Shown: in pieces, positions 1-64,000 of the stretch | How the letters are laid out: each line of letters begins with the position of its first letter | How positions within the stretch are numbered: position 1 is the stretch's first letter | Origin: a virus | Lineage: Duplodnaviria > Caudoviricetes | IMG/VR virus record: IMGVR_UViG_3300021431_000107 | Location: 18,741 to 82,740 of that record | Direction: 5' to 3' (one strand) | DNA: 64,000 nucleotides | Program-made: the position numbers and the translations under genes | Notes under the pieces: model-generated | Told to the model about the DNA's origin: nothing | Database searches by the model: none | What the model saw: only the letters and a program-made list of their open reading frames with translations

Positions 1-362
1 TTTTCCCTATCAAGCTCTTTTGAAACCTTTGCCGCATATGCCCAAGAATCTTCCCCTCCAAACCAGTCCCTTGCTCTTTGAAATCTTTCACATGAGTCTT
101 CTTTTACACAATGCTGGCCTTCTGCTTTTGGGAGTGGATACTTATTACCAAATATGTCACGGCTTTCGAAACCGGAACCATCAGAAAAATCAATGCATCC
201 ATCACATACATCTTTCATTTTGATCTCCTTTGTCTTATTGAATCTTCCACACGTGCTTTCTTTTCTGCAATGGTATTCGTAACTATCTGTGTCTATACGA
301 TGCTTCATATAAATATCAGTATAAGTATCAGCCATAGAACATCCAGAACAAGCATCATTCAT
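1..362 (-). CDS. Cys-repeat protein, partial (runs off window; absent from ORF track)
   Basis: Manual translation MNDACSGCSMAD...HCRKESTCGRFNKTKEIKMKDVCDGC...HCVKEDSCERF; GGAGGGTTCAAAATG start context. Confidence 0.8.
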   Translation of the reverse strand, partial: MNDACSGCSMADTYTDIYMKHRIDTDSYEYHCRKESTCGRFNKTKEIKMKDVCDGCIDFSDGSGFESRDIFGNKYPLPKAEGQHCVKEDSCERFQRARDWFGGEDSWAYAAKVSKELDRE

Positions 363-801
363 TTTGAACCCTCCCTTGCTCTTTATAGGCTTTAGGTAAT
401 GGCATCCATGCTAATACTTCTTTGTCTGTAAGTGCACCAAATTCTGACCGCCATTCAATCTTTCCGCTTCTTGGATCAGCAGACCTTTTTGCTTTGATTA
501 CCTCCTGTTCGTAACCTTTAATTTTAAAAGCCTTCTTAGTGATAAGCACATCACGCCCTTCTTCCGGTGGCTGTTCATCAACATTACAAGGAGTCCACTG
601 CTGTTCTAGCTGTACGGATGGAATTGACTCAAGTTGCTCTTTGTATGCAATCAGTGATGCTCTTTCGATTTTAAAGGCATATTCATCCATCTTCGAAGGT
701 ACGACCTTTAAATAACTAAGTGCCTTATCACAGTGGTTGATTTGTTCGTTAAGCAAATCAAGAGCATCCTCTCGTCTGATAAGGTCATTCATCCTGCTCA
801 C
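355..801 (-). CDS. DUF551-like phage protein
   Basis: C-terminal WTPC...PPEE...VLAWMPLPKAY motif. Confidence 0.7.
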   Translation of the reverse strand: MSRMNDLIRREDALDLLNEQINHCDKALSYLKVVPSKMDEYAFKIERASLIAYKEQLESIPSVQLEQQWTPCNVDEQPPEEGRDVLITKKAFKIKGYEQEVIKAKRSADPRSGKIEWRSEFGALTDKEVLAWMPLPKAYKEQGRVQNE

Positions 802-1138
802 CTCCTCGGTACGGTTTAGGTAACGGCATCCATGCGAGAACTTCCGATTGCTTTAGCTCTGTATTAAATATGCAATCAAACCACGTTCCTTTTGCATAAT
901 TGACTGGGACGATTCTCAATTCTTCCGAATTGCCAACTGTAACAAGAATATCAGCATTTTCTTCCGGTGGCTGTTCATTACCATTGCAAGGAGTCCACTG
1001 CTGTGCGGATGGCAAATGATTAATTATCCATTTGATTTCTTCTTGCTCATCTTTTGAATCACCAAACCACGAGTTCATCAATTTACACAGCACATCAATT
1101 GCTGCCTGCCTACTGATTAAATCATCCATCCTGTTCAC
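785..1138 (-). CDS. DUF551-like phage protein, paralog of 355..801
   Basis: DDLISRQAAID N-terminus and WMPLPKPY C-terminus; DNA near-identity 560-605 vs 960-1005. Confidence 0.7.
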   Translation of the reverse strand: MNRMDDLISRQAAIDVLCKLMNSWFGDSKDEQEEIKWIINHLPSAQQWTPCNGNEQPPEENADILVTVGNSEELRIVPVNYAKGTWFDCIFNTELKQSEVLAWMPLPKPYRGGEQDE

Positions 1139-1776
1139 CTCTCATAAACGATCTCAAGCGGCTCAATCACATTTGGCAATGTCATGCCCATATGTATTCC
1201 ATATAACTCAATGAAGCACCACAACTGAAATTCCGTATATCCGTTTTCATCTTCTCTCGGGAACATTGGTTTGCATATCTCTCTTCCTGCGACCTGGTTT
1301 ATCCTGTCGTATTGGTGGTAATATATTTCTTTACCCCAGTCGGTCAGTTTTACCTTGATAGGTTCGTTGAGATTGATTCGGATAGGTTCTGACTGTGAGG
1401 ACATCGAATCATTAAATGCCTGTCTTGAGCCATTCATTTCTTCTTCATCTTTCTTCTCATTCATTTTGATCTCCTTTGCCTTCTTGAATCTTTCACATGT
1501 GCTTTCTTTCCTGCAGTGATTTATCCATGTGGTAGAAGGATAGCCAATATGACCTGGATTTACTACAAACTGCTGCTCAATGTACGTATCTTTGTCAGTA
1601 CATCCATAACAGGCATCGGTCCTTATAAACTCCTTTACCTTATTGAATCTTTCACATGCGCTTTCTTTTCTGCATTTATGCTCCCATACTCTACGATACG
1701 CTCCGTTTCCATCATGAATTAGATAAGATTCTAAATTCATATCTGCATCTTTACATCCGCAGCAAGAATCATTCAT
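1135..1776 (-). CDS. Protein with two Cys modules fused to an unrelated C-terminal domain
   Basis: CxGC...CRKESxCERF twice; start moved to ATG 1776 after AAGGAGATCAAA. Confidence 0.75.
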   Translation of the reverse strand: MNDSCCGCKDADMNLESYLIHDGNGAYRRVWEHKCRKESACERFNKVKEFIRTDACYGCTDKDTYIEQQFVVNPGHIGYPSTTWINHCRKESTCERFKKAKEIKMNEKKDEEEMNGSRQAFNDSMSSQSEPIRINLNEPIKVKLTDWGKEIYYHQYDRINQVAGREICKPMFPREDENGYTEFQLWCFIELYGIHMGMTLPNVIEPLEIVYER

Positions 1777-2002
1777 TTTGATCTCCTTCCGTTGAAACGA
1801 CAGTTGTGCCATTCTCTAACGACTCAGATATCCTATTTCTTTCCATCATGAGCATACGCATACATGCAGATTCCTTAGTGCATCTGATATCCCACATGTT
1901 TCTTACCAATTTGTTGTTTCCATAATACGCACTAGGACTAAGTTCAAGATCAGCACAAGGACAATCCTCACAAATGCCTGTCATTTTGATCTCTACTGCC
2001 AT
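1769..2002 (-). CDS. Single Cys-module protein
   Basis: CEDCPCAD...RCTKESACMRM. Confidence 0.7.
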   Translation of the reverse strand: MAVEIKMTGICEDCPCADLELSPSAYYGNNKLVRNMWDIRCTKESACMRMLMMERNRISESLENGTTVVSTEGDQNE

Positions 2003-2112
2003 TTTCTTCTCCTTTCCTTAAGATGAGAAAAAGAGAGCGACACTCACTTCGTTCGTAAGGCGCTCCAAAGAAAAGAGAGCCACTGTACAAATTACAGCAG
2101 CTCCATTCAGAC

Positions 2113-2232
2113 TTATTTGTTCCTTTCGTAAAGCATCAAATAAAGCATATAGCTTGCAATAGAAGGCATTGGGAGCCTTATCATGCTCTTATCAATTTTG
2201 ATTTGCTTCTCTTTCTTCTTTTCTTCAGCCAT
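2113..2232 (-). CDS. Small hypothetical protein
   Basis: AAGGAG RBS before ATG 2232; terminator directly downstream. Confidence 0.5.
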   Translation of the reverse strand: MAEEKKKEKQIKIDKSMIRLPMPSIASYMLYLMLYERNK

Positions 2233-2299
2233 ATTGTTCTCCTTTCTTGAAAACAAATCTATAGTCTCACTATAAGAGCTGGAATTTTTACGAGAATCA

Positions 2300-2605
2300 T
2301 CACTCATCCTGTTCACCATACGCACATTCATTACAATGAATTATTGGATGTTTCAACGCCTCTAATCCTAATCTATAGACCTCTGCTTTATCAACATAAT
2401 CGGAACAATCTTTAGTACATGGACAATTACCTAAACCTTTCAATGTACAGCAATCAATACTTGCTCCCATATCATGTTCACAATGATAATGAATGCAATC
2501 TGTTCTTATATTAGATTTATAATCACACTGACAATACATTATTCGACACCCCACAATATATAATTCATTTACTCTTTTTCCATCATTAGCATGGCATCTG
2601 CACAA
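2300..2605 (-). CDS. Cys-rich hypothetical protein (start uncertain, possibly 2539)
   Basis: Many Cys/His pairs. Confidence 0.6.
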   Translation of the reverse strand: MCRCHANDGKRVNELYIVGCRIMYCQCDYKSNIRTDCIHYHCEHDMGASIDCCTLKGLGNCPCTKDCSDYVDKAEVYRLGLEALKHPIIHCNECAYGEQDE

Positions 2606-2691
2606 TCACGGTAGTCGATTGGTTTGACTTCGGGCTGTGCTACCGATAATGTATCAATCGCACCCTGTCTACTGATTGAATCATCCGTCAC
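2569..2691 (-). CDS. 40-aa truncated paralog of the DDLISRQ family
   Basis: GGAGGTG RBS, GTG start, TDDSISRQGAID; promoter motif at 2741-2765. Confidence 0.55.
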   Translation of the reverse strand: MTDDSISRQGAIDTLSVAQPEVKPIDYRDCADAMLMMEKE

Positions 2692-2823
2692 TTCACCTCC
2701 GTATCAATTACCCGTCCACAATATTGGCGGATTTCTCAGTTTTATAGCAACTGTCGATGTTACGAAATCGAGAAAAAGAGAGCACCTGCAATAACTTCTA
2801 CAGATGCTCTCATTTCGAGTTAC

Positions 2824-3168
2824 TTATTCATGCTCATCCATATTTTCATGTTCTTTCCATTCTTCAAATTCGTTCCAGTTACTTATGGACTCGAAAGCAT
2901 AATCAGTATAAATTGTTCCTTTGTTAACAGGATGTGTAAGCATTGCCTTTTGTTCGTCCAGCTTGACTTTGGTTATACTGATCCCATCAATTAAGTTTCG
3001 TAGCTTATCGTTGTCATCAAGACACTTAAGTTTAAGATCTCTTACAACAGTTTTCGCCTTCTCTTCAGATGAGAACATACCAACCAAACATGGTAATACT
3101 CTCCACTCATATTCCTCGTCATCGTATATCCCATAACTAACAACCCATACATATCTCTCGTTTTCCAT
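2824..3168 (-). CDS. Hypothetical protein
   Basis: GGAGG RBS; own promoter (3211-3235) and terminator (2778-2811). Confidence 0.75.
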   Translation of the reverse strand: MENERYVWVVSYGIYDDEEYEWRVLPCLVGMFSSEEKAKTVVRDLKLKCLDDNDKLRNLIDGISITKVKLDEQKAMLTHPVNKGTIYTDYAFESISNWNEFEEWKEHENMDEHE

Positions 3169-3229
3169 AGTTTCTCCTCCTATAGTGAAAATATGATCCA
3201 TAAGTTTCTCATTATAGGAGCTGTTTATA

Positions 3230-3601
3230 TTACGAAACCACCCATACTTCTTTATTTATACTTTTATACTTCTTCATAATTTCCTTTACTCCAAGAACCT
3301 CTTTTGCCCTCTTATAGTCAAGACCACCTTCTACTGTGCTTGCCTTTTCAAGAACAATTGTATACCGGACAAGAGCACCCATTTCCTCACGAATCTCATC
3401 TACACTCTCATCTTTTGCGTGTTCATACGCTTCATGAACATTCTCAAAGGCGTTGCTAACCTTTCCAAGTTCAATCATGATAGCCCTCTTTGAAATCTTG
3501 GTTTTTGGTTCTTCCCCTTCTTTAAACTTATAGTATCTCTCAGGTCTATAGTTTTTAAAGTTGTTTACTCCATAAAGTACAAGTGAAAGTTTGCTTTTCA
3601 T
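3230..3601 (-). CDS. Hypothetical protein
   Basis: ORF coupled to neighbours. Confidence 0.7.
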   Translation of the reverse strand: MKSKLSLVLYGVNNFKNYRPERYYKFKEGEEPKTKISKRAIMIELGKVSNAFENVHEAYEHAKDESVDEIREEMGALVRYTIVLEKASTVEGGLDYKRAKEVLGVKEIMKKYKSINKEVWVVS

Positions 3602-3969
3602 AAATTAATACCTCCTAAATATTTAATTTCTTCATTTTGAGCACTGCTATCTTCTTCCTCTTCACCAGGCTCATCCTCGTCTCCAAGTTCCCTCATTTGA
3701 CTCAGCATTCTATTGAGTTCCGATATAATAGTTGAAGTCATACTGCCATCTGCCAGAGATTCAAGAACATCTATCACAATCTCTGAATCATAAGTTACAT
3801 CGTTTCTATCACGAAACTTAAAATTGATAAGTAAGTCTCCTCCAGCTACTGGTCTATAAGATATAAGGTAGTCTTCTTCTCCTTCAACAATATCGCTGTC
3901 TGCCAGCCATTTCTTTACAGCGTACTCAATAGTTTCCAAATATAATGCATGCGGTTCATCTGTAATCAT
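3598..3969 (-). CDS. Acidic hypothetical protein
   Basis: ORF coupled to neighbours. Confidence 0.7.
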   Translation of the reverse strand: MITDEPHALYLETIEYAVKKWLADSDIVEGEEDYLISYRPVAGGDLLINFKFRDRNDVTYDSEIVIDVLESLADGSMTSTIISELNRMLSQMRELGDEDEPGEEEEDSSAQNEEIKYLGGINL

Positions 3970-4294
3970 TTCTGCTCCAATTCTCTTTACATACTAAGAC
4001 ACAGGGAAAGTCTGAAGATACCATTTTGAGAAGATAATTAGTATCAGTTTCACTAAGCTCTATATCATACCAGTCATAGTCGGAATCATTCGCTGTTGGA
4101 GACGCCATTACTGTTATCTCATTCCTGTTATCCCCTAAATACTCAAGACTTATTGTCATTAAATCAGCTTCATCCTGATACTTTTCTGGAAGGTATTTCT
4201 TTGGCCCAGTGAAATATAATGTTGTGGAACCATGATACAAATTAAAGTAAGTATCCTCGTATTTGAATTCCTTTACATTAATCCCATCCGCCAT
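3956..4294 (-). CDS. Hypothetical protein
   Basis: ORF in operon. Confidence 0.7.
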   Translation of the reverse strand: MADGINVKEFKYEDTYFNLYHGSTTLYFTGPKKYLPEKYQDEADLMTISLEYLGDNRNEITVMASPTANDSDYDWYDIELSETDTNYLLKMVSSDFPCVLVCKENWSRNDYR

Positions 4295-4298
4295 AAGA

Positions 4299-4553
4299 TC
4301 ACTTCCTCCTATGTCTTAAATTGTGATTCCTCATTCTGCTGACTCTGTATCTGATATCGTCATCAATCATTTTGAGAGCAGATTTAGAATCTCTAACCAA
4401 ATCAAGTTGCTCCTTGTAAGAACGGTACTTTTCACATGACGAGTGACACGCCATATGTCTATCAGCACAATCCTTACAAGGAGCTATGATACTTACATGA
4501 ACCGCTTTAGCATTAACCTTTATTTCTTTCCCTCGGTTAATACCTTCATCCAT
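4299..4553 (-). CDS. Cys/His-containing phage protein
   Basis: PCKDCADRHMACHSSCEKY motif. Confidence 0.7.
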   Translation of the reverse strand: MDEGINRGKEIKVNAKAVHVSIIAPCKDCADRHMACHSSCEKYRSYKEQLDLVRDSKSALKMIDDDIRYRVSRMRNHNLRHRRK

Positions 4554-5173
4554 TACTTCTCCTTAAACTTATCAGCAATCGACGAGTAGATAGTGCCCAC
4601 ATTCTCAAGCTGATTGTTGTAGTTATCCAGAATCAAATCCATGTCGTCTTTAAGCTTCTCCATGATAAGGTCTTTGGCATCGTCCTTAACCTCCTCACGA
4701 AGCTCATGAATATCGATCTTCATGATCTGTTTCTTAAGTTCCTTCGAGACTTCTTTTGAAATCTCAGAGTACCTATTTTGAACAGCATCACGAACCTGAC
4801 GAGTTACATCATCGCGGATGGCTACGGTCGTATCATCTACAGCACGACGAACAGCAGCAGTTACTGCTTCATCTGCAGCATCACGAGCAGCACGATCAAT
4901 GATAGCCTGAGAGACCTGAACCGAAGACTTATTCTTGAGATCCCGAACAGCAATCCCAAGCTTATCAGATACTCTGCCAATTTTGATACTGGATCTAATG
5001 CCGAAGAGTAACGCCACTCCTACTCCTGCAATCATACCCCATCCAATGAGATCTGCCTTCGTGATAGTGATACCGTCTTTCTTGGTTTCCTTAGTTTCAA
5101 CGACCTGCTCTTCTCTTCTTTCCATAGTGTCTTCTCCTTTCATTTTGATACAGTTGCCACTTATACTAATCAC
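4553..5173 (-). CDS. Membrane-anchored coiled-coil protein
   Basis: One hydrophobic segment followed by helical heptads. Confidence 0.7.
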   Translation of the reverse strand: MISISGNCIKMKGEDTMERREEQVVETKETKKDGITITKADLIGWGMIAGVGVALLFGIRSSIKIGRVSDKLGIAVRDLKNKSSVQVSQAIIDRAARDAADEAVTAAVRRAVDDTTVAIRDDVTRQVRDAVQNRYSEISKEVSKELKKQIMKIDIHELREEVKDDAKDLIMEKLKDDMDLILDNYNNQLENVGTIYSSIADKFKEK

Positions 5174-5364
5174 TGCATTTCGGTCATCATATGCTCGATA
5201 TGCTGTACAGAATCAAGCATTTTCTTAGTATTGGCCATATTCTTAGCTGTTAACGGACCAATTGTAATAAGCGATCCCAACGCCATGCTAAGTAATCCTA
5301 CAAGAATCATCGAAAGATACTCATTTTCCTTATTCACATAGTTCGTGCTATCCATATTATCCAT
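5170..5364 (-). CDS. Small membrane protein
   Basis: Hydrophobic LSMILVGLLSMALGSLITIG. Confidence 0.6.
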   Translation of the reverse strand: MDNMDSTNYVNKENEYLSMILVGLLSMALGSLITIGPLTAKNMANTKKMLDSVQHIEHMMTEMQ

Positions 5365-5365
5365 A

Positions 5366-5626
5366 TTATTCCTCTTCTCCTTCTTTATGCCTTCCAGAGT
5401 AACTCTTCCTTAAATCCACAGGTCTAATGTTTACGTCTCTCACATACTGCCGATCCCCTATGTATACAGGATCTGGAATCTTTCCACGATACGACCATTG
5501 CCTCACTGTGATAGGCGTTACGTTAAACTTTTTAGCGAGAACTTCAGCTTTCACATACCCATTCTCAGCCATGAACCCATCGAAATCAGATACTATAGCA
5601 TTAAATTGCTCTTTTGAAACAATCAT
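5366..5626 (-). CDS. Helix-turn-helix DNA-binding protein (Xis/MerR-like)
   Basis: AEVLAKKFNVTPITVRQWSYRGKIP. Confidence 0.65.
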   Translation of the reverse strand: MIVSKEQFNAIVSDFDGFMAENGYVKAEVLAKKFNVTPITVRQWSYRGKIPDPVYIGDRQYVRDVNIRPVDLRKSYSGRHKEGEEE

Positions 5627-5883
5627 ATAGTCTCATCACCTCCTTTCACTACTTTATTCTCTTTCTCGAACTCACTTAATTCAGTGAAAGCCTCATCTGG
5701 CCTATTTGTTCTATAGCCCCTTTTGAGACAACTACGCCCACCATCCGCAGCACACTGACCGCAACGACACCAGACCATATCATGAGCTCTTTTCGACTCC
5801 ACGATATCTCCGCATCTCTTACACTGAATCTTATTCACCAGTATTCTGTTGTTTGTATAGTATTTCATGATTTTAAGCCACAC
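5623..5883 (-). CDS. Zn-ribbon phage protein
   Basis: CKRCGDIVES...WCRCGQCAADGG. Confidence 0.7.
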   Translation of the reverse strand: MWLKIMKYYTNNRILVNKIQCKRCGDIVESKRAHDMVWCRCGQCAADGGRSCLKRGYRTNRPDEAFTELSEFEKENKVVKGGDETI

Positions 5884-5925
5884 TCTAGTCTAGTGGAATA
5901 TCTTCGCTAACACTCAGATCGTCCA

Positions 5926-6615
5926 TCAATCTAACGGAACAGGCTTCGGTAAAGTCAGGATGTACCCTCCAGCAGATGAGTCATACACCACCTGCACTCC
6001 GACAAAATCGAACCAACCGAAGTTAAAGTCTTCCTTTGAAGGTGTTACACCCACCAGTTGATAATAGTCCGCAGTAGTCGCCGCGTTGTATTTCCTTGCG
6101 ATTGCGATGAGCTCTGTGAGGACCGCTTCTGCTTTTCCGAATGAAGGGATCGATACACGGCGAATACTAGTAACAGGATCCCGAGCAGTATTAGCATTTC
6201 TATTATTGCCATAATAACTATAACCACCGTCATTGCCATAGTAAGAAACATAGTTCACCTTCTGACCATTATAGGTTCCTTTCCTGTTACCTTTATCGGT
6301 TTTCCCAAAGAAGAAGATTTCGGCTGCTGCAGTAATATTCTCAACGAGGTACTCCTTCACTTTACGAATTGAGTCCCGAAGGAAGTCTTTTGCTCTTGGC
6401 TTGATGTAGTCGTCAACAATGGAGTCTTTGATATTATCCATGTCCTCTTCAAAGAAAATGGAAGCGGCTTTCTGTAACTTACTTTTTTCAACAACTTTTC
6501 CTTCTGTTATTGCCTGATGAACGTGGACCCGTGATGGATCCACATTATCAGGAATATTGCCAGTGCTGCTCTTATTTTGAGCGCCATCAAGCTTGGGCAT
6601 TTCTCTTTTTGCCAT
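5926..6615 (-). CDS. Conserved phage hypothetical protein
   Basis: 229 aa ORF; C-terminal ATTADYYQLVG...FGW motif. Confidence 0.75.
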   Translation of the reverse strand: MAKREMPKLDGAQNKSSTGNIPDNVDPSRVHVHQAITEGKVVEKSKLQKAASIFFEEDMDNIKDSIVDDYIKPRAKDFLRDSIRKVKEYLVENITAAAEIFFFGKTDKGNRKGTYNGQKVNYVSYYGNDGGYSYYGNNRNANTARDPVTSIRRVSIPSFGKAEAVLTELIAIARKYNAATTADYYQLVGVTPSKEDFNFGWFDFVGVQVVYDSSAGGYILTLPKPVPLD

Positions 6616-6778
6616 TTACTTTCCTACCTCCTCCAGTGAAATTAATAGGTCTATGAGAATTAACGTTCACTCCCTGAGCCAGACACTCATCACAAGGGTA
6701 CTCATTCTCTGCTTTCTTTTTGTGAACACATTTCTTGCAATAATTCTCGAAATAGACCTCTTTGTATTTATCGCCCAT
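6587..6778 (-). CDS. Small Cys protein
   Basis: YCKKC...PCDECL. Confidence 0.65.
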   Translation of the reverse strand: MGDKYKEVYFENYCKKCVHKKKAENEYPCDECLAQGVNVNSHRPINFTGGGRKVNGKKRNAQA

Positions 6779-7188
6779 TATTCGTCATCCACCTCCGTGA
6801 AAGTAACAGAATCATCAGTTTCTTCTCCATCAACCTTTTCCTCTTTATTTTGAGCAGAATCACTCATACTTCCAGCGATTCCTTTAACTGTGGAATACAC
6901 AATAGATCCAACCTCCTCACAGGTAGCAACGGCTTTATATGAAACAGAGAACCCGAGGAAACTAAAACCGATTTTGAGAGCCGCTGCACCAATCGACGTG
7001 AAAGCTGTTTTATCAGTGATTGATAACACCTCACGAGCTACATCGTACATTGCCTTTCCACCTGCGACACCTACTGCTACCTTGATAAGATCCTTTGTGC
7101 TTTTCTTCATAGTTCTTTTCTCCTTTTCATGAAATATAATTTGATTGTAGCCTAACATAGTGAGTTCCATATTCAGTTTTTTATTCAT
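6778..7188 (-). CDS. Hypothetical protein, probably membrane-associated
   Basis: Gly/Ala-rich hydrophobic segments. Confidence 0.65.
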   Translation of the reverse strand: MNKKLNMELTMLGYNQIIFHEKEKRTMKKSTKDLIKVAVGVAGGKAMYDVAREVLSITDKTAFTSIGAAALKIGFSFLGFSVSYKAVATCEEVGSIVYSTVKGIAGSMSDSAQNKEEKVDGEETDDSVTFTEVDDE

Positions 7189-7549
7189 CTACCCCAAGTT
7201 CCACAAAGACCTTTTGAATCTTCGGAAACTGTAGTGCAAAATAATCCACCATCTCTTCGTTATCAGCCCAATGAGATGCGGAACTACTATTTCCATAAAG
7301 TCCGGATTCAAATAAAAAAGCATGAATCACTTCATGCCTTAATGTTCGCTTCTTCTGAACTTCCAAATCCTGAAGAAGACAATCTCTTTCTTTTTGCTCC
7401 TCTGTCATGTTCATAGAATCCACTACAATCTTCCTTACTGACGGATCTGCATAACCGTCACATTCTTTTAAACGCTTATCTTCCCATTCTGTACCCTCAT
7501 AGATAGTCCAGTCAGATCCTAAAATGTCAGCAATTCCTAAAGCTTTCAA
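7181..7549 (-). CDS. HExxH metallopeptidase-like phage protein
   Basis: TLRHEVIHAFLFESGL. Confidence 0.6.
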   Translation of the reverse strand: MKALGIADILGSDWTIYEGTEWEDKRLKECDGYADPSVRKIVVDSMNMTEEQKERDCLLQDLEVQKKRTLRHEVIHAFLFESGLYGNSSSASHWADNEEMVDYFALQFPKIQKVFVELGVDE

Positions 7550-8063
7550 TTCTATCCTCCATCTTCATATTATCAGTTTCAAGTAATACTACTTCACCCA
7601 TTTTGAGCGATTCTGGAACATTAATGACCCTCTGATTAGTCGATCCAGCCCATGGATATGAAATGTCACGAAGTTCTTCTTTATACTCACCATCTACAAG
7701 CACATTTACAAAATTCATGATTTCCAAATCCTTTACTTCTTCCCAAAGATAACCTGTGTACATCCAGACATCTTTCTTTGGAAACAACACGCACATCTCA
7801 ACCAAGAGATCCAGCACGTCTTCTCTATTTCCAGGATATAATGGATCGCCTCCAGATAGAGTGATGCCTGAAATGTAGTCACGAGATAAGTAACTAAACA
7901 GTTCATGTCTTGCTCCAACGTCAAACGGTAATCCATCGTTCGGATCCCATGTTACTGGATTCTGGCATCCTTTGCAGTAGTGATTACATCCAGATAGCCA
8001 TAGAACGACTCTGAGCCCGGTTCCATTACTCATATCGTCCTTAGTTATGTTATGATACCTCAT
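7527..8063 (-). CDS. nrdG: Anaerobic ribonucleotide reductase activating protein (radical SAM)
   Basis: GLRVVLWLSGCNHYCKGCQNP (CxxxCxxC), GITLSGGDPL, VLVDG, GSTNQRVI. Confidence 0.93.
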   Translation of the reverse strand: MRYHNITKDDMSNGTGLRVVLWLSGCNHYCKGCQNPVTWDPNDGLPFDVGARHELFSYLSRDYISGITLSGGDPLYPGNREDVLDLLVEMCVLFPKKDVWMYTGYLWEEVKDLEIMNFVNVLVDGEYKEELRDISYPWAGSTNQRVINVPESLKMGEVVLLETDNMKMEDRIESFRNC

Positions 8064-8749
8064 TTTGAAACACCCTCGTCTTGATCAATGATACTATCGA
8101 AGTACGGAAGCTCACGAACCATCACATTACAGAACTCTCTCCATTCATCAAGCTTATGATGAGATCTCTGATTCACGATATTCGCAACATTCTCGTAATT
8201 CATCGTCACGGTTCGAAGCTGGTTATACGACGATGGAAGCATCTGAATCATCTGCCACCAGTCCTCTTTCTTTTCTTCAGCATTATCATGATTATCTGAT
8301 AAATATAATTCACGATCAGCGTTTAAGCAGGTGATAATGTCCTTAAAGAACTCCAGGTTATCGAAATAGAGATGCTCAGTTGAAAAGTCCTCAAGACAAA
8401 ACTCTTTAGCAGCAATCTTATGCATGGTGGATGTTGAGTTAGTGGTTACGTTTATGCGATACTGGTCAGCTTGTTTCCACCAGTAAAGAGGCGCCGTAAT
8501 ATCCATTGAAACAAAAATCTGTCTCATGAACTTACGGTGTTCTGTACCTGCTTTATAAAGTTTCTGCATGAGTGATAAGTCATTAGGACCAATACACAAC
8601 CCACAAGAATTATTTTTACAAATTCCTGGACAACTCCCATTCGCATAGCACTTGATGGTATCGCTCTTCCACCAACTTTGCAGAGGAGACCTCATACCTC
8701 TGATTGCATGTTCAAACCCCCATGTTTCAATCCTCTCTATTTTGATCAT
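8060..8749 (-). CDS. ThyX-like (flavin-dependent thymidylate synthase-like) phage protein
   Basis: HRKFMRQIFVSMDITAPLYWWKQADQYR...STMHK and RTVTMNYE...RSHHKLDEW resemble the ThyX layout; canonical RHR motif absent. Confidence 0.5.
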   Translation of the reverse strand: MIKIERIETWGFEHAIRGMRSPLQSWWKSDTIKCYANGSCPGICKNNSCGLCIGPNDLSLMQKLYKAGTEHRKFMRQIFVSMDITAPLYWWKQADQYRINVTTNSTSTMHKIAAKEFCLEDFSTEHLYFDNLEFFKDIITCLNADRELYLSDNHDNAEEKKEDWWQMIQMLPSSYNQLRTVTMNYENVANIVNQRSHHKLDEWREFCNVMVRELPYFDSIIDQDEGVSK

Positions 8750-9113
8750 CTGATTCCTCCTTTAGAAGCTCAAAGCAATTAATAGTACCAACATACTCGA
8801 TGAACTCAGTAATTGCATTAAGCTCTCCCACACTAACTGTCAGTTCATTGTTGCTACTATGATACGAAATGCAAACAGCATCATCCTGGTGATTAACGTA
8901 ACTATTATGTCCGTTCTCATCCACGAAAAGATTCACATAGAACAAATCACAATCAGTTCCTCTTGAAAGAATATAATACTGAGTTTTCGTATCTTCCTCG
9001 TATCCGTACTCTTTAAGCTCCCATCCGTATTCCTGAATGGCCTTGTATATTTCACGGCTGCATGCTCTTACCTCGTCTGTTAAGAATGGATATATTACTT
9101 CAAATTTATTCAT
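8727..9113 (-). CDS. Hypothetical protein
   Basis: ORF in operon. Confidence 0.7.
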   Translation of the reverse strand: MNKFEVIYPFLTDEVRACSREIYKAIQEYGWELKEYGYEEDTKTQYYILSRGTDCDLFYVNLFVDENGHNSYVNHQDDAVCISYHSSNNELTVSVGELNAITEFIEYVGTINCFELLKEESDDQNRED

Positions 9114-9469
9114 TTTGAACTCTCCTCCTTCACAATCTCAAGCACAGTCTTACTGAAACTCTCATCAACCGTGTCAAGTGCCTGACCACAGTCAGAACAC
9201 ATGTACGTATGACTCCAGGCATACGGCCTACTACCTTGTTCATCTGTCACTCGCTCAAACAGTACCGAACCGCACACAGGACATGTGAGATAGTAGTTTC
9301 CATCAAACTCTTTATTTTTATTCACAAGGATCGGTCTCTTAGGTGTGATACGCTTAACCGCTTCAATCGCAATCTCAAGAGCATCATAAGCCTTCTCTGA
9401 AATCTCAGGTTCCCAAGGCTCCGGTTCCTGGAGATGCATTAGCATAAGAATAGCCTCTTCATTTGTCAT
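9110..9469 (-). CDS. Zn-ribbon phage protein
   Basis: MTNEEAI...CPVCG...CSDCGQAL; start after AAGGAGCTCAAA. Confidence 0.75.
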   Translation of the reverse strand: MTNEEAILMLMHLQEPEPWEPEISEKAYDALEIAIEAVKRITPKRPILVNKNKEFDGNYYLTCPVCGSVLFERVTDEQGSRPYAWSHTYMCSDCGQALDTVDESFSKTVLEIVKEESSK

Positions 9470-9565
9470 TTTGAGCTCCTTTCCTTTCACTTTCTCTCGT
9501 AAGGTACTCCAAAACAAAAGGAGCACCTGTATCATTTACAGATGCCCCTGTCCCCGGTTAATAAG

Positions 9566-9895
9566 TTACTTTTCGGAAGTCTCACTTACGACTTCTGAAA
9601 CAGTCTCAGCAATCTCCGGAACCTTTTCCGCAATCTGGGGAACAGTTCCAGCTCCTCCGCCGGGAAGAACAATATCATCCTTTCCGAAGACCTTTCCGAT
9701 GACGCCCATTGCCAGCGTCCCACCCAAGATCCCGTACACAGTACAGGCGATCTTAGAAGTGGCCGCCTTCTTGACGCCACGGACAGCCTTCTTAAAGAAG
9801 CCATCCTTCTTCTCAGCAGGAGTTTCCGGTTTATTGTTCTCCTGATTCTGGTTTTCCAGTTCCTGATCGTTGTTTCTGATTTCTTCATTTGCCAT
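9566..9895 (-). CDS. Hypothetical membrane-anchored protein in its own cassette
   Basis: Promoter 9939-9963 and terminator 9519-9548. Confidence 0.75.
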   Translation of the reverse strand: MANEEIRNNDQELENQNQENNKPETPAEKKDGFFKKAVRGVKKAATSKIACTVYGILGGTLAMGVIGKVFGKDDIVLPGGGAGTVPQIAEKVPEIAETVSEVVSETSEK

Positions 9896-10188
9896 AATAA
9901 AAATCCTCCTTTTAAAATAAATGTCTTATTAACATGTCATTATATGCCTTGCATTTTTTACGAATCTGTTGTTAAACAGAACGTTACGTAATGTGTAATC
10001 TAGTCACTATTTATCTTGAGCATGTCCGCATTTCCTCATCTGATAAAGCTGATACATGCTACTCTTTCCAAGTCTCCTTGGCCCAAAGCTAATCTGAGCC
10101 ATTGTCGTAGAAAATGCATCCTTTTCACTGATCTGATCAGCAAGTTTCTGAATCGAGCTAAGAGATGCAAATACTGCTGCCGCGTCTT

Positions 10189-10536
10189 TCATTCTTTCTC
10201 CTCTTCTTTCCATCCATTTTGAACCCAGTTTGGAGCCATCTTGTAAACCGTATACCCAAAGCCGCCACAAACATCACACTTTACGTCTTTATATGCAGCT
10301 TCATACACAAATCCAGAATCAGGTAAACCACTTGGATAGCCGTTATACTCAACCTTCACATATCCACGTCCGTTGCATTTAGGGCATTCATGTGTTCTAT
10401 TTCCTTTAATAGCAGTGAATATACTCGATAAAGTGGCTCCAGGACCGTATTTTTCGATCATTTGCTTTATTGTATATGCTTCACTACATTTAGGTTCATA
10501 CCATCCAATCATCTTATTCTCCTCCCGTTGTTTCAA
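10189..10536 (-). CDS. DnaJ-type Zn-finger-like protein
   Basis: CPKCNGRG and CDVCGGFG (CxxCxGxG twice). Confidence 0.65.
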   Translation of the reverse strand: MKQREENKMIGWYEPKCSEAYTIKQMIEKYGPGATLSSIFTAIKGNRTHECPKCNGRGYVKVEYNGYPSGLPDSGFVYEAAYKDVKCDVCGGFGYTVYKMAPNWVQNGWKEEEKE

Positions 10537-10605
10537 AGCATCGTTTTGAGTAACTTAGTTGCTTCCTCGATTCCACGACATGTATAATCAAAGTCGTCAC
10601 AGTTA

Positions 10606-10794
10606 TCACATTTCCTCATCCTGCCTTTCAGTAATCCATTTATCAAATAGCTTTTCGCATGAGTCACAAAGATTAATTTCCTTAGAATAAAGGCTTACTT
10701 GAGGATACTTAATGATTCTATAAGTAGGAATTTTTGCTGTTCCATGATTATTTGGTATTACCGATCCGCATTTGTCACATACTTTTTTAATCAT
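10606..10794 (-). CDS. Small Zn-binding protein
   Basis: CDKCG...LCDSC. Confidence 0.65.
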   Translation of the reverse strand: MIKKVCDKCGSVIPNNHGTAKIPTYRIIKYPQVSLYSKEINLCDSCEKLFDKWITERQDEEM

Positions 10795-10803
10795 ACGATT
10801 ACC

Positions 10804-11034
10804 TCACTTCAAATCGTCGTCATCAGGGATCTGTCTAACTGTAGTTTTGGCCTTCTCAAGGAGCTTATCATGGTCGGCTAACTCCATTTTGAGATCGTCA
10901 ATCTGTTCCTGAAGCCTCTCGATGTACGCTGCTGTCTCTGAAGGCACTGCTGGATCGCTTCTCTTTATGTGATTTAAAAAGTTTTTCCAGTTTCTACCCT
11001 GAAAATTGATGGATTTTGCCATATTTTTCACCAT
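10804..11034 (-). CDS. Hypothetical coiled-coil protein
   Basis: ORF in operon. Confidence 0.6.
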   Translation of the reverse strand: MVKNMAKSINFQGRNWKNFLNHIKRSDPAVPSETAAYIERLQEQIDDLKMELADHDKLLEKAKTTVRQIPDDDDLK

Positions 11035-11375
11035 CCTTTCTTAAGATCCGGGATAGAATCAGCAAAGTCAGCACCTTCAAACCGATAAATCACCCTATCA
11101 TCAGAAAGAGCCTCTTTAATTTTTCTTGCACGATAAGAAACACGCTTAAAAAATCCATCTGACGGAACCCTTTCGTTAGCTTTAACGAACCTTCTGCAGT
11201 TACAAACAGGACAAGTGTACGCATATCCTGTAGGTTCCCATGATCCAGACGTATTCATGAAGCCAATCGGACGAAATTCAGACTCTTTTCCTCGTATGAG
11301 AGAGTCGCAATGCCCGCAAACGACCTCAAATCTCCTCTGAAAGTGCCTTCCATTGCCATTTTTAAGTGTTCTCAT
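11028..11375 (-). CDS. Zn-ribbon hypothetical protein
   Basis: CGHC...CPVC. Confidence 0.65.
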   Translation of the reverse strand: MRTLKNGNGRHFQRRFEVVCGHCDSLIRGKESEFRPIGFMNTSGSWEPTGYAYTCPVCNCRRFVKANERVPSDGFFKRVSYRARKIKEALSDDRVIYRFEGADFADSIPDLKKGW

Positions 11376-11589
11376 CCTCTTTTTCCTCCTTATTCACGCT
11401 GTTTTCAGTACATCTTGTTCTACATAGTCTATTCGTATCGAATAAATACAGATCTTCAATGTACAAATACTGACAACTCATGCATTTTTCTTTTTCAATC
11501 GCCTCTTTTTCATCATCCAACGCCTGTCGCCACCTTGCCAAACCTTGAAATATGCGTTCTCCAGCCCAAATTCCCTTCATTTTGAGCAT
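11362..11589 (-). CDS. Hypothetical Cys protein (start uncertain)
   Basis: CMSC...CRTRC. Confidence 0.5.
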   Translation of the reverse strand: MLKMKGIWAGERIFQGLARWRQALDDEKEAIEKEKCMSCQYLYIEDLYLFDTNRLCRTRCTENSVNKEEKEDENT

Positions 11590-11707
11590 CAGAACGGTGT
11601 TTTTCTCTAAATTTCTTGAGTTTTAGCCCATCTTGTACTGTTGAAACCACATCAATTAGTCCAATCAGTACTAAAAACACTGTCATGATAACCCCTATGT
11701 ACTTCAT
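11513..11707 (-). CDS. Small membrane protein
   Basis: N-terminal hydrophobic segment; GGAG RBS. Confidence 0.6.
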   Translation of the reverse strand: MKYIGVIMTVFLVLIGLIDVVSTVQDGLKLKKFREKHRSDAQNEGNLGWRTHISRFGKVATGVG

Positions 11708-11905
11708 TTAAAGCTCCTCCTCTTCCTTTTTATCCAGATTCTTATGTACTTTTTCGTTCTTAATCCATGCCTGATAAGGACGAATCAGCATATAAATAGC
11801 CGTGATTAGAACAATAGCACCAAACGTATAGTCATGATTTAGGTTCCAGGCACCTGCAACGTATAAAATAGTAAACATACAGATGATATATTTAATCAGA
11901 TTCAT
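11708..11905 (-). CDS. Two-TM small membrane protein
   Basis: Two hydrophobic segments; GGAGGTG RBS. Confidence 0.65.
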   Translation of the reverse strand: MNLIKYIICMFTILYVAGAWNLNHDYTFGAIVLITAIYMLIRPYQAWIKNEKVHKNLDKKEEEEL

Positions 11906-12150
11906 AGTTCACCTCCCATCTCCTTGTATTTTTCACCTAGCATTTTAAATAGCTTAAGCTCATAGTCCTCATCTTTCGGTGAGATAGTAAACGACGCCTT
12001 CTTGAATTTCCCATCGATTGTCCCATGCATACCGATTTCAAAGACTTCTCTCGTCTCAGAGAAATGAATCTGAATAGTAAGAGCAGGATAATTCATAAGA
12101 AACTCGAACAATACAAGCTCAAGTTCTACAGTCATTTTGTTACTTGCCAT
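11902..12150 (-). CDS. Hypothetical protein
   Basis: Start at TCAAAATG. Confidence 0.65.
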   Translation of the reverse strand: MASNKMTVELELVLFEFLMNYPALTIQIHFSETREVFEIGMHGTIDGKFKKASFTISPKDEDYELKLFKMLGEKYKEMGGEL

Positions 12151-12229
12151 TTTGAGATCCTTTCGTTTCACTACAGAAAAAGAGAGACCCATCTTAATAG
12201 ACAGGTCCCTCTGATGTTACTAGTGTCCT

Positions 12230-13087
12230 TCACGGTTTGACTGTTGGTCTGCCACTCCAGTCTAGAACTGTAACAGATATCTGATTTATCTTCGCTGTAT
12301 TATACAAATGCGGTACAAGTGCAGAGGTCATTGATAACCCTCCAAATATAAATGCTTCTGCACATCCTACTTGTGGTAGACACATCTCCGCCAAGAACTC
12401 ATTGTAAGTGAAGAACGGTTCCTGTCCAGATGCCAGTCTGGTATTCATATAATTACATACTTCCATTATTGTCTTTTCATCAGATCGGAAAACCATCCCG
12501 GTCATATGGTCATAAAATACCTGTGATCCTCCACGAGCTTGAATTATTCCATCTGGCCAATACTCGCCAACTTCGAAAAATGGATAGTCTCTTTCTACCT
12601 TATTTTGAGCAGCCTTCTCTTGAATCTCCTGCATCTTCTCCTCTCCGACTTCCTCTTTAGTCGCCTTGAAGAGATCCTGATACATTGCATCTGATACTAT
12701 TGCTGCTTCATGCCATTTTGAGATAGCCTTACCAGCGTACACGGCCATTCCAATGTTGAACCCTGCGGTTGCTGTTGCACAGATTACTACAGGAGCCGAT
12801 ACAACTACGAGTTCCTTAAGTGTGTGCCTTGTTGTCTTCTTTCTCTCCTCTGCCTTTTCCTCATCAGTGAGAAATGGATCATCATTTATCTCCTCGATTT
12901 CATGTCTCTTCTCCTCAAGAATCCTGTCAACTTTCGGTCTAGCCCTCCATGTGAGAACTACAGTAGCCGCAAGTCCAATAGTGGACCCGATTACTGTTGT
13001 AGCAGTAGAGTGCTCCATCGCTTTCGCAAATATAACGTCTGCACCCTTTTTGATTGTTGATGGTTTGAAGATGTCTAAGAATCCCAT
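12230..13087 (-). CDS. DUF6353-like phage protein
   Basis: N-terminal hydrophobic GSTIGLAATVVLTWRA; FYDHMTGMVFRS, N.RL...F..YNEF motifs. Confidence 0.65.
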   Translation of the reverse strand: MGFLDIFKPSTIKKGADVIFAKAMEHSTATTVIGSTIGLAATVVLTWRARPKVDRILEEKRHEIEEINDDPFLTDEEKAEERKKTTRHTLKELVVVSAPVVICATATAGFNIGMAVYAGKAISKWHEAAIVSDAMYQDLFKATKEEVGEEKMQEIQEKAAQNKVERDYPFFEVGEYWPDGIIQARGGSQVFYDHMTGMVFRSDEKTIMEVCNYMNTRLASGQEPFFTYNEFLAEMCLPQVGCAEAFIFGGLSMTSALVPHLYNTAKINQISVTVLDWSGRPTVKP

Positions 13088-13122
13088 AAGTTTCTCCTTT
13101 CTCTTCTGTGTGTACTTGTTTC

Positions 13123-13259
13123 CTAAAAAAAAGAAGAAGGATTATTTACTTCGTCAAACCTTTCGCATCTTTTCCGGCATTGAGAACTTTCCAAAACGTT
13201 TTCACGTGTCTCAACCCTGATGCAAGTTCAGGTTATTAGAAGTAATATAATCCCTCTTC
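13123..13259 (-). ncRNA. Candidate structured small RNA or leader (~125 nt) ending in a U-tract
   Basis: Promoter 13260-13284 directly upstream; nested helices; no ORF. Confidence 0.6.
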
Positions 13260-13329
13260 ACTATACCCTCTGTAGTTTTTACGAGTTGCTGTACACTGAC
13301 ACGTTCTCTTTGTTCACGTATAGTTCATG

Positions 13330-14124
13330 CTATTCGCTATAAATCATGTCTTCTGGATTTTGAGTTGTCGGATCTACCTGATAGAATAGACACAGCGCTT
13401 CCATTCCAGTATCATCTGTATAGATATCCATGCACTTTTCAATCCAAGGACCTCCATAATACGACCAACAGTAGTCCTGAGATTCATTCTCCCAGTTCCA
13501 TCCGATCTTATCACCAAGAGGTTTTGGTACTCCACCGATCATTTTGATGATGAAGTTGAGTCGAACGTCAAAGTCTTTAGCAAGCTTCTCATTTGCAGCA
13601 AGAAGAGCCCAGGCAATTCTTTCAGTTGACGTAACAATATACTGATCAGTATAAGGTTCGTAAACGAGAATCTTACCTGTCCCCTCACGAACTTCTCTGT
13701 ACTGAGACGCTGTTGGCTTCTCTTTGCTTCTTTTAATCTGCTCCTTTACGGTTTCTTCACGAATCTCATTCGCTTTCTCTTCTCCTACTACATCTTCCAT
13801 CTTTTTATCGAGACCTACGAACTTATCTTTCCACATAGCAGCTACACCGGCAAGAGCTACTTCTTTCCCAACGTGTATCCTATCAGACCCAATGATAGCT
13901 CCAATAGTTAAAGTAGCAGATAGTCCAGCTTTCCAGTAGCATTTTACATACTGCTTAATTTTCTCTTTAGTATCAAGATCCGGATCAATAGTCACATACG
14001 CCTGAACACCTGCCTTTGATGAGAGATAAGCAGTTGTTCCAACTCCAACACATGCGGCTGCTGCACAGATACTTCCTGATTTGTCCTTTAACAGGTTGAG
14101 TAAATTATCTATTTTGAACTTCAT
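13330..14124 (-). CDS. DUF6353-like phage protein, paralog of 12230..13087
   Basis: CVGVGTTAYLSSKAG; YEPYTDQY...N.KL...F motifs. Confidence 0.65.
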   Translation of the reverse strand: MKFKIDNLLNLLKDKSGSICAAAACVGVGTTAYLSSKAGVQAYVTIDPDLDTKEKIKQYVKCYWKAGLSATLTIGAIIGSDRIHVGKEVALAGVAAMWKDKFVGLDKKMEDVVGEEKANEIREETVKEQIKRSKEKPTASQYREVREGTGKILVYEPYTDQYIVTSTERIAWALLAANEKLAKDFDVRLNFIIKMIGGVPKPLGDKIGWNWENESQDYCWSYYGGPWIEKCMDIYTDDTGMEALCLFYQVDPTTQNPEDMIYSE

Positions 14125-14275
14125 TCAGATTCCTCCTCATCGTATTTGAGATATGGTTTAACGGTGCAGGTGTATGTATTAAGAAGATCAGTTAAACCAT
14201 CAATTGCTGTTAGACAAGCCTTGATTCGTCTACTTGTATTTTCTCCAGTAATCTCATGCAGTGCTATATCGTTGG

Positions 14276-14710
14276 CTATATGCATTTGAAATTACCTTCT
14301 TTTTTATACGTGATATACGTGACCCACTTATCAATGACTGCTACTAATTCACGATACATATCATTGTAAAATACTTTATCGTCATTAAGTGAAGCATTTC
14401 TTATAATGCGAATTTGTTTGTTCTTGTCGACTTTGATTTCATAGTTAGCAAAAATAAAGTCGCATATCATTTTAAGACTGTCGTCGATCTTCCAAATAGG
14501 ACTGTGTGACATCTTTAACGCCTTCAGATTGTAAAAGCCCTTATTACAAAAATCTTTTTCTAAAAGTGTGCATAATTTTTTCGCCTGATACTCAGTGAAA
14601 CAAACATTGCACTTGTATATTATATCGTTTTGCCTTACTTCTTTCTCTTCTTTAATTTTCTGCTCAAGAGCGATCAGTTCTTTGTCAGAAAAAGTTGTCA
14701 AATCAATCAT
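14276..14710 (-). CDS. Hypothetical protein, tandem paralog A
   Basis: MIDLTTFSDKELIALEQKIKEEK. Confidence 0.75.
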   Translation of the reverse strand: MIDLTTFSDKELIALEQKIKEEKEVRQNDIIYKCNVCFTEYQAKKLCTLLEKDFCNKGFYNLKALKMSHSPIWKIDDSLKMICDFIFANYEIKVDKNKQIRIIRNASLNDDKVFYNDMYRELVAVIDKWVTYITYKKEGNFKCI

Positions 14711-15132
14711 TTTGAACCTCCTTTACTTTTATACATAATCCACTTGTCAATAACTGTCAGCATCTCCTGATACATATCGTTGTAGTCTTCTTTGTCATCA
14801 ATTAAGAGACGAGAACCGTTTCTTCGAATCTTTTGATGTCCATATTTATCAGGGGCCATTTCAAAGTTATCGAAAACATAATCACAAATAATAAGAAGAT
14901 ATTTACTGATTGCATGAATCGGTTCATAGATATTATAGTTACTCTGCTTTACATCCACACCATGCTCTTTAAGAACCTTAGTGAAATACTCTGTCATATC
15001 TTTATACTGCTCTTCTGATGGATGAATATTAGATTTATAGAGAAGTCCTCCCTGTCTCTTTTCTTTCTCTTCTTTGATCTTCTTCTCAAGATCAATCAGT
15101 TCTTTGTCAGTGAAAGCAGTTAAATCAGTCAT
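14707..15132 (-). CDS. Hypothetical protein, tandem paralog B
   Basis: MTDLTAFTDKELIDLEKKIKEEK; similarity over full length. Confidence 0.75.
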   Translation of the reverse strand: MTDLTAFTDKELIDLEKKIKEEKEKRQGGLLYKSNIHPSEEQYKDMTEYFTKVLKEHGVDVKQSNYNIYEPIHAISKYLLIICDYVFDNFEMAPDKYGHQKIRRNGSRLLIDDKEDYNDMYQEMLTVIDKWIMYKSKGGSK

Positions 15133-15499
15133 TTTGATCCTCCTCTTCGTCGTATTCGTCAATCTCACTAAACAGTCCGCCTACTTCTTCAATGCCTTCA
15201 TACTCCGGTTTTACTCTGTTTGCCATCGATTCGTAATTTGACGGATAAATACAATCTTTGAGTTCGCACTCCTCATAGTAATCATCGATCTCGCAAGGTA
15301 TGCCAACTTCGTCAAGAAGATACTTCGAAGGTTCAGAATATCCACAATATGCACACTCTGGATAGAATTCTGGATTATTCCACCTTTCAAATCCGTGTAA
15401 AGCGATTCTTTTAGCCCTCTCATAGTCCTTTTCATCTTCTACCTTAACGACAAAGCCAATTCCTGGATTCGTATCACTAACAACGGCAAATGCTTTCAT
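15125..15499 (-). CDS. Acidic hypothetical protein
   Basis: RBS + TCAAAATG. Confidence 0.7.
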   Translation of the reverse strand: MKAFAVVSDTNPGIGFVVKVEDEKDYERAKRIALHGFERWNNPEFYPECAYCGYSEPSKYLLDEVGIPCEIDDYYEECELKDCIYPSNYESMANRVKPEYEGIEEVGGLFSEIDEYDEEEDQND

Positions 15500-15510
15500 T
15501 TTGAACCTCC

Positions 15511-15759
15511 TTATCGATAAAGCCTAAAGATCCTGAGTTCCTCATCTGAAAACCCATCAAGATCTCCAACATCCAGTAAGATAAGCACCAAATCACGAAT
15601 ACTAAAAGACCCACGAGTAATCTTGTTGTTAAGAAGATTCACTGAGATGCCAAGAATCTTTGCCACGTCTTCTTTTGAATAATTCTGCATTTCCATTATC
15701 TTCTTAATGAGTAGTGTATCTGGTCTGTCACTAAATCTCTGAAACGTTGATTCGGTCAT
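15511..15759 (-). CDS. XRE/Cro-like HTH protein
   Basis: SKEDVAKILGISVNLLNNKITRGSFSIRDL. Confidence 0.75.
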   Translation of the reverse strand: MTESTFQRFSDRPDTLLIKKIMEMQNYSKEDVAKILGISVNLLNNKITRGSFSIRDLVLILLDVGDLDGFSDEELRIFRLYR

Positions 15760-15843
15760 TTTGATCTCCTTTCACTAACCGTCAGTAATTGGAAAAAGAA
15801 AGAGGGACTGTGAACCTTCTTGTCACAATCCCTCTGCCTCAAA

Positions 15844-16209
15844 CTACTTAAGAAGTCCCAGATCGGCTAAGATCTGTGTGTAGGACTCGCCGTTATTAAA
15901 CCTACGATCAACCTCAATCTGCTCATGACGAGTAAGAGGTCTTCTCGATAATACGTGTCTGCCCAGTCTGGTATCATAGAAGTCGACCAGCCTTCTTGTA
16001 TCTTCAGCTCTTGTCTGCCGGTACTTAAACGCTTTATTACCAAGCGAAGTAACGGCTCCAATGATAGCCATAGATTCAATAGGATGCTCAATCCCCCATT
16101 TTACCAGGTCATTGGCTTTCTGCTTTACTTTATCGAGCTTCTCCTTCCATTTCCGTTTCTGAGCCTCCATTTTGAAGTCATTAATGTCAACGGTTTTATT
16201 CTCCTCCAT
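15844..16209 (-). CDS. Hypothetical protein in its own cassette
   Basis: Promoter 16245-16269; terminator 15801-15835. Confidence 0.75.
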   Translation of the reverse strand: MEENKTVDINDFKMEAQKRKWKEKLDKVKQKANDLVKWGIEHPIESMAIIGAVTSLGNKAFKYRQTRAEDTRRLVDFYDTRLGRHVLSRRPLTRHEQIEVDRRFNNGESYTQILADLGLLK

Positions 16210-16263
16210 TTTTGATCTCCTTTCTTGAAACATCTAATAGTTCCATTATAGGAGTTGTTTTTG

Positions 16264-16617
16264 TTACGAGTTAACGATTATCGATCCTCTTTCCAGTGCA
16301 AAGTCTTTAGCCATTTTGAAGTCTCTTTCCGACAGAACATAGTGATTATTTTCCAGTCCGAAGATTGCTCCAAGACGACAGGCAACTTTGTCAATGCACT
16401 TAGGATAGATAGCACTCATGAACAGAGCTTCTCCTTTACTATCAGGTTTTACAAGAACTTCATGTGTCTCTTCAAGAAAACCAATCATGATATCGTCGTT
16501 GGAAGTTTTCTTAACCTGAGTAATAAGTCCATCTCTTTTGCAAGCAGATACAATACCTGCGATACAAAGTGCTGCTCCACCAATAATAGCTGCATAATCT
16601 TCAAATGTTCTTTTCAT
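16264..16617 (-). CDS. Membrane-anchored hypothetical protein
   Basis: N-terminal hydrophobic helix. Confidence 0.7.
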   Translation of the reverse strand: MKRTFEDYAAIIGGAALCIAGIVSACKRDGLITQVKKTSNDDIMIGFLEETHEVLVKPDSKGEALFMSAIYPKCIDKVACRLGAIFGLENNHYVLSERDFKMAKDFALERGSIIVNS

Positions 16618-16644
16618 ACCATCTTCTCCTTTCTCCTGTGCATA

Positions 16645-16932
16645 TTAAGCCAGACATACATCTGTGTCCGCAATCGCGCTAGAAGGGTAAGCGTCATTTT
16701 CGGCAAAGGTAATCTCCATCGCTTTTCCGAAAGGCGCACGATAAATGCGTATGGTATCGAATACCCAATCTCGCTTAAAGGCATCATATGGGCAATTCTC
16801 TCTAGCTTCCTTTATAGCAAGATTAGCCGCTTCTTCTGATGGAAATATGCCGAACAAGTATGTTTCTGTATCATCGTCCTTGATTCCGAATGGAAAACTA
16901 TCGATAGTAACAACAAAAACATCTTTCATCAT
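16645..16932 (-). CDS. Hypothetical protein
   Basis: RBS + TCAAAATG. Confidence 0.7.
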   Translation of the reverse strand: MMKDVFVVTIDSFPFGIKDDDTETYLFGIFPSEEAANLAIKEARENCPYDAFKRDWVFDTIRIYRAPFGKAMEITFAENDAYPSSAIADTDVCLA

Positions 16933-16988
16933 TTTGATCTTCTCCTTTTCATTCTCTCCAGAAATATAAGAGTCATTTAACATCACGG

Positions 16989-17267
16989 TTATACCCTATC
17001 TTCACAACAATACAGCAACCGTTCTCTTATAATTCGATTCATATAACTCATTTCTTCAAACGAGGGGGATGATTGTTTTGATGCAATTTCCAGCGATTTC
17101 ACGTACTCCTCCATAACATCATGATATTCTGCATATGAATTATTCTCTAAACGATTCCGCACTTGTTTTTCAGTGGCTGGTATGTAAAAATCTTCTCTCA
17201 TTGAAGCAATGCATCCACCGTCACCGCAGTAACAGGTACAACATGGTTTATCATTTGTTCCGCACAT
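16989..17267 (-). CDS. Cys-rich hypothetical protein
   Basis: CCTCYCGDGGC. Confidence 0.7.
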   Translation of the reverse strand: MCGTNDKPCCTCYCGDGGCIASMREDFYIPATEKQVRNRLENNSYAEYHDVMEEYVKSLEIASKQSSPSFEEMSYMNRIIRERLLYCCEDRV

Positions 17268-17283
17268 TTTTACCTCCTTTCAA

Positions 17284-18054
17284 TCATCTAGAACACATCA
17301 TTTTAAAGCATTCCTCGTAGATATCTGCCTTCTGTTTCGTGAGTGCCATCTCCATGTCTGCTTCCGTGTAGATAGCATTAGGATTTGTAGCGGTCTCAAC
17401 TACTTTCTCAGGAACCTTAACTTCAACAATCTTCTCAACCGGCTCAATACCGAGGAAAGAAGAAAGCTCATTCCTGATATCAGTGAGCATGGAAAGAGGA
17501 ATATTCCAGCTTCTCTCAATGAAGTACTTGAGCGGCTTGTAGTAAAGTTTATGACAGGAGCTAATATTTCCATCTACATCGTTAGTGAAATATGGAGTAC
17601 AAATAGCAAACGAGTCAGTCCACTCAACGGAAAGGATGATATACTTTTCAGTGGTTCCATTACTTGACTTCACATCCCATACCTGTCCAGGAGCAAACTC
17701 TACTGTCTTCTTAAACTCAACTTTCTTAGGTTCAACATTGTTAATTGCCTTTGATGCTGTCAGATCCATATATCCCTCGTCGTTTCTATAATCTGGATAT
17801 CTCGTTGATGCTACAACGATCTTCTCCTCTTTCTTAGGTGCTGGTATGTAATAGATCGCTCCACGTTCTTTAGCAATGCTTTCAGGATACTGCTGTTCGA
17901 GATTGTCTATGTCTCTATACAGCGTGTTATAAGAGATACTGAAAAGATTGAGTAAATCCTTTACTTTAAACTTTTTACCAGGATCTTCCTTAAGAATCTC
18001 ATACAGCATCTGGCATCTTTCGTTAGCTTTTTCAACCTGAATAGTGTTCCCCAT
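17284..18054 (-). CDS. Winged-HTH-containing protein
   Basis: N-terminal FKVKDLLNLFSISYNTLYRDIDNL HTH; DEGYMDLTA motif. Confidence 0.65.
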   Translation of the reverse strand: MGNTIQVEKANERCQMLYEILKEDPGKKFKVKDLLNLFSISYNTLYRDIDNLEQQYPESIAKERGAIYYIPAPKKEEKIVVASTRYPDYRNDEGYMDLTASKAINNVEPKKVEFKKTVEFAPGQVWDVKSSNGTTEKYIILSVEWTDSFAICTPYFTNDVDGNISSCHKLYYKPLKYFIERSWNIPLSMLTDIRNELSSFLGIEPVEKIVEVKVPEKVVETATNPNAIYTEADMEMALTKQKADIYEECFKMMCSR

Positions 18055-18120
18055 TTTGAATCCTCCCTTTTGAAATACGTTGCTTTGTGATATATGAGAG
18101 AAAAAAAGAAGGAGTCCATG

Positions 18121-18321
18121 TTAAGACTCCTTTTTCCTCCTTTCTTTAAATAACTCACTGCCAAATCCGACGGTCATGATGACCACGAACAGCATGCCAA
18201 CAGCTGCTCGAAACCAGAATACGAATGGCTCGGTAACGTACTCATCAGCCCATCTGCCAATTTCCGTCCCGAATGCCATCATAAACAGGCTCCACATAGT
18301 TAACATAAAAGTTCTGTTCAT
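18121..18321 (-). CDS. Two-TM small membrane protein (cassette)
   Basis: Promoter 18360-18384; terminator 18110-18132. Confidence 0.75.
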   Translation of the reverse strand: MNRTFMLTMWSLFMMAFGTEIGRWADEYVTEPFVFWFRAAVGMLFVVIMTVGFGSELFKERRKKES

Positions 18322-18526
18322 ATCTTCGTCCTCCTTGATATAAGTTGATTTAATCTATCATTATAGGAACTGAATTTTTTACGATTAGTTCACTACGTTC
18401 ACACGGTCAAACTCGCAGACTCGTTTAACACGAAAAAGAAAGAGGCAACACTCATTACATTCGTAAACGCCTATAAGAAAAGAAAGAGGCATTGAAGCCT
18501 CTCTCCGAAATGCTCTTTTATCGATT

Positions 18527-18592
18527 TTATCCACGCTCGCTGAACAATATATAAAGTCCAACGGCGATGAGAATACATCCTAATAAAGTCAT
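18527..18592 (-). CDS. 21-aa hydrophobic peptide MTLLGCILIAVGLYILFSERG
   Basis: ATGA overlap with upstream stop codon; precedes terminator 18486-18504. Confidence 0.5.
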   Translation of the reverse strand: MTLLGCILIAVGLYILFSERG

Positions 18593-18792
18593 TCCGCAGA
18601 TTCCTCCTTTGCCTCTTCTCTTTTAAGCGTTACGTACCGCTTCTTGAACGGGTTTTTAATGAGTTTACGAGTTTCCTCAATCTCCTTCTCCAAATGTTTG
18701 GAGTCTGCAGTCGAGTATCCTGTAATATAACCCAGGACCCACTGTGCAAATCCAAATACGAGAATTCCGATGATACCTGCTACATTTCTCAT
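18589..18792 (-). CDS. Single-TM protein (cassette)
   Basis: RBS AAAGGAG before ATG 18792; promoter 18830-18854. Confidence 0.75.
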   Translation of the reverse strand: MRNVAGIIGILVFGFAQWVLGYITGYSTADSKHLEKEIEETRKLIKNPFKKRYVTLKREEAKEESAE

Positions 18793-18996
18793 CTTTCGTC
18801 TCCTTTCATAAAAACGTGTTAACGTATCCATTATAGGAGTTGATTTTTTTACGAAGATGTTCACTCCGCTCACACGGTCAAACTCGCAGACTCGTTTAAC
18901 ACGAAAAAAGAAAAAGCGACGCTCACTATCGTTCATAAGGTCTTTGAAAAAGAAAAGCCCTGGAAGTGCATAATAGCTACTCCCAGAGCCTTTATA

Positions 18997-19209
18997 TTAC
19001 CAGAGATCGTGAGCATCTTTAATAAGCTCAATCCAGTCCTCCATGTTAATAGTTCCCTGTTTCTCAAGTTTATCGTGTATCAAGATACGCAGCGTCTTGG
19101 ACTCGTCGCAGTACTTGATGGCTTTCTGATAGTCATCGTTCGTGCGCCAGTACATAGCAAGAACGCTAAGTTCTAATACCACAAAAATGATAATTATAGT
19201 TCCTAACAT
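18997..19209 (-). CDS. Single-TM protein (cassette)
   Basis: Promoter 19265-19289; terminator 18957-18990. Confidence 0.75.
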   Translation of the reverse strand: MLGTIIIIFVVLELSVLAMYWRTNDDYQKAIKYCDESKTLRILIHDKLEKQGTINMEDWIELIKDAHDLW

Positions 19210-19341
19210 ATTGATTTCCTCCTTTAAAATAATCTATATTAAAAAAGAAGCTCACAATCTTCTCATAATATGCATTGTAAAGTTTACGATACGATAGGCA
19301 AAAATAGGAGCAGCTGTACAATTTGCTGCTCCGTCCTCCTT

Positions 19342-19545
19342 TCACATCATCCTTTGGATCTCTTCAATCTGATCCATCATCCTCTTGTTACTTCCGAGAA
19401 ACATCTCGGTTAAATCGCTGAGTTCCTGACTGATATTATCCAGTCTCTGCTGGACATCAATCATGTGCTCACGTTTAATCATAGAGTTGCTCTTTTTCAC
19501 CTGATTTGATTTCTTCAACATTTTTAAATCCTCCTTATAGAACAT
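19342..19545 (-). CDS. Coiled-coil small protein (cassette; start probably 19521)
   Basis: Promoter 19565-19589; terminator 19307-19332. Confidence 0.7.
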   Translation of the reverse strand: MFYKEDLKMLKKSNQVKKSNSMIKREHMIDVQQRLDNISQELSDLTEMFLGSNKRMMDQIEEIQRMM

Positions 19546-19684
19546 AATGTGCTTATATCTCTATAATAGGAGGTGTAAATATTACGAATTGCTATATCTC
19601 GAAAGAAAAAAAACAGATTGTAGAGAATCCGTTCAACTTCCTTTTCCTTCAAAAGCTTAATCTTTTTCAAGATCCTTCATCAAT

Positions 19685-19864
19685 CTACAATAACCATAGG
19701 TGATTAGCCCTTAGGTCACTGTAATCAACAGTCTGCCTGGTAATATCCATTTTATCGATCGTCACATCGTCATATGCGGATATCTTACATTTTCGGTGCA
19801 TCCAACCGCGACCTCGTTCTAGCTCACAGATTTGACTAATAATCTGCCGGTCCTTAACATTCAT
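19685..19864 (-). CDS. 59-aa hypothetical protein (cassette)
   Basis: Manual ORF downstream of promoter 19889-19913; weak RBS. Confidence 0.45.
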   Translation of the reverse strand: MNVKDRQIISQICELERGRGWMHRKCKISAYDDVTIDKMDITRQTVDYSDLRANHLWLL

Positions 19865-20000
19865 ATGATGAATATTACCTTTATCTTCATTATAAGTGAT
19901 GTAATTTTTACGATTGCTCAGTACCCTCGCACGGTCAAACTCGTTCCTCGTTTAACACGAAAATAAGAAGCCACTGTATATTTCACAGTGGCCTCATCTA

Positions 20001-20177
20001 TCACTCCTTTCTTTTCTTGAAACAGTATCCGATAATGGCTCCAATAACCAGTACCGGAAACAGAATGGCAAAGATAGTTAAAGCAATCGGCCAAATGGCA
20101 GCCAAGATGCCTACAACAAGCGGCAGTGCAATCAGCGCCATAAGAGCGAGTGCCATAACAATGATCATCTTAATCAT
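20001..20177 (-). CDS. 58-aa very hydrophobic two-TM peptide ending KKRKE
   Basis: GGAGG RBS; promoter 20226-20250; terminator 19968-19994. Confidence 0.75.
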   Translation of the reverse strand: MIKMIIVMALALMALIALPLVVGILAAIWPIALTIFAILFPVLVIGAIIGYCFKKRKE

Positions 20178-20292
20178 AATTGTCTCCTCCTTTATTTTGA
20201 GTAGTTATCGTTTACATTTCTTTCCATTATAGGAACTGTTTTTATTTCGAAAGAGAGAAGCCACTGTTTCATTTACAGTAGCTTCATGTCTT

Positions 20293-20394
20293 TTAAAACA
20301 TCATACTTGCAACCCCATTGATAGTTGCGTTTGCAATACAAATCTGGGCGAAGGTTCCTCCAAAGAACCATCCACCGATATATCCAAACAACAT
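20293..20394 (-). CDS. 33-aa Gly-rich hydrophobic peptide
   Basis: MLFGYIGGWFFGGTFAQICIANATINGVASMMF; AAGGAGG RBS; promoter 20428-20452. Confidence 0.65.
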   Translation of the reverse strand: MLFGYIGGWFFGGTFAQICIANATINGVASMMF

Positions 20395-20492
20395 CTCAAT
20401 TCCTCCTTTTTATTGGGTTTTATTTCTATAATAGGAGGTGTAAATTTTACGAAAAAAGAGGACCAAGATTTCTCTTGATCCCCCAAATTGTG

Positions 20493-20582
20493 CTATGATC
20501 TGTTCCCCTGTATTATGTCGATTGCAGAAGCAACGAGCAATGCCACAGCGAGAACAATCTCAACAATCTCGGTCTTTCTCAT
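20493..20582 (-). CDS. 29-aa single-TM peptide
   Basis: MRKTEIVEIVLAVALLVASAIDIIQGNRS; GGAGG RBS; terminator follows. Confidence 0.6.
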   Translation of the reverse strand: MRKTEIVEIVLAVALLVASAIDIIQGNRS

Positions 20583-20760
20583 CTTCGTCCTCCTTTTCCT
20601 TTTGAGTAATGCCACGTTTATTAAGTCTCCTTTCTACCGCCCGATCAATGGCGATGTCCTGCTGTTTCTTCGATACCTGGCCTCCAAGCCAACCAAGTAT
20701 CAAGCCAAGAATAGTAAGACCCATTCCGCCATTAATAAGCTCTTTAAATTTTTCTTTCAT
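20560..20760 (-). CDS. Single-TM protein (cassette)
   Basis: Promoter 20797-20821. Confidence 0.75.
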   Translation of the reverse strand: MKEKFKELINGGMGLTILGLILGWLGGQVSKKQQDIAIDRAVERRLNKRGITQKEKEDEDEKDRDC

Positions 20761-20858
20761 AATTTTCCTCCTTTTTAAAAACGTGATTACTATTTCACTA
20801 TACGGCTTGAAAAAAATACGAGAGCCACTGTATTATCCACAGCAGCTCCCATTTTGAG

Positions 20859-21215
20859 TTAGAGTAACTTTTCCGCGATATAATCTGCCATGTCCAAAGT
20901 GTTCATTTCTTTATAGAAGTTTTCACGAAAGTCAATCACCGTTTCAGGTATATGCGTGTTATTCATGACTGTCATAGCTTCCGGAAAGTTGTCTTCTATG
21001 GTCTTAAGTGTTGAATTTGATCCGATCGCTCCAACGTCATCAATCACATCATGGATGTTACGCATCACTTTAAATTTGTGACTAGTAACACCGACCGTGT
21101 AACCGATTCCTGCTGTTACTGCTCCGATTAAAATTGCTCCACCATAAACAGTCAACTCTACCGTATGATCGTCAACCCACTTCCTGATTTTGCCTTTTTC
21201 TTTCTTATTTTCCAT
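20859..21215 (-). CDS. Single-TM protein (cassette)
   Basis: Promoter 21258-21282; terminator 20822-20848. Confidence 0.75.
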   Translation of the reverse strand: MENKKEKGKIRKWVDDHTVELTVYGGAILIGAVTAGIGYTVGVTSHKFKVMRNIHDVIDDVGAIGSNSTLKTIEDNFPEAMTVMNNTHIPETVIDFRENFYKEMNTLDMADYIAEKLL

Positions 21216-21368
21216 AAATATCTCCTTTCATTTTAAGATATCGCTTACAAGTTCCTCACTATAAGGACTGTATTTAATGCGAGCTCGTTTCACTCGCCAT
21301 CTCTTACTAAGTTCGAGAAGAAAAGAACAGAAGCCACTGTATTATATACAGCAGCCTCTGTTGTCAAA

Positions 21369-21923
21369 TTATTTGATACTAAGTTTAGGATTCTGACCGA
21401 GTCCCATCTTGCTCACAAACCATCCATTCCGATCCGCATAGATTGCAAGACACGTACCTGCGAATCCAAGACCCGCTACTGCAAGTCTCGACCCGTTCTC
21501 AGTTACGATCTTTACGAGTTCACCTTTCTGACGCTTCTTGGCTGCGGTCGCTTCGTTTTCAACTTTCTCCTTTTCGAGTTTCAGATTCTCCTCTTCAAGG
21601 TCCAGCCTCTTCTGATCCATCTGAAGCTTAGAATCACTCATTTCCCTTTCGGAATCCAGTTTCTTCTGCTCCATCTCGATCTTAGAAGAGCTAATCTCCT
21701 TTTCAGAGTCCATCCGTCTCTCTTCAAGCTCAAGTTTCTCACGATCGACCTCAATCTTTTCGCGTTCGATATCGGCTTTCTCGCTATCCGTTACCATCTT
21801 CATGAGAGTGTCAAGATCTTTGATAGCGTTGTATCTATCGTCGGATCCCAGCTCCATGTGCTTGATCTTTGCAAGATCGTTATTAATGATTTCGTTTACA
21901 AGGATTTTTGTTTCTACAGTCAT
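21369..21923 (-). CDS. Charged coiled-coil repeat protein with C-terminal hydrophobic segment
   Basis: Repeated EKLE/KRLD heptads; promoter 21962-21986. Confidence 0.8.
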   Translation of the reverse strand: MTVETKILVNEIINNDLAKIKHMELGSDDRYNAIKDLDTLMKMVTDSEKADIEREKIEVDREKLELEERRMDSEKEISSSKIEMEQKKLDSEREMSDSKLQMDQKRLDLEEENLKLEKEKVENEATAAKKRQKGELVKIVTENGSRLAVAGLGFAGTCLAIYADRNGWFVSKMGLGQNPKLSIK

Positions 21924-22025
21924 ACAAATTCCTCCTTATTACAAATCAAACAATTTGCTTCACTATACGACTTGTTTTTTATGCGAATTTGGAATACAAT
22001 AAACTTGCAAAACACCAAAGAGGGT

Positions 22026-22241
22026 CTACTTTTCGAGTTTAATCTTGAGATAGATCCTCTTCCTTTTTGGAAGCTTAGACAGGTCCTCCGATACTTCAAT
22101 TCTATACGTATCCTTTTCAATATCGGTCTTGTCGATAACAAGCGTTCCAGCATTTGGTGATTTAATGATATGCCAAACCGATACAAAGATCGATCCAAAG
22201 ATATTCCCTAAAATAAAAGCTCCAACATAAAACCAAATCAT
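22026..22241 (-). CDS. Single-TM phage protein
   Basis: GGAGGTCTCAAAATG; GTLVIDKTD...YRIE. Confidence 0.75.
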   Translation of the reverse strand: MIWFYVGAFILGNIFGSIFVSVWHIIKSPNAGTLVIDKTDIEKDTYRIEVSEDLSKLPKRKRIYLKIKLEK

Positions 22242-22277
22242 TTTGAGACCTCCTTTCATAAAAAAAAGAGACCGCAT

Positions 22278-22562
22278 TTAAGCGATCCCTCTTACTCTTT
22301 TCCACTCGTAACGTCCATACATAGATTCATGTACTCCATCGACATAAATCTCGTAACCGCAGCCATACGGACTCATTGACTTCAGTAAGAACAGATGATC
22401 AAGCTCCTTCTTTGGAACAAGACCTCTAAACATAACGATATCTTCTTTATCGACTCTATAAAGATGCCTCGTCCAGTTTTCAAGATCGTCGATTAACTGT
22501 TCCATCATACAGTCCTTTTTGTCCAGGACTACAGCTACGTAGTTAAATCTCAAATCGTACAT
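22278..22562 (-). CDS. Hypothetical protein (cassette)
   Basis: Promoter 22597-22621. Confidence 0.7.
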   Translation of the reverse strand: MYDLRFNYVAVVLDKKDCMMEQLIDDLENWTRHLYRVDKEDIVMFRGLVPKKELDHLFLLKSMSPYGCGYEIYVDGVHESMYGRYEWKRVRGIA

Positions 22563-22905
22563 AAAAATCTCCTTTGAAATAAAGTTATAAGTTTCTATTA
22601 TACGAAGTGGTTTTATTACGAAAAAAAAGAAGCACCTGTATTTCTACAGATGCTTCTGAGTACCTAGTTTTCTCTTTCAAGTCTGTTTTTCAGAATGGAG
22701 AGAGATCTAATGCTTTCATTGAATTTCTTAGCCTTCTGTTCACAGTTCTCATCCATTGCCCGATGCATAAGTTTCGTATAGTTCTGGATAAGACTGTTCA
22801 CGAACTCTAATGTCTCAAAAGTTTCTACATTTTTACTCATGTCATTCCTCCTATAATATAACTTGATTTACTAGTTCCTATTATAGGAGTTGTAATTTTT
22901 TCGCA

Positions 22906-23145
22906 TTACCATCTCACATCATCTTCGTCTCTGTCATAGTAAGGTCTACCGGTTCTAAGTTCAAACTCGTAGTCCTCACCGGCTTGTATATCCCCTGCAG
23001 TTATCTCCATGGCACATTTACCGCACATATTACCTTCTGGCCACTCCTCATCGTAATCTGTGTCATAGTCACTAAACTCATCATTGTACATTTCCCTTGC
23101 TTCGTCAACATCAAATCGTTTCCCACAATGAATACACTTTGCCAT
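22906..23145 (-). CDS. Highly acidic Zn-ribbon protein
   Basis: CIHCG...CGKC with Asp/Glu-rich spacer. Confidence 0.75.
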   Translation of the reverse strand: MAKCIHCGKRFDVDEAREMYNDEFSDYDTDYDEEWPEGNMCGKCAMEITAGDIQAGEDYEFELRTGRPYYDRDEDDVRW

Positions 23146-23261
23146 TTTGAGACCTCCTTTTATAGATGTATAACTGGTTCTATAAAGAAGATATCATAGA
23201 AAAAGAAAAGGGACAAGACTTGACTTTCTCATCCCTTTTCAGTATAATGCGCGCTGCTTTT

Positions 23262-23513
23262 TTAGTAGTTAAACTTATTTAATCCCTTAAAGAACTTCCA
23301 ATCCTTACTGAATCCCTTTGGCTTCTCAAGACTCCCAGACAAGATAGAGAACGCATAAAACGTCATTTCTACCATTTTCCTGTGATTAATTCTATCTATA
23401 AGTCTAGAATGCTTCACAACAAACTGGTATACAGCTTCATCCGTTACTCTTACGTCAGGAAAATCTGCGTAATTTGTCAACTCGTACCTAAGAGCTTTAA
23501 TGATTTTACCCAT
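23262..23513 (-). CDS. Hypothetical protein (cassette)
   Basis: Promoter 23551-23575. Confidence 0.7.
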   Translation of the reverse strand: MGKIIKALRYELTNYADFPDVRVTDEAVYQFVVKHSRLIDRINHRKMVEMTFYAFSILSGSLEKPKGFSKDWKFFKGLNKFNY

Positions 23514-23622
23514 AAGTTTCCTCCTTTTTAAAAACATAACATTTTGCATCATTATACGAATTGAATTTATTACGATACAGCTCAGTCCATTCTCGTACCA
23601 AACGAAAAAGAAATAGCCCCTG

Positions 23623-23856
23623 TTAAGAGGCCATCTCTCCTATAATTTCATGATACATCTCATCGAGTTCTTTAAATTCAGATTCAGACACATAGCATCT
23701 AAACTGCATGCCAACGAGATCGTCTTTTCTCTTGATGAAACGAATGCTATAAGCCACACGAAGTACCTCGCATACCTTAGAGAATCGTTCGATTTCATCA
23801 TGAGTTGCAAGAACGAAATCCCACACGATGCACCGTCTTTTACTCTGCTTAATCAT
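23623..23856 (-). CDS. Hypothetical protein (cassette)
   Basis: Promoter 23892-23916. Confidence 0.7.
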   Translation of the reverse strand: MIKQSKRRCIVWDFVLATHDEIERFSKVCEVLRVAYSIRFIKRKDDLVGMQFRCYVSESEFKELDEMYHEIIGEMAS

Positions 23857-23947
23857 GTCTCTTCTCCCTTCAAGTTAGAACAATTTGTATCATTATATCC
23901 GGTGTAAATAGTTCGAAGGTATTTTGAGAAAAAAAAGAAGACGCAGA

Positions 23948-24124
23948 TTACTCTGCATCCTCATGAGCCGAACGGATAATCCGGCGAATTGAATCGTCGC
24001 TATATCCGCAAGACTCACAAAGACCTGCGTAGTAATCCACGTCCTCTTCGAACCCCTCATGGCCGAGGGTACGACCATAGAGATTCTCAGCAGCGACCCT
24101 AAGCCGCAATCTGAGGTTACTCAT
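23948..24124 (-). CDS. Small hypothetical protein (cassette)
   Basis: GGAGGTG RBS; promoter 24167-24191. Confidence 0.7.
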   Translation of the reverse strand: MSNLRLRLRVAAENLYGRTLGHEGFEEDVDYYAGLCESCGYSDDSIRRIIRSAHEDAE

Positions 24125-24246
24125 ACTTGTCACCTCCTTTCCCTCGGTATATATTAGTAGGTTCCTATACTATGCATTGTAAATTTTACGATACGATAGT
24201 AAAAACAAGAAGCCACTGTAATAGCTACAGCAGCCTCTGTTTTGAG

Positions 24247-24471
24247 TTATTTAATCAATACTTTCACGTAAGGAATTCCATCGTCATCGCCAATTTCGAT
24301 CCACCATTTATCGACCTCAGCAGTATCATATCCGGAGAAGGTTCTTGCAATCTTATCTGCTGGAAATGTTCCAATCCAGCACGTATGATTAGCCAGGATT
24401 ATGTCTTTCTCCACGATCGATATTACTAAGTCCTTATCTTTCAATGTTACCACAAGATCCTTAAGTTTCAT
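24247..24471 (-). CDS. Hypothetical protein (cassette)
   Basis: Promoter 24511-24535; terminator 24208-24241. Confidence 0.75.
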   Translation of the reverse strand: MKLKDLVVTLKDKDLVISIVEKDIILANHTCWIGTFPADKIARTFSGYDTAEVDKWWIEIGDDDGIPYVKVLIK

Positions 24472-24615
24472 AACGTTTCCTCCTTCATTTAAGTATGTTA
24501 ATAACTTATCATTATATGTATTGTTTTTATTACGAAAAAAAAGAAGCGTCGCTCATGTTATTCGCTACGTCCTCAAAAGAAAAAGAGGCCCTGTAAAAGC
24601 AGCCTCTTGATGCAG

Positions 24616-24909
24616 TCAAATAGCATACTTGTCAAGCAGTCTCTTTAAGTCCTCCTTTTCCCTCTGAAGCTCACCAATCTGCTTCTCAAGGCTATTGATT
24701 TCCATGCTCTTCTTAACATTCTCACGGCGATAATATGAGACATCATTGTCACGATCCTGCAGTCTGATACGAAGTCCTTCAAGAAACCTATTGATCTCAA
24801 CAATCTCATTGAAATCATCAGCTTCTCCGTCTCCGTAAGTCAGCAGCATAACGTGCTTCTTGATCTCCTCAAACATATCAACCTGAGCAGTGTTATTCAG
24901 TTCTTCCAT
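24616..24909 (-). CDS. Coiled-coil protein (cassette)
   Basis: Promoter 24945-24969; terminator 24583-24608. Confidence 0.75.
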   Translation of the reverse strand: MEELNNTAQVDMFEEIKKHVMLLTYGDGEADDFNEIVEINRFLEGLRIRLQDRDNDVSYYRRENVKKSMEINSLEKQIGELQREKEDLKRLLDKYAI

Positions 24910-25056
24910 TTTGAATCTCCTTTCTTAAATCAATTGATTGCTTCATTAAAGCAGTTGTTTTTATTTCGAACACGCTCAGTCCCCTCGCACCGCCAAACTC
25001 TCTTTGTTCGTTTAGCTGAAAAGAAAGAGGCAGATGTTACTCTGCCCCTATGGAAC

Positions 25057-25350
25057 TTACTCGAATGATGATAAATCCCATACATGATACGGGGAAATAT
25101 GCATCTCAATGCCAAGTTCTTCCTTGAAGTAGTTTTCAATTACTTCTGTTATTTTGTCGTTCTTGGCAAGAGGTAATGCTATTTCGCTGTATTCTTTATA
25201 TAGTTTCAATACCTCTTCATCTGTAAGTCCGGTAGGTAAAGTAACATAGCCCCTTACTTCTTCTAGTGATTTCTTAATTACTTTGTTCAACTTCTTCTCT
25301 AGCTTTTCAGTAATTTTAACTCCTCCAGGATAGCAGTTGTGTAACCTCAT
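25057..25350 (-). CDS. Hypothetical protein (cassette)
   Basis: Promoter 25367-25391; terminator 25027-25047. Confidence 0.75.
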   Translation of the reverse strand: MRLHNCYPGGVKITEKLEKKLNKVIKKSLEEVRGYVTLPTGLTDEEVLKLYKEYSEIALPLAKNDKITEVIENYFKEELGIEMHISPYHVWDLSSFE

Positions 25351-25408
25351 AAAAATCACTCCTTTCACTATAAGGGCTGTATAAAATGCGAAAAAGAAAG
25401 AGCCCTTG

Positions 25409-25822
25409 TTAGGACTCAATCTCTTCCAGCTGAATTTCATTTAGCTTTAATTCTTCCATTTTCATATGAACTTCACGAATCTCTTCCTCTTCTGCATTAC
25501 AGAAGTCGTATGTTGCATGCACCGTGCATAGACTTTCATATTCTATTGTAAGTTTACTTATATAGCTATGAACGATATCACAGTGTTTACCCTTCCCTAG
25601 CGTTATAAGCGCATCCATTAGATCTGGCGAAGTCATTTCACTTCCCATAATTTCTCTTTTTTGTGCGTTTTTACATGCTTCAAAGTGTGAAGTATAAACT
25701 TTCACTATAGCGTTCATAGCTTTTTCAATCGAATCGCATACAATAACGATAGCCATTTCGTGTGCATGAATATTCCAACTTGGTCTGTCCACCTTAGAGT
25801 ACATCGTTACTTGATACATCAT
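25409..25822 (-). CDS. Hypothetical protein (cassette)
   Basis: Promoter 25860-25884. Confidence 0.75.
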   Translation of the reverse strand: MMYQVTMYSKVDRPSWNIHAHEMAIVIVCDSIEKAMNAIVKVYTSHFEACKNAQKREIMGSEMTSPDLMDALITLGKGKHCDIVHSYISKLTIEYESLCTVHATYDFCNAEEEEIREVHMKMEELKLNEIQLEEIES

Positions 25823-26084
25823 ATGATTTTCTCCTTTCGTTAGCTAATGTAGCTGTTTCACTATAGCCACTGTATAAAATTCGAAAAAGAGAACCAGTTG
25901 CAATAACTGATTCTCTAAGTAATCATGGGTATATCATGTCCACGAATGCCGACTGAATAAGTTTACCCATCGTTGCTTTGTCGTCTAACCATAACATAAT
26001 ATGATCACTCCTTTCTATTTTAGGGACTGTATTTTATGCGAAAAGAAAGACCAGTTGCAATAACTGATCCTTCCATTTTGAAAG

Positions 26085-26378
26085 TTATCCCCATCTAGTC
26101 CATACAGTATCTCCATAGGGAGATGTTACCTCTTCAAGGCCCCATTTCTTGCGGAGCTTGTTCCAAAAGAGTCCAGGCATTTCCACTCTGATAAGTACGA
26201 TGTCATATACATTCTTTCCAGTCGCCGATTCAACTATCGATGATTGCTCGACGCCGGTTACTTTTCCACCGCACTCTTCAAGAGCTTTAGCTACCTCTTT
26301 TACGTTAGTTCCATGTCCGAACATAAGTGTCCTTGTTTCTGTTTTCAGCTCCCTAAAGATATTGTTAATAAACGCCAT
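26085..26378 (-). CDS. Hypothetical protein (cassette)
   Basis: Promoter 26402-26426. Confidence 0.75.
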   Translation of the reverse strand: MAFINNIFRELKTETRTLMFGHGTNVKEVAKALEECGGKVTGVEQSSIVESATGKNVYDIVLIRVEMPGLFWNKLRKKWGLEEVTSPYGDTVWTRWG

Positions 26379-26468
26379 AGTAATTCCTCCTTTCGCTTTT
26401 CATTAAAGGAGTTGTATAAATTGCGAAAAAGAAAGAGCACCTGTAATAGATGCTCCTCTTGCATGATA

Positions 26469-26783
26469 TTATCGTTCCAACAGTTTATTTAATTCAGTCT
26501 CCTCGACATAGTAAGATATTTTATAGCTCTCTCCCCATCCTTTCAAAACACATCTGTAAGTCGCTTCATAAGTTTCGCAGTCATTGTCATTTGTAACATT
26601 GAGCTCACTAACTTTAGATACGGCAACACTATCAGTAATTTTTTTATAGTGTTGCTTAATTATTTCTTTAGCGTTCTCAAAGTTATCACCTACACCAATA
26701 ACATCTTTACCATAGTCCTTATAAGTGTCTTCATATATGTCTTCTTCCATCCAGTACTTCACTACTAAATATACTTTATTCAT
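26469..26783 (-). CDS. Hypothetical protein (cassette)
   Basis: Promoter 26820-26844; terminator 26434-26460. Confidence 0.75.
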   Translation of the reverse strand: MNKVYLVVKYWMEEDIYEDTYKDYGKDVIGVGDNFENAKEIIKQHYKKITDSVAVSKVSELNVTNDNDCETYEATYRCVLKGWGESYKISYYVEETELNKLLER

Positions 26784-26855
26784 ACATCTTCTCCTTTCAT
26801 TAAAAAGCTAATTGGTTTCACTATAAGCACTGTATAAAATTCGAGGACCGACCAT

Positions 26856-27212
26856 TCAGCCGATCCCCTTTCTCTTTGATAGCATATAGAAAAACTCTCG
26901 AAGGCACCACTCACAAATAGCTTTTTCTCTATCAGAAGAACATACCTGTCCAATGCTTACATCCTCTGTAACGATCTTCAGAATTTTCTCCCCAGGGAAT
27001 TTTCCGATATCGAATGCTGTCGTCTCGATCAGCTTTACAGCGTGTTTTAGGTCATGTAGAGAAGATGCGACTCTTCCTGTTTCATCAGAAGAGGCTGTAC
27101 CAGTTTGATCGAAGCCCTCCTTAGACAGTCTCTCGATCTCTTCCTTCATATCATGGTACTGAAGGCAAAAGTGCTTAAGCTCCCTGTACCTATGGACTGG
27201 TAGATCGTACAT
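26856..27212 (-). CDS. Phage protein, putative transcriptional regulator
   Basis: HRYRELKHFCLQY motif; last gene of the operon from the switch. Confidence 0.45.
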   Translation of the reverse strand: MYDLPVHRYRELKHFCLQYHDMKEEIERLSKEGFDQTGTASSDETGRVASSLHDLKHAVKLIETTAFDIGKFPGEKILKIVTEDVSIGQVCSSDREKAICEWCLREFFYMLSKRKGIG

Positions 27213-27457
27213 TACTTACCCCTCCATACGAAGCCCGTTTCTTCATATAGTCTCTTTGGTGAGATATAGTAGTTGATCCGACCAAGCCTCGAATCCATTT
27301 CACGAATATCTGTGACTTCTTTCCCTCGTCTTGTTGCTTTACCGATCGGAAGCCATCCAGATATTATTCCAGCTCGAACCCAGGAAGGATCTTTACCGTA
27401 GACTCTTGCAGCAACTGACACTGGAACTGAACCGACTTCTCTTACATCCTGATTCAT
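27212..27457 (-). CDS. DNA-binding protein, probable excisionase/RDF-like
   Basis: VPVSVAARVYGKDPSWVRAGIISGWLPIG HTH-like segment; near the integrase. Confidence 0.55.
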   Translation of the reverse strand: MNQDVREVGSVPVSVAARVYGKDPSWVRAGIISGWLPIGKATRRGKEVTDIREMDSRLGRINYYISPKRLYEETGFVWRGK

Positions 27458-27654
27458 AAGATACCTCCGATCCAGTATCCGATAGAGATACCTGTCTTAT
27501 TTTGAATTTTCGAAAGAGTTCTGATAGATGGATTTGTCTTTCCTTCTTTCCATTTGCCTACAGCTCCATTTCCGAGACTGCACTTCTCCTCAAACTCTTT
27601 AACGGTTAACTTCTCCTCCTCACAGTACCTTAAAACCCTATCGTAGATGTCCAT
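27454..27654 (-). CDS. XRE-family Cro-like HTH regulator
   Basis: LTVKEFEEKCSLGNGAVGKWKEGKTNPSIRTLSKI. Confidence 0.85.
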   Translation of the reverse strand: MDIYDRVLRYCEEEKLTVKEFEEKCSLGNGAVGKWKEGKTNPSIRTLSKIQNKTGISIGYWIGGIL

Positions 27655-27703
27655 TTTTTTCTCTTCCTCCTATTTAATTTTTAATTTTTTATAGGAGAAA
27701 CCC

Positions 27704-27732
27704 TTGACAAGTGTTAGAAAGTAATCTAAAAT
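27704..27732 (+). promoter_or_regulatory. SigA-type promoter toward the integrase
   Basis: TTGACA-N17-TAAAAT. Confidence 0.75.
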
Positions 27733-27808
27733 AGGATTTGCTTAGGATCCATATTATAGAATGCCCTATATATACCCGTCTGGTTTCTCCTTTGAAGCTT
27801 CAAGATGG

Positions 27809-27837
27809 ATTATATAGGGTTTCTTGGCGTTCGTCAA
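27809..27837 (-). promoter_or_regulatory. SigA-type promoter toward the HTH/Xis operon
   Basis: TTGACG-N17-TATAAT on the minus strand. Confidence 0.8.
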
Positions 27838-27884
27838 TATCTAAAATCCACGAAACTAAGAAAAATTAATAGGAGGTGTAAAAA

Positions 27885-29102
27885 TTGTTAACTGAATGCC
27901 CAGAATGTAATAATATGGTATCTACTAAAGCTGTGTCTTGTCCTAGATGCGGCTACCCACTTAAAGAAACCGCTATCACTCACCCAAGGTCTAACAGCAA
28001 AAAGAAACGCATGAGACTTCCAAATGGCTTTGGACGAATCACTTATCTTAAAGGACGTCATTTACGAAAACCCTATCGAGTAATGGTATCCACCGGGAAA
28101 GACGACTTCGGTAAACCTATAGGAAAGCTACTTAAACCAGAAGCCTATTTTGAGACGTATAACGAAGCATATGCAGCTCTAATCAAATACCACGATAACC
28201 CGTACGAGTATGACAGTGACATGACTGTTAACGAGCTATATGAGAAGTGGTTTGAAGCACATAAACCATCAGTATCCTCATCAAGACAATACGGAATTAA
28301 AGCGGCGTACGACTATTGTATCGATATAATTGGCAGTAGATTCGTTCGTGAAATAAAGGCTCCTGACATAAGAAGACTTCTTGATAAACCGGTTAAAGTA
28401 CGTTCTGGAGTAGTTACAGAAGCATCTGATAATGTTAAAAAGAATATAAAGTATGTTCTTTCAATGATGTTTGATTACGCCGTTGAGTACGGATACGCGG
28501 ATCGAAATGTCGTACGAGATGTAAGAACTGGACTCCCAGATCAGGAAGCAGAGAACCCTCATATTTCGTATTCAAAAGAAGAGCTTGAGATACTCTGGAA
28601 GAACGCTGGAAAGTCTCTTATAGTCGATATGATACTCGTCCAGTGCTATATGGGGTGGAGACCTAATGAGATGTGTAACCTTCTTTTATCGAATGTAAAT
28701 ATGACAGATTACACGATAAAAGGAGGATCTAAAACTAAAGCTGGTAAAGAGCGTAAAGTCCCTATTCACAGTAGGATAAGACCGCTCATTCAGTCTCACT
28801 ATAACGAATCTATTTTGAGCAACGGAACTTATCTATTTGTGATAGGCGATAAGAGAAAGAGACAGATTACGTATCAGATTCTTAAGACGAGATACAAGGA
28901 ATGCTTTATGGAACTTGGAATAAACGAGTCTCATAGGCTCCATGATGGAAGAAAGACTTTTGTCACTTTAGCAAAAGAAGCAGGCGTAGATGAGTACGCA
29001 ATTAAGCTTATCGTAGGACATGCTATTTCTGACATTACAGAGAGGGTCTATACAGAGAGATCAATTAAGTGGCTTCATAGTGAGATCAGTAAAATCAAGT
29101 AA
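27885..29102 (+). CDS. int: Tyrosine integrase with N-terminal Zn ribbon
   Basis: Catalytic motifs GWRPNE, SKTKAG, HDGRKTF, VGH, VYT; AGGAGGTG RBS with TTG start. Confidence 0.95.
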   Translation: MLTECPECNNMVSTKAVSCPRCGYPLKETAITHPRSNSKKKRMRLPNGFGRITYLKGRHLRKPYRVMVSTGKDDFGKPIGKLLKPEAYFETYNEAYAALIKYHDNPYEYDSDMTVNELYEKWFEAHKPSVSSSRQYGIKAAYDYCIDIIGSRFVREIKAPDIRRLLDKPVKVRSGVVTEASDNVKKNIKYVLSMMFDYAVEYGYADRNVVRDVRTGLPDQEAENPHISYSKEELEILWKNAGKSLIVDMILVQCYMGWRPNEMCNLLLSNVNMTDYTIKGGSKTKAGKERKVPIHSRIRPLIQSHYNESILSNGTYLFVIGDKRKRQITYQILKTRYKECFMELGINESHRLHDGRKTFVTLAKEAGVDEYAIKLIVGHAISDITERVYTERSIKWLHSEISKIK

Positions 29103-29158
29103 AAAAAAAATAAAGCCGCTGTAATAATTATCTTTCCCACGTAAAGAAAAAATGCGCC

Positions 29159-29375
29159 AGTGTACGAGTAGTGTACTAATGACGCACTTTTTCTTACATT
29201 TTTCTTCATCGAGTGACCTCTTGAAACCCGCATAAATACTTGGTTTTCTTAATTTTAGCCACTCTTTGAAATTAGGGAAAGGAAAGAGTTAGTAGCTGAA
29301 ATAGCCTAATTTACTGGATTCTAAGCATAAAGAGTGTACTAATGGTGTATTAGTGGAGAGCATCTTAGTACACTC
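29159..29375. other. Putative attP with arm-type repeats and a core inverted repeat
   Basis: AGTGTACGAGT 29159, AGTGTACTAAT 29170 and 29333, GGTGTATTAGT 29344, inverted TTAGTACACTC 29365; ACTCTTT/AAAGAGT inverted repeat 29261-29289. Confidence 0.7.
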
Positions 29376-29388
29376 TTTTAGAATTTAT

Positions 29389-30933
29389 TTACTGGATCTT
29401 CGTTAATCCGCTGCTGCTGTTTAATGTCTCTCTAATTACTTCGTTATCTCCGCCGTCGTTAGATCTCCGTCTAATCAATGAATAATCTATACAATTATAC
29501 TGTAGTGACGTTATACTATCGACGGTTACATAGACCGCCATTTGAGAAGAAGTTTGAGGCAACTTAATGTAAATAATCGTACCAATAGTAGAATCGTATT
29601 TGTAGTAAAAATCGAAAAACGTCTCTGAGCCCCTCTCAATAGAGAAAGCAGTTTGTGATGAACCGAACTTACCCATTTTAATTGTTGCCCAGTCTCCATA
29701 ATCGGTAAGAACTGCTAGGCGTGCGTTTCCTCTTTTATTATTTAACTGTGGAAATTTAGCTATTTCTACATATAAATCTTCCGTTGTGCTATTAACCAGT
29801 TTTAAAGTATAATTAGCTGTACGGGTTCGTCCACTTCTATACGGACTGAATTTATCGGCATTGGCGATATTTATATCATAATCACCTACCATAACCACAT
29901 TCGTAAAAGTACAATTAACGGCAACACGATTATGTAGCCTTGAAACATGAGACGGGGATTCAGAATTGCCCTTATAATTAATATATCCGCCATTTATCTC
30001 AATACGGCTATACTGATTATCTGTAAATACAACTGAACCTTCGTACTGACTGCATCCATCATTAGTAGAGTCTTCAGTAAAAAAGAAATTATCTATAAAA
30101 ATACACGATCCATTACCACCAGCATATAATACATTATAAGCAGTATCTATGTAGATATTTGTCGCTAGTAATCTAGCACCGTTTTGGCACATAATACCTT
30201 TACTAGCAGACCACTCATTATTACTGTCACTTCCGCTTATGCATCCACACCATATATGCACATTTGACATGTAGGCTATATGGTTATTTAGGCAAATACC
30301 GGACGAACATCCCATTACTTCGATGTTTGACATTCTGCAGTCACCGACATTTCCTGAAATTTCAATTCCAATAGAAACCGGATTAAAAATAGCTGTACCA
30401 AATACACTACAATTATCGATAAAAGTGCTTCTCGAAGCTAAACTCTGCGTAGTATTTTCGACAAGTATGCCATGTGAAGAAACATTCGTTACGTTCACAT
30501 TATGGACTTTATTATACTGTCTGGTGTCATGAACATGTATTCCTATCTCGCCTTCGTTTAGCTTAAGATTAAGATTCTCTATGTTAACATTGTTTGTTCC
30601 ACTTATGTAAATAAGAGCATCCGAAGAGTCCATATCCGATACGAGCCAAGTAAACTTTTCACTAACCGCATTTTTTCTACTGTATCCAGCACCATAAATA
30701 GGATTTTTTACGTTAATTGTGTGGCTAACTTTATAAATCCCAGCTGGAAAATACAACGAATAGTTCTCAGTAGCGGCATTGATAATAGAGGAACAATCCT
30801 CAGATCCGTCATTTTTCACACCCAGCGATAAAACATTCACTGGTTCTGAGAAGGCAACTTTCCTAGCGGCACTATCCACAATCTCATACGTCACCCCACC
30901 CGCTGTTAGTGTTGACATCTGTTCATTAGGCAT
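29389..30933 (-). CDS. Tailspike/receptor-binding protein with pectate-lyase-like beta-helix
   Basis: VNVLSLGVKNDGSEDCS...LYFPAGIYKV; Asn/Ile-rich beta-helix repeats. Confidence 0.8.
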   Translation of the reverse strand: MPNEQMSTLTAGGVTYEIVDSAARKVAFSEPVNVLSLGVKNDGSEDCSSIINAATENYSLYFPAGIYKVSHTINVKNPIYGAGYSRKNAVSEKFTWLVSDMDSSDALIYISGTNNVNIENLNLKLNEGEIGIHVHDTRQYNKVHNVNVTNVSSHGILVENTTQSLASRSTFIDNCSVFGTAIFNPVSIGIEISGNVGDCRMSNIEVMGCSSGICLNNHIAYMSNVHIWCGCISGSDSNNEWSASKGIMCQNGARLLATNIYIDTAYNVLYAGGNGSCIFIDNFFFTEDSTNDGCSQYEGSVVFTDNQYSRIEINGGYINYKGNSESPSHVSRLHNRVAVNCTFTNVVMVGDYDINIANADKFSPYRSGRTRTANYTLKLVNSTTEDLYVEIAKFPQLNNKRGNARLAVLTDYGDWATIKMGKFGSSQTAFSIERGSETFFDFYYKYDSTIGTIIYIKLPQTSSQMAVYVTVDSITSLQYNCIDYSLIRRRSNDGGDNEVIRETLNSSSGLTKIQ

Positions 30934-31114
30934 ATTGTTTCCTCCTTTTGAGTCTTTGAATTCGTTTTATTTTGAAGTTTTTTAAAGTTTTTTAGAAGTA
31001 GGTAGAGTTACTGTGCTTGTTACCATAGGCGCTTCCATCATTCACCTATAGTAACGCAGCAGTAACTCTACCTAAAAATCTCCCCAGGTTTTGAGGCCAT
31101 GAGGAGATTGAGTG

Positions 31115-33574
31115 TTAAATGGCGGTCATTGTGGCTTTCTGGGATATCTTTATCACGCCGTTAATATCTGTTCGGATCATGTATAAGTCTCCACCGCTTC
31201 CACCAATAAAGTCAACAGCATCGGAAGCAATGATAAACAAATTACCTTTGAATATAGACGACACTTTTGAGTTAGTAATCATACTTGTAACCGGTTCGGT
31301 AAGATACACCATATACGTTTTTCTAACGTCAAGCATGCTCAGAGTATTAGAGAAATTACTGACGTCATCTATAATTATGCATTCTCCAGATTTCTTAGCG
31401 GTTATTTTTGACAAGGTTGCTTCACTGTCTAGTGTTTTTCTGCCGAACACACGAATGGAAGAATAATTCAAAAGTCCAGCGGAATACGTAGCACTTAATA
31501 CTTTTATTTTTCCATGCATTACATCGCTAGAGTACTTTTTCCTATACACAATCACAATATTATTTGCTTGATTGTAACTAAAGAAATAGTCAGCAGTTCC
31601 ACCATCCTGCTGTTTTAATATTTTTAAATTCCCGATAGAATCCGTCGATAGATAAAAAGAAATAATATCATTTCCCGTCGAACTAAACTCAAACGATATT
31701 TTATTCTGTGGCCTTAAAACCGCCCTAGCTATTTCTATATAAGTATTAGCGCCTCCATAATCACTGAAACTAAACTCTTTGTCTTCTATATACGAAGTAA
31801 CCGGAAATCGTTTTGCATCTGCGTCAGATACTAAATCATCGTTTTCAGAAATGATTAATTTAACATTTCTAAACGAAACCGTGTTAGTCATAATGGTTTC
31901 TGTTCTTTCTCCAAAGAATCCAGAAAGGCCATTAATGAATATATTTTTTTCTAAAGAATCTCCTCTAACGTACACAAACTGACCATCATATGATGATGAA
32001 CCTTCCATGGATCCATCCATCCACACAAGGACATTCGTTAAATTAATTGACGCTCCTCTCCAGGCTTCTATATAATGATGACTGCTGTCTATATAAACAT
32101 TAGTTCCATTAAGAATGACTGACTCAATTATATCAGTAGAGCAATCAATACCGACAGTAGTAGACCACCAGTCGTCAGTATCTTCCTCAGACCTACATCC
32201 AGTCCAAATATGAAGATTTGCTATATAAAGAAGATTTACTTTTTGCCAAATTCCTTTTTTTACTCCAAGAATTTCCGTATTGGTGATCCGCGAATCTAAG
32301 GCGTTCCTGTCTATTAGAATACCCGTTGAATTAACATACCTATAGCTACCGTATAAGGTACAGTTATCGATAAACACTAATCTGCTTGTCGTAACTGTTG
32401 GACAGCACCATATTCCATATGCGTTACCGATATCCTTGATGCCAACATGATGAATAGAAAGCGCTTCTTTATCACTAGTTTGTATTATGATTCCAGATTC
32501 GTCTCCTCCAGAAAGTTTAATATCAATGTTGTCGATTTCTATACCGCGTAAAAGATTCGAACCGGATCCTTTTCCGACGACTCGTATTACGGCTGTGCTT
32601 GAAGTAGCGTTTGCAATATTGCTTTTAAAAACAGTAAAAGTCGGATCGATATTAAACCTTCTATTGTATCCAGCACCATGAATGGAATGAACTAATCTTA
32701 ATTCATTGTCGATGCGATAAATTCCAGCGGGAAAGTATAAGGAATGATTTTGAGTAGCAGAATTAATAATCGACGAACAGTCAACAGAGCCATCATTTTT
32801 GACGCCAAGTGTCAAAACGTTAACCGGCTCTATTCTTTCATCAATGCCTACACCGACTAACTCCACTCTACCTTCACCATCACTCACGACATCGGCAAGG
32901 AGTTCACCGACTTCTCCATCGATCGTGACATTACCATGCCCATCGTTAGTCACATGAGCGTTAATACCCTGAGCATCAAAGGAGTTGCCATACGCATGCC
33001 AAGTAAGTACGTTTCCTTCCTGACCAGTTACAGGTACATCAGATACCAGTCTCTGCACGTTCTCTTTAAGCTGTCCAATTTCAGTGTTAGATCCAACGAA
33101 CTCAACATTACCCTGATTATCATCCTCAATGTCAAACGTCGTCTCAACACCGTGCTCATCGAGGTAAGTATCGACGGCATCCTCAATAGCTTCCGGATCC
33201 AATCCATCATCCCATCTGGTAGTACCGTCTCCATTTGTTACAAGTAACTGACCGTTTTCACCATATGTTACATAATCCCTTTCATTTCTCGGCCAGTTAA
33301 CTTTAGTGTTACTGATAACAAGAACAGTAGTTTCAGCATTTGTAGCTTTAGTATCCGCAGCATTAGCATTATTGTTAGCAGACCGAGCATAAATGTTAGC
33401 ATCGTTTGCTGTAGCGTTAGCTTGATTTGCTGTTTCTAATGCATCAAAAGCTTCTTCAGCACTAGTTTCCGAAACTTCATTTATCTTTTCAATGGCATCG
33501 TGGATACTTCCTCTAACCTCTTCGCCATAGACAGCATCCATTATAGCCTGTAATTCAGTTGAAATATCCGCCAT
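31115..33574 (-). CDS. Tail fibre/tailspike: baseplate-anchoring N-terminus plus beta-helix
   Basis: MADISTELQAIMDAVYGEEVRGSIHDAI; three DGxGNV-like repeats; VNVLTLGVKNDGSVDCS...LYFPAGIY. Confidence 0.8.
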   Translation of the reverse strand: MADISTELQAIMDAVYGEEVRGSIHDAIEKINEVSETSAEEAFDALETANQANATANDANIYARSANNNANAADTKATNAETTVLVISNTKVNWPRNERDYVTYGENGQLLVTNGDGTTRWDDGLDPEAIEDAVDTYLDEHGVETTFDIEDDNQGNVEFVGSNTEIGQLKENVQRLVSDVPVTGQEGNVLTWHAYGNSFDAQGINAHVTNDGHGNVTIDGEVGELLADVVSDGEGRVELVGVGIDERIEPVNVLTLGVKNDGSVDCSSIINSATQNHSLYFPAGIYRIDNELRLVHSIHGAGYNRRFNIDPTFTVFKSNIANATSSTAVIRVVGKGSGSNLLRGIEIDNIDIKLSGGDESGIIIQTSDKEALSIHHVGIKDIGNAYGIWCCPTVTTSRLVFIDNCTLYGSYRYVNSTGILIDRNALDSRITNTEILGVKKGIWQKVNLLYIANLHIWTGCRSEEDTDDWWSTTVGIDCSTDIIESVILNGTNVYIDSSHHYIEAWRGASINLTNVLVWMDGSMEGSSSYDGQFVYVRGDSLEKNIFINGLSGFFGERTETIMTNTVSFRNVKLIISENDDLVSDADAKRFPVTSYIEDKEFSFSDYGGANTYIEIARAVLRPQNKISFEFSSTGNDIISFYLSTDSIGNLKILKQQDGGTADYFFSYNQANNIVIVYRKKYSSDVMHGKIKVLSATYSAGLLNYSSIRVFGRKTLDSEATLSKITAKKSGECIIIDDVSNFSNTLSMLDVRKTYMVYLTEPVTSMITNSKVSSIFKGNLFIIASDAVDFIGGSGGDLYMIRTDINGVIKISQKATMTAI

Positions 33575-33575
33575 A

Positions 33576-35120
33576 TTATTCTCCTCCTACTGGTGTCCAG
33601 GACATTGAACAGGTTAGAACAGAACCTGCCGGTGTAGTTCCTGAAGTATTCCATCTTCCGATGCAAATATATATACGGTTCTGTTCGTCTGGACCTGGAT
33701 TATCTGCCGAAGGCACATCTACGAAATACTTAGCAGTACCATTAACCATAGTAGCTGATCCCTCGACTGCATATTTAGGAGCATTTGCCGCATCTATTGC
33801 AAAGTAAATGGCCCCTGCATCCGCCTGCCATTCTGTTGCTTTAGTACACGTCATTTTGAATTCCAGATGACATTGACCGGTTTGATAATAGAACTTCCCG
33901 TCGTTAACCGTATAATCGTCATAACCATATTCAGTGTTAGCAAAGTCCCAGTCGATTTCAAGATCTGTTATTGGCGTCGGCTCCGTAGCACCATATTTAC
34001 CTATAGCGTCGATCTTTTTAGATGAAAGAACCTGTTTACCTGTAAAGCTACTTTCAGGACTCTGCCCAAATGTATATGTACTGTTCGCTGGGTTACAAAG
34101 ATCCATATTTATGCCACTACAAATATACGCATTGTCCATCTTATGGATCGGAGAGATAACACGAGTGTAATGTCCTATCTTGATTTCTCCAGCATCTACA
34201 TCAATAAGACTTAAGTCGAATGCAGAGATATCAATCGTAATATTGTTTTTGCTCAAACTCTCTTCCAGAAATCTCTTGCCTTTTTTCATAAGATCAGATG
34301 CCTTTTCGATATCAGAAAAAGTCTCCTGATGGTATATTCGGCCAAACGTGTTTATCCATGTAGATTTCTCAGGTTCTACATAATCCTTATTGTTATTTAC
34401 TTTCCTAATCGTTAAATTGTCTTTTCCAATAGGAATAAGTACCGTATAGATTTGAGAAGCGTCAATGTATTCCGTTAGATCAAGTAAATTTTCACCGAAT
34501 ACTATGTTTTGAGTAGATGTTAGAGTATCTTCAGCTCTTTTATTAGAAAGATAATAAATCGTCTTAAGGTCATTTCCACCAAGATACATTATTCCGCCTA
34601 TATCATTGTTATTAAGGAAATTAGACTGAATATAATCAAAAGTATTCTCATAGGCGCCAACAGGAAACTTCCTTTTCGTTGAAGAGATGCCATCGACCAC
34701 AAAAGAAAACTGTTTGGCAGATGCGCTCATCTGAGTATTGTGCTTTTGTATAAGATCTTTAAAAAACGCATCAGGAGCATAAGAGACTGTATCGTATTTT
34801 GTACTCTGAGGTCTTACTACTGAATCACAAAGAACGGACAGCATCCCCTCGCATTTATAAGTACATCGTCCGATAAAGTCTCTTGAAGAATCTAATATTC
34901 TGCCCTTCCAAATAAGCTCATTGTCTTTAAACACTCTTACGATTGACTTAAGTTTTTTCATCAATCCATTTTGAACGCCAACATTATTAGGAGGAAGTGT
35001 AATGGATAACTGACCTGACGAGTTTATGGTCAAGTTGAGTGTTGCAGCAATAGCGATAAAGTCTCGATAATGCGTACCACTCATATGTATTGTCTCGCCA
35101 TCAACGGTAATTTTATACAT
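33576..35120 (-). CDS. Baseplate hub/Tal (phage tail endopeptidase-like minor structural protein)
   Basis: Position after Dit; IVFGENLLDL, TVLIPIG, IKIGHYTRVISP motifs. Confidence 0.8.
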   Translation of the reverse strand: MYKITVDGETIHMSGTHYRDFIAIAATLNLTINSSGQLSITLPPNNVGVQNGLMKKLKSIVRVFKDNELIWKGRILDSSRDFIGRCTYKCEGMLSVLCDSVVRPQSTKYDTVSYAPDAFFKDLIQKHNTQMSASAKQFSFVVDGISSTKRKFPVGAYENTFDYIQSNFLNNNDIGGIMYLGGNDLKTIYYLSNKRAEDTLTSTQNIVFGENLLDLTEYIDASQIYTVLIPIGKDNLTIRKVNNNKDYVEPEKSTWINTFGRIYHQETFSDIEKASDLMKKGKRFLEESLSKNNITIDISAFDLSLIDVDAGEIKIGHYTRVISPIHKMDNAYICSGINMDLCNPANSTYTFGQSPESSFTGKQVLSSKKIDAIGKYGATEPTPITDLEIDWDFANTEYGYDDYTVNDGKFYYQTGQCHLEFKMTCTKATEWQADAGAIYFAIDAANAPKYAVEGSATMVNGTAKYFVDVPSADNPGPDEQNRIYICIGRWNTSGTTPAGSVLTCSMSWTPVGGE

Positions 35121-36043
35121 TAGAGTCTTCCTCCTCTGAAATCGATTTGAACCTTAACCTCAGACCCAGGAGCTTCTCCATCGAAAGGTATATTAATGCC
35201 AATCACATTCATGCCTTCCTGTAGCTCAACATCATAAAACCTATACGAGTGTTGTTTTGTATCGGTAAGAAGTACAGATCTTTGTTTAATCGGTATCGGA
35301 TCGTCTGCAGGGTCATCTGCTGGATCGTAGTTAGCAATTCTAACATCCGCCTTACCAGAAACGAGTTTTGTAGCCTGAAAAATGAATCTCGGAGTAATCG
35401 GCATTGACCTATTCGGAATTCTGACATAGTGGACAGTATCTTCAGGACCAACAGTAAATTCGAAATCTTGTCTTCTTCTAACGACACCGTCAATAAATGA
35501 GAACGGATCCCAAAGCCAATCGTCAAGGCTGCTAAGAATCTCATACTTATACGGTTCGAAAGTATAATCGAAAGTGATCTTAGACCATGTCTTATCTGAC
35601 TTCCACTGATTGACAGAGAGCCTCCCACGATAGAAGTACTCCCTGTCATCATCAAGAATCACTTTCACTTTCCGACCATGCATATAGTCCATGATTTCTG
35701 AATATCTTGAGTTCCAGACTCCGTATTTACTCCAAGTCTGGTCTCTTCTATTTTCAGAAAGGATGGATTTACCATTTAAGACATAGAACTCAATGGAACC
35801 TGTCCTATCGCTGTAGACCGGATAGGGAGTTAGTGCTTCCGTAGCATCGATGGATCCATTAGCTCCAGGGAGATCAATATAGTTTGTCTTTGGTGCAGGA
35901 GGTGAAAATACAATCCTTGAAGTAGGCATAAGATGCCAGTTATCAAATGTATTTATCCCGTTAAACTTCTGCTCTAGAAAATTAGAGAAGATATCTACGT
36001 TATCCGGAATAATCTGCATCGAATGATTTGACATTATGCCCAC
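35120..36043 (-). CDS. Distal tail protein (Dit)
   Basis: IDLPGANGSIDATEAL, YYRGR..V, EPYKY motifs; follows tape measure. Confidence 0.8.
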   Translation of the reverse strand: MGIMSNHSMQIIPDNVDIFSNFLEQKFNGINTFDNWHLMPTSRIVFSPPAPKTNYIDLPGANGSIDATEALTPYPVYSDRTGSIEFYVLNGKSILSENRRDQTWSKYGVWNSRYSEIMDYMHGRKVKVILDDDREYFYRGRLSVNQWKSDKTWSKITFDYTFEPYKYEILSSLDDWLWDPFSFIDGVVRRRQDFEFTVGPEDTVHYVRIPNRSMPITPRFIFQATKLVSGKADVRIANYDPADDPADDPIPIKQRSVLLTDTKQHSYRFYDVELQEGMNVIGINIPFDGEAPGSEVKVQIDFRGGRL

Positions 36044-39000
36044 CTCTCTTTAAGTTTCTGTACCGTTCCAAGTTCTTTATCAATCCCACCAGAAATAGAA
36101 CCAACTAGTGCTCCAGAATCCATTACCATCTGCATGTTAGTCATAGCCTGTCCAAGAGTATTAAGGTCTCCTCTAATACCCTGAACTACAGCGAACATAT
36201 CATTGTTGTTTCCAGCGCCCATAGCAGCAGGATTCATGTATGTTCCAGGATACATAGATCTCGCATAAGCAAGACCACCAAGTCCATACGTAGACCCACC
36301 GAGCATAGAGTTAATAGAACCCACTCCATTTTGAATATTTGACAAATCCATAACAGGAGTGATTCTTGGATCCACATCCATGGCGTTCTCAATGACAGAA
36401 CCGACATACTGATAGACGGATGTTAAGTTATTTAAGATCTCCATACCAGCATTTTCAGCTGCAGCATTAAGATCACCGAAAGACTCTTGCATAGTTCCTA
36501 CTACTGAAGCACCAACAGAAGTAGCGGCGTTCGTTGCAAGGTACAGATTCTTCGTTAGACCATTAGCAAGACCTTCATCTAAGAATCTACCTGTTCTTTC
36601 AGTTGCTTTGGACGGTGACGCTACTTCAGCTGCCTTGTTTATGGCATTCTTGGCATCGTTACCAACCTTCGAACCTGCGGATGTTGCAATAGATGCATTC
36701 TTTGATAGACCATTAGCAAGTCCCTGGACTAGATTCTTTCCTGCTGATTCAAACTGAGCTGCATATGAAGTAAGCACGAACTTCATCTGATTACAAATGG
36801 TTCTGATTTTGCCTTGAAGAATCGGACCATATGCAACAATAGCACGTCCAACAGCGCTCATAGTCACACGAACACCGGGCGATACTGTAGATGGTCCAAG
36901 AGTTGAAAGAGCCGTATTAGCAGATTCAAGAGCTGTAAGAACAAACGTCGGTATATCAGTTCCTGAGAATGTGGTATCTGTTTCAAACGCCGATCTGACG
37001 CCAAGAATAAGCTGCTCACCCATGGACTTACCTGTAGTCATTAAGGGTCCTTCTCCGCCTTCGCTGCCAGTTGATGCAAATCCAGCCATAATCGTAGCAA
37101 GACCGCCGCCTTCGTTTCCAGCTTCTCCAGCGGCTTCTTTAATACCTTCCACAAAGCGTTCCCAAAGAGTCTTACCTCCGTTTTTAATGTCTTCGGTAAG
37201 GTTTTCATCTCCCCACATTGTAGAGAAGTATTCGAAGATACCTTCGAGTTCACCTGTAAGTGCGTTAGCGGCTGCTCCAGCTTGTGTCGCGTCGTAGTTC
37301 ATTAGTTCATCTGAAAACATGCCAAACAGTGAAAGAATATCCTGAACCCTATTAAGCATGGACTCGACGTCGCTCATGTTCTCGATTCCGCCAAGTGTAT
37401 TTGAGAAATTGACCATAGAAGTGCCAAACGATTCAATATTTGTTCCAAGAGTGATAAGTGTGTTATCGCCAACCAACTTTCCAAGAACCGTATCATAGTC
37501 ATGCATATTCGGTACACTATCGGCAAGGGCAGTGATGATTTTACCCGCGGTTTCAGAGTTCTCAATAGCCTTCGTATCGAGGGAATCACCTCCGACTACT
37601 TTTCCGTATTCGACCATAGCTTCACCGAAGCTTTTAAGACCCGTAGCAAGTGCTTCGAACGAATTAGATCCAAAGAACTGCCCCGCTATCGTGTTGACAA
37701 GTCTAATGTTTGGAATTGCATTAGCAAAGTCAGTAATAATACCAACCGCTTTCGATGATTGCTCTACTGCAGACGAATTAAGCTGGGATACAATCCAGGA
37801 ATAGGCAACCATTGCCTGAGCAAATGGAACTAGACCAGTAGCAAGTGCGGTTAAACTGTTGTCGCCGATTAGTTTACCAAGAATCGAATCGCTTCCATGT
37901 ATAGTAGGAGCCGCATTTGCATATTGCATAACAGAGTTAACGGCGAGAGAAGTGCCGATCACTGCCCCAACATTCATACCTGAAATCTCATTGGAGTAGG
38001 CAACCATATAAACCGCAAATGCAACGGCTTCTTTACCAAATGTGATGAGGCTACTATCTCCTGTGAAGAGATCCATAAGTCCACCGACTTCAGGAACGTC
38101 GTTTGCATATTTAGTGACTGTGCTTATAGCCTGAGAGGTCTTGTTTATCGTCTCTTCATTAACCCCTTGAATCTTTTCCGAGTACATTCCCATGAGCACA
38201 GCGAAGACGTTTAAGTCTTCACCAAAGCTTATAAGAGAACTGTCTCCTTTTCCAAGGAAATTATTGATAAGATTGTCCATGGTGTTCTTATCAGACATGT
38301 CAACAAGATCTTTTAAGAATCCCATTAAATTCTTAAAGCCAGCAAATGATGGACCGTCTCCTGTCGCAAGTGTACCTAAGCTCGCTACAAAATCAGACAG
38401 CTTTTGACCAACTTGAGGTAAATTCTCAGTAAGTCCGGTTAAAGAACCACCGATAAGTCCGCCAAAGAAGCCGCCTATCATCTGTCCAAATTCAGTAGTT
38501 ATAGCAGTAAGTATTCTACCTATCATATGAAGGCCTGTCTCTGCTTTTTCAATCTGTTCTTCGCTGATATTGTCGCCAACCAGGTACCCAACAACTCCAG
38601 CAATACCAGTTATAAGAGCAGTTACTGCTGCTATATCTATCACACCAAGTGCCGATGCCGCTAACCCGCCAAGACCAGAATGACCAAGAGTCTGACATAG
38701 TAGAGTAATGCCACCCATAACGCCAAGAAGCAGAGATATTGATGCGCTAACCTTAAGCATCTTATCCGCATCAATATTTTGATCGCTTGTAAATAGATAA
38801 AGAATAGCGGCAATCTCACCGAGCACAAGTCCCATGAGAACGATACCTGCTATCATAGATGCTCCGCCGCCCTTCATCTGGCCAGAAGCTGCCATCATAA
38901 GAGCGAACGCACCCATAAGAATTGTCATGACTGTTGTAACGGCAGCTAACTTATCAGTTGGGAGGAGAGAAAGAGCTACTACAGCAAGAGCTATGGTTCC

Positions 39001-42000
39001 GATAGCTAATGTCATTGCTAGAATAGGTCCTAGCTTGGCATCTTTCGTGTTCTTGGAAAGTTCCATCATGGCTCCAAGAACGAAAGCTATTACAGTGACA
39101 GCGACAAGACCTTTTGTAAGCTGTCCTTTGCCAAGTTTTCCTAGTCTCTTAACAGACATACCAACGAGCATAATTGTGGCAGCAAGAGAAAGCATGATGA
39201 GAGCCTGTTTAGCTGAGAACTTATCTTTCCCCATGACTTTGGTTATGCCAGCCATTATAGCCATAGCAGCCATAAGAACCATCATACAGCCTAAAATACC
39301 GGCAAGTCCTTTCGCTATCTGCTCCCACTTCATATCACCGATGGACTTAAGAGTATGAGCAAGGATTGCAATAGCGGCAGCAAAAGCACCGAACATCATT
39401 GCTGATCCTGCTTTCTTAAGGAATTTATTCACACCGTCCTTGATGCCCATGAGGAACTCACCGAGCTGGTCTGCATAAGCTCCTTTTATGCTGCCACTTC
39501 CACCTCCAAGTACTCCAAATGATCCTAGGACTCCGAGAAGAAGTGCAATAGCACCAGTAATAACAGCAATGCCAGCGGCAGCGACTTTAAGCTGATCCCA
39601 TGAAAGCTGACCAAGAGCCCATAAAGCAGCTGCGAAGATACCAACTGCAACAGCGGTCTTAAGAAGAGCTGTGGCTTTAAGGTTCTTTTTATAAGCTGTT
39701 CCTATTTCTGTAAGGCTGGTGGTTAATGTCTGAATAGAAGAACTAACGGATTTAAAGATACCGCCGAAGGATTCGATAACGCCCTTTACACTGTCGACAG
39801 TACCCTTAACGCTATCAAGAACTTCTCCGCCTTTCTTGGCCCAGTCAAGAAGATTCCAGAAAGATTTGATTGCTTTAAGGGCAGTGAAGTTACCAACAGC
39901 AATCTGAATCCATTTGCCGACTTCCTTGAATGTAGGAGACATCTCTTTAAGCCATGCCATGAATTCATCAAGTTTAGCTTTACCTCCAGAAACAAGATCT
40001 CCTCCAAAGCCTTTAGCCGCTGTAGCGAAGTTTCCAAAAGCTTCACCTGTATCTGAAATCTGTGTGCTGGCATTTTCACCGAATATTTTGAAAAATTCAA
40101 CGATCGCATCTTTAGCTTTACCAAGAAGATCCGTCACTGTAGAAAGACCGTCCTGAAAGCTCGTAGATTCAAAGAAGCCTTTAATAGAAGCTCCAATTGT
40201 GCCCTTTCCGAATCCTCCTTCTCCACCTTTAAAGATTCCCTTAATAGATTCTTTAAGCTTCGATATGTGATCAAGAATCCAGTTAATCTTATCACTAACT
40301 GATTTGGCAAAGGAATCGGCATCTAACGTCGGAAGTTTAATCTCAGTTCCTTTGAACTTCTCAATCAAATCCAAAACCTTCTGAATCGCCTGATCCTTAA
40401 GTTCAATAACCTGCCTCTTAATCTCTCCGAAAATGACCGTCAATCTACGAAAAGCACTGGTTTGTTTAAACTCAGCCATGAAGCCCTGAGTACTTTCTTT
40501 AGCTTGAGTCAGAACTGAGCCAACTTTAGACCAGCCGCTCTTCATAACATCGATGACGGTTCCACCAACTTTGCCAGCACCCTTAAGAACTGTATTGAAT
40601 CTTCCCATCGCGTTGTTGATTTTTGTCTGAGCCTTTTCGAAGATCTTATTCTGCTTAATCCACGCATCGACTTTTATCAACCAATCGCCAATAGCTGCAC
40701 CCGCAGTAAGTAACCACCTGCCAATAGTTTTAAGCGCCTCAATAAACCCAGCCGCGGCGCCTTTAACGAAAGCACTAACCCCGCCAACTACAATGTTGAT
40801 AGCGGCTCCAAAACCGGCAAGAGCTTTTCTTCCTTTGGCTATGGCGAAGTTCATATCAATATTTCGCTTAAACTGCTGAAACGAATCAGACGCGAATTTA
40901 ATGGTTTCGCCCATCGTGGTTTGAGCTTCGGTTAACTTATCGAATAATGTTGCTTTCTTTTCAACAGCATCGGCGGCTTTTTCAGTAGCTTTGGCGCCTT
41001 CTTCCTCAGCTACTTCATATCTAAATGAGCATCCAAGAAGTTCATTAACTTTATTTTGAACTCTCTCATAAGAAGCTCCAATGCCTTCAAGAGCTTTTCT
41101 TCTGTCTTCACCGTTTCCGAATTCACCAGAAATAACTCGATGAGCAAGTTCGTCGACAGACTCTATACTTTCAGTAACTTTTTCGACAGTCTCAGTAGCT
41201 TTTTCTCCAACACTGACTACTGGCTCAAAGAATCCAATGATGGTTTCAATTATCCCATTAATAAAATCAATAGCCTGAGCGACTTTTGATGAAATCGTAC
41301 TGGCAAAGTCAATAATCCAATTAAAAGCCTTGGTCCCCTCTTCTGATTTAGGCGCTCCAAATATAGTGGTAAAAAGCTTAGTTATGTTTTCCGTAAGACG
41401 AGTGAAATTATCGTAAATGCCTTTTTCTTTCATCGTTGCTTTGATTCCGTTAAAGACATCTTTAAGCCGATTGAAAATCGGAATTGCCATCTGACGGATC
41501 GGAGTTACGAAATCAGCACCAATTCGACCAATAGCTGCTTTCATGTTGGCCATTGAACCTTCAAAAGTTTTATTGGCGTCTTTAGCATGATCGCCGAACG
41601 CTTCTTGCATCGCATTAGCAAACATGTCGAAGCTGATTTCACCTTTTGACACCATTTCACGGATTTCCGCTTCAGATTTATGTAACTGTTCACCAAGTGT
41701 AGCAGGAACATTAAGACCTTTAGCCGCCAACTGATTCAGCTGGTCTCCCATCAGCCTACCTTGACCGGCAACTGTTGTGAATATACGACCAATATCGCCA
41801 TATTCAGCGTTTGTCATTGCTGCTACACCCGATACGCCTTTCAGATACTTTTCCATCTGAGCGGCGTCTTTAATGCCTGTCGCATAAAACGAAGATGCTA
41901 TTTTCGCAGCTTCATCATATCCGTACGCAGTATCTTGTACTGAATTTGAAATGGCTTCATCAAGTTCTTCAACGTTAGCTCCAAGGCCTTCGAGCTGGAA

Positions 42001-42426
42001 CTTAGCCTGGTCGATGTTCGTTGCCCTTGTCCAACCTTTTGTTTTTGCAAGATTAATCGTTTCGCCAAGCAATTTGAACGGCTTAACTACAAAATTAGCA
42101 ACCTGCATCGGAAACTGCGCTATTGGCCTTGCTAGTTCCTCAAAGAACGCTTTCTTAACAGTATTCTTGAAACTGATAAGATAATCAACGGACGATTTAA
42201 GTGACTTATTTAAAGCGTCGACAGGTATACTCTTAATCCCCTTATTTAGTGGCTCAAATGAGGTATTCTTAATCGACTTGTCAAGATCCGCAAAGCCCTT
42301 AGTTGCGTCATCGAACTTCATAGCATCATTGAGCTTCTGGATGGTTTTAATAGATGACTCGGCGTTCTTTTCAAGATCGCTACTGTCAAGCTTCATTTCT
42401 AGTATTCTCTGTTCAACATCAGCCAT
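36034..42426 (-). CDS. Tape measure protein
   Basis: 2130 aa; N-terminal tape-measure domain (TAYGYDEAAK...GRLMGDQLNQL); five ~60-aa repeats in the C-terminal half. Confidence 0.95.
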   Translation of the reverse strand: MADVEQRILEMKLDSSDLEKNAESSIKTIQKLNDAMKFDDATKGFADLDKSIKNTSFEPLNKGIKSIPVDALNKSLKSSVDYLISFKNTVKKAFFEELARPIAQFPMQVANFVVKPFKLLGETINLAKTKGWTRATNIDQAKFQLEGLGANVEELDEAISNSVQDTAYGYDEAAKIASSFYATGIKDAAQMEKYLKGVSGVAAMTNAEYGDIGRIFTTVAGQGRLMGDQLNQLAAKGLNVPATLGEQLHKSEAEIREMVSKGEISFDMFANAMQEAFGDHAKDANKTFEGSMANMKAAIGRIGADFVTPIRQMAIPIFNRLKDVFNGIKATMKEKGIYDNFTRLTENITKLFTTIFGAPKSEEGTKAFNWIIDFASTISSKVAQAIDFINGIIETIIGFFEPVVSVGEKATETVEKVTESIESVDELAHRVISGEFGNGEDRRKALEGIGASYERVQNKVNELLGCSFRYEVAEEEGAKATEKAADAVEKKATLFDKLTEAQTTMGETIKFASDSFQQFKRNIDMNFAIAKGRKALAGFGAAINIVVGGVSAFVKGAAAGFIEALKTIGRWLLTAGAAIGDWLIKVDAWIKQNKIFEKAQTKINNAMGRFNTVLKGAGKVGGTVIDVMKSGWSKVGSVLTQAKESTQGFMAEFKQTSAFRRLTVIFGEIKRQVIELKDQAIQKVLDLIEKFKGTEIKLPTLDADSFAKSVSDKINWILDHISKLKESIKGIFKGGEGGFGKGTIGASIKGFFESTSFQDGLSTVTDLLGKAKDAIVEFFKIFGENASTQISDTGEAFGNFATAAKGFGGDLVSGGKAKLDEFMAWLKEMSPTFKEVGKWIQIAVGNFTALKAIKSFWNLLDWAKKGGEVLDSVKGTVDSVKGVIESFGGIFKSVSSSIQTLTTSLTEIGTAYKKNLKATALLKTAVAVGIFAAALWALGQLSWDQLKVAAAGIAVITGAIALLLGVLGSFGVLGGGSGSIKGAYADQLGEFLMGIKDGVNKFLKKAGSAMMFGAFAAAIAILAHTLKSIGDMKWEQIAKGLAGILGCMMVLMAAMAIMAGITKVMGKDKFSAKQALIMLSLAATIMLVGMSVKRLGKLGKGQLTKGLVAVTVIAFVLGAMMELSKNTKDAKLGPILAMTLAIGTIALAVVALSLLPTDKLAAVTTVMTILMGAFALMMAASGQMKGGGASMIAGIVLMGLVLGEIAAILYLFTSDQNIDADKMLKVSASISLLLGVMGGITLLCQTLGHSGLGGLAASALGVIDIAAVTALITGIAGVVGYLVGDNISEEQIEKAETGLHMIGRILTAITTEFGQMIGGFFGGLIGGSLTGLTENLPQVGQKLSDFVASLGTLATGDGPSFAGFKNLMGFLKDLVDMSDKNTMDNLINNFLGKGDSSLISFGEDLNVFAVLMGMYSEKIQGVNEETINKTSQAISTVTKYANDVPEVGGLMDLFTGDSSLITFGKEAVAFAVYMVAYSNEISGMNVGAVIGTSLAVNSVMQYANAAPTIHGSDSILGKLIGDNSLTALATGLVPFAQAMVAYSWIVSQLNSSAVEQSSKAVGIITDFANAIPNIRLVNTIAGQFFGSNSFEALATGLKSFGEAMVEYGKVVGGDSLDTKAIENSETAGKIITALADSVPNMHDYDTVLGKLVGDNTLITLGTNIESFGTSMVNFSNTLGGIENMSDVESMLNRVQDILSLFGMFSDELMNYDATQAGAAANALTGELEGIFEYFSTMWGDENLTEDIKNGGKTLWERFVEGIKEAAGEAGNEGGGLATIMAGFASTGSEGGEGPLMTTGKSMGEQLILGVRSAFETDTTFSGTDIPTFVLTALESANTALSTLGPSTVSPGVRVTMSAVGRAIVAYGPILQGKIRTICNQMKFVLTSYAAQFESAGKNLVQGLANGLSKNASIATSAGSKVGNDAKNAINKAAEVASPSKATERTGRFLDEGLANGLTKNLYLATNAATSVGASVVGTMQESFGDLNAAAENAGMEILNNLTSVYQYVGSVIENAMDVDPRITPVMDLSNIQNGVGSINSMLGGSTYGLGGLAYARSMYPGTYMNPAAMGAGNNNDMFAVVQGIRGDLNTLGQAMTNMQMVMDSGALVGSISGGIDKELGTVQKLKERWA

Positions 42427-42811
42427 CTCTTGTCACCTCCCTGAAAAGCTCATCTGCCATCTTCTGAAAAATAGGTTCCATAGCAGGATTGATATAGTCT
42501 ATACCTTGGACATAGCCTCCGCCTCTTGTGCCGTGTCCATACTGAATAAGAACAGCAACATTAGCCCATTTGTTAACATTACTGTTACTCCAAATAATAG
42601 AGAGGGTGTTTTCGGCATTATTAAGATAGAGATTATAGCTCCAAGACTCCGCTGTTTTACCAGTTCTTCTTGGAGTAGCTGCTCTAAGTGCCTCTACACC
42701 CTCTTCTCCATATTTTGCTACTTTTTCAATGAATGCCTTTTCACTGATTCTGTTTAAGAGGCTGACAGTCTTTTTAAAGTCTCCCTTTTGAGTGATCTTA
42801 ATTCTTGGCAT
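42419..42811 (-). CDS. HK97 gp10-like neck/tail completion protein
   Basis: ATPRRTGKTAESW...IQYGHGT. Confidence 0.75.
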   Translation of the reverse strand: MPRIKITQKGDFKKTVSLLNRISEKAFIEKVAKYGEEGVEALRAATPRRTGKTAESWSYNLYLNNAENTLSIIWSNSNVNKWANVAVLIQYGHGTRGGGYVQGIDYINPAMEPIFQKMADELFREVTRDG

Positions 42812-42818
42812 AAGTCAC

Positions 42819-43358
42819 TCACCTCCTGTGACCTCTTAATCTGCTTTCGTTTATAGATCTCTGATAAGCAGCTGCTTCAGCTCTAGACATCTTCTTATTA
42901 CCTTCACTTTTTATAGCAAAGATTCTAATGAGAGTAATAAGTCTATTTAAGTGCCACTTCTCAAACTCTACAGGTATTCCATACATAATCATGTTGTAGT
43001 AGATGAGTTCACTGGTTATGATCTCCCTACTCGGCTTCATATTTCCTCTCTGATTAAATGTAGTGGCAGTCATAGGATCTCCGATGTACTCGTTGATCTC
43101 CTGCATAACTGAAATCGGAAGAACACTGTAGACAAGTTCATTGACTTTATTAATCGTCATGCATTTCACATAGTCTAAAAGTTCTTCACCTGTTTTATCT
43201 TCGTCTGTAAGAAACGGCTTTTTCCATTTTTGCTCCCATTTTGAAATTGAGACCAAGGAATGCTCAATGATAAGAGTTTGTTCTTTTATAGAAATAAACT
43301 CATTAGTTTCGGAATTCCATAGGTCATCCATTGCTGGAATTACTATCTTTTTAGGCAT
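42819..43358 (-). CDS. Tail assembly chaperone (second ORF)
   Basis: Position; EHSLVSISKWE, EKWHLNRLITLIRI. Confidence 0.7.
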   Translation of the reverse strand: MPKKIVIPAMDDLWNSETNEFISIKEQTLIIEHSLVSISKWEQKWKKPFLTDEDKTGEELLDYVKCMTINKVNELVYSVLPISVMQEINEYIGDPMTATTFNQRGNMKPSREIITSELIYYNMIMYGIPVEFEKWHLNRLITLIRIFAIKSEGNKKMSRAEAAAYQRSINESRLRGHRR

Positions 43359-43378
43359 TCCTATACATCTCCAATCTA

Positions 43379-43816
43379 TTAGAATTCGCTTGACTGAATG
43401 GCTTCCACTGTTTCTTTAAGCTCAGTATTCTCCTGCAGCGTCTCCTGGAGCTTACCGGACGGAATACCAATAGCATTCTCAAGAAACTTATCAACGAAGC
43501 CATCCTCGTTCTCAAGGAATTTAAGGAACAGTTCAGAGTATGCATCCGATGCTGCGAACTCCCGCGTAAATCTATCGGACTTCTCGAACTTGTTCTCTGC
43601 ATTTCGTCTTCCATATGACTTAAGGATCAGTTTCTTAAAGACCTGGACAATATCAGACACTTCCGGATCGTCTTTAAGTCTTTCAAGGAACGCATCAAAA
43701 CCACCAGGAATCTCATAGTTAAGTTCAGCGATTTCACCCTTAGTCAAGTTGAAATAAAAATCTTTCGTTTTCTCTGTACCATCATAAGTGGTATAAGTAA
43801 TCGGAAGCTTAAACAT
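43379..43816 (-). CDS. Tail assembly chaperone (first ORF)
   Basis: Position after the major tail protein. Confidence 0.7.
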   Translation of the reverse strand: MFKLPITYTTYDGTEKTKDFYFNLTKGEIAELNYEIPGGFDAFLERLKDDPEVSDIVQVFKKLILKSYGRRNAENKFEKSDRFTREFAASDAYSELFLKFLENEDGFVDKFLENAIGIPSGKLQETLQENTELKETVEAIQSSEF

Positions 43817-43898
43817 AGTGTCGTTCTCCTTTCAACTATCTTTCACCAATATTAGAGGGGCCACTGTGATTAGCAGCCCCTCATAGAATCAATCACTC

Positions 43899-44570
43899 TC
43901 AGGTAAGCTTGGTAATTACCTCATCCGGAAGCGGAAGACGAGAAGCTGCAGTCGTGGAGCCATAAAGGATCTCTTCGAATTCAGTGAGTTTCGTTTTCTG
44001 TTCAGGAGTCGTAAACATGGTAGAATCAATGATCAGATGAGCAGTCGGCTTATGACCAGTTACGTTAACAGGAGTCGTAGTAAGCTCCCAGCTAAGCGTA
44101 ATGGCATCCGGAGAGTCGTTAATCGTCTGATAAGATCTCTCGGACGGAGAAGCAGTAGCGCCATAGATAAGATGAATCTTATAGCCATAGTTGGTACCGG
44201 CTACATCATTACCAATAGTTGTCACATAAGAAAAGCCAAAGGATCTTCTACCCTGCTGATTGATGATAACGCCAGGCTGTACCTCAGCGGAACCATCACA
44301 GACATAGAATTCTCTCGGGCACTGATATGCTTCAATAGTAGCGCCGAATTCCTCGGCAGAACGAAGAGAAGCATATTTAATATCGTCAGCCCAAAGAGCG
44401 GTCTCTTCTGCACCGGAGTTACTTTCGGTAACGGCAGTAAGTCCATTCCAAGCAACGCCTTCGCCATACTGACCCTGGTCAGTGGTCACGAACAGAACGC
44501 CCTTTTTAGTACCAGTTTCAAACTTTTTATTTCCAGTATCATCCCATACAAGAGCATTAGGCATAGTCAT
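43899..44570 (-). CDS. Major tail protein
   Basis: LVWDDTG..FETG..KGVL, GVAWNGLTAVTE, YKIHLIYGATASPSE. Confidence 0.88.
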   Translation of the reverse strand: MTMPNALVWDDTGNKKFETGTKKGVLFVTTDQGQYGEGVAWNGLTAVTESNSGAEETALWADDIKYASLRSAEEFGATIEAYQCPREFYVCDGSAEVQPGVIINQQGRRSFGFSYVTTIGNDVAGTNYGYKIHLIYGATASPSERSYQTINDSPDAITLSWELTTTPVNVTGHKPTAHLIIDSTMFTTPEQKTKLTEFEEILYGSTTAASRLPLPDEVITKLT

Positions 44571-44602
44571 TTCCTCCTTGAAATTAAGTTTCTATTATTC
44601 AG

Positions 44603-44914
44603 TTAGAGATACAGTATAAAAACAGTGTGATAAAGGTTTTCAGTTGAAAACACCCGGTCCATCTTGCACATCGGAAGTTTTGCTACTTCTTCAGGAATTG
44701 TGCTGTCAGGATCGTGATCAATCACTGTAATCGTGTAACTGTATGTGAATCTATAAGGGAGATCATTAGCAAACAGAGTGTCGCCAGATCTCCTCTCATA
44801 GATGATGCATGGGTAATCTATCTCATGTCCCGAAGGAGGTTGATAGTACACATGATCGCAAATAGCATGAAGCCATTCACTGAGTTTTAGTCTGCTCATG
44901 ATAAACCCCTCCAA
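44603..44914 (-). CDS. Tail terminator protein
   Basis: HVYYQPP...YPCIIY motif; position. Confidence 0.7.
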   Translation of the reverse strand: MEGFIMSRLKLSEWLHAICDHVYYQPPSGHEIDYPCIIYERRSGDTLFANDLPYRFTYSYTITVIDHDPDSTIPEEVAKLPMCKMDRVFSTENLYHTVFILYL

Positions 44915-45206
44915 AGGACAATATCAGTCTTGGATAAGCAACCTCAACATCAGTCACTTTCCATTTTGTTCCCATGTAAGTTGCATAGCGGATCTGATGA
45001 AAATTATGCAAAGCATACGGATCCGCCAGAATGCTTATTCGATTGCTGATAACTAAGTCATCGTTTAGATGCTCCGTTCCCTGCCATCTGCTTGTGTTTT
45101 TAAGCACGTCACCAATAGCAGGCTTCTCAACAATCACTTCTTTAAGAACGTCGGGTGCGGTTTCTTTAAACTCAGCATATCCGACGGTCCCCGCATACTT
45201 AGCCAT
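44877..45206 (-). CDS. Head-closure protein
   Basis: ISILADPYA...IRYATYMGTKWKV; position. Confidence 0.7.
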   Translation of the reverse strand: MAKYAGTVGYAEFKETAPDVLKEVIVEKPAIGDVLKNTSRWQGTEHLNDDLVISNRISILADPYALHNFHQIRYATYMGTKWKVTDVEVAYPRLILSFGGVYHEQTKTQ

Positions 45207-45236
45207 AACTAACTCATCTCCGCATTTTGAAATTTA

Positions 45237-47213
45237 TCAGCCTTCGGTAGTACCATTAGAAGCATTAGAAGCAGCTGCTGCGTACATAACAAGAGCGCTG
45301 TACGGTTTCACCAGAGCACCAGAGATACGAGTCTCCATCAGATATTTCTCCTGGTTGTAGTTGATATCGAAATCGTCAAACATGTTGATAGCGCCGCCCT
45401 TGTCAGCACCAATCACATAGTCGATCGGGTTCACGATAATGCCATACAGCTCGTGGTTCGTGGTCGTGCCAGAAACAGTGATCGGAATGGTAACATTCTC
45501 CATAACCGGAACAGGAACGATCTTACGGACACGAAGAGTGGTCATAAGAGCGGTCTCGTTCTGATACAGCAGATGACCGATGCCATCCTCGATAAGCAGG
45601 ATCTCAGACAGCATATCCTCCTTGATGTACAGAACCGGATTGCCAGAACCCTTATAGTTCTTACGAGCACGAATAGCGGCCTTGATGAAGTTCTTAGCAG
45701 TATCTTCGTCAGTCGTACCAGCAGTAACCGAAACCTTAACGGAGAACAGATCTGCATCGGTAGCGATCGGACGCACATGAGACTCGGAAATCTTATCAGC
45801 AGAAGAGCCGGATCTGCCATCACCAATAAGAGCAGCACGAGCGATCTCTTCGTTCAGCATGACTCTCATCTCGGCACGGATCCAAGCGACGACGTCGAAG
45901 TCAGTGATATCGATAATGTCATCACGATCCATCTTCTGTTTCTTATAGATGGTCTGCGGATCAGTCGTTCTCTTAATAAGGGTGAAGAATTCTTCTTTCT
46001 TCATGTTGCCCTTGATGTATCCCAAAGCTCTGGCATCATCAGCGGTGATATCGGCAGCTACGGTCTTAATGCGGCTAAACGGAGTGTGCTTAACGGACGC
46101 AATGAATTCATCTGCCCAAGCAGTGTCTCTCCTGATCCACTCAGGAGTAGCGTCAACGGCCTTAAACTCCGGGAAGAGCATGGACGAATCATATACGCCA
46201 TACTTAGCACCGGATACAGGAGCCTGGCCTCTGTAGATACCATAATCATCAGGACCGGTTACGGAATGGGCAAGTACACCATCCTTAGCGTGTTCATTTA
46301 CAGCATCACGAAGAGAACCCAGTCTCTTGGCATCACTGAAAATCTGTTCAATGTCGGCGTGGCTCAGAACGTTCTCTTCATGCTCGTTTTCAAATACGTT
46401 GTGCTTCATATCTTTCTCTCCTTTTTCGTCATCATCGTCCTCTTCTTCGTCATCGTCTTCCATAACAGCGGCGAGAAGGGCATTAACAGCAATCTTCTGT
46501 TTCTCATTCAGAGTGTCGAGGATCTCTTCTACAGTCTCTTCATCCTCGGACTTCTTTTCATCATTGGTTTCAGGTTTCTTTTCTGCAGTTTTCTTTTCTG
46601 CAGGTTTCTTTTCTTCTTTCTCTTCTGCCTCATCAGCATGAGAAAGCTCATCGTATTCAGTTGTCTTTGCCATAACAGGTTCCTCCTCTTCTTTTTCTTC
46701 TGCTTCTTCGGCAGTATCTTCTGCAGCTTCAAACTCAATGTCACCGTGCTTAAGTTCGGATAAGTCTTCACCATTCAAGTAGATGTAAACTTCATCGTCA
46801 TCAGCACCTTCAGCAGAGTGTGCAAGAGAGAAGTCGATGAGAGCACCGGGATTAGCACCAGCAAGTACAAGACTCACTTCTCTAATCACTCCATGAAGAA
46901 CATCGCCGGATTTCTTCTTTAGCTGATTTGCCCAAATAGAAAGTCCTGTAATGTCTTTGTTCTCAAGGATCTTCTTGCATGTATTACCCTTTTCGGTATC
47001 ATTGAATTTTCCGTACATAAAAACACCGTCAGGACGATTCTGTAATAAAGCATGGCCGATAACCATGTCAGGATCATCATGGCGGTGATTCCAAACAAGA
47101 GGAACTGTTACTCCGTCGCAGTTCTTAAATGCATCTTTACGAATAGTAAGTCCGTCAGTGCATAAAAGATCGTTCTTTGTGGCGTAACCACAGAAATCGT
47201 AACGTTCTCCCAT
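45237..47213 (-). CDS. HK97-type prohead protease fused to acidic linker and major capsid protein
   Basis: N-terminal VPLVWNH, GLSIWA, EVSLV..GANPGA; acidic linker; C-terminal capsid ending ETRISGAL. Confidence 0.9.
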   Translation of the reverse strand: MGERYDFCGYATKNDLLCTDGLTIRKDAFKNCDGVTVPLVWNHRHDDPDMVIGHALLQNRPDGVFMYGKFNDTEKGNTCKKILENKDITGLSIWANQLKKKSGDVLHGVIREVSLVLAGANPGALIDFSLAHSAEGADDDEVYIYLNGEDLSELKHGDIEFEAAEDTAEEAEEKEEEEPVMAKTTEYDELSHADEAEEKEEKKPAEKKTAEKKPETNDEKKSEDEETVEEILDTLNEKQKIAVNALLAAVMEDDDEEEDDDDEKGEKDMKHNVFENEHEENVLSHADIEQIFSDAKRLGSLRDAVNEHAKDGVLAHSVTGPDDYGIYRGQAPVSGAKYGVYDSSMLFPEFKAVDATPEWIRRDTAWADEFIASVKHTPFSRIKTVAADITADDARALGYIKGNMKKEEFFTLIKRTTDPQTIYKKQKMDRDDIIDITDFDVVAWIRAEMRVMLNEEIARAALIGDGRSGSSADKISESHVRPIATDADLFSVKVSVTAGTTDEDTAKNFIKAAIRARKNYKGSGNPVLYIKEDMLSEILLIEDGIGHLLYQNETALMTTLRVRKIVPVPVMENVTIPITVSGTTTNHELYGIIVNPIDYVIGADKGGAINMFDDFDINYNQEKYLMETRISGALVKPYSALVMYAAAASNASNGTTEG

Positions 47214-47228
47214 ATTTAATTATCCTTT

Positions 47229-48509
47229 CTAGCTGTCATCTTCAGCATCCTCTCCTTCATTTTGAATTTCTGATGCTGAAGAAGTATCGCCTTCCGATGT
47301 CGTAGAATTAGCTCCAGGATCTACGCCAAGAGCTTTCTGCGAAATGTTCTTATTCACAAGCTCGTTTGCTCTATCGCTATCGACAGGTTTAAGTCCAACC
47401 TTACCTCTGATTTCATTGGACGTCATAATCTCGTTTCTTGTGAACTTATCGGCGATTTCAGCAATGTCGTTAACAGATACAAGCTTGAACGGATCTCTGA
47501 TATACAGAATTGCTTGATGCTGTGTTCTGGCAGTCTGTGTAAGCCACTTTCTCTCCATCTCTTCAGCAATAGCAGAAAGAATCGGCTCAACAGTTCGGTT
47601 GTAATAATTCGTCATAGTCTTATCGTCAGCCGTGCCGTCAAAAATAGCCTGTGTAAGTCCAAGCTGGTTGAATAGCATTGCCGTTAGGTCTTGTGCTTCT
47701 TTCCAGAGATTGTTCTCAACAGGCCGATTTAGCTGAGTAATTCTTTCAGCTGCGTCTATATAAGCGATTCCGTATTTGGAACCTACAAGCTGCATTTCTA
47801 TTTGTTTCCGTCTTCCTTCTGCCTGCTGTTGCTTTAAAGGAGACTTTAAGGAATAAGGAAGCTGAATGATTAGATCCATCTTTCCAGATGCATTCTGTTC
47901 GTTAAGGACATCTAAGTTTCTAAGAGTTCTAGTGAGCCGCTGAAGTGTTGAGTTTGGAGCGTTCATGATAGTGTAGAACGGATTCTCAATAATAGCAGTT
48001 GTTGCTTTTGGTACAACAATCTCCTGCTTCTTCTGAGTCATCTCATTGAACACTTTTACCCTTATATGCTTTGGATACCAGTCGACGATTTGACCGACTC
48101 TAACCGACAAGATATCAAACGTACCTTTATCGGGGTCAGAATCAGTTTCGAGTGGTACGGCGGCAATACATCCTTCATCAAACATTGACTGAACAAGATC
48201 CTGAATAAAAGCACGCCCAGTTTGATCAGTATTAGCACTTACTGAAAGAATCTGATTTAACTGTGACGGCATGTCTGATTTATAGTTATTATCATCGTCT
48301 TTCTTAACGTGTCTTAGATCAATCTGGGCTACATCTACTGCAATCCTGTTTTTTATCATCTCAATGATTGACGCATCATTCGCTACGTAATTAGTCCTTC
48401 TATCCGGACGATAAGAACTCCCGTAATAGACAGACGGCGTATCTGTCGGATCACGAGAGGTAAATGCGTTCCAGGCGGACTTCACCCTATCTGTTAAATT
48501 TAATGGCAT
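47229..48509 (-). CDS. Portal protein
   Basis: 426 aa between TerL and capsid; NRIAVDVA, NEIMTSNEIRGKVGL. Confidence 0.9.
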   Translation of the reverse strand: MPLNLTDRVKSAWNAFTSRDPTDTPSVYYGSSYRPDRRTNYVANDASIIEMIKNRIAVDVAQIDLRHVKKDDDNNYKSDMPSQLNQILSVSANTDQTGRAFIQDLVQSMFDEGCIAAVPLETDSDPDKGTFDILSVRVGQIVDWYPKHIRVKVFNEMTQKKQEIVVPKATTAIIENPFYTIMNAPNSTLQRLTRTLRNLDVLNEQNASGKMDLIIQLPYSLKSPLKQQQAEGRRKQIEMQLVGSKYGIAYIDAAERITQLNRPVENNLWKEAQDLTAMLFNQLGLTQAIFDGTADDKTMTNYYNRTVEPILSAIAEEMERKWLTQTARTQHQAILYIRDPFKLVSVNDIAEIADKFTRNEIMTSNEIRGKVGLKPVDSDRANELVNKNISQKALGVDPGANSTTSEGDTSSASEIQNEGEDAEDDS

Positions 48510-48528
48510 TTTGAAATTCTCCTAACTT

Positions 48529-49269
48529 TTAATGTCTTCTAGTCTTCGATAACTTTGAAGCATCAGCTTTTGCAAGCTTTAGGGCTTTCTTATTAATTTC
48601 CTCTTCTTTACCTTCTAGACGTTTATCTGACACGACTTTACTTCCCCGTCCTCTGTACGATAGGGTTCCATATTTTTTAGCATCAATAGCCATGTCAATA
48701 AGCCCGACGGTATTTAGCGTCTGATGGCGAGTGTTTCCCTGTACTCTGTCGTATCGTTTAGCTGCATCTGCAAGAGCTCTATCCATAGCATATTCTTTCA
48801 ATACCGTGCCACGATAAAGATTCTTCTCTTTCTTAGCATCTTTATACGTGAGCTTACTCACGGCTATTTTTTCATACGCTTTGGATATTTCGGCCTTATG
48901 ATATTCGATACGTTCTTTGAGGTACTTGTCCCTAATTTTAGCTTTCTTTGCTTTATCTACTCTTTCATATTTTTTCTTAAGCCTCTCGGATCGTCGTTCA
49001 GATTTTAGAAGCTTTTTATCGTATCTTTTATCTATTCTCTTATTCTGCTTGGACTGATACTTCATTAGCTTCTTTTCTTTACGAGTAGGCTCGTTATTAT
49101 CGTCTTTTGAAGAGACTGGCCTTACAGAGCCGTCACCTTCATGCTGAAACGGTCTTTCTCCGGAGCCTCTCTTATACCTGCCAGAATTCTCGTTACCTTC
49201 GTGTGCTAGATACTCTCCAGGTATTCTCTGAAGACGTACAAGATCTCTGTACATTCTGTAGTCGTTCAT
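48529..49269 (-). CDS. Basic protein with shared N-terminal HEG...SGRY..GSG.RP.QH motif (copy 3)
   Basis: YLAHEGNENSGRYKRGSGERPFQH; Lys/Arg-rich. Confidence 0.8.
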   Translation of the reverse strand: MNDYRMYRDLVRLQRIPGEYLAHEGNENSGRYKRGSGERPFQHEGDGSVRPVSSKDDNNEPTRKEKKLMKYQSKQNKRIDKRYDKKLLKSERRSERLKKKYERVDKAKKAKIRDKYLKERIEYHKAEISKAYEKIAVSKLTYKDAKKEKNLYRGTVLKEYAMDRALADAAKRYDRVQGNTRHQTLNTVGLIDMAIDAKKYGTLSYRGRGSKVVSDKRLEGKEEEINKKALKLAKADASKLSKTRRH

Positions 49270-49274
49270 GCGTT

Positions 49275-50207
49275 TTATCTCCTATTAGCCAACTCGTCAA
49301 GTTCTTTTTCGATAGCGATAGTTCTACTGTGTATGTCCCTCTCACGTTCTACTTCGTCCCAATCAAGTCCGCCGTTACTTAGCTTCCTAGAGATTTCAGC
49401 GTACTCTTTTCTAAGATTTACGTATTCGTCTCGCAAATTAATAACATAGTTCACGTTTGACCGATCTGTCGCTCTAACATCAAACTTTGCATCGTTTTCA
49501 AGATTCTTAGCCCTGCCATAAGCATTTTTCAGCATCTTAAACGTTTTTCCATCGTAAACTCCAGAATCATGAGGATTAACTGATTCCATATCAATTAACT
49601 TTTCGTGAGCAAACAATAGGTCATAAGTTTCCTTATACAAGTCACTTACTCTCTTGCCTTTCGAATTTAATACTTTGGATGCTACACCATCTGATTCTTC
49701 AGGATGCCTCAGATAATAATTTGCGTCTTTTCTTCCTTGCCGATTCTGTGCACCACGAATAAGGATGTCGTCCATCAGGTCACTCATGGCGTCACTTACA
49801 TCTTTCGCCGCTTCATGAATCGTGATTTTCTTAGGCTTATTCGCTTTATTCAGTTGCTCATCTACAGAACTCCTATCCATTCCTGTTGCTTTAGATATTT
49901 TATCGGCATCCAGTTTAGATGATAGCTTCCTAACAGTCCGACGATTCAGAGCATCCAAAGCATCTTTATTACCATTTATAGCTGCCTTTTCGTTTCTATA
50001 AGCTTCTCCAACTTCTTTAGCCATCTGTGCTGCTGAGGAATAGTTTTTTGCAAAGGCACCAGTTTTACCTACATGTTGATTCGGACGTTTTCCTGATCCT
50101 TTTCTATATCTACCACTACCAACTTTAGCACCGTCATCGATAGATCGTCCCTCGTGAGAAAGATACGTATCAGGAACCCAGACGCCAACTGTGTTAAAGT
50201 AACCCAT
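49275..50207 (-). CDS. Protein with the same N-terminal motif (copy 2)
   Basis: YLSHEGRSIDDGAKVGSGRYRKGSGKRPNQH. Confidence 0.8.
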   Translation of the reverse strand: MGYFNTVGVWVPDTYLSHEGRSIDDGAKVGSGRYRKGSGKRPNQHVGKTGAFAKNYSSAAQMAKEVGEAYRNEKAAINGNKDALDALNRRTVRKLSSKLDADKISKATGMDRSSVDEQLNKANKPKKITIHEAAKDVSDAMSDLMDDILIRGAQNRQGRKDANYYLRHPEESDGVASKVLNSKGKRVSDLYKETYDLLFAHEKLIDMESVNPHDSGVYDGKTFKMLKNAYGRAKNLENDAKFDVRATDRSNVNYVINLRDEYVNLRKEYAEISRKLSNGGLDWDEVERERDIHSRTIAIEKELDELANRR

Positions 50208-50218
50208 TTTGAAATTCC

Positions 50219-51964
50219 TCACTCAAATAAATCTTTGTTAAGTTTATAGGCAATAAATGCATCCATCATGGCAGCCACGTTATCAATCTTCTGATCAGCA
50301 CGAAGTTTACGAAGCTTTCTATTGCCATTAGTGTCTTCAATCGCAACACAGTTTTCCATACAGAACTGCATAAGCTGCTCATCAAATAAAAGGAGCCTGT
50401 CCTCAGCAAGTTTCTTTAACTCGCCAAGAGGTACAGACTCTGTCTTTGCTCCCTGTATTACTTTCTCAAGTCCAAATGGGCCGTTTTCCTGTTCCCATCT
50501 CTGCACAAACTCTCGTGCATTATATGGGTCAAACCCAAAGGATCTAACATCATACTGAAAATCCATAATATGCTTATCGAGATCCTCATAAACTTCCATC
50601 ATATCAAGAACCGTTCCTTCAAGTACAATAAGCGTTCCTTCTTCAATAAACTGATCATACTTAAATCTCATGGCACCTGGAAGTTTCATAAGTGTGTTGC
50701 TCGTAATGTATGACCTGACCTTAATTCCAAACTTCCCATAGCCAAGAGGGAATAAGAATGTAAAGGCGCAGAAGTCATCACCTCTGGATAAGTCGGCTCC
50801 CATAGAGCAAGGCATCTGCCAATACTCTTTCTTACGATGAGGAAGTGTCTCTTCATATGTAAAGAAGTACGTAAAGCCTTCAGACGGAATACCGAATCTC
50901 TTAGCCAGGATATCGTTTCTGGCTGAAGGAGAATGTTCTGCCTTTTCAACATCCATTCGATAGGCTTCCTCGGATACAGTCTTCCCGATATTCGGATTTG
51001 CCTTAACCCACATCTTAGGATCTGCAACTTCCTTTACATCATCTAGCCTATAGTACCAGATCGATACGTGAGGATTGATGTAGTCGCCTTTCAGGATGTC
51101 GATTAGTTCCATCTTGATATTATCCCCAGGACCGTTTCGTACAGTTCCTTCTGATGAAACAGCAAGGATAAGATAATCTGGTAATTTCGAAGCACCCTGT
51201 TCAATGGCACCGATAACATCTTCACGAATTGCTCCAGAAAGCCACTCATCAACTGAATTCACTTTGGTCTTAAGACCCTGTAACTTATCAATAGTCATAG
51301 GCCTAATTTCAAGAAGTGATCCCGTAAAGAAGTTTTCGATTCCTTTCTTAGTGGAAGCAAGATGAACTCGATTTGCTTTAGATCCCGTAGTATTATGGAT
51401 AGAACCAGCGGTTAAGAATTTAAAGAACGGACCACGAGCTCTCACAATAGATGTACGAATAGGCTGAAGAACTTCTTCTGCAAGTTTCATTGTAGGAGCA
51501 GTCGTAATCTGATGAGTAGTGGATGGATCGACATTTAAGAAGTAACTCTGAATTGTTGAAACATAAGTCGATTTTGAAGCGCCTCGACCAATTATTAGAA
51601 ACTGCTTAAGTGTGAGCCTCTTCTTAACAGTCTTCATCACATATCTTCCGGGCTTACCATCTGTACCCGGCTCGTATACCGACTTTTCTATAAAGTAATA
51701 CCACCCGAAAATCTCTTCAGCCCAGAGTTTAAACGTGTCAAGAAGGAACATGTCGGATCCATCAGTAAGTGTTAGCTCATTTTCACAGTAAGCGATCCAA
51801 CCGTCTATTGCCTTCTCGTCGTAGTAATAAATCGGACTTTCTATAAGTTTATCAATCCGATTCATCTCTAGCGAAATGTACTCATTCACCGGTATTTCTC
51901 CGCGTATTACAGCCTCCCGGAACTTGCCGTAATATTTAGGGGTTGCGGTATTAGATAGAGCCAT
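50219..51964 (-). CDS. terL: Terminase large subunit
   Basis: Walker A IGRGASKS, Walker B SVDEW, nuclease MGADLS...KIDNVAAMMDA. Confidence 0.95.
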   Translation of the reverse strand: MALSNTATPKYYGKFREAVIRGEIPVNEYISLEMNRIDKLIESPIYYYDEKAIDGWIAYCENELTLTDGSDMFLLDTFKLWAEEIFGWYYFIEKSVYEPGTDGKPGRYVMKTVKKRLTLKQFLIIGRGASKSTYVSTIQSYFLNVDPSTTHQITTAPTMKLAEEVLQPIRTSIVRARGPFFKFLTAGSIHNTTGSKANRVHLASTKKGIENFFTGSLLEIRPMTIDKLQGLKTKVNSVDEWLSGAIREDVIGAIEQGASKLPDYLILAVSSEGTVRNGPGDNIKMELIDILKGDYINPHVSIWYYRLDDVKEVADPKMWVKANPNIGKTVSEEAYRMDVEKAEHSPSARNDILAKRFGIPSEGFTYFFTYEETLPHRKKEYWQMPCSMGADLSRGDDFCAFTFLFPLGYGKFGIKVRSYITSNTLMKLPGAMRFKYDQFIEEGTLIVLEGTVLDMMEVYEDLDKHIMDFQYDVRSFGFDPYNAREFVQRWEQENGPFGLEKVIQGAKTESVPLGELKKLAEDRLLLFDEQLMQFCMENCVAIEDTNGNRKLRKLRADQKIDNVAAMMDAFIAYKLNKDLFE

Positions 51965-51983
51965 TAATCATCTTCTTTTCTTT

Positions 51984-53087
51984 TTACTTATTCCGATTCT
52001 TGTTCTTGTTTTTATTCTGATTCTGATTCTGATTCTTGTCTTTATTAGATGTTGCGGTTTCGAATAGTTCTTTTGCGCCAGTTTTAGCAATATCCTGAAC
52101 GGCTTTGTTCATAGCATTCTTCAGGTCGTTTCCGCCTTTATTGTTGCCTTTATTGTTGCCTTTATTTCCGCCTCCACCTTTAGAAGGATTTACATTCTTG
52201 TAGATTTCTTCAAGGGCACTGGGCTTATTCTGTTTTCTGTATTCATCCATTGCTGCTTCTCTAGCGTCTTGTGCTCTTTCCATGGAATACTGCTCTATAC
52301 TCTTTCCACCAGTTACCTTCTTAACAGCGGCATCATAGTTCTTCTTGATAGCCGCTTCGATAACTTTGGAATCAGTAATGCCGCCTTTAGCTGCAGTTTC
52401 TCTAACCTTTGCATCGACTTCTCTTCTAAGAGTATCGAACTCATCAATGGTTCTATTCTGCGCTTTAACCATTGCATTGTCGCCAACGTCGAACGCTTCT
52501 TTTCTATAGGTCTTATTCTTAAGCTTATTGACGATATAGCCAGTAGCTCCAGGAACAATAACATTAGACACAAGAGAAGAGGCAAACTCATTCTTTAGGT
52601 TATTAATAAAGTCGACTCTCTGCTGCTTGATTTCGCTGAACGTCTTCTTACCAATGAGCTGTTTATAGACATCTCGCTGCTGAAGCATTTTAATTCGTTC
52701 ATTCAGCTCATCATCTGACATCTGATTTACAAGACGTGCTACATCTTTAGTCTTAAATTTTTTGGGATTTCGTTCAAGCCTATCGAGTTCTCTTTCAAAC
52801 TTTTTTCTTTTATGGTTAGCAACAGCATCTCTCGTAGCCTGAGCCCCTTTAGATAAAGCAGATCCAAATTTCTTAATGGCAGTACCAATTTCTCGTCCTG
52901 TCGCTTTTGTTACTCTATCTTTTCTTGTTTCTTTCTTCTTAAACCTACTTGATCCTCTTCCGCCGCCTCCATGCTGAAACGGACGTTCTCCGGAACCTCG
53001 TGGATAACGACCAGAATTCTCATTACCTTCATGCATGAGTTCATTCTCGTCGTAAACAAGAAGGCCATAAGTATTAAAGTACGGCAT
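51984..53087 (-). CDS. Protein with the same N-terminal motif (copy 1); Asn/Lys-rich tail
   Basis: LMHEGNENSGRYPRGSGERPFQH; start at MPYFN. Confidence 0.8.
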   Translation of the reverse strand: MPYFNTYGLLVYDENELMHEGNENSGRYPRGSGERPFQHGGGGRGSSRFKKKETRKDRVTKATGREIGTAIKKFGSALSKGAQATRDAVANHKRKKFERELDRLERNPKKFKTKDVARLVNQMSDDELNERIKMLQQRDVYKQLIGKKTFSEIKQQRVDFINNLKNEFASSLVSNVIVPGATGYIVNKLKNKTYRKEAFDVGDNAMVKAQNRTIDEFDTLRREVDAKVRETAAKGGITDSKVIEAAIKKNYDAAVKKVTGGKSIEQYSMERAQDAREAAMDEYRKQNKPSALEEIYKNVNPSKGGGGNKGNNKGNNKGGNDLKNAMNKAVQDIAKTGAKELFETATSNKDKNQNQNQNKNKNKNRNK

Positions 53088-53091
53088 ATCG

Positions 53092-53475
53092 TTACTCCTC
53101 CTCTGTCTTGTAAATCCCGTCCATTGAGATATCGTATAGTAATGTCCTCTCTGCTTCACACTGGAGACGGAACTCGTACTCAGCGGCTTGCTTATTTAGT
53201 TCATCGACAAGGAAGCCGTTTGACGGTGGATCAAATAATAATTTCACCTTGATCGGGACATACATTTTGATTAGAGCAAATCTGCCAGTAGGATCGAAGT
53301 CTTCCCATGTGGCAGTTTCATCTTCTATCGTAAATGGCTCATCCGGTCCTACGCCTAACTGATTCAGGATTGCAAATGCCCCGTTAATGTAGTCGATGAT
53401 TTGTGAATCAAATACTTTATACTCAGGGAGAATCCCACTGAGCTTCTCTTTCACTGAATTTAGAATACTGTCCAT
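53092..53475 (-). CDS. Head-tail adaptor-like protein
   Basis: MDSILNSVK...LNQLGVGP...VKLLFDPP...EYEFRL. Confidence 0.65.
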   Translation of the reverse strand: MDSILNSVKEKLSGILPEYKVFDSQIIDYINGAFAILNQLGVGPDEPFTIEDETATWEDFDPTGRFALIKMYVPIKVKLLFDPPSNGFLVDELNKQAAEYEFRLQCEAERTLLYDISMDGIYKTEEE

Positions 53476-53715
53476 TTAAGTGGGCCTCCTGTTTTTCTTT
53501 TTAAAGAGACACTTCTACCAGCGTAGGTTACACATTTTCACGGAGTGGTGGGGTTCACTTTGTTGATTGGTTATGGTGCCAGTAGAAGTGTCTTTAGAAC
53601 GCAGGACTACTTTTCAGGAAGGTTTTAGAGTAATATGGTAATGCCTTTTTATTTATCAGTAATCCTGCGAATACCCCTCCAAGTTTTGAGGCTGTGGAGA
53701 GGTTGGAGAAACTAT

Positions 53716-55248
53716 TTAATCTGAAATAATATTACTTAAAAGATCAAACGGCGCAGGACTATTAGACGTGTATGATGTATATGCAACCGTTCCGCCATTT
53801 GATTCTTTAACTATTCCGTTTCTATTAGCATCGATTATGCAAGCCTGATAGTTACTAGAGGTATATCGAATAATTCGATACCAATTAGTAAAGAACCCGT
53901 AATTGTTTTGATTGACCAGCACAGCTCCTCTAATTTCAGAAACAGTATCCATGTAGTCAAACGCATTCTGACATAGAGTATCGACTATGCTAGTCCAATC
54001 TGCCCCGGTAATAGAAGGCAACCAAACTCCGTCACTTGACAAATCATCTGTTCCACTAATAATAGGTATGACGTCACTCACTTTTATAACATACTTGTTG
54101 CTTTGCGATGAAAACATTTTAAATGCCATGAATTGTGTACCAGAATTATCAATGTCTGCTATTTCTGGTGTAAAGCAAACTATAGCTTCCATCTCTATTG
54201 GTTCATTTACAACCATATCAGGCATTGTGTTTGCATCACGTCTCCAGAAAGTATAGTCTAATGGTCGCAAACAAATAGCGGGAAATATCGTTCCGATAAT
54301 TGCCGCATCGGTATACATAAATGTGAACTTAACCAAATATGTATCCCATTTTTTAATTTTACGATCTAAGAACAGTGTCCGCATTGTTGAACCACTATTA
54401 TAATCAACTCTGGATCGTAATGCGCTAACGGGCTTTGATACTGAATAATACGGTAATATTTTGGCCATTCCAACTGGTATTCTAGAATAGCCAATAATCG
54501 TATCGGCATATGTATCAGTGATATCTCTTACACGAACCGGATAAGTCGTGTTATCTGGAGAGCAATCGACTATCACATGATGCGCAAATCTGCCGATTCC
54601 AACATATATAGCACAGTGAACTATTTTTTCAAATCGGCTGCTGTATTCTTCCGCATCACTTTTAAAAAACACTACATCTCCAGGTCTAAGGGATTCTAGA
54701 TTGTATTTGTTAACTTTATGGAACAAACCGATATCATTCAGATATCCAGCAAACTGCCATGTTAGCAACCTACTCCAATTCAAAGAATCAGGTAAAGTTC
54801 CTCTATTGTTTGGATTAGTGTATACTGCATATTTGCAATACTCTTTTTCAAGATACGGAAGGCTCGCTTTAGGATATTTTGATTTATTAGTCTTGTCACC
54901 AAATATCGATTCATCGAAACCGATCCCATATAAGCACATCATAACGAACGACATGCAATCTAAAGGATATTTATTATCAACAACTGTTCCATCTTTAACA
55001 TCGCTGACAAGAGTTACAACACCGTTCGAATAATTGAAGCTATTAGGATTTCCAGCATTACCGTAATACAGTTTATCGTTATTATCGAGCCACGTTTTTA
55101 CGCATTTAAAAATACCAAGGTTATTGCACGTACTTTCCGAGAATCCGTATTTGCTAACAGAAACAGGCATGTATTCTCTCGCCGCTTTATCCACAATCTC
55201 AAACTCTTTGCCACCAGCTACGAATGTGCTCATAGGTTCTTTAGGCAT
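53716..55248 (-). CDS. Spike-type protein with NlpC/P60-like peptidase domain
   Basis: LDCMSFV...LRPGDVVFF...HCAIYVG; N-terminal EIVDKAAR. Confidence 0.65.
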   Translation of the reverse strand: MPKEPMSTFVAGGKEFEIVDKAAREYMPVSVSKYGFSESTCNNLGIFKCVKTWLDNNDKLYYGNAGNPNSFNYSNGVVTLVSDVKDGTVVDNKYPLDCMSFVMMCLYGIGFDESIFGDKTNKSKYPKASLPYLEKEYCKYAVYTNPNNRGTLPDSLNWSRLLTWQFAGYLNDIGLFHKVNKYNLESLRPGDVVFFKSDAEEYSSRFEKIVHCAIYVGIGRFAHHVIVDCSPDNTTYPVRVRDITDTYADTIIGYSRIPVGMAKILPYYSVSKPVSALRSRVDYNSGSTMRTLFLDRKIKKWDTYLVKFTFMYTDAAIIGTIFPAICLRPLDYTFWRRDANTMPDMVVNEPIEMEAIVCFTPEIADIDNSGTQFMAFKMFSSQSNKYVIKVSDVIPIISGTDDLSSDGVWLPSITGADWTSIVDTLCQNAFDYMDTVSEIRGAVLVNQNNYGFFTNWYRIIRYTSSNYQACIIDANRNGIVKESNGGTVAYTSYTSNSPAPFDLLSNIISD

Positions 55249-55351
55249 TTATTTTTCCTCCTTATCTGGTGGCATTAGTTTCGCCACTTCTTCTCTTTTC
55301 TTAAATAGAAAAAAGACAGCCGGCTATGACCCCGAGCTGTCCCTAATTAAT

Positions 55352-55585
55352 TTATTCTTCTGTTTCATTTCCTTCAGCGGTTGTAAGACTCTTATTGTAC
55401 CCATGAGACGAAATCATGAGAATGGCACCAAGCAGAGTATCGATTGCCATGATGGTTCTACTGATCTCGTCACCAAGTGGAAGATTCCAGATGCCAGCGA
55501 TTGTTACATAGAAAGTAGCAAGAGCAGGCAGTACAATCTGGGCGATAAATTTAAGGATGTCGTATACTTTATTACTCATTTTCAT
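55352..55585 (-). CDS. Holin (Dp-1-like)
   Basis: MSNKVYDILKFIAQIVLPALATFY...IDTLLGAILMISS, two TM segments; dual start MKM. Confidence 0.85.
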   Translation of the reverse strand: MKMSNKVYDILKFIAQIVLPALATFYVTIAGIWNLPLGDEISRTIMAIDTLLGAILMISSHGYNKSLTTAEGNETEE

Positions 55586-55910
55586 TGTTTGGATCCTCCG
55601 GCATGGCAAGCAATTTGTTGTAAAGGCTTGTAGCTACATCGTTTCCGCCAAGTTTATGATATGCGGCATATACACGTTTCATACTGTCCTTTGCATAAAT
55701 TGGACAGAAACCTTTCTCTAAGTACTTATTGTAACCGTTCACAATTGATTCTCGAAGCAAGCTCTGTACACCTTCAGCAATGGCCTCATTTCGCTTCTTC
55801 TCTTCTGAAAGCTTCTTTAGAACACTCCTATAGCCAAAAGCAGCAATTCCAGTGATGATAGCGAAGAGCCATTCAATCCAGTGAAGAGACACGTAATTTA
55901 CAATTTCCAT
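55572..55910 (-). CDS. Holin-associated membrane protein
   Basis: N-terminal TM segment; GVQSLLR...YHKLGGN motif. Confidence 0.7.
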   Translation of the reverse strand: MEIVNYVSLHWIEWLFAIITGIAAFGYRSVLKKLSEEKKRNEAIAEGVQSLLRESIVNGYNKYLEKGFCPIYAKDSMKRVYAAYHKLGGNDVATSLYNKLLAMPEDPNNENE

Positions 55911-55919
55911 ATAGCCTCC

Positions 55920-56450
55920 TTACTTATTTTGAAATTTCTCTTGTTCTTCTATAATGGAGACAATATCGAAGTCCATGGCTCTTTTAGATAGAAGTTCCTG
56001 TCTTGCGAATGTGAGTTCCTTTTCGGCGTCAGATAAGAACTTCTTAACAAAGAACGCTGCATCTATTTCACCCATGTCGTAAAGGTTCCTAAAGGCTTCC
56101 GAGTATACTTCAACAGCTTCTGATTCCCAGTTAATCCATTCTGTAAGAGCCGCTTCAAGTGCCTGACGCCTAACATCCGGAGTTACGGATTCTCTCGAAG
56201 CTTCTTTCCAGGATGGTGGAATCACTTCTGGATCTTCTACTCTTTCCGCCTGAAGCAGAATCGAATAGTGCTTCGATGCATACTTACAAAGCTTTATATA
56301 TCCTTTCGTTTCGGATAGGTAATGCTTTTCATGTAAGTGTGCATAGCCTTTAAGTCCCAAGAACAGATACGAATTCATAAGCTGCTCATGGGTCATCATG
56401 CCTTTAACCATGTGAGATGCAAGTGCTGTGAACACTTCTCTAATAGACAT
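55920..56450 (-). CDS. Ferritin-like four-helix-bundle protein
   Basis: Helical pattern H...E...WE.E....Y...GE..AA.F...D.E.E. Confidence 0.55.
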   Translation of the reverse strand: MSIREVFTALASHMVKGMMTHEQLMNSYLFLGLKGYAHLHEKHYLSETKGYIKLCKYASKHYSILLQAERVEDPEVIPPSWKEASRESVTPDVRRQALEAALTEWINWESEAVEVYSEAFRNLYDMGEIDAAFFVKKFLSDAEKELTFARQELLSKRAMDFDIVSIIEEQEKFQNK

Positions 56451-56489
56451 AAATATTGCCTCCACTATAATTAGTTACTTTTTTACTGC

Positions 56490-56888
56490 TTAGTAGTTTT
56501 CAAGAGTGTCAATAGCTCTATCGATTGCTCTCATAGATCTTTCATCCGGAGCATCATGTCTCATGTCTTCAAGTCTACTAACCATACGATCAACTGTAGG
56601 AGCATCAGCACGAGACACGTATCTACCGGTTGTTGCTGATCTTCCACGCCTCATGGACACGTCTGGCATGTGATCGTAGTGTCTCATGGATCTCATAGAG
56701 TGCGGATAGTATCTTTCAGAGTACTCATCTTCATCCAACGATGACATGTCACAGATTTCGTTGATCATCTCAATAGCTTCAAGAGCTTTCTTGGCTGCTT
56801 CAGCATCAGTCGGGGTGAGTTCTCCCTTTTTGTTAATCTTCTTAATCTCCTCAAGATAGAGGTCTTTTAAGTTCTCAAGTTCTTTCAT
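56490..56888 (-). CDS. Helical protein with RGRS..GRYVSR motif
   Basis: ORF in cluster; GGAGGGTGA RBS. Confidence 0.75.
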   Translation of the reverse strand: MKELENLKDLYLEEIKKINKKGELTPTDAEAAKKALEAIEMINEICDMSSLDEDEYSERYYPHSMRSMRHYDHMPDVSMRRGRSATTGRYVSRADAPTVDRMVSRLEDMRHDAPDERSMRAIDRAIDTLENY

Positions 56889-56905
56889 GTCTTCTCACCC
56901 TCCTC

Positions 56906-57352
56906 TCACGCTTCTCTTGAAACAACAAGGTTCGCATTTTGAATGTTAATAGGAATCGCAGGTGCGTCACCTGCTGCCACGTTTTCAAGTGACAGATTAA
57001 AGCAGCATCCAACAGGAACAGTAATGTAAGCCGTAGACGTTACATTAAAGTACTCATCTACTGCCGCCGGGGTTACGATGGCTCTGCTCGTCCGAATAGG
57101 TTCACCATCGATAGCAAACGCTACAGCAATCGCCTGGGCAGTCTGACCTGTCGGAACAGCAATGTTACCGTTAAAAGTTACTCTGTATCGTGCAAAGGAG
57201 GAACAAGGATTATTAACGATGCCTCTTAGAATTACAATCCCGGATTCATTTCGATGGAGTACGTACCTCTTAGTGCAACCGATGGAAGTATTAAAAATTG
57301 CAGCTTCAGAAGGTGCTACAGTCTGAATCGGGTTATAGGTAAATTCTGCCAT
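56906..57352 (-). CDS. All-beta Cys-containing protein, BclA C-terminal/C1q-like
   Basis: YRVTFNGNIAVP...AIDGEP...FNVTSTAYITVPVGCC..LSLEN. Confidence 0.55.
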   Translation of the reverse strand: MAEFTYNPIQTVAPSEAAIFNTSIGCTKRYVLHRNESGIVILRGIVNNPCSSFARYRVTFNGNIAVPTGQTAQAIAVAFAIDGEPIRTSRAIVTPAAVDEYFNVTSTAYITVPVGCCFNLSLENVAAGDAPAIPINIQNANLVVSREA

Positions 57353-57368
57353 GGTAATGCCCCCTTAC

Positions 57369-58100
57369 TTACATGCCGCATCCACAACCGAAGTTCTGAT
57401 TAGGGCAGCAATTGGGGTTCTGAACGACGTAAGCAGGAATGGCTGCAGGATTGATTCCCTGAATGATCTGTCTGGTCTGAGCTTCCTGAGAAGCGGCAAG
57501 AGATGCCATGTTAAGCTGAGTCTGAAGATTCTGGTTCTGAGTCTTAAGATTCTCAATCTTCTCCTGACAGATATCATCACGAATAGCCTGGATGCCGTTA
57601 TTCACAGCATTGAGGACTGCCTGTGTATTAGCATTATTAGCAGTCGTAACATCAAAGAGAGCATTCGTGACAGCCTGACGATCCGCGCATGCTTCCGTAG
57701 CAACCGTGTACTTAAGATCAGCAAGTCCCGCACGGTTCTCACAGCAGCAGTTCTGAAGTCCCATAGAAACCTGATTAAGAGACTGCAGAATGTTTGCCTG
57801 AGAATTGCATCTGGATACTTCAGCGTTTGCAAGAGCAGTGTTAATGCCATTGATGCCGCCCATGACTGCCTGCTGATCGAATCCTCTCTGCACATCGTTG
57901 TTCGTGGTGTTATTCATAAGGAAAGGCATAGCACCGTTTCCGTTGTTACCATAGCCCCAGCCACCATTCATGAAACCAAACAGGAACAGAACGAGTAACC
58001 AGAAAGAGCCATCGCCCATTCCCATTCCATAAGAATTGCCGTAACCATTCATAGGTCCGACAGGCATTACCATATTACTTCCATCGTTTACAAGAGACAT
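57369..58100 (-). CDS. Gly/Asn-rich protein with hydrophobic segment, long coiled coil and CCC/CC/CGC motifs
   Basis: FWLLVLFLFGF; QNCCCENR; PNCC..CGCG. Confidence 0.85.
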   Translation of the reverse strand: MSLVNDGSNMVMPVGPMNGYGNSYGMGMGDGSFWLLVLFLFGFMNGGWGYGNNGNGAMPFLMNNTTNNDVQRGFDQQAVMGGINGINTALANAEVSRCNSQANILQSLNQVSMGLQNCCCENRAGLADLKYTVATEACADRQAVTNALFDVTTANNANTQAVLNAVNNGIQAIRDDICQEKIENLKTQNQNLQTQLNMASLAASQEAQTRQIIQGINPAAIPAYVVQNPNCCPNQNFGCGCGM

Positions 58101-58569
58101 AATTACTCCTCCTTGTAGTGCTCATTTTTGGTTTGGGAAAAGGATCTGGTAAAGGTAAAGTAAAATGCTGTTGAATGATAGTGCACAATATATAGTATGT
58201 TCAAAGACGCAAAAGCCTTCTGTTCTTTAAACTTAGTCTTATTGGTAGCAAATTAGATCCTTTTCCCGATTAAATAGTTACAAATTATTCAGTTGTTTTT
58301 ATCCTTTAATTCTATTGCATAGGAATGCTTTTTCAGGAATGTTTCTATTTTGAAATTTCTCTGAACTTTTCACATGAAAGGATGTAAATAAAAAGAAGCT
58401 AAAGACAAGTTAATGCGGCCGCTGATTAACAAGACTTAGCTTCTTTTCTATTTCTATATTCTGTTTTAGTTCCACACGAGGTTATTCAGTTGTCCCAGAT
58501 GTTACAGTAAAGTGTCCGGTGGAGTTGTCATTTGAGTAACCTCACTTTCTGTTAGATGATGTTAATTAG

Positions 58570-60123
58570 TTAAGTAATTGTCAAAGTTCCAGATAATTGT
58601 GCATTTACATCGATGTTGTTTACGTTATCAATCCATGCCTCGCCATTACTTCTTAGTATAAGCATGTGAACAGTATTCGCATCCGTTGCAATAGTGAATG
58701 TAATAGTACAGTTATTGGTATTGATTGTAGTAGAAGTACCATCAATATCCTTAACATATTGACCGTTATACCGTATTACTATAGTCCCGCTAAACCGAAG
58801 ATTATTGGCAGTAATACTTGCATCAAATACTTTAGGCAATATGCAACAAATGTCAAGTTGCTTACCGCTAGAGGTTATATATCCAGGAACTATAGCATCT
58901 TTTATTTTTATGCTAGTGTCGGCGCCTTTTATATAAGTGTTACTCATATTTTCCCATGCTTTAAACGTAAAAGATTGTGTTGAATTATCATATGAAAAAA
59001 GTCTAGTTATGCAAATAGTATGTGATACATAATTTGCATCGATTATCTGACGTATAGAATCCGTTCCGATAACGAGCACGTGCATAGAAAATCCGCTATA
59101 AGTATATGGACAATTTAACAAAGTGGCCGATACGTTACTTGAAGTGCTGGTGTATTTTCCAGGAACAACATACGAATTCAGATCGGCTCCAGATGGAATT
59201 ACCTCGCCCGTTAAATATGGGTGACAATCTTTTATCGCTCCTATTTTTGTGGATGGTAAAACCTTTGTTACCGTAAAACACATTTGACCGCCAATTAGAT
59301 ATAGAATATCGCCAACCATGAAAACGCCTTCTATTTCGTCGCTCGCATTATAACCCTGCATACTAACGTTTTTTAATAATTTTCCAGTATCCTTGTCATA
59401 AAGGCACAGCGAATGCGTATATGCTTTTCCATTTCCATATGATAAGTTTACAATCAAAAGTTGTCCAGAATAATAACATCCGCACTGAACTAACGGAGTA
59501 TATTCATTATCTGTGTCAGCCATCGGAGAATAATTAACACTTGAGATTAAATTAAATTCGCTGTCGTATTTTTGTATGGCAGTATAAGAAGCGGTATAAA
59601 ATAGATTGGAATCCGAATCATAGCCTATAACCCAGTTACATGGGTTACTAGAATCTATTGCAGTTGGCTGTAGAGCAATAGAACTTTCAACTTCTAAAGT
59701 ATCTGCATCTACTATAGTTACATAATTTTTATATGTCGATTGTATGCCTGTCAGAACGTAATACTTATTGGTATTCTCATTATACGTAATATCATTAGCA
59801 TGTCCCAATAGTGAATCGCCTATTACTTTTCTGCCTTTAACAGTCAGCATATCCGCCATGTCAATACGAACAAGCATACAAGATGTGTCATCAGAAGATA
59901 CTAAAGCAATTACATACTCATCACTATTAGAATTATATGCAGCACCCTGAAGCCCAGTATGAATGCCATCATTTTCTGCAAATATACTTTTCTGCCCGTA
60001 TATACTTAGTATTCGTTCTCTTGTATAGCTGTCAAAAAAGCTGCTTTTTTCTCTCTCCTTCTTATCCACAATCTCATATGTATCATCGCCATGTATCATA
60101 TGGTGCATTATTTTATTAGCCAT
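58570..60123 (-). CDS. Receptor-binding-like protein (beta-propeller-like plus C-terminal beta domain)
   Basis: LQGAAY, GHANDITYN, QCGCYY, EIEGV blades; GADLNSYVVPGKY; N-terminal YEIVDK. Confidence 0.6.
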   Translation of the reverse strand: MANKIMHHMIHGDDTYEIVDKKEREKSSFFDSYTRERILSIYGQKSIFAENDGIHTGLQGAAYNSNSDEYVIALVSSDDTSCMLVRIDMADMLTVKGRKVIGDSLLGHANDITYNENTNKYYVLTGIQSTYKNYVTIVDADTLEVESSIALQPTAIDSSNPCNWVIGYDSDSNLFYTASYTAIQKYDSEFNLISSVNYSPMADTDNEYTPLVQCGCYYSGQLLIVNLSYGNGKAYTHSLCLYDKDTGKLLKNVSMQGYNASDEIEGVFMVGDILYLIGGQMCFTVTKVLPSTKIGAIKDCHPYLTGEVIPSGADLNSYVVPGKYTSTSSNVSATLLNCPYTYSGFSMHVLVIGTDSIRQIIDANYVSHTICITRLFSYDNSTQSFTFKAWENMSNTYIKGADTSIKIKDAIVPGYITSSGKQLDICCILPKVFDASITANNLRFSGTIVIRYNGQYVKDIDGTSTTINTNNCTITFTIATDANTVHMLILRSNGEAWIDNVNNIDVNAQLSGTLTIT

Positions 60124-60134
60124 TTATGCACCTC

Positions 60135-60368
60135 CTACTTCATGGTGTTCTGAAACTGCTTGGCTAATTGACTCAGCTGATTAAACTGTTCCTGTGTCAT
60201 CTGGCCAGAGTTTAGAAGCTGCTGAACCTGTTGCTGAGGATCGCCTTGGAACTGAGATTTAAAATTCCTGAACTGATTCAGCATATTAGAAAAGTTAGAA
60301 AAAGGACCGGGCATCCCACCATTTTGAAATTGGCCCTGATTTCCGAATCTATTAAAAAACGGATTCAT
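60135..60368 (-). CDS. Gln/Asn/Phe-rich small protein
   Basis: GDPQQQVQQLLNSGQMTQEQFNQL. Confidence 0.8.
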   Translation of the reverse strand: MNPFFNRFGNQGQFQNGGMPGPFSNFSNMLNQFRNFKSQFQGDPQQQVQQLLNSGQMTQEQFNQLSQLAKQFQNTMK

Positions 60369-60378
60369 TCATAGCACC

Positions 60379-60846
60379 TCACTTTTCAAGAGCTTTATTC
60401 ACAAGTTCCTCGACCTTGGCTTCAAGATCCGACGTCTTCACATACTGACTCATGTCTTCGTGCATTGGAAGCTGATTAGACTGACTGTAGCCCTGTGTTG
60501 CTACAACAGTTTCACGTTTTACAAGATCATAGGTCTCAATCGGAAGCGGGCGGCCTGATGCGTCGGTAGACTTCATGTAAAGGACAGGAGCATCAGAGTC
60601 CATAAGAAGGACTGATACTCCTGCTGCCACCGGATATGCTTTTGCGCCAGCTTCTCCCTGCACCCATACGAATCCCTGCGTTCCACCGCCTTGAGAATAC
60701 GTCTGATTCATCTGATTCATCGGCATCTGAGCCTGAGCGTACTGCTGATTCGGATAATATTGCTGAGCGTAAGGCTGCTGATATCCAGTGTTATAGCCGT
60801 TATTCATACCGTTTGCTTGATAATTCCCGTAATTATAGTAAGGCAC
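60379..60846 (-). CDS. Protein with Q/N/Y prion-like N-terminus and a small globular domain
   Basis: MPYYNYGNYQ...QQYYPNQQY; WVQGEAGAKAYPV...LLMDS...YMKSTD..GRP. Confidence 0.8.
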   Translation of the reverse strand: MPYYNYGNYQANGMNNGYNTGYQQPYAQQYYPNQQYAQAQMPMNQMNQTYSQGGGTQGFVWVQGEAGAKAYPVAAGVSVLLMDSDAPVLYMKSTDASGRPLPIETYDLVKRETVVATQGYSQSNQLPMHEDMSQYVKTSDLEAKVEELVNKALEK

Positions 60847-60847
60847 T

Positions 60848-61243
60848 TTAATCTATCTCCTTTCGCCAATAATAGGATGCGACTTCGTTTCCTGAGTCCC
60901 AGATATCGTAATAGTCGCCGTCTCTTACTGCGACAACATGACCTCCGGATTCGTAATTCACTATCACAAGCAGATAGGTTCCAAGCGGATGGTCAATACA
61001 GAAATCTTTCACTGTATAACAAGAAGGGCAGGTATCTGGTAAGATGTGCTTCTTAAAGCCTTTCTTTATCAGGTACTCTGCCCAAATGTAATTGTATTCT
61101 GGCATGTCGTGGTAGGTTATACACTCAACCGCTATGCCTATAAAAGTAGTTTCCCAGTCCTCGTCCGTAACAAAAGATACTGCTCGAATTACGCAGTCTG
61201 TTGTAGTTCTTTTATCTGGGTTCATGTTTAGATATTTAAACAT
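60848..61243 (-). CDS. Phage hypothetical protein (Cys/His; possibly peptidase-like)
   Basis: DCVIRAVS...GHVVAVRDG.YYDIWDSG. Confidence 0.75.
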   Translation of the reverse strand: MFKYLNMNPDKRTTTDCVIRAVSFVTDEDWETTFIGIAVECITYHDMPEYNYIWAEYLIKKGFKKHILPDTCPSCYTVKDFCIDHPLGTYLLVIVNYESGGHVVAVRDGDYYDIWDSGNEVASYYWRKEID

Positions 61244-61370
61244 CGCTCTTTTCTATATATCTTAACTTCTGCACGCATATCATTTAGCTATGAAGAAACA
61301 AAAACACCAACTCTTAAACGGAACCACTATTCATCAAAAGGAGGAGATATACGTGCAGAAGCAAGATGCA

Positions 61371-62951
61371 TTAGTTTTTCAGAAGCTTATTCACTTCATT
61401 TTGAATTTCCTGATAATTCTTGTAACCGGCTGCTGCCAGATTCTTTTCTCTATCAGGCTGATTTCCCCATTTACCTGCGAGCACCTCTTTCGCAAGCTCC
61501 ATAACGGATTTTGCTGTTTGCTTTTTCGACATTTCAGATAAAAGGACGCCCCAGGTTCTAGGACCGCAGATGCCATCTACATACAGACCATTGCTATTCT
61601 GGAAAGAGGTAAGAGCGGCATAAGTTTTATTTCCGAAGATACCGTCTACTGCTAAGTTAAAGCCAATCGTCTTAAGGCAATACTGCATATAAGTGACAGA
61701 AGGACCATCATCTCCCGTTCTAACCATTCCAGTAGAAGGAGTCGGAACCACTTCTTTCACCGGAGAAGCAGGAACCTGAATGGCAGGAGTCGTCTGTACT
61801 TCTTTTGCTTTAGATGCTCCGTATTTAGGCTGTGCGTAGCCTCTAATATAGCCGTTACCTACAGTGATGGAACGAATAGCAACAGAGTCTTTATAGTTGC
61901 CCTCAATTACTTTGATTGTCTTGCCACTTACAGATTTCACAATGCCGATGTGATCGGATGCTCCGTTATTCGGCTGCGTTGCTTTGTCCCAGTTATAGAC
62001 AATAATGTCTCCAGCTTTAGGCGTAATAGTACCATCTTCGTTCCAAATACCAGCTTTCTTAAAGAGCGATACATGGTTTTCAACACCACACTCAGTTCCA
62101 CCGATAAGATAAGTAGCATTCAGCTTGATGAAGACAGCAGACACAAACGTATCGCACCAGGAGTCTGTATATGTTACTTTATAACCTCTCGCAAGAGGCT
62201 TATGGTCGTTATACGTATCAATAATTACTTTATGAGAGCCGTCTGATTCTTTTTTGCCAAGCCAAGCTTCAGCAGTTTTAATTACATCAGACGCTGTAAC
62301 AGTTACTTTGCTCACAGGCGTTTCCTCCTTAGTTTCTTTTTTCTCGTCTTCGTATAGAGTATAGAAAACATCGGCATCGTATCCACCGGTTAAGCCAACA
62401 ACTTTACCTTTCCATGAATACTGCCATCCGACTCCATAACTTGGTCTTAAGTTTTCATGAATAGTTCCATCATCGTTTTTCTCTTTAGGAACCGAAGCAA
62501 TCCAGAAATCGTATTTTGACTTAGCTGATTCTGGAATCAAATTTTTATACCAATCTTTAGTACAGTAAATTCCAAACTTGTATCCAGCAGACTCAACTAC
62601 CTCGCGAAATGCTTCAATAATGCCTTCCATCTGTTTTCGTGTAAATGTCTCTTGTTTCTTCCATTCGAGATCGATCCACACAGGAAGATCCAGATGTCTT
62701 CCGTTTAATGTGCTAATAACATCTTCTGCTTCTCGTCTACTTTCGGTAGAATTATTCGCGTAAGAGTACCTATATACTCCTACCTTAAGACCTGCCTTAG
62801 TGGCATTCTTATAGTTAGTTTCAAAGAATTTATCAATTCCGTAGAGCTGAGTAACTCTTATGATGACAAATTCTATGCCTTTAGCTTTTGCGAAATTCGG
62901 TGTGCCGTCATCGGAGCATATATCAATTCCGAAATAATATTTCTTTGCCAT
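61371..62951 (-). CDS. Endolysin: GH25 muramidase + CHAP + peptidoglycan-binding + Cpl-7-like domain
   Basis: GIDI...VGVYRYSY...WIDLE; WCDTFVS...DHIGIV; VDGIFG..T; AKEVLAGKWGN. Confidence 0.92.
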   Translation of the reverse strand: MAKKYYFGIDICSDDGTPNFAKAKGIEFVIIRVTQLYGIDKFFETNYKNATKAGLKVGVYRYSYANNSTESRREAEDVISTLNGRHLDLPVWIDLEWKKQETFTRKQMEGIIEAFREVVESAGYKFGIYCTKDWYKNLIPESAKSKYDFWIASVPKEKNDDGTIHENLRPSYGVGWQYSWKGKVVGLTGGYDADVFYTLYEDEKKETKEETPVSKVTVTASDVIKTAEAWLGKKESDGSHKVIIDTYNDHKPLARGYKVTYTDSWCDTFVSAVFIKLNATYLIGGTECGVENHVSLFKKAGIWNEDGTITPKAGDIIVYNWDKATQPNNGASDHIGIVKSVSGKTIKVIEGNYKDSVAIRSITVGNGYIRGYAQPKYGASKAKEVQTTPAIQVPASPVKEVVPTPSTGMVRTGDDGPSVTYMQYCLKTIGFNLAVDGIFGNKTYAALTSFQNSNGLYVDGICGPRTWGVLLSEMSKKQTAKSVMELAKEVLAGKWGNQPDREKNLAAAGYKNYQEIQNEVNKLLKN

Positions 62952-62960
62952 ATCTTTACC

Positions 62961-63392
62961 TCATTTCCAGGGGCATGTATCGTTTGGTTTTCGCTCAATT
63001 GGATTCTGATAGAGAATAGATTCGTCAGAATAGTGAATAGCGTCATGAGTTCGTTTGCAGGTACAGATTAGGAACTCTGGATTCAAGAGATTATCTGTCT
63101 TGTTTGCGATATCATTGATAAGAAGTGGATTCATATGGTGGACAAGGATTCGTCCAAAGATTTCACGGTCCTCACAAGCAAGATCACATCCCATGTCTCT
63201 CGTGATGACTTCAGTTCTCACATTCTTCCACTCAGCAGAATGGTAGAACGCTTGGTTTAGGTATCTGTCGAACCCAAAGGACTCTTCGCCTATGGTTCCT
63301 TTAAGTTCCAAGTATCTGAATCGCTCTTCAAAGGTTGGAAGTGTGATAAGTTCACTATAAGTCCTAATCACGAGTCTCTTCCTCCTCGACAC
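62961..63392 (-). CDS. HNH endonuclease (packaging-associated)
   Basis: RDMGCDL...VHHMNP...NLI.C..THDAIH. Confidence 0.85.
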   Translation of the reverse strand: MSRRKRLVIRTYSELITLPTFEERFRYLELKGTIGEESFGFDRYLNQAFYHSAEWKNVRTEVITRDMGCDLACEDREIFGRILVHHMNPLLINDIANKTDNLLNPEFLICTCKRTHDAIHYSDESILYQNPIERKPNDTCPWK

Positions 63393-63696
63393 CTCTATAA
63401 AGCTTAAACATATTCATAGCTTCTTCATATAGCTCCTCTATCTTCTTGGCAGACTGGAGAGCTTCTGTCTTAGCGGTTATGAGATCTTTCTGTTTCTCAA
63501 GGATCTCTCGCTCAATGGCTTCTCTTGTGGTGCCAAGTTTCAAGTAATGCAGGATAATTTGAGGAGAAGCAGTACCATCCTCTATCTTTTGCTCTGCTAG
63601 ACGCTCAGCTTTTGCAATTAACTGCTGCTCACGGGCGTCTGATGTGATAGCGGGATGTTCTTTTCGCATTGGTTCATCCAGCTTATATTGTTTCAT
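63364..63696 (-). CDS. Putative terminase small subunit
   Basis: Helical 110 aa ORF directly before HNH; AREQQLI...GTASPQIILHYLKLG. Confidence 0.55.
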   Translation of the reverse strand: MKQYKLDEPMRKEHPAITSDAREQQLIAKAERLAEQKIEDGTASPQIILHYLKLGTTREAIEREILEKQKDLITAKTEALQSAKKIEELYEEAMNMFKLYRGVEEEETRD

Positions 63697-64000
63697 TGTA
63701 GTTTCACCCCACTATGATTGATAATTGTTGTGTTTTGGTACCGGTTCTGGGATACTTTAGAAGAGAATGCAATGACTTTGGGAGTAGTTTTACCATAGAA
63801 TACGGGGAAAGGAGAAGATGGTGAGTCACCCGAAAGCCGTATTCTACCCGGGAGGACAGCTACTGGTGAATTAAATCACTGCATCCCCTACGAAAATACC
63901 CTAGAGGAACTCCAGGGATTAACTTGAGCCTTAAAAAGTTGCCCAAAAATCAACCCCCGGAGCATTTTGAGAGAACCCGGCGATGGTAGGAGGGGGTAGT

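Follow-up and report, generated by a model that had tools for sequence, protein, structure and literature searches.

A conserved family of tandem G.A mini-hairpins at terminator-promoter junctions of rumen and gut temperate siphophages

Why do short hairpins with tandem G.A pairs recur between the genes of this phage, and what might read them? A sequence-only reading of the window (the whole 64,000-nt stretch of DNA analysed here) had written out six such hairpins, all of which lie on the minus strand at the coordinates it gave, and had listed nine further copies. Of those nine, the copies at 18409, 18880, 18859, 24551, and 24974 fit a strict pattern, while the rest deviate or are doubtful. 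In the copy at 18921 the loop is a GATA tetraloop and the outermost pair is an A.C, and the copies at 24995 and 13302 share a core (GAAC-AAA-GAGA) in which an A.A is added beside the tandem G.A. The match at 5902..5917 (CTGAGT-GTTA-GCGAAG, minus strand) fits the pattern but is isolated, with no terminator or promoter nearby, and is within chance expectation. Conversely, a first hairpin at 21302-21316, the module partner of that at 21283, and two degenerate copies (9486-9500 and 23580-23596) had been overlooked.

Results

The hairpins form a selected family that folds on the sense strand

We defined a strict motif as 2 bp, Y-GA-R, 1-2 bp, and a loop of 3-4 nt, followed by the mirrored elements. 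Over the entire 82.7-kb genome, with Y-GA-R required, this motif occurs 12 times in non-coding sense DNA, compared with 2.35 ± 1.59 (maximum 8) in dinucleotide shuffles, none of 500 of which reached 12. Equal frequency on both strands or occurrence inside coding sequences had been proposed as a check on the hairpins; the antisense strand of non-coding DNA holds only two motifs, and coding sense DNA shows no excess (13 vs 14.1 ± 4.2 expected). Strand specificity is real, but nearly all genes lie on the same strand, so the polarities of transcription and replication are inseparable here. Four relatives (L157, L160, L165, and L166) gave 10 motifs in non-coding sense DNA against 1.0 ± 1.0 after shuffling, and none in antisense. 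Several of the copies in this genome are recent duplicates (18409 is identical to 18880, 18388 resembles 18859, and 19916 resembles 24974), hence there were fewer independent events than copies.

The stems covary while the G.A/G.A step is kept, as had been claimed, and they do so in distant relatives as well as in this genome. When 15 hairpins were pooled, covariation was seen at all four stem pairs, with 98% pairing and 23 double changes, a result matched by 0/500 shuffles. Sliding the pairing partner by 1-3 columns abolished the signal, both here and in the modules of other phages described below. The triloops are mostly GNA (12/16), about half of them closed by C-G, and the complementary strand is unable to fold because of the G.T wobbles and G.A steps. 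Altogether, the mini-hairpins make up a conserved family. Members are 15-25 nt long, can fold on the sense strand but not on its complement, and follow one design: at least 2 bp, then a tandem G.A/A.G step whose context is always Y-GA-R, 1-2 further bp, and a loop of 3-4 nt, mostly GNA. Neither an annotated gene nor an Rfam family accounts for them, in line with the earlier statement that no listed gene does.

Could the hairpins be chance matches in purine-rich sequence? A looser pattern, with the Y/R constraint dropped, is only weakly enriched (15 vs 8.0 ± 2.7), its raw counts of 166 vs 31 per strand differ mostly because the coding strand is purine-rich, and site 5902 is probably such a match. 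For the family as a whole, however, this explanation is hardly credible, being contradicted by the shuffles, by the covariation, and by a cross-phage model match (see below). The G.A mini-hairpins are clearly under selection, and the proposal of a selected structural signal is supported by the covarying stems, the kept Y-GA-R context, and the mostly GNA loops.

Hairpins are arranged as modules between a terminator and the next promoter or gene

The usual form is a two-hairpin module that starts approximately 0-4 nt past an intrinsic terminator T-tract and ends just before a promoter or a ribosome-binding site, with hairpin 1 (type A or B) preceding hairpin 2 (type C). The promoter at these junctions is TCGTAAWA-N11-TATAAT. 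The sequence-only reading was right that most copies lie between a terminator and the promoter that follows. The two GA steps are 7-10 nt apart, the modules precede genes that are unrelated to one another, and copies are concentrated in the early small-gene region rather than spread over the genome.

Type A consists of a basal GC stem followed by a T-tract, resembles a true intrinsic terminator, and is present in at least 8 copies in 4 phages; its 3' arm and T-tract duplicate those of the terminator immediately upstream. In the window, where all loci given here are on the minus strand, the unit at 2028..2066 (base GGAGCG/CGCTC(T), apex ACGAAC-GAA-GTGAGT at 2042-2056, T-tract) lies past a terminator at ~2070-2105, with the ribosome-binding site of gene 1769-2002 directly next and no promoter between. 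Further type A units are at 18434..18472 (base AGGCG/TGCCT, apex ACGAAT-GTA-ATGAGT at 18450-18464, T-tract), 18904..18945 (apex (A)TGAAC-GATA-GTGAG(C) at 18922-18935, T-tract), and 24535..24574 (CGT-A-GCGAAT-AAC-ATGAGC-G-ACG, apex 24551-24565), the T-tract of the last running into promoter box TCGTAATA. A degenerate type A copy, ACGAG-AGAAA-GTGAA at 9486..9500, lies between a terminator and the ribosome-binding site of gene 9110-9469; its homologue at 18612 in L157, the closest relative, is intact (ACGAGC-AGAA-GTGAGT, GGAG/CTCC base, T-tract).

Types B and C sit past the terminator and ahead of the promoter, which places them outside the primary transcripts. Type B at 18406..18429 (GTTAAAC-GA-G-TCTG-C-GA-GTTTGAC) is the first hairpin past its T-tract, and has the same sequence as the copy at 18877..18900. 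The copy at 19934..19956 reads GTTAAAC-GA-G-GAA-C-GA-GTTTGAC, a variant at 24992..25016 reads GCTAAAC-GA-AC-AAA-GA-GA-GTTTGGC, and a B-like hairpin at 13301..13319 (ACGT-GA-AC-AAA-GA-GA-ACGT) is just upstream of promoter 13260-13284. Type C has a near-fixed position 0-4 nt upstream of the TCGTAAWA box: 3 nt upstream of TCGTAAAA (18377-18384) for GTGAAC-GTA-GTGAAC at 18388..18402, 4 nt upstream of TCGTAAAA (18847-18854) for GTGAGC-GGA-GTGAAC at 18859..18873, 2 nt upstream of TCGTAAAA (19906-19913) for GCGAGG-GTA-CTGAGC at 19916..19930, and 4 nt upstream of TCGAAATA for GCGAGG-GGA-CTGAGC at 24974..24988. A degenerate C-like copy at 23580..23596 (ACGAG-AATGGAC-TGAGC) is upstream of TCGTAATA; its L157 counterpart has lost the 3' GA. 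Lastly, the full two-hairpin module at 21279..21322 abuts promoter box TCGCATTA and comprises hp1 (21302-21316, TCGAAC-TTA-GTAAGA, the second GA mutated to AA) and hp2 (21283-21297, GCGAGT-GAA-ACGAGC).

Promoter-less junctions are found at 2042 and 9486 in the window, at 43155, 48137, and 62404 in G001, and at 72693 in G002. Since no promoter separates the next gene from the hairpins there, its expression would require transcription through them.

These data bear on a further explanation, that the elements are bound as double-stranded DNA, close to the promoter on its upstream side, by an activator or repressor. The near-fixed position of type C is compatible with such a site, as is the direct-repeat form of some copies (GTGAAC-N3-GTGAAC). 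We nevertheless consider it very improbable, since the spacing of the GA steps varies, modules also occur without a promoter, sequence changes match pairing instead of repeats (GCGAGG/CTGAGC, GCGAGT/ACGAGC), and the covariation depends on the exact pairing register.

The module is conserved across distant phages but varies between close relatives

The two-hairpin module is also present in other rumen and gut phages at 35-50% protein identity, where its stems covary. In nine hp1-hp2 modules of other phages, 98.6% of cells pair and compensatory changes occur at 5/8 pairs (0/500 shuffles). A covariance model built from other phages only recovered window positions 21279-21322 at 44.6 bits (E = 1e-9), and known loci made up 10 of its 17 best matches, all on the minus strand. 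The hp1 stems (T-A, C-G, A-T) are invariant over distant phages. A degenerate hp1, with G changed to A, is found in L189. Clade-wide, there is a private promoter class and a gene for a YonO-like RNA polymerase; three related phages that share this promoter class, the RNA polymerase, and the primase genes are devoid of hairpins. A protein combining a wHTH and a MazF-like fold accompanied the hairpins in the small set of genomes compared.

Relative to L157, modules are clean indels of 45-72 nt with nearly identical flanks. The type A unit at 18434..18472 is missing there as a clean 45-nt indel, a 72-nt deletion removes most of the 18904..18945 unit together with the B and C hairpins at 18877..18900 and 18859..18873, and the junction homologous to 19916-19956 lacks the entire B+C module. 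Such indels, and the hairpin-free relatives, indicate that single copies are dispensable. The gene that the same module precedes also differs between the window, L155, and L157. The suggested test of whether cassette breakpoints fall at the hairpins gave a mixed answer: the modules themselves are indels between close relatives, but in the single gene-cassette difference traced, which was read by eye, the breakpoints appear to lie in conserved terminators and not in the G.A hairpins. We conclude that, in a clade of rumen and gut temperate siphophages, terminator-promoter junctions are built as cassettes in which this module is an interchangeable part.

Discussion

The closest known system is the promoter-early stem-loop (PeSL) cassette of T4-type phages (Arbiol et al., 2010, PMC2839356; Comeau et al., 2014, PMC4122927). 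Both are repeated composite units of a promoter and a small stem-loop with G-T pairs, situated among small non-essential genes in a plastic region; in both, the stem-loop may be upstream of the promoter, and differences between close relatives map to the units. By contrast, the present junctions have a promoter that is not sigma-70/sigma-A-like, as well as a conventional terminator separate from the hairpins. These hairpins are tiny, come in pairs, and combine GNA loops with a tandem G.A step that does not vary; their carrier is a temperate siphovirus, and its host is of Gram-positive type.

Such plasticity could mean that the modules merely propagate themselves and have no function for the phage. 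They might spread by PeSL-like shuffling, with the conserved terminator tails and promoter heads as substrates for recombination or gene conversion, or by a putative ssDNA-acting enzyme, and survive because the terminator-promoter space is a safe location. Presence/absence polymorphism within otherwise near-identical junctions is consistent with this, as are the bracketing of B+C by TCGT...TCGT and of type A by a 10-20-nt repeat of the terminator tail, the occurrence before different genes, and the degenerate copies (23580, 9486, and L189 hp1). However, drift alone leaves unexplained the compensatory changes and the kept Y-GA-R/GNA design, insertion ends are unclean, and the target sequence is not fixed. 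Nor did a scan of 46 proteins against Pfam find a Y1/HUH transposase or similar. REP/BIME elements with RAYT, IS200/IS605-derived elements, and integron attC sites are likewise short imperfect intergenic hairpins read single-stranded on one strand, and the type B arms GTTAAAC/GTTTGAC match the attC consensus RYYYAAC/GTTRRRY at 6/7 positions (~1% by chance); yet the hairpins here have no conserved GTAG, no second (L) box, and no extrahelical bases, and the sole recombinase is an ordinary phage integrase. Self-propagation seems unlikely to us.

The sequence-only reading had offered several functions: recombination, priming, or protection for the hairpins as ssDNA, and binding of a protein for those in read-through RNA. 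The evidence points to no single one of them. If polymerase escapes the first terminator, it would transcribe the hairpins, which might act in the read-through RNA: type A, its apex folding fast, as a reserve terminator behind the first, and the stand-alone hairpins by binding a putative protein that stops, processes, or insulates the RNA, or by shielding the new 5' end after U-tract cleavage. PeSL stem-loops are documented attenuators (PMC2839356). Type A has a basal stem and a U-tract (-5.8 to -9.8 kcal/mol as RNA, z -0.9 to -2.0) and copies the arm and tract of the preceding terminator. Like tandem intrinsic terminators, it stands right behind the first one; unlike them, it has a conserved G.A/GNA mini-hairpin as its apex, and types B, C, and hp2 have no T-tract. 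The first hairpin is 0-4 nt past the T-tract in nearly all modules, hairpins at promoter-less junctions fall in the next gene's leader, the invariant hp1 stems suggest a sequence-reading partner, and the wHTH/MazF-like-fold protein co-occurs with the hairpins in the few genomes compared. Against an RNA role, GNA triloops are not the stable choice of RNA (39 °C vs 76 °C), C hairpins in free RNA are predicted to stay essentially unfolded, types B and C lack a U-tract, individual junctions can dispense with a module, the genes that follow modules are unrelated, and three phages with the same polymerase and promoters do without them. We regard this role as possible but rather doubtful.

We lean slightly towards the hairpins acting as single-stranded DNA landmarks, a tentative reading that falls short of an even chance. 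If replication runs with transcription, the sense strand would be the lagging-strand template or the displaced strand; negative supercoiling driven by transcription could also cause this strand to extrude immediately upstream of strong promoters. GNA/sheared-G.A mini-hairpins might persist there as compact landmarks not melted by SSB, and a putative phage or host protein might read them as signals for priming, loading, or initiation. Synthetic GCNNNGC fragments form mini-hairpins from GNA loops only, with a Tm of 70-76 °C as DNA, whereas the RNA r(GCGAAAGC) melts at 39 °C (PMC13037366). The known natural d(GCGNAGC) sites, all ssDNA initiation signals, are the complementary-strand origins of G4, St-1, and alpha3, ssiA of RSF1010 (RepB' primase), and the N4 virion-RNAP early promoters (PMC13037366); the G4 origin, ssiA, and the N4 promoters offer precedents for such reading. 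These sites, in phages and mobile elements, share with the present hairpins the GNA triloop, the often C-G closing pair, the very short stem, and the strand specificity, but they lack the internal tandem G.A step, and a genome carries one or a few of them, placed at origins or early promoters. Moreover, N4 hairpins are on the template strand ~12 nt upstream of the start, whereas those here occupy the non-template strand and precede either a conventional-looking -10 box, by 35-80 nt, or a ribosome-binding site, and an N4-type polymerase is absent.

We favor DNA over RNA because of these precedents, because 12/16 triloops have the loop that is stable in DNA oligonucleotides, because stand-alone C hairpins are near-unfolded as predicted RNA (0 to -0.5 kcal/mol), because types B and C are outside primary transcripts, because single copies are dispensable and the downstream genes unrelated, and because the phage has genes for a D5-type primase-helicase and an ssDNA-binding protein. 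The presumed DNA stability is taken from published data on other oligonucleotides; nearest-neighbour DNA parameters do not predict the hairpins. Features that count against single-stranded DNA landmarks are the terminator look of type A, an RNA-level design; the tight coupling of the first hairpin to the preceding T-tract; the transcription expected at promoter-less junctions; and the clustering in the early region, unlike general lagging-strand priming sites, which would be spread along the genome. Should the hairpins act as single-stranded DNA landmarks, the number of copies per region may matter more than the exact site of each, which would explain why single copies are gained and lost between close relatives.

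Hairpins with tandem G.A pairs lie between the small genes of a temperate phage

The source record of the window is an IMG/VR virus of 82,740 bp (window, bases 18741–82740) that encodes a large terminase, a portal, a fused protease-capsid protein and an endolysin, together with a D5-type primase-helicase, a helicase and an ssDNA-binding protein. Nearly all genes of the window lie on the minus strand, hereafter the sense strand. An integrase gene (27885–29102, plus strand), whose homologue in the closest relative, L157, carries a Phage_integrase domain, adjoins a Cro-like HTH_3 gene on the opposite strand (27454–27654, minus strand), and in L157 ordinary sigma-A-type promoters (TTGACG-17-TATAAT) are found between the two; hence, the phage is temperate and has two promoter types. 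Megablast and tblastn searches of GenBank phages found no close relative, and capsid relatives share at most 58% identity. The fused head-maturation protease and major capsid protein (45237–47213) is of a kind best known from actinobacteriophages; the ribosome-binding sites of this phage are of the Firmicute type. We also noted three paralogous DUF6353 proteins (window 12230–13087 and 13330–14124, and L085:15965–17098 in genome bases outside the window), of which relatives have two to four copies each.

Between 18 and 26 kb lies a row of small genes (58–184 aa), most of which own a promoter of a private class. About 20 such promoters occur in the genome, all on the minus strand (18354–18384, 18824–18854, 19883–19913, 20220–20250, 22591–22621 and ~15 more), with the consensus TCGTAAWA-N11-TATAAT, or in fuller form TCGTAAWA-WWWWCA-N5-TATAAT, and no −35 hexamer at 17 bp. 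They are probably read by a 1028-aa protein (L085:310–3396, genome bases outside the window, minus strand), a probable YonO-like polymerase whose confirmed features are a GADFDGD motif and matches to several HTH/sigma-4-like units. Comparison with five related phage records showed this protein to be conserved in each, at 39–53% identity. GADFDGD is an aspartate triad like that of multisubunit RNA polymerases. Each small gene also has its own intrinsic terminator, all of one sequence family (GAGGCYRCTGTA...TACAGYGGCTTC plus a T-tract; 2070–2105, 19965–19995, 20205–20240, 20820–20855, 21325–21362, 22625–22658 and 24200–24240), which gives every junction long near-repeats that are likely to serve in cassette exchange.

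The six hairpins written out in the sequence-only reading were all present where it had placed them. Altogether, three hairpin types could be distinguished, all on the sense strand. Type A (2042, 18450, 18921 and 24551) consists of a basal GC stem, an internal loop and a G.A hairpin apex followed by a T-tract, and lies directly behind a normal terminator. Type B (18409, 18880, 19937 and 24995, with a like core at 13302) has the form GTTAAAC-GA-N-loop-N-GA-GTTTGAC, while type C (18388, 18859, 19916, 24974 and 21283) lies 0–4 nt upstream of a promoter box. The common order at junctions is terminator, (A), B, C, promoter. In every real copy the G.A step is in a Y-GA-R context (flanked by pyrimidine and purine), where tandem G.A pairs take the sheared form, and the step is symmetric and free of bulges, flanked on either side by Watson-Crick pairs. 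GNA makes up 12 of 16 triloops, and about half of the triloops are closed by C-G (2042, 18388, 18859, 5996 in the relative L165, and the first hairpin of the modules in contigs G001 and G002), the rest by T-A or G-C. Site 5902 is probably a chance match. Long stretches that run from promoter to terminator and have no ORF (window 19600–19913 and 13124–13284; L157 7803–8635; L165 5228–6090) are candidate non-coding RNAs, and several of them are directly flanked, upstream or downstream, by hairpin modules.

The hairpins exceed chance in non-coding sense DNA and their stems covary

A loose version of the pattern is frequent on the purine-rich coding strand (166 versus 31 between strands) and shows no more than weak enrichment in non-coding DNA (15 versus 8.0±2.7). 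When constrained to Y-GA-R, the motif occurred 12 times in the non-coding sense DNA of the whole genome, against 2.35±1.59 expected from 500 dinucleotide shuffles (maximum 8), although some copies are recent duplicates and the independent events are fewer than 12. Non-coding antisense DNA held 2 constrained motifs, and coding sense DNA held 13 (14.1±4.2 expected); thus the proposed strand specificity and the excess outside genes were both borne out. In L157 (76% identity, syntenic) and the more distant L160, L165 and L166 (35–37%), phages that were reached via the neighboring 256-aa protein described below, non-coding sense DNA contained 10 strict motifs versus 1.0±1.0 expected, and antisense DNA none. 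Chance matches are an unlikely account of these counts.

Exact-pattern scans of IMG/VR for the B+C composite gave no matches, and a genome scan gave a single chance match in a Verrucomicrobiales MAG. A degenerate-pattern metagenome scan recovered the B+C module in one 1.8-kb contig, L155, a true relative in which the inner pair of B is A-T rather than G-C and the C loop is AAAA; its second match was due to chance. Scanning contigs with the private promoter class added G001 (65.8 kb), G002 (88 kb), L097 and L101/L189. The layout that recurs in all of these relatives is a T-tract, ~0–4 nt, a first hairpin (hp1), 4–9 nt, a second hairpin (hp2), then a promoter or directly the RBS. The consensus of hp1 is TYGAAS-NNN-STGAGA, frequently with extra basal pairs, while hp2 is exemplified by GCGAGT-GTA-ACGAGT and TTGAGT-GAA-ACGAAA. 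L165 has two type A units in tandem, each with a T-tract.

The earlier proposal that stem bases covary was upheld in three sets of sequences. In a pool of 15 sequences of 15 nt, pairing held in 98.3% of cells and each of the four pairs showed changes on both sides (23 cells), values that 0 of 500 shuffles matched; the signal was gone when the partner was shifted by 1–3 columns. This test is partly circular, as most rows come from a scan that required pairing. Two further sets are less circular. Six B hairpins, aligned by their conserved arms, showed compensatory changes in three pairs, and in the long stem of the L165 B hairpin an A-T pair is replaced by G-C through compensatory change (GTTAAGC/GCTTGAC). 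Nine hp1–hp2 modules from other phages, two of which were chosen by position alone, showed 98.6% pairing and compensatory changes in five of eight pairs, again with 0 of 500 shuffles matching. A covariance model built from these nine foreign modules alone matched window 21279–21322 (44.6 bits, E=1e-9) and exposed an hp1 at 21302–21316 that the sequence-only reading had overlooked; 10 of its best 17 matches were known loci, all on the minus strand. RNAalifold proposed a register-shifted hp1 fold (CUCG/UGAG, 7-nt loop), which we rejected because the covarying pair 14–18 would then fall in the loop and two of nine sequences break the outer pair of that fold. Collectively, the hairpins are a real, selected, strand-specific structural module. 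A binding site in duplex DNA is an unlikely reading.

Hairpin modules turn over between phages

Between the window and L157, flanking terminators and promoters are almost identical and the hairpin modules differ. L157 is without a 72-nt stretch (half of A, plus B and C) at the homologue of 18921–18859, without the B+C module upstream of the 19913 promoter, and without the 45-nt type A of 18450, where B (AT/AT inner stem, TTT loop) and C are kept. Conversely, type A is intact in L157 where the window copy at 9486 is degenerate. The idea that cassette breakpoints fall at hairpins therefore stood in part: the 45- and 72-nt indels are themselves hairpin modules, but the breakpoints of the 118-aa-gene cassette (20859–21215), absent from L157, appear to fall in the similar flanking terminators, as far as junctions read by eye can tell. 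A search for homologues of the 118-aa protein, which adjoins the 21283 module, found none.

The same promoter module precedes different genes at the window, L155 and L157 junctions, and the genes downstream of modules are mutually unrelated. Since modules also come and go, individual copies are dispensable, and the module is no leader tied to a particular gene. Three related contigs, G004, G005 and G007, have the promoter class, polymerase, primase-helicase and structural genes in common with this phage, and carry no non-coding hairpins or one doubtful match. The private promoter class itself was found by an IMG/VR scan in dozens of rumen/gut phage contigs, where it usually abuts a terminator T-tract; hairpins lay directly upstream of 0 of 140 such promoters in other contigs, and so do not belong to the promoter class itself. 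Type A units repeat the last 10–20 nt (3′ arm and T-tract) of the preceding terminator, and B+C is bracketed by TCGT...TCGT. Self-propagating junction modules of no benefit to the phage might look like this as well, yet we consider such an origin rather unlikely for hairpins whose pairing is under selection.

Possible modes of action in DNA or RNA

Because nearly all genes share one strand, hairpin orientation cannot separate action as DNA from action as RNA; when gene direction was set against fixed strand in L097, the sole reverse-strand match lay inside a gene. We lean, tentatively, towards the hairpins being single-stranded-DNA landmarks. The predominance of GNA triloops and the share of C-G closure argue for this, and a GNA triloop, a C-G closing pair and a short stem are the features of GCGNAGC-type DNA mini-hairpins. 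Among GCNNNGC oligonucleotides, only GNA loops gave mini-hairpins, with a Tm of 70–76°C as DNA versus 39°C for the RNA r(GCGAAAGC), and natural examples occur in the G4/St-1/alpha3 priming origins, ssiA and the N4 early promoters (PMC13037366). Furthermore, C hairpins are predicted to be unfolded as free RNA (0 to −0.5 kcal/mol), types B and C fall outside primary transcripts, and the dispensability of single copies suits a collective signal. Nearest-neighbor DNA parameters gave 0 kcal/mol for the 15-mers, so folding is not predicted as DNA either, although such models are known to miss mini-hairpins (PMC13037366).

It is possible, if somewhat doubtful, that the hairpins act in read-through RNA instead. 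Type A is built like an intrinsic terminator, with a stem and a U-tract, and folds weakly as RNA (−5.8 to −9.8 kcal/mol); types B, C and hp2 are without a U-tract. The first hairpin is coupled to the T-tract that precedes it, clustering of copies is seen in the early small-gene region, and the invariant stem bases of hp1 suggest a partner that reads sequence. At least six junctions have no promoter between the hairpins and the next gene, and there the hairpins must be co-transcribed with that gene. The known RNA elements considered did not fit. The three-nucleotide bulge that a kink-turn or K-loop (L7Ae-type site) has beside the tandem G.A pairs is absent here, as is the CUGANGA of a hammerhead-like core, and the spacing is wrong for TRAP-like GAG repeats. 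An Rfam search of window 1–27000 (E up to 1) gave only two sub-threshold chance matches, elsewhere than the hairpins.

Returning to single-stranded DNA, the orientation would suit a priming signal of the ssi or G4 type, in which a primase recognizes hairpins on the lagging-strand template, only if replication and transcription run in the same direction; the phage has a D5-type primase-helicase. N4-type hairpin promoters were rejected because the hairpins here lie on the non-template strand rather than the template strand, as was an N4-type giant virion T7-like RNA polymerase: the sole polymerase candidate is the 1028-aa YonO-like protein, and a 2130-aa ORF lies in the tail module. At junctions with no other promoter, the two-hairpin module occupies the place of one, after the terminator T-tract and 25–35 nt before the start codon, and the hp1–hp2 distance (~21 nt center to center) resembles the spacing of −35 and −10 elements. 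Conceivably, though we think it quite improbable, the module in single-stranded form is an alternative start signal read by the two-barrel (YonO-like) RNA polymerase or the primase of the phage.

A REP/RAYT or IS200/IS605-derived element was rejected, with no Y1 (HUH) transposase in a partial Pfam scan of 46 proteins and no conserved GTAG cleavage tetranucleotide. So was an integron attC site: only an R-box-like stem (type B) and an ordinary phage-type integrase were found, with no L box, extrahelical bases or IntI. We noted that the type B arms (GTTAAAC ... GTTTGAC; 18406–18429, 19934–19956 and L165 5963–5987) match the attC consensus RYYYAAC/GTTRRRY at six of seven positions, probably by coincidence. 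The 3′ arm of type B also contains TTGAC, and a sigma-A promoter using it was dismissed for want of a −10 box at 17 bp.

A candidate partner protein

Directly downstream of the hairpin-rich region lies the gene for a 256-aa protein (17284–18054, minus strand) with an N-terminal winged helix, a MazF/Kid-like fold and a C-terminal helix. Weak matches of the winged helix include Z-alpha domains, and the central domain matches MazF/Kid toxins (Foldseek E down to 4.5e-5) in an AlphaFold model with a mean pLDDT of 71.5 (79–87 over residues 121–200). The family has an invariant EGYxDPT motif, but its consensus sequence does not plainly show the catalytic arginine context usual for MazF. The protein is present in four hairpin-bearing records (G000, G001, G002 and L189) and absent from the three hairpin-free ones (G004, G005 and G007); no hairpins were found with its distant homologues (L190–L198). 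We regard it as a weak candidate for the hairpin partner.

Relation to known systems and implications

Among known systems, the nearest is the PeSL cassette of T4-type phages, in which repeated promoter and stem-loop units with G-T pairs in the stems and variable stem-loop/promoter placement lie between small genes and have a role in modular shuffling (PMC2839356). Likewise, ~20 one-class promoters, a terminator family and hairpins are interspersed here between the 58–184-aa genes of a plastic region (18–26 kb), and indels between close relatives (45 and 72 nt, window versus L157) map to cassettes. However, the promoter here is unlike the sigma-70 type, the junctions already have a conventional terminator, and the additional hairpins are tiny, paired and of a distinct G.A/GNA design; likeness to the PeSL stem-loop as a terminator or attenuator holds at the sequence level and for type A only. 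The module thus fits the broad kind of repeated regulatory hairpin cassettes of phage plastic regions, as a new variant.

To our knowledge, ssDNA-type mini-hairpin signals are so far known mainly from single-stranded phage origins, one plasmid priming site and three N4 early promoters. Should the hairpins act as DNA, this would be a dsDNA temperate phage with many such signals; if they act as RNA, they would be a new protein-binding motif linked to terminator read-through. The motif is short, well defined and suited to oligonucleotide work. Either way, the hairpins mark the exchange junctions of small early genes in a large uncultured gut/rumen phage clade with a private promoter class and a YonO-like polymerase.

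Follow-up and report, generated by a model that had tools for sequence, protein, structure and literature searches.

The virion RNA polymerase (RNAP) of Thermus phage P23-45 is a two-barrel enzyme that reads 14 conserved AT-rich promoters. Both P23-45 enzymes, gp96 in the virion and gp64 outside it, are QDE-1-like two-barrel RNAPs with their own multi-copy early-gene motif, and within the P23-45 group the motif is found only in relatives that encode the enzyme. YonO of the Bacillus prophage SP-beta, a Firmicutes phage, is likewise a two-barrel RNAP made of a single polypeptide; it transcribes a single late operon, starting at one site, and has not been reported to carry terminal HTH domains. 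T7-type promoters join an upstream recognition part to an A/T-rich melting part adjoining a purine start, and are present in many near-identical copies on one strand. In T4 middle promoters 12-13 bp separate the upstream box from a TAnnnT hexamer; they lack a -35 element and require host sigma-70 remodelled by AsiA and MotA. L5-type stoperators, the asymmetric operators to which a phage repressor binds, have no fixed promoter geometry. What determines promoters for YonO-like polymerases was expressly left as an open question in 2017 (PMC5467207). The 'phage 1706 family' has already been counted as YonO-like (PMC2919709); its polymerase is a supercluster signature gene with HTH domains at both ends and has so far been a predicted polymerase without a known target (bioRxiv 10.1101/842583).

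Here we analyse a window of 64,000 nucleotides, taken from an 82,740-bp phage record (IMGVR_UViG_3300021431_000107), in which a repeated motif resembles each of these systems in part. As in the P23-45 group, motif and enzyme occur together. The phages studied here, however, have a single polymerase from another family, which carries an HTH domain at each end and is not fused to the tape measure; their promoter combines a bipartite box with an A/T hexamer, they infect Firmicutes and Actinobacteria, and the system is known from sequence. The 1706 family groups with YonO by sequence, yet about 30 promoters spread over early and middle genes take the place of YonO's single operon. The layout and one-stranded repetition recall T7, whose polymerase has an unrelated fold and whose contiguous promoter (-17 to +6) is read by enzyme loops rather than by HTH modules. 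The spacing recalls T4 middle promoters, but conserved AsiA- or MotA-like proteins are absent here and across the family the hexamer is unlike a -10 element.

Geometry and location of the motif

The pattern TCGHAW-N6-CA-N5-TAnnnT has 24 exact matches in the window, 23 of them on the minus strand, against 0.35 expected; none of 100 shuffles reaches 24. Allowing one mismatch adds five minus-strand sites. A PWM scan of the whole record returns 30 sites, every one on the minus strand, with scores of 19.5-40.3 bits and no score at all between 12 and 19.5; 28 lie in the window, and the other two beyond it at genome positions 17502 and 4380. An earlier note on this DNA had counted 27 sites within 2741-26844, which proved correct, with one further window site at 2269-2293. 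All sites stand on the coding strand, in intergenic DNA or across a stop codon, and the fixed spacer geometry described in that note recurs identically in every copy. Its statement that sites occur only in the accessory region holds in part, since replication genes and the polymerase operon outside the window also have sites.

The window sites, all on the minus strand, are given in order from the switch operon; each was recovered by the PWM and, unless marked as one-mismatch, by the exact pattern. The first predicted promoter after the operon (26820..26844; 32.3 bits) begins 11 nt past the stop of 26856..27212 and has a 36-nt leader to the ATG at 26783. It is followed by 26402..26426 (one-mismatch, hexamer TTTAAT, 35.1 bits), with a hairpin and T-run terminator directly upstream, by 26017..26041, where the Shine-Dalgarno (SD) box starts 3 nt past the hexamer, by 25860..25884, and by 25367..25391, with the SD starting 2 nt past the hexamer and a 16-nt leader. 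Next are 24945..24969 (one-mismatch, hexamer TTTAAT), 24511..24535, 24167..24191, 23892..23916 (one-mismatch), 23551..23575, 22880..22904 (one-mismatch, GCG replacing TCG), 22597..22621 (terminator 22657-22628), 21962..21986, 21258..21282, 20797..20821 (terminator 20852-20818), 20428..20452 and 20226..20250 (39.0 bits). The series continues with 19889..19913, 19563..19587, 19265..19289, 18830..18854, 18360..18384, 16245..16269, which overlaps the stop of 16264..16617, 13260..13284, followed by ~170 nt without an ORF, and 9939..9963. The top score (40.3 bits) belongs to 3211..3235, which overlaps the stop of 3230..3601; this site and the one ending at 16269 are the two stop-codon overlaps that had been noted before. 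The weakest site is 2741..2765 (one-mismatch, hexamer TATAAA, 19.5 bits), and the site absent from the earlier list, 2269..2293, scores 34.2 bits.

Three more conserved features go beyond those in the earlier note: positions 6-12 are free of G, position 18 is C or G, and a purine directly follows the hexamer, at position 26. Among the 28 window sites of this phage, 26 have a near-perfect TATAAT or TATAGT as hexamer, and 26 have A as its second base. Such hexamers would also suit SigA. An SD-led start follows 16-55 nt downstream of the sites, with none within 87 nt at 19889..19913. For at least 10 sites, the SD starts at positions 26-29, 1-4 nt past the hexamer, so that an RNA start ~7 nt downstream would remove it. 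Early units are separated by hairpin and T-run terminators.

No -35 element is present, positions -4 to 3 being nearly without information, and sigma-70-type matches show no excess (54 against 52.9 expected; at or below shuffle level in the 11 genomes tested), in line with the earlier observation that TTGACA is missing. The sole good canonical promoters form a divergent pair at the cro/integrase switch: TTGACG-17-TATAAT at 27809..27837 on the minus strand, for the cro-like operon 27654..26856, and TTGACA-17-TAAAAT at 27704..27732 on the plus strand, toward the integrase gene 27885..29102. Read from the DNA, the repeated motif of 25-30 bp represents a true promoter class, phage-specific, of fixed geometry and outside the SigA type, as the earlier note had held. 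We rejected L5-type stoperators as an explanation: the hexamer stands at a fixed distance in every site, an SD-led start follows, and most relatives are lytic and lack a repressor.

The phage polymerase and its co-occurrence with the motif

A gene for a 1028-aa polymerase lies on the minus strand at genome positions 310-3396, 15.3-18.4 kb before the window start. The earlier remark that no sigma gene is present is right for the window; the phage nevertheless has an RNA polymerase gene of its own, 15 kb ahead of it. The protein matches phrog_4291 at E = 5e-285, and its SGADFDGD loop is invariant among 36 homologues. The top Foldseek matches of its AlphaFold model (pLDDT 80.7) comprise QDE-1, two RNAPs of Thermus phages (P32 gp64 and P74 gp62), plant RDR2, P23-45 gp96 and the crAss-like virion RNAP; E-values for QDE-1 and the phage two-barrel RNAPs are 1e-7 to 1e-6. 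It has the double-psi beta-barrel core and DxDGD metal loop by which YonO/QDE-1-like enzymes are recognised. Judged by its sequence and modelled fold, the enzyme is a single-polypeptide two-barrel RNA polymerase of the YonO/QDE-1 class, within the 1706 family. Its N-terminal L.HYGV.G tag is similar to tags on head-module proteins. Phage 1706 orf75 and ReqiPoco6 gp106 are annotated 'structural protein', for orf75 by the phage 1706 authors; because of the orf75 annotation, the polymerase may be virion-delivered.

In related genomes, where the earlier note had proposed to look, the motif is again multi-copy and one-stranded (G001-G005). There are 12 copies in ReqiPoco6, 12 in Streptomyces phage Rima and 7 in Gordonia phage Duffington, and variant forms are seen in Arthrobacter phage Mudcat (CGCG box) and in Lactococcus phage CHPC971 of the 1706 group (CACA box). 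The geometry is constant in phages of gut Firmicutes, in Lactococcus phage CHPC971, and in phages of Rhodococcus, Streptomyces, Gordonia and Arthrobacter. When a PWM blind to the upstream box was applied to 80 polymerase-bearing IMG/VR loci, it gave 154 matches on the polymerase strand against 11 on the opposite one. Of these loci, 66 had a strong site, in most cases 0.8-1.0 kb upstream of the polymerase gene; the PWM found no strong site in the other 14, nor in G007. Among 185,579 species genomes scanned, several motif copies occurred only in Lachnospiraceae MAG contigs. By this distribution the motif is not a host promoter type, and the predicted promoter-polymerase pair is one that recurs across a phage supercluster with Firmicutes and Actinobacteria hosts. 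The literature we searched held no link between motif and polymerase, though one may exist beyond those papers.

Across the family, the second base of the hexamer is A in 55 of 112 sites, and the commonest hexamer is TTTTAT. The HTH-3 helix of the polymerase varies together with the box: helix 'EGT.RN' pairs with CGTA in 9 of 9 cases and 'ES[ST]' with CGC[AG] in 62 of 65, a covariation that involves 7 changes on the best tree and is not significant once phylogeny is respected, with 2 independent pairs on supported branches.

Which enzyme reads the motif

We consider it probable, at roughly 0.7, that the phage's own two-barrel RNA polymerase, rather than the host enzyme with a helper, uses the 30 sites as its promoters. 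Sigma-4-like HTH modules within the polymerase would read the upstream box TCGTA (positions 1-5) and (T)ACA (positions 11-14), about one helical turn apart. The A/T-rich hexamer (positions 20-25) would be the melting region, not a sigma -10 element, and RNA would start at the conserved purine at position 26 or at most 1-2 nt away. We doubt a sigma-70 -10 identity because A is the second base in only about half of the family's hexamers, the SD adjoins the hexamer, and the HTH helix co-varies with the box. Each small early gene would be its own unit, closed by its terminator, and the last promoter would drive an endonuclease-exonuclease-polymerase operon adjoining cos. The polymerase gene lies behind one of its own predicted promoters, a bootstrap problem that would call for injected enzyme or a host-made first transcript. 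More speculatively, a virion-packed polymerase might enter with the DNA and fire the motif promoters first, and the array of this particular phage might be preceded by an acquired integrase/cro module that has ordinary SigA promoters. Tentatively, with chances we put somewhat below even, the enzyme may be a self-sufficient, virion-delivered polymerase with its own sigma-4-like HTH readers, acting on a bipartite duplex promoter of CG[T/C][A/G], ACA, A/T hexamer and purine start, and this promoter may have been kept while the phages moved between Actinobacteria and Firmicutes.

The phage polymerase could also read the motif without being delivered by the virion, if host RNAP, by read-through or from a promoter that has escaped recognition, first transcribed the polymerase operon and was then superseded by the phage enzyme. 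SP-beta YonO, which is made after induction and is not known as a virion protein (PMC5467207), offers a precedent, and canonical promoters do exist at the switch of this phage. We nevertheless think this course unlikely, given relatives without an excess of canonical promoters, the terminators between early units, and the structural annotation of phage 1706 orf75.

Two further readings leave the motif to the host enzyme. The earlier note had favoured host RNAP-SigA using the hexamer as its -10, with a phage activator or sigma adaptor at TCGHAW/CA in place of the -35, comparable to T4 MotA/AsiA, and had named 26856..27212 (118 aa, minus strand) as the best candidate. The 13-bp box-hexamer spacing is similar to that of T4 middle promoters, the hexamer is TATAAT-like in this phage, and the first motif comes after the operon driven by a canonical promoter. 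The candidate, however, matches no Pfam family and a single, uncharacterised PHROG, and neither it nor the 81-aa gene or the cro-like gene of the switch operon has a homologue in G001-G005, where the motif is present. Several relatives (G001, G002, G004) lack both the operon and an excess of canonical promoters, so that nothing would be made before the 'activated' promoters fire. With the -11 A missing from about half of the family's sites, SD boxes against the hexamer, and the polymerase as the sole conserved DNA-binding protein among motif-bearing relatives, the activator mechanism and its candidate were not borne out, and we regard them as improbable. Least probable in our estimate is that unaided SigA holoenzyme uses the sites as unusually uniform, strong early promoters, TCG and CA serving repressor binding or recombination boundaries. 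In favour of that proposal, this phage has good TATAAT hexamers with A/T-rich DNA upstream, and a 32-bp repeat between genes of cluster AU Arthrobacter phages has been taken for a recombination boundary (bioRxiv 10.1101/2020.01.10.891226). It has to contend with the lack of a -35 and of a TG extension, with C or G at position 18, with invariant bases conserved from Streptomyces to Lactococcus phages, and with TTTTAT hexamers in many relatives; recombination alone leaves the strict one-strandedness and constant start-codon distance unexplained.

Reach of the promoter-polymerase pairing

A sharply defined promoter of ~30 bp, together with a candidate reading helix, makes the question of the polymerase's target directly testable, and the promoter occurs in hundreds of phages, including easily grown phages of Lactococcus, Arthrobacter, Gordonia and Streptomyces. 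If a self-sufficient, virion-delivered phage polymerase does read the motif, this would give YonO-like enzymes their first defined promoter and would form a compact, host-independent transcription module, and the covariation of helix and box (EGT with GTA, ES[ST] with GC[AG]) would amount to a readable recognition code. The pairing would also account for A/T-rich islands within the GC-rich genomes of these phages, for small early genes arranged as separate terminator-promoter cassettes, and for the '32-bp boundary repeat' of the cluster AU phages. That repeat lies between genes in the small-gene region of Arthrobacter phages that belong to this supercluster; it has been explained as a recombination hotspot rather than a promoter and was not tied to the polymerase (bioRxiv 10.1101/2020.01.10.891226); likened by description, it is probably the same element as the motif.

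Motif sites and genome layout

The motif reads TCGHAW-N6-CA-N5-TAnnnT, with the box at positions 1–5, the CA at 13–14 and the hexamer at 20–25. The exact pattern has 24 matches against 0.35 expected, and a further five minus-strand sites appear when a single mismatch is allowed. A weight matrix run over the whole genome finds 30 sites, all on the coding strand and all scoring at least 19.5 bits, with no score between 12 and 19.5 bits and no site in the structural half. The observation made in the earlier note from the sequence alone is confirmed: 27 sites lie within 2741–26844 of the window, as counted there, to which we add one at 2269–2293 and two more that fall outside the window. Conservation extends beyond TCG-A, CA and the hexamer: the sites have no G at positions 6–12, C or G at 18 and always a purine at 26. 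They are intergenic or on a stop codon, and an SD-led start codon mostly follows 34–43 nt beyond the site, measured from position 26. By megablast, the motif region has no match among phage records. Two other readings of the conserved bases were rejected. TTTACA at positions 9–14 would serve as the -35 of a second, downstream -10, for which positions 32–37 are unconserved; the partly symmetric pairs G3/C13, T4/A12 and A5/T11 would form a dimeric operator, which is at odds with the asymmetry of the invariant TC and CA and with the absence of covariation between the halves.

The window covers bases 18741–82740 of the 82,740-bp phage record. All of its genes are on the minus strand except that of a tyrosine integrase (27885–29102, plus strand) with an N-terminal zinc ribbon. 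Followed as transcribed, the gene order begins with packaging, head, tail and fibre functions (~63400 down to 29389, minus strand), followed by the divergent integrase and a three-gene operon with a cro-like HTH gene at its head (27654–26856, minus strand). About 25 kb of small genes follow and then, beyond the window, the replication genes and the gene for a 1028-aa protein, which adjoins the end of the record. The related and otherwise lytic-looking phage contig G001 keeps only a 41-aa integrase remnant, 63% identical, at the same place (G001:42046–42168), so the integrase/cro module looks like a variable insertion. The two record ends (genome 1–60 and 82100–82740, the latter being window 63360–64000) have 18 bp in common and sit in a G-run/C-run stretch also found in G004 and G001, at which many related contigs stop; this stretch, immediately past the polymerase operon, is a probable cos site.

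The polymerase and the host-enzyme alternative

Two candidate enzymes were weighed as readers of the motif: host RNA polymerase, which the earlier note had paired with a phage activator or sigma adaptor, and a polymerase encoded by the phage itself. Sigma-70-type matches are about as frequent as chance predicts in the region (54 against 52.9 expected) and likewise in 11 of 11 genomes examined, and good canonical promoters occur only as the divergent pair at the switch; judged by sequence, the motif sites are not a SigA promoter array. The TATAAT-like appearance of the hexamer in this phage speaks for the host enzyme. In sigma-70 promoters, the second-position A of the -10 is the most critical base; of the 112 family sites, 55 have A as the second base of the hexamer, 47 have T, 7 have G and 3 have C, and the commonest form is TTTTAT, which argues against reading the hexamer as a -10 element. 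In addition, at least 10 sites in seven genomes, including 26041 and 25391 in the window, have a good SD only 1–4 nt past the hexamer and a start codon at normal spacing. Because a start 7 nt downstream would delete this SD, we infer that RNA starts at about position 26–27, where the purine is invariant. Phage-polymerase promoters such as those of T7 combine a recognition part with an A/T melting region and a start at a purine, a layout that the motif appears to share.

The proposed helper does not stand up to a comparison of related phages. Scanning viral contigs for the pattern turned up further phages with many copies; the relatives G001–G005 carry 5–20 each, always on one strand, and have head, tail and replication proteins in common with this phage at 30–70% identity. 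Homologues of the three switch-operon genes, namely the cro-like one, the 81-aa one and the 118-aa one (26856–27212), are absent from all five, and in G001, G002 and G004 the first motif comes directly after the tail genes, with the switch operon absent. Use of the motif in general thus cannot be explained by an activator expressed from an earlier promoter. The 118-aa protein, favored in the earlier note, matches no Pfam family and one uncharacterised PHROG; the second candidate, 17284–18054, has only a weak HTH of the DeoR type, and just one relative carries a homologue. Neither holds up as a general factor, and the proposed mechanism is revised accordingly, with the polymerase as the conserved protein.

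The 1028-aa polymerase (L009:310–3396 in whole-record coordinates, minus strand) has counterparts of ~40% identity in G001–G004 and was not found in G005, a 51%-complete fragment. Its PHROG match is phrog_4291, ‘RNA-dependent RNA polymerase’ (E = 5e-285), and the protein collection contains at least 2842 homologues, 36 of which were aligned and share an invariant SGADFDGD loop. Pfam recovers only the HTH parts (sigma-70 region 4, GerE and other HTH signatures at residues ~160–182 and 996–1027), and a sequence search against PDB chains returned nothing meaningful. The fold of its AlphaFold model (pLDDT 80.7) matches QDE-1, the Thermus phage RNAPs P32 gp64 and P74 gp62, plant RDR2, P23-45 gp96 and the crAss-like virion RNAP. 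By its sequence and predicted fold, the protein is a two-barrel RNA polymerase of the YonO/QDE-1 class and the phage 1706 family. Three HTH-like units lie in its N-terminal part and two in its C-terminal part, its N-terminus carries a conserved tag, L.HYGV.G...SGRY.WGSG, and a conserved 85-aa protein (phrog_4303) is encoded beside the polymerase. ‘Phage 1706’ proteins have been classed among the YonO-like two-barrel polymerases (PMC2919709). The polymerase has been described as having a DxDGD loop and HTH domains at its two termini, and as the signature gene of a supercluster of Arthrobacter, Gordonia, Rhodococcus, Microbacterium and Streptomyces phages together with Lactococcus 1706-group and Faecalibacterium phages (bioRxiv 10.1101/842583); neither paper mentions a promoter.

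Motif and polymerase across phages

Copies of the same geometry, all on the coding strand and with the box TCGCA, occur in ReqiPoco6 of Rhodococcus (12), Rima of Streptomyces (12) and Duffington of Gordonia (7). Arthrobacter phage Mudcat has a CGCG-box version, and Lactococcus phage CHPC971 a CACA-box version with the hexamer TATAGT. When 80 polymerase-bearing viral loci were scanned with the box positions of the matrix blanked, 154 hits fell on the polymerase strand against 11 on the opposite strand, and the blanked box was recovered as CGCG, CGCA or CGTA. A site of at least 15 bits is present in 66 of the 80 loci, usually 0.8–1.0 kb upstream of the polymerase gene, the same relative place as genome site 4380 in this phage; 14 loci have none at that threshold, and the 55% GC relative G007 likewise shows no strong site. 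Site 4380, the last motif promoter, overlaps the stop codon of a GTG-initiated gene for a 424-aa helicase-like protein (L009:4375–5649, minus strand). The motif thus travels with the polymerase across phyla, as far as sequence comparison can tell. Among one genome each of 185,579 prokaryote species, several copies were found only on Lachnospiraceae/Lachnospira MAG contigs, which argues against a host promoter type and makes a Lachnospiraceae bacterium the probable host. We put the probability that the motif is a promoter class of the phage polymerase at roughly 0.7, a reading directly testable in the cultured relatives.

Part of the polymerase may be matched to the box. The helix of the third N-terminal HTH reads (S/T)EGT(V/I)RN in nine of nine genomes with the box CGTA and is of the ES(S/T) type in 62 of 65 genomes with C at box position 4; in the remaining three, positions 4–5 are TG or TC. 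Helix state changes seven times on a FastTree tree built with the helix columns left out, and an independent-pairs sign test on supported branches is not significant (2 pairs, p = 0.5). With only two independent contrasts, the covariation is suggestive of the third N-terminal HTH as the box-reading head.

Delivery, late genes and cassettes

The polymerase homologue of phage 1706, orf75, is labeled ‘structural protein’ in the authors’ GenBank record, as is gp106 in that of ReqiPoco6, and the N-terminal tag of the polymerase resembles the LAHYGVKGMKWG tag of head-module proteins in relatives. An injected enzyme, as in N4, crAss-like phages and P23-45, would be the simplest way to begin infection, since the lytic relatives have no other early promoter class; we give delivery in the virion about even odds. 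The tag, as LAHYGVKGMKWG(V/Q)RK, is found on 2–7 head/packaging-module proteins in ReqiPoco6 (15–21 kb), Rima (2.6–6.3 kb), Mudcat (2.8–5.7 kb), G004 and G002, and may be a capsid-targeting or ejection signal. No late promoter was identified: the sequence that separates the polymerase operon from the packaging genes contains the cos-like G-run/C-run stretch and no motif, so late genes could possibly be reached by read-through across joined cos ends.

There are 23 hairpin and T-run terminators where 10.2 would be expected; 20 lie on the minus strand, and many adjoin the motif, which suggests that each small gene is a terminator-promoter cassette. The hairpins form one sequence family, G[AG]GC..CTGT-loop-ACAG..GCT[TC]C plus T-run (window 9519–26868, minus strand), so the whole terminator-promoter-leader cassette behaves as a repeated module. 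In five cassettes, a second repeat of ~48 nt, CGTGTTAAACGAG...GAGTTTGACCGTGYGAG..GTGAAC, follows the terminator T-run and precedes the promoter (window 18385–18435, 18855–18905, 19914–19965, 24970–25020 and 23576–23600; minus strand). Two stretches after a motif promoter lack an SD-led ORF, ~170 nt at 13088–13259 and ~87 nt at 19802–19888 (window, minus strand), and may encode small RNAs. A paralogous pair of phrog_2152 genes (window 12230–13087 and 13330–14124, minus strand) lies on either side of an ORF-less promoter unit.

Follow-up and report, generated by a model that had tools for sequence, protein, structure and literature searches.

Which of the genes lying between the endolysin and the holins of a phage belong together, and what could they build? 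Here we address this question for a locus of a Caudoviricetes virus (IMG/VR record IMGVR_UViG_3300021431_000107, positions 18,741 to 82,740; these 64,000 nucleotides, as a whole, are the window). The first-pass annotation had described there a seven-gene cluster of low-complexity, Cys-rich, BclA-like and ferritin-like proteins, and had read it as a protective matrix or fibre shielding virions or infected spores of an anaerobe from oxygen. An ORF check found all seven ORFs; as previously described, they are co-oriented, with the minus strand as coding strand, and they separate the lysin (a GH25/CHAP endolysin) from a Dp-1 holin. The features of the region are given below from the upstream to the downstream boundary; the 243- and 148-aa proteins are called stalk and head after the roles proposed for them further on.

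The gene block and its boundaries

61371..62951, minus strand: endolysin (526 aa), upstream boundary of the block; Pfam Glyco_hydro_25 (9e-27), CHAP, PG_binding_1 and CW_7; PHROG endolysin families
60848..61243, minus strand: cassette gene 1 (131 aa), papain-fold cysteine peptidase-like, phrog_3754
60379..60846, minus strand: cassette gene 2 (155 aa), Q/N/Y/P-rich N-terminus and conserved core of ~55 aa, phrog_21718
60135..60368, minus strand: cassette gene 3 (77 aa), Q/N/F/M-rich, phrog_22984
58570..60123, minus strand: inserted gene (517 aa), weakly tail-protein-like, not a cassette member
58101..58569, minus strand: non-coding gap (469 nt), after the insertion and before the 243-aa gene
57369..58100, minus strand: cassette gene 4 (243 aa), stalk protein, phrog_16490
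56906..57352, minus strand: cassette gene 5 (148 aa), stand-alone C1q/TNF-like jelly roll (predicted), phrog_20016
56490..56888, minus strand: cassette gene 6 (132 aa), helical ends and R/G/S/Y-rich variable middle
55920..56450, minus strand: lineage-specific seventh gene (176 aa), predicted ferritin-like four-helix protein
55572..55910, minus strand: 112-aa protein with N-terminal hydrophobic helix, phrog_4105 (PHROG match at 3e-22, family of unknown function)
55352..55609, minus strand: holin (85 aa), downstream boundary of the block; Pfam Phage_holin_Dp1 (3e-22); PHROG holin families

While the seven ORFs are real, the cluster is smaller than had been claimed: the true core block is made of six genes (131, 155, 77, 243, 148 and 132 aa) that form one syntenic cassette, and the ferritin-like gene accompanies them in only about 3 of 82 viral and 1 of 80 genome cassettes. 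The receptor-binding-protein-like gene said to interrupt the block does split it, and this 517-aa gene has a homologue at the same position in none of 162 related loci, most of which carry no gene there; its likeness to tail proteins is weak, consisting of a PHROG minor-tail match, and it has an N-terminal motif of ~25 aa in common with a 510-aa protein (53716-55248). In the 469-nt gap a long hairpin and a T-run can be read by eye, a hairpin that the terminator scan did not report. A consensus scan placed a promoter-like TTGAAC-18-TATCAT at 58204-58175, ahead of the stalk gene, whose ATG at 58100 is preceded by a strong AAGGAGG ribosome-binding site.

Conservation and distribution of the cassette

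The order 131-155-77-243-148-132 is preserved in nearly all of 82 viral and 80 genome loci, so that the co-occurrence of these genes exceeds chance by far; the block thus recurs in other gut phages, as the first-pass annotation had suggested, and there too it carries no assigned function. The tightest link within it is the stalk/head pair, adjacent in 81 of the 82 viral loci and found together in 71 of the 80 genome loci. Clustering places the 132-aa family directly 3′ of the head gene in 65 loci, and 64/80 genome loci show the same arrangement. The 77-aa gene is present in 39/82 viral and 60/80 genome loci. Both families are large (2,804 clusters at 50% identity for the stalk, more than 7,500 clusters at 90% identity for the head), and all the members found belong to PHROGs of unknown function. 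A literature search returned neither a paper on the module nor proteomics of it.

The carriers differ in their lysins, terminases and neighbouring genes, and the cassette is found past the lysis genes, in the endolysin-to-holin interval, or in the interval from an HNH gene to the head connector/TerL. Some copies are remote from lysis genes, either in the HNH-TerL interval or beside recombination genes. In 15 loci the cassette closes the late operon, beside an oppositely oriented integrase, a moron-like position that also fits a function expressed by the lysogen. A full cassette is present in a cultured phage, Butyrivibrio virus Ceridwen. Among 50,697 phage records, all the matches with a recorded source or host trace to gut-associated hosts or to samples of gut, rumen or faeces, and they span several host phyla. 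Furthermore, crAss-like phages, predicted archaeal viruses and a cultured Bacteroides phage have members of the stalk family in differently composed neighbourhoods, and variants of the module exist in Bacteroides phage C3_41T2LP and in a C. perfringens phage. Sequence comparison detects no resemblance between the 148-aa protein and the beta-rich protein that accompanies the stalk in the distant cassettes of Bacteroides, crAss-like and C. perfringens phages; an HExxH protein replaces the 131-aa protein in the crAss-like variant, and the Bacteroides phage module includes a gene annotated as PolyVal metallopeptidase.

A six-gene unit that keeps its order in phages differing in virion and lysis genes, and that spans several gut host phyla, points to an activity outside the current phage models of packaging, structure, lysis, lysogeny and defence. 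Could it nevertheless be a moron, i.e., a lysogenic conversion module whose stalk and head, expressed by the prophage, would decorate the host surface and serve in superinfection exclusion, receptor masking or cell adhesion? The integrase-adjacent end of the late operon, seen in the 15 loci mentioned, is the usual site of such genes, a small gene for a sigma-70 region-4 HTH protein lies just upstream of the cassette in ~30 loci, and in Ceridwen predicted terminators bound the cassette, which is preceded by a gap suited to a promoter of its own. The window phage itself would be temperate, a 405-aa ORF at 27885-29102 being read as an integrase. We nevertheless find this quite improbable. An export signal is absent from five of the six cassette proteins; in the window phage and its relatives the cassette forms part of late operons, where it either precedes TerL or is enclosed by endolysin and holin; and the stalk family reaches crAss-like phages, for which integration is not known. 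Moreover, Ceridwen is considered virulent by the authors of its paper, carriage is rare (2 of 300 other genomes from the family to which Butyrivibrio sp. INlla21 belongs, and 0 of 400 more from its phylum), and all ten proteins searched against the PADLOC protein models matched no defence family at E <= 0.1.

The head protein and its likeness to exosporium proteins

The BclA-CTD/C1q-like character proposed for 56906..57352 is upheld by structure prediction. The AF2 model of the 148-aa protein (pLDDT 92) is a jelly roll with the ten strands of the C1q/TNF fold, which Foldseek pairs with 9h38 at 4e-7 and VIA superposes on this same structure, the F-BclA CTD, with Z 17.2 (rmsd 1.9 A over 125 residues, 21% identity). 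The VIA Z is 15.2 for the BclA CTD, 14.9 for BxpB and 14.7 for ExsF, and BclA, EDA, C1q and TNF proteins score 12-15 in general. At the sequence level, the protein matches no Pfam family at E <= 0.1, BclA_C (PF18573) included, and a profile of 46 homologues matches no PDB sequence at E <= 10; the exosporium-leader models of NCBIfam are unmatched by every cassette protein.

The predicted jelly roll is thus common to the head, to the CTDs of BclA and F-BclA, and to ExsF (BxpB, ExsFA) of the Bacillus cereus-group exosporium. ExsF, like the head, is a stand-alone protein of ~150 aa, and neither the head nor the exosporium proteins have a signal peptide, their synthesis being cytoplasmic. BclA, in contrast, carries a collagen-like stalk on the same chain, whereas the phage protein is the domain alone, devoid of collagen repeats, and its partner is a helical Cys-rich protein rather than a collagen-like region. 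Besides, the head is phage-encoded, including by phages of hosts that do not sporulate. The exosporium provides a precedent for both docking and trimming: trimeric ExsF holds proline-rich leaders, and BclA loses its own leader by cleavage (PMC12357932).

Folds of this kind also cap phage fibres, and the head compares well with the short tail fibre of cyanophage A-1(L) (Z 12.3) and with the tail complex of cyanophage A4 (Z 12.5). Stalk and head might then be an ordinary part of the virion, an accessory tail or head fibre that binds a host receptor, with the remaining genes as assembly chaperones. Tail-protein-like genes are indeed inserted in or beside the cassette in the window lineage, and in a predicted archaeal virus the stalk gene adjoins genes for a tail protein and a reverse transcriptase. 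This reading appears rather unlikely to us: the same cassette moves among phages with unrelated terminases and lysins, which would not be expected of a part fitted to one virion, and the hydrophobic plug of the stalk has no counterpart in known fibres. In addition, the head is by a wide margin the most conserved member of the cassette (median pairwise identity 72%, versus 37-55% for the others), the opposite of a receptor-binding tip engaged in an arms race. Such conservation would rather fit an oligomer or a lattice under constraint.

The stalk protein and the question of the membrane

The family alignment of the 243-aa protein gives a conserved N-terminal peptide, a Gly-flanked hydrophobic core of 12 aa, a helical rod of variable length bearing CCC, and a Pro- and Cys-rich tail. 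A GG precedes the hydrophobic core in 114 of 126 stalk proteins; the core has a median of 12 aa, and nearby K/R are absent in 93/126. CCC is found in 120 of 150 proteins and the Cys-rich end in 118. The ends are conserved and the middle is variable (200 to 370 aa), as a spacer would be. Of the features assigned to this gene at first pass, the hydrophobic segment, the CCC and the CC...GCGCG tail are kept throughout the family, while the coiled coil depends on weak matches to coiled-coil proteins.

This order of elements (a hydrophobic Gly-rich segment, a helical rod with a Cys cluster and a Pro-/Cys-rich end) is reminiscent of spanins and of class I viral fusion proteins, as is the frequent vicinity of lysis genes. 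The segment could enter the cytoplasmic membrane, the 131-aa protein perhaps having cut the stalk beforehand, and act as a fusion-, spanin- or disruptor-like aid or timer of lysis. Most loci have the cassette beside or within lysis cassettes, the stalk gene of one crAss-like phage lies ~1.2 kb downstream of holin and lysin, and the cytoplasmic membrane is common to every host phylum seen. The stalk also gives weak matches to influenza HA2, which are probably the reason for the "spike protein" or "glycoprotein" labels on crAss-like homologues; these matches are non-significant (E 0.12-1). A core of ~12 residues, without flanking basic residues in the 93 proteins counted above, is short for a membrane anchor, and monoderm hosts such as Butyrivibrio need no spanin, nor does the stalk have a lipoprotein partner. 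Some cassettes are, moreover, distant from lysis genes, and a membrane function would leave the TNF-like protein and three low-complexity proteins without a role, so we judge a lysis accessory unlikely.

A two-component spanin proper was considered and rejected: no cassette ORF begins with a signal peptide and a lipobox, and the full cassette exists in a phage of monoderm Butyrivibrio.

The peptidase-like and low-complexity proteins

Among 39 homologues of the 131-aa protein, C17, H102, D113, N6 and N8 are invariant and a CPxC motif is present. The Cys, His and Asp follow the papain order, and N6/N8 could supply the oxyanion hole. The AF2 model (pLDDT 93) is best matched by the C39 domain of PCAT1 (Z 7.7), the peptidase domain of ComA (Z 7.0), Josephin and staphopain, and nearly all of the best 50 VIA matches are papain-like, with middling Z (7.7-4.2); Foldseek gave no match at E <= 0.001 and Pfam none, C39 included. 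The models thus predict a small papain-fold enzyme, nearest to the C39 double-glycine peptidases (PCAT1, ComA, LahT), with which it has in common the fold and the Cys/His/Asp set; the neighbouring stalk has a Gly-Gly run in its N-terminus. Unlike them it is stand-alone (~125 aa), unfused to an ABC transporter, and has the additional CPxC. Homologues also exist outside the cassette, in Bacillus Tsamsa-like phages, Geobacillus GBK2 and Lak megaphages.

The low-complexity Q/N/Y/G and Cys-rich composition noticed earlier is genuine. When the 97 ORFs of the window are scored by their best 40-aa stretch of Q/N/Y/G/M content, the 155-aa protein ranks first (0.80), the stalk second (0.65) and the 77-aa protein fourth (0.57), and the 132-aa protein ties for the top in R/G/S/Y content. 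Each retains conserved parts: in the 155-aa protein, unmatched in Pfam and PDB searches, the core WVQGE.GAK.Y.V..... L.DS....Y.KS.D.SG.P; in the 77-aa protein (Q 23%, N 14%, F 14%), the C-terminal motif dP...vQ.llnsgq.sQ.q.n; and in the 132-aa family, according to its alignment, helical ends around a variable R/G/S/Y-rich middle.

What the cassette may build

With slightly less than an even chance, in our estimation, the cassette encodes a late-made, protease-matured stalk-and-head assembly released at lysis. The interactions, cleavage, location and role proposed here build on the gene block, its conservation, two predicted folds and sequence features. As an autonomous late module, it would produce one self-contained assembly, built in the cytoplasm and freed by lysis, which fits the absence of signal peptides and lipoboxes in the cassette translations inspected. 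The 243-aa protein would be the stalk, a variable helical rod whose two ends are a hydrophobic plug flanked by glycines and a tail rich in proline and cysteine; the 148-aa protein, a trimer if it behaves like its fold family, would serve as head or anchor by binding the stalk at one of its conserved ends, much as BclA-type filaments are held on the exosporium by ExsF/BxpB, whose trimer interface takes up their proline-rich leader. The 131-aa peptidase would trim a component, most likely the conserved N-terminal peptide of the stalk at the Gly-Gly run, and the three low-complexity proteins could act as glue, scaffold or matrix. The product may be a fibre, a nap or a matrix, free or attached to the virion, with an extracellular role in the gut, e.g., in persistence, clumping or adhesion.

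If such an extracellular structure exists, it bears on the persistence and spread of phages of strict anaerobes, while an action on the membrane would add a step to lysis; since Ceridwen is cultured and has the full cassette, the module is open to direct test. A fibre acting only outside the cell gives no reason for the 12-residue hydrophobic core, which may be a sign of membrane insertion. Disulfide cross-linking, in turn, may fail because the gut and the rumen are reducing.

How much of the earlier spore and oxygen reading survives? A protective matrix or fibre is compatible with the evidence. The tie to spores is not supported: Ceridwen, with its full cassette, infects Butyrivibrio fibrisolvens, which does not sporulate, and the stalk family extends to Bacteroides and crAss-like phages. 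A bolder version, which we regard as doubtful, is that tailed phages infecting gut anaerobes of several phyla assemble a spore-surface-like structure in the late phase of infection, with a cross-linkable stalk, a BclA/ExsF-like head, a prion-like matrix and a dedicated protease; once lysis sets this structure free, virions would be coated, clumped or tethered by it for survival and travel between animals, like an exosporium nap or an occlusion matrix.

An optional ferritin-like gene

Oxygen shielding as a core role is not sustained either, the ferritin-like gene being optional and lineage-specific; the protein would be an extra of one lineage in the assembly proposed above and, unlike a core part, it is found in a minority of cassettes. 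The likeness claimed for 55920..56450 reappears at the predicted-structure level: the ESM Atlas model of the 176-aa protein (pLDDT 0.84) has TM 0.81 to two PF00210 ferritin clusters, both sides of the comparison being predicted structures. Sequence searches of Pfam and PDB with this protein gave no match, and a weak PF00210 match appears in only 2 of 29 relatives (best E 4e-4). The family conserves H21/E22, H40, H43, E47, E109 and E145, so that His/Glu stand on all four helices, in a spacing that deviates from the canonical ferritin ligands (E / ExxH / E / ExxH). The ORF as called spans 55920-56465 (181 aa), and its likely true start is Met6, which gives the 176 aa listed. Of 14 loci, 11 have the gene after the 132-aa gene, and in 10 it is followed by that of the 112-aa phrog_4105 protein, possibly a lysis accessory.

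A conserved six-gene cassette in late operons

The window takes up the final 64 kb of a virus record of 82.7 kb in IMG/VR that is complete according to CheckV, and nearly all of the window's genes are carried by the minus strand. The open reading frames (ORFs) that the first-pass annotation had described between the endolysin and the holins do exist, at the positions assigned to them.

Genes of the region, in the minus-strand reading direction
62961-63392, minus, HNH endonuclease
61371-62951, minus, endolysin (GH25/CHAP/PG_binding_1/CW_7)
60848-61243, minus, 131-aa ORF (putative peptidase)
60379-60846, minus, 155-aa ORF
60135-60368, minus, 77-aa ORF
58570-60123, minus, 517-aa ORF
57369-58100, minus, 243-aa ORF (putative stalk, phrog_16490)
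56906-57352, minus, 148-aa ORF (putative head)
56490-56888, minus, 132-aa ORF
55920-56465, minus, 181-aa ORF (176-aa ferritin-like protein from its likely start, Met6)
55572-55910, minus, 112-aa hydrophobic protein
55352-55609, minus, Dp-1-type holin
53716-55248, minus, 510-aa protein with a weak NlpC/P60 match
53092-53475, minus, head-tail connector protein
50219-51964, minus, TerL

Searches of Pfam, NCBIfam and PADLOC gave no family for any of the ORFs listed in that annotation, and the lack of PADLOC matches among the cassette proteins speaks against a known defence system. Five of the ORFs are taken in by PHROGs 3754, 21718, 22984, 16490 and 20016, all labelled "unknown function". Megablast of the region against phage records found no match, and neither did PDB sequence searches with the family profiles of the 131-, 148-, 155-, 176- and 243-aa proteins return any significant one.

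The genes recur together, in an order kept in nearly all of 82 viral and 80 genome loci, as the idea of a block would have it. The viral set comprises the best 80 loci of an IMG/VR search with the 148-aa protein, plus two phages, Butyrivibrio virus Ceridwen and one from a lemur gut. In tblastn comparisons, 81 of these 82 loci have the 243-aa gene immediately before the 148-aa gene; further upstream come, in this order, the genes for the 131-aa (73 loci), 155-aa (66) and 77-aa (39) proteins. Clustering of all ORFs shows that, in 65 loci, the gene immediately after the 148-aa gene belongs to one divergent family, which includes the 132-aa protein. In an independent survey, GTDB species genomes were scanned with the 243-aa family profile and the best 80 loci were taken; these contain the 148-aa gene in 71 cases, the 131-aa in 66, the 155-aa in 65, the 132-aa in 64 and the 77-aa in 60, the order being unchanged. 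The two surveys therefore define a unit of six genes and about 2.3 kb, and synteny across 162 loci rules out chance clustering. The cluster had originally been drawn with seven genes: its six-gene core is conserved, but the ferritin-like gene is rare among cassettes and is a lineage-specific seventh member. In the 14 loci that carry its family, it stands immediately after the 132-aa gene in 11 and is followed by the 112-aa gene in 10.

The cassette moves among phages differing in lysins and terminases. Its commonest setting, found in most loci, is endolysin, small membrane protein, 70-aa helix-turn-helix (HTH) protein and cassette; the next genes are either an integrase in the opposite orientation or early ones (SNF2 helicase, Gam). 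In the lineage of the window it lies between endolysin and holin, and in another between an HNH gene and connector/TerL; all three positions are late-operon ones. The two intervening genes of the commonest arrangement (L001:6463-6859, L016:5563-6059 and about 30 other loci) encode a single-pass membrane protein of about 90 aa and the HTH protein of about 70 aa, which exceeds the Pfam sigma-70 region 4 threshold of 24.1 bits in two of the seven members examined, at 26.5 and 25.6 bits, and is possibly a dedicated activator. Both were looked for in the window and are absent.

No homologue of the 517-aa gene was found at the same place in any related locus, so that it represents an insertion. Downstream of it lies a 469-nt gap, with a long hairpin carrying a T-run and a promoter-like site. 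The 517- and 510-aa proteins are alike only over their first 25 residues or so (G..YEIVDK..RE; BLASTP E 0.003), which may mean that two different tail-associated proteins share an attachment peptide; the NlpC/P60 match of the 510-aa protein stays below threshold (20.4 bits, with the cut-off at 23). Like the window, about a tenth of loci carry 1-3 kb of extra DNA at various points within the cassette (L154, L160, L111, L114, L152, L169), with genes non-homologous to the 517-aa gene.

A literature search found no paper on the module, and reading the Ceridwen paper brought up nothing about it either. We rate the module as real and widespread, made of recognisable folds together with orphan proteins, and fitting no described kind of phage system.

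Predicted folds and sequence features

The 148-aa head protein is the most conserved of the cassette, with a median pairwise identity of 72% over 189 locus pairs, the same pairs giving 55% for the 131-aa, 47% for the 77-aa, 46% for the 243-aa, 44% for the 155-aa and 37% for the 132-aa protein. Its AlphaFold2 model (pLDDT 92) is a predicted C1q/TNF jelly roll. The top PDB match by Foldseek is the F-BclA C-terminal domain (E 4e-7), to which VIA-align assigns Z 17.2 and an rmsd of 1.9 Å over 125 residues at 21% identity, followed by the BclA C-terminal domain (Z 15.2), BxpB/ExsF (14.7-14.9) and C1q and TNF proteins (12-14). The likeness to BclA suspected at first reading thus holds at the level of predicted fold, where BclA and ExsF are the closest known proteins. 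In BFVD, the model's nearest neighbours are phage proteins of 130-145 aa that stand alone; for two of them the name "BclA protein" is already in use.

The stalk family comprises 2,804 clusters at 50% identity (E <= 1e-3), and its features were scored in 150 representatives. At the start of these proteins is a conserved stretch of about 32 residues, in which GG is usually present; after it comes a hydrophobic core (median 12 residues) with Gly, Asn and Trp at its flanks, and in 93 of 126 proteins neither Lys nor Arg lies within 15 residues of this core. A helical region of variable length follows, CCC being present in 120 of the 150, and the C-terminal end is Pro-rich and Cys-rich in 118. Conserved at both ends, the stalk resembles a spacer; ESM Atlas gave no useful information on it (pTM 0.26). 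Antisense to its gene, a 215-aa open frame on the plus strand (window 57351-57998) recurs in many loci (ORF clustering, cluster 8) and seems to be a side effect of the Q/N/A-rich codon composition and not a gene.

In the 131-aa protein, C17, H102 and D113 are invariant and a CPxC motif is present. The best structural matches of its model (pLDDT 93) are nearly all papain-like peptidases, at middling Z values: the C39 domains of PCAT1 (7.7) and ComA (7.0), Josephins and staphopain. Foldseek alone gave no match below E 0.02 for this model.

The 155-, 77- and 132-aa proteins each consist of a low-complexity tract and a short conserved part, and match nothing known. As for the 176-aa protein, its ESM Atlas model reaches TM 0.81 against ferritin clusters, and every helix has His and Glu residues that are conserved in the family; its sequence links to ferritins are marginal, and a PDB sequence search with the single sequence found no match. 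At the C-terminus of the family, the motif K..AMDFDIVSI.EEQ is strongly conserved; in most members, the window's protein (55920-56450) not among them, a basic tail follows, and motif and tail could form a docking or targeting peptide.

A putative stalk-and-head assembly

In the exosporium, ExsF trimers serve as docking sites for the proline-rich leaders of filaments of the BclA type, and the leader of BclA itself undergoes cleavage (PMC12357932). By analogy, the cassette product would be a stalk-and-head assembly, matured by the protease, made late in infection and set free by lysis. We hold this reading tentatively, a little short of an even chance, because every interaction in it is one that we infer. 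Head, stalk and protease come with three low-complexity proteins, and no export signal was found on any of them. An unlikely alternative, in our judgement, is a membrane-acting lysis accessory, which would account for the hydrophobic segment and the lysis neighbourhood but leaves the other parts of the module unexplained. That the product is an ordinary virion fibre seems quite improbable.

The original interpretation, a protective matrix related to spores and oxygen, keeps its structural flavour, with a BclA/ExsF-like head and a spacer-like stalk, but loses the spore or oxygen shield as its core. Oxygen protection as the core role is rejected on the optional nature of the ferritin-like gene; a spore-specific one, on hosts that include non-sporulating bacteria.

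Host range and variant modules

Ceridwen, isolated on Butyrivibrio fibrisolvens, a non-sporulating species, has the full cassette. The isolate Butyrivibrio sp. INlla21 has the cassette twice on a single contig (G001 C22): its two stalk-family genes, at 111403-112143 and 192297-193058, are separated by about 80 kb, which suggests two prophages with the module. The cassette is uncommon in cellular genomes, with none in 400 others of this isolate's phylum and two in 300 others of its family; we regard a prophage-expressed surface module as very doubtful.

Among 50,697 phage records, the recorded sources or hosts of the matches are gut, rumen, faecal material or gut-associated hosts, the exception being stand-alone peptidase homologues in Bacillus and Geobacillus phages, whose gene neighbourhoods gave no clue. 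MAG labels such as Methanobrevibacter, Saccharibacteria and Prevotella possibly reflect mis-binned phage contigs and were left out of the host-range evidence. Further members of the stalk family are found in a Clostridium perfringens phage, a cultured phage of Bacteroides uniformis, many crAss-like phages and viruses assigned to Methanomassiliicoccales; the crAss-like homologues are annotated "spike protein/glycoprotein", labels that probably derive from weak coiled-coil matches.

Variant modules surround the stalk homologue in C3_41T2LP (Bacteroides, L083:4647-7892), cr116_1 (crAss-like, L084:4836-7320) and HMD-PC1 (C. perfringens, L085:4025-6893), where the genes after the stalk encode small proteins, one of them beta-rich with Cys residues. 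Comparison by hhalign of the 148-aa profile with these beta-rich partners found no similarity, and they therefore cannot be called TNF-like. In the C. perfringens phage, the 155- and 77-aa proteins have clear analogues, and the ferritin-like protein has a weak relative (E 0.005). In cr116_1, an HExxH protein takes the place of the papain-like peptidase, and C3_41T2LP carries a gene annotated as a PolyVal metallopeptidase. Each form of the module has a dedicated protease, papain-like here and apparently a zincin in the distant variant. In Caudoviricetes sp. vir215 (L086:3878-4759), whose assigned host belongs to the gut archaea Methanomassiliicoccales, the phrog_16490 gene lies just downstream of reverse transcriptase and tail protein genes.
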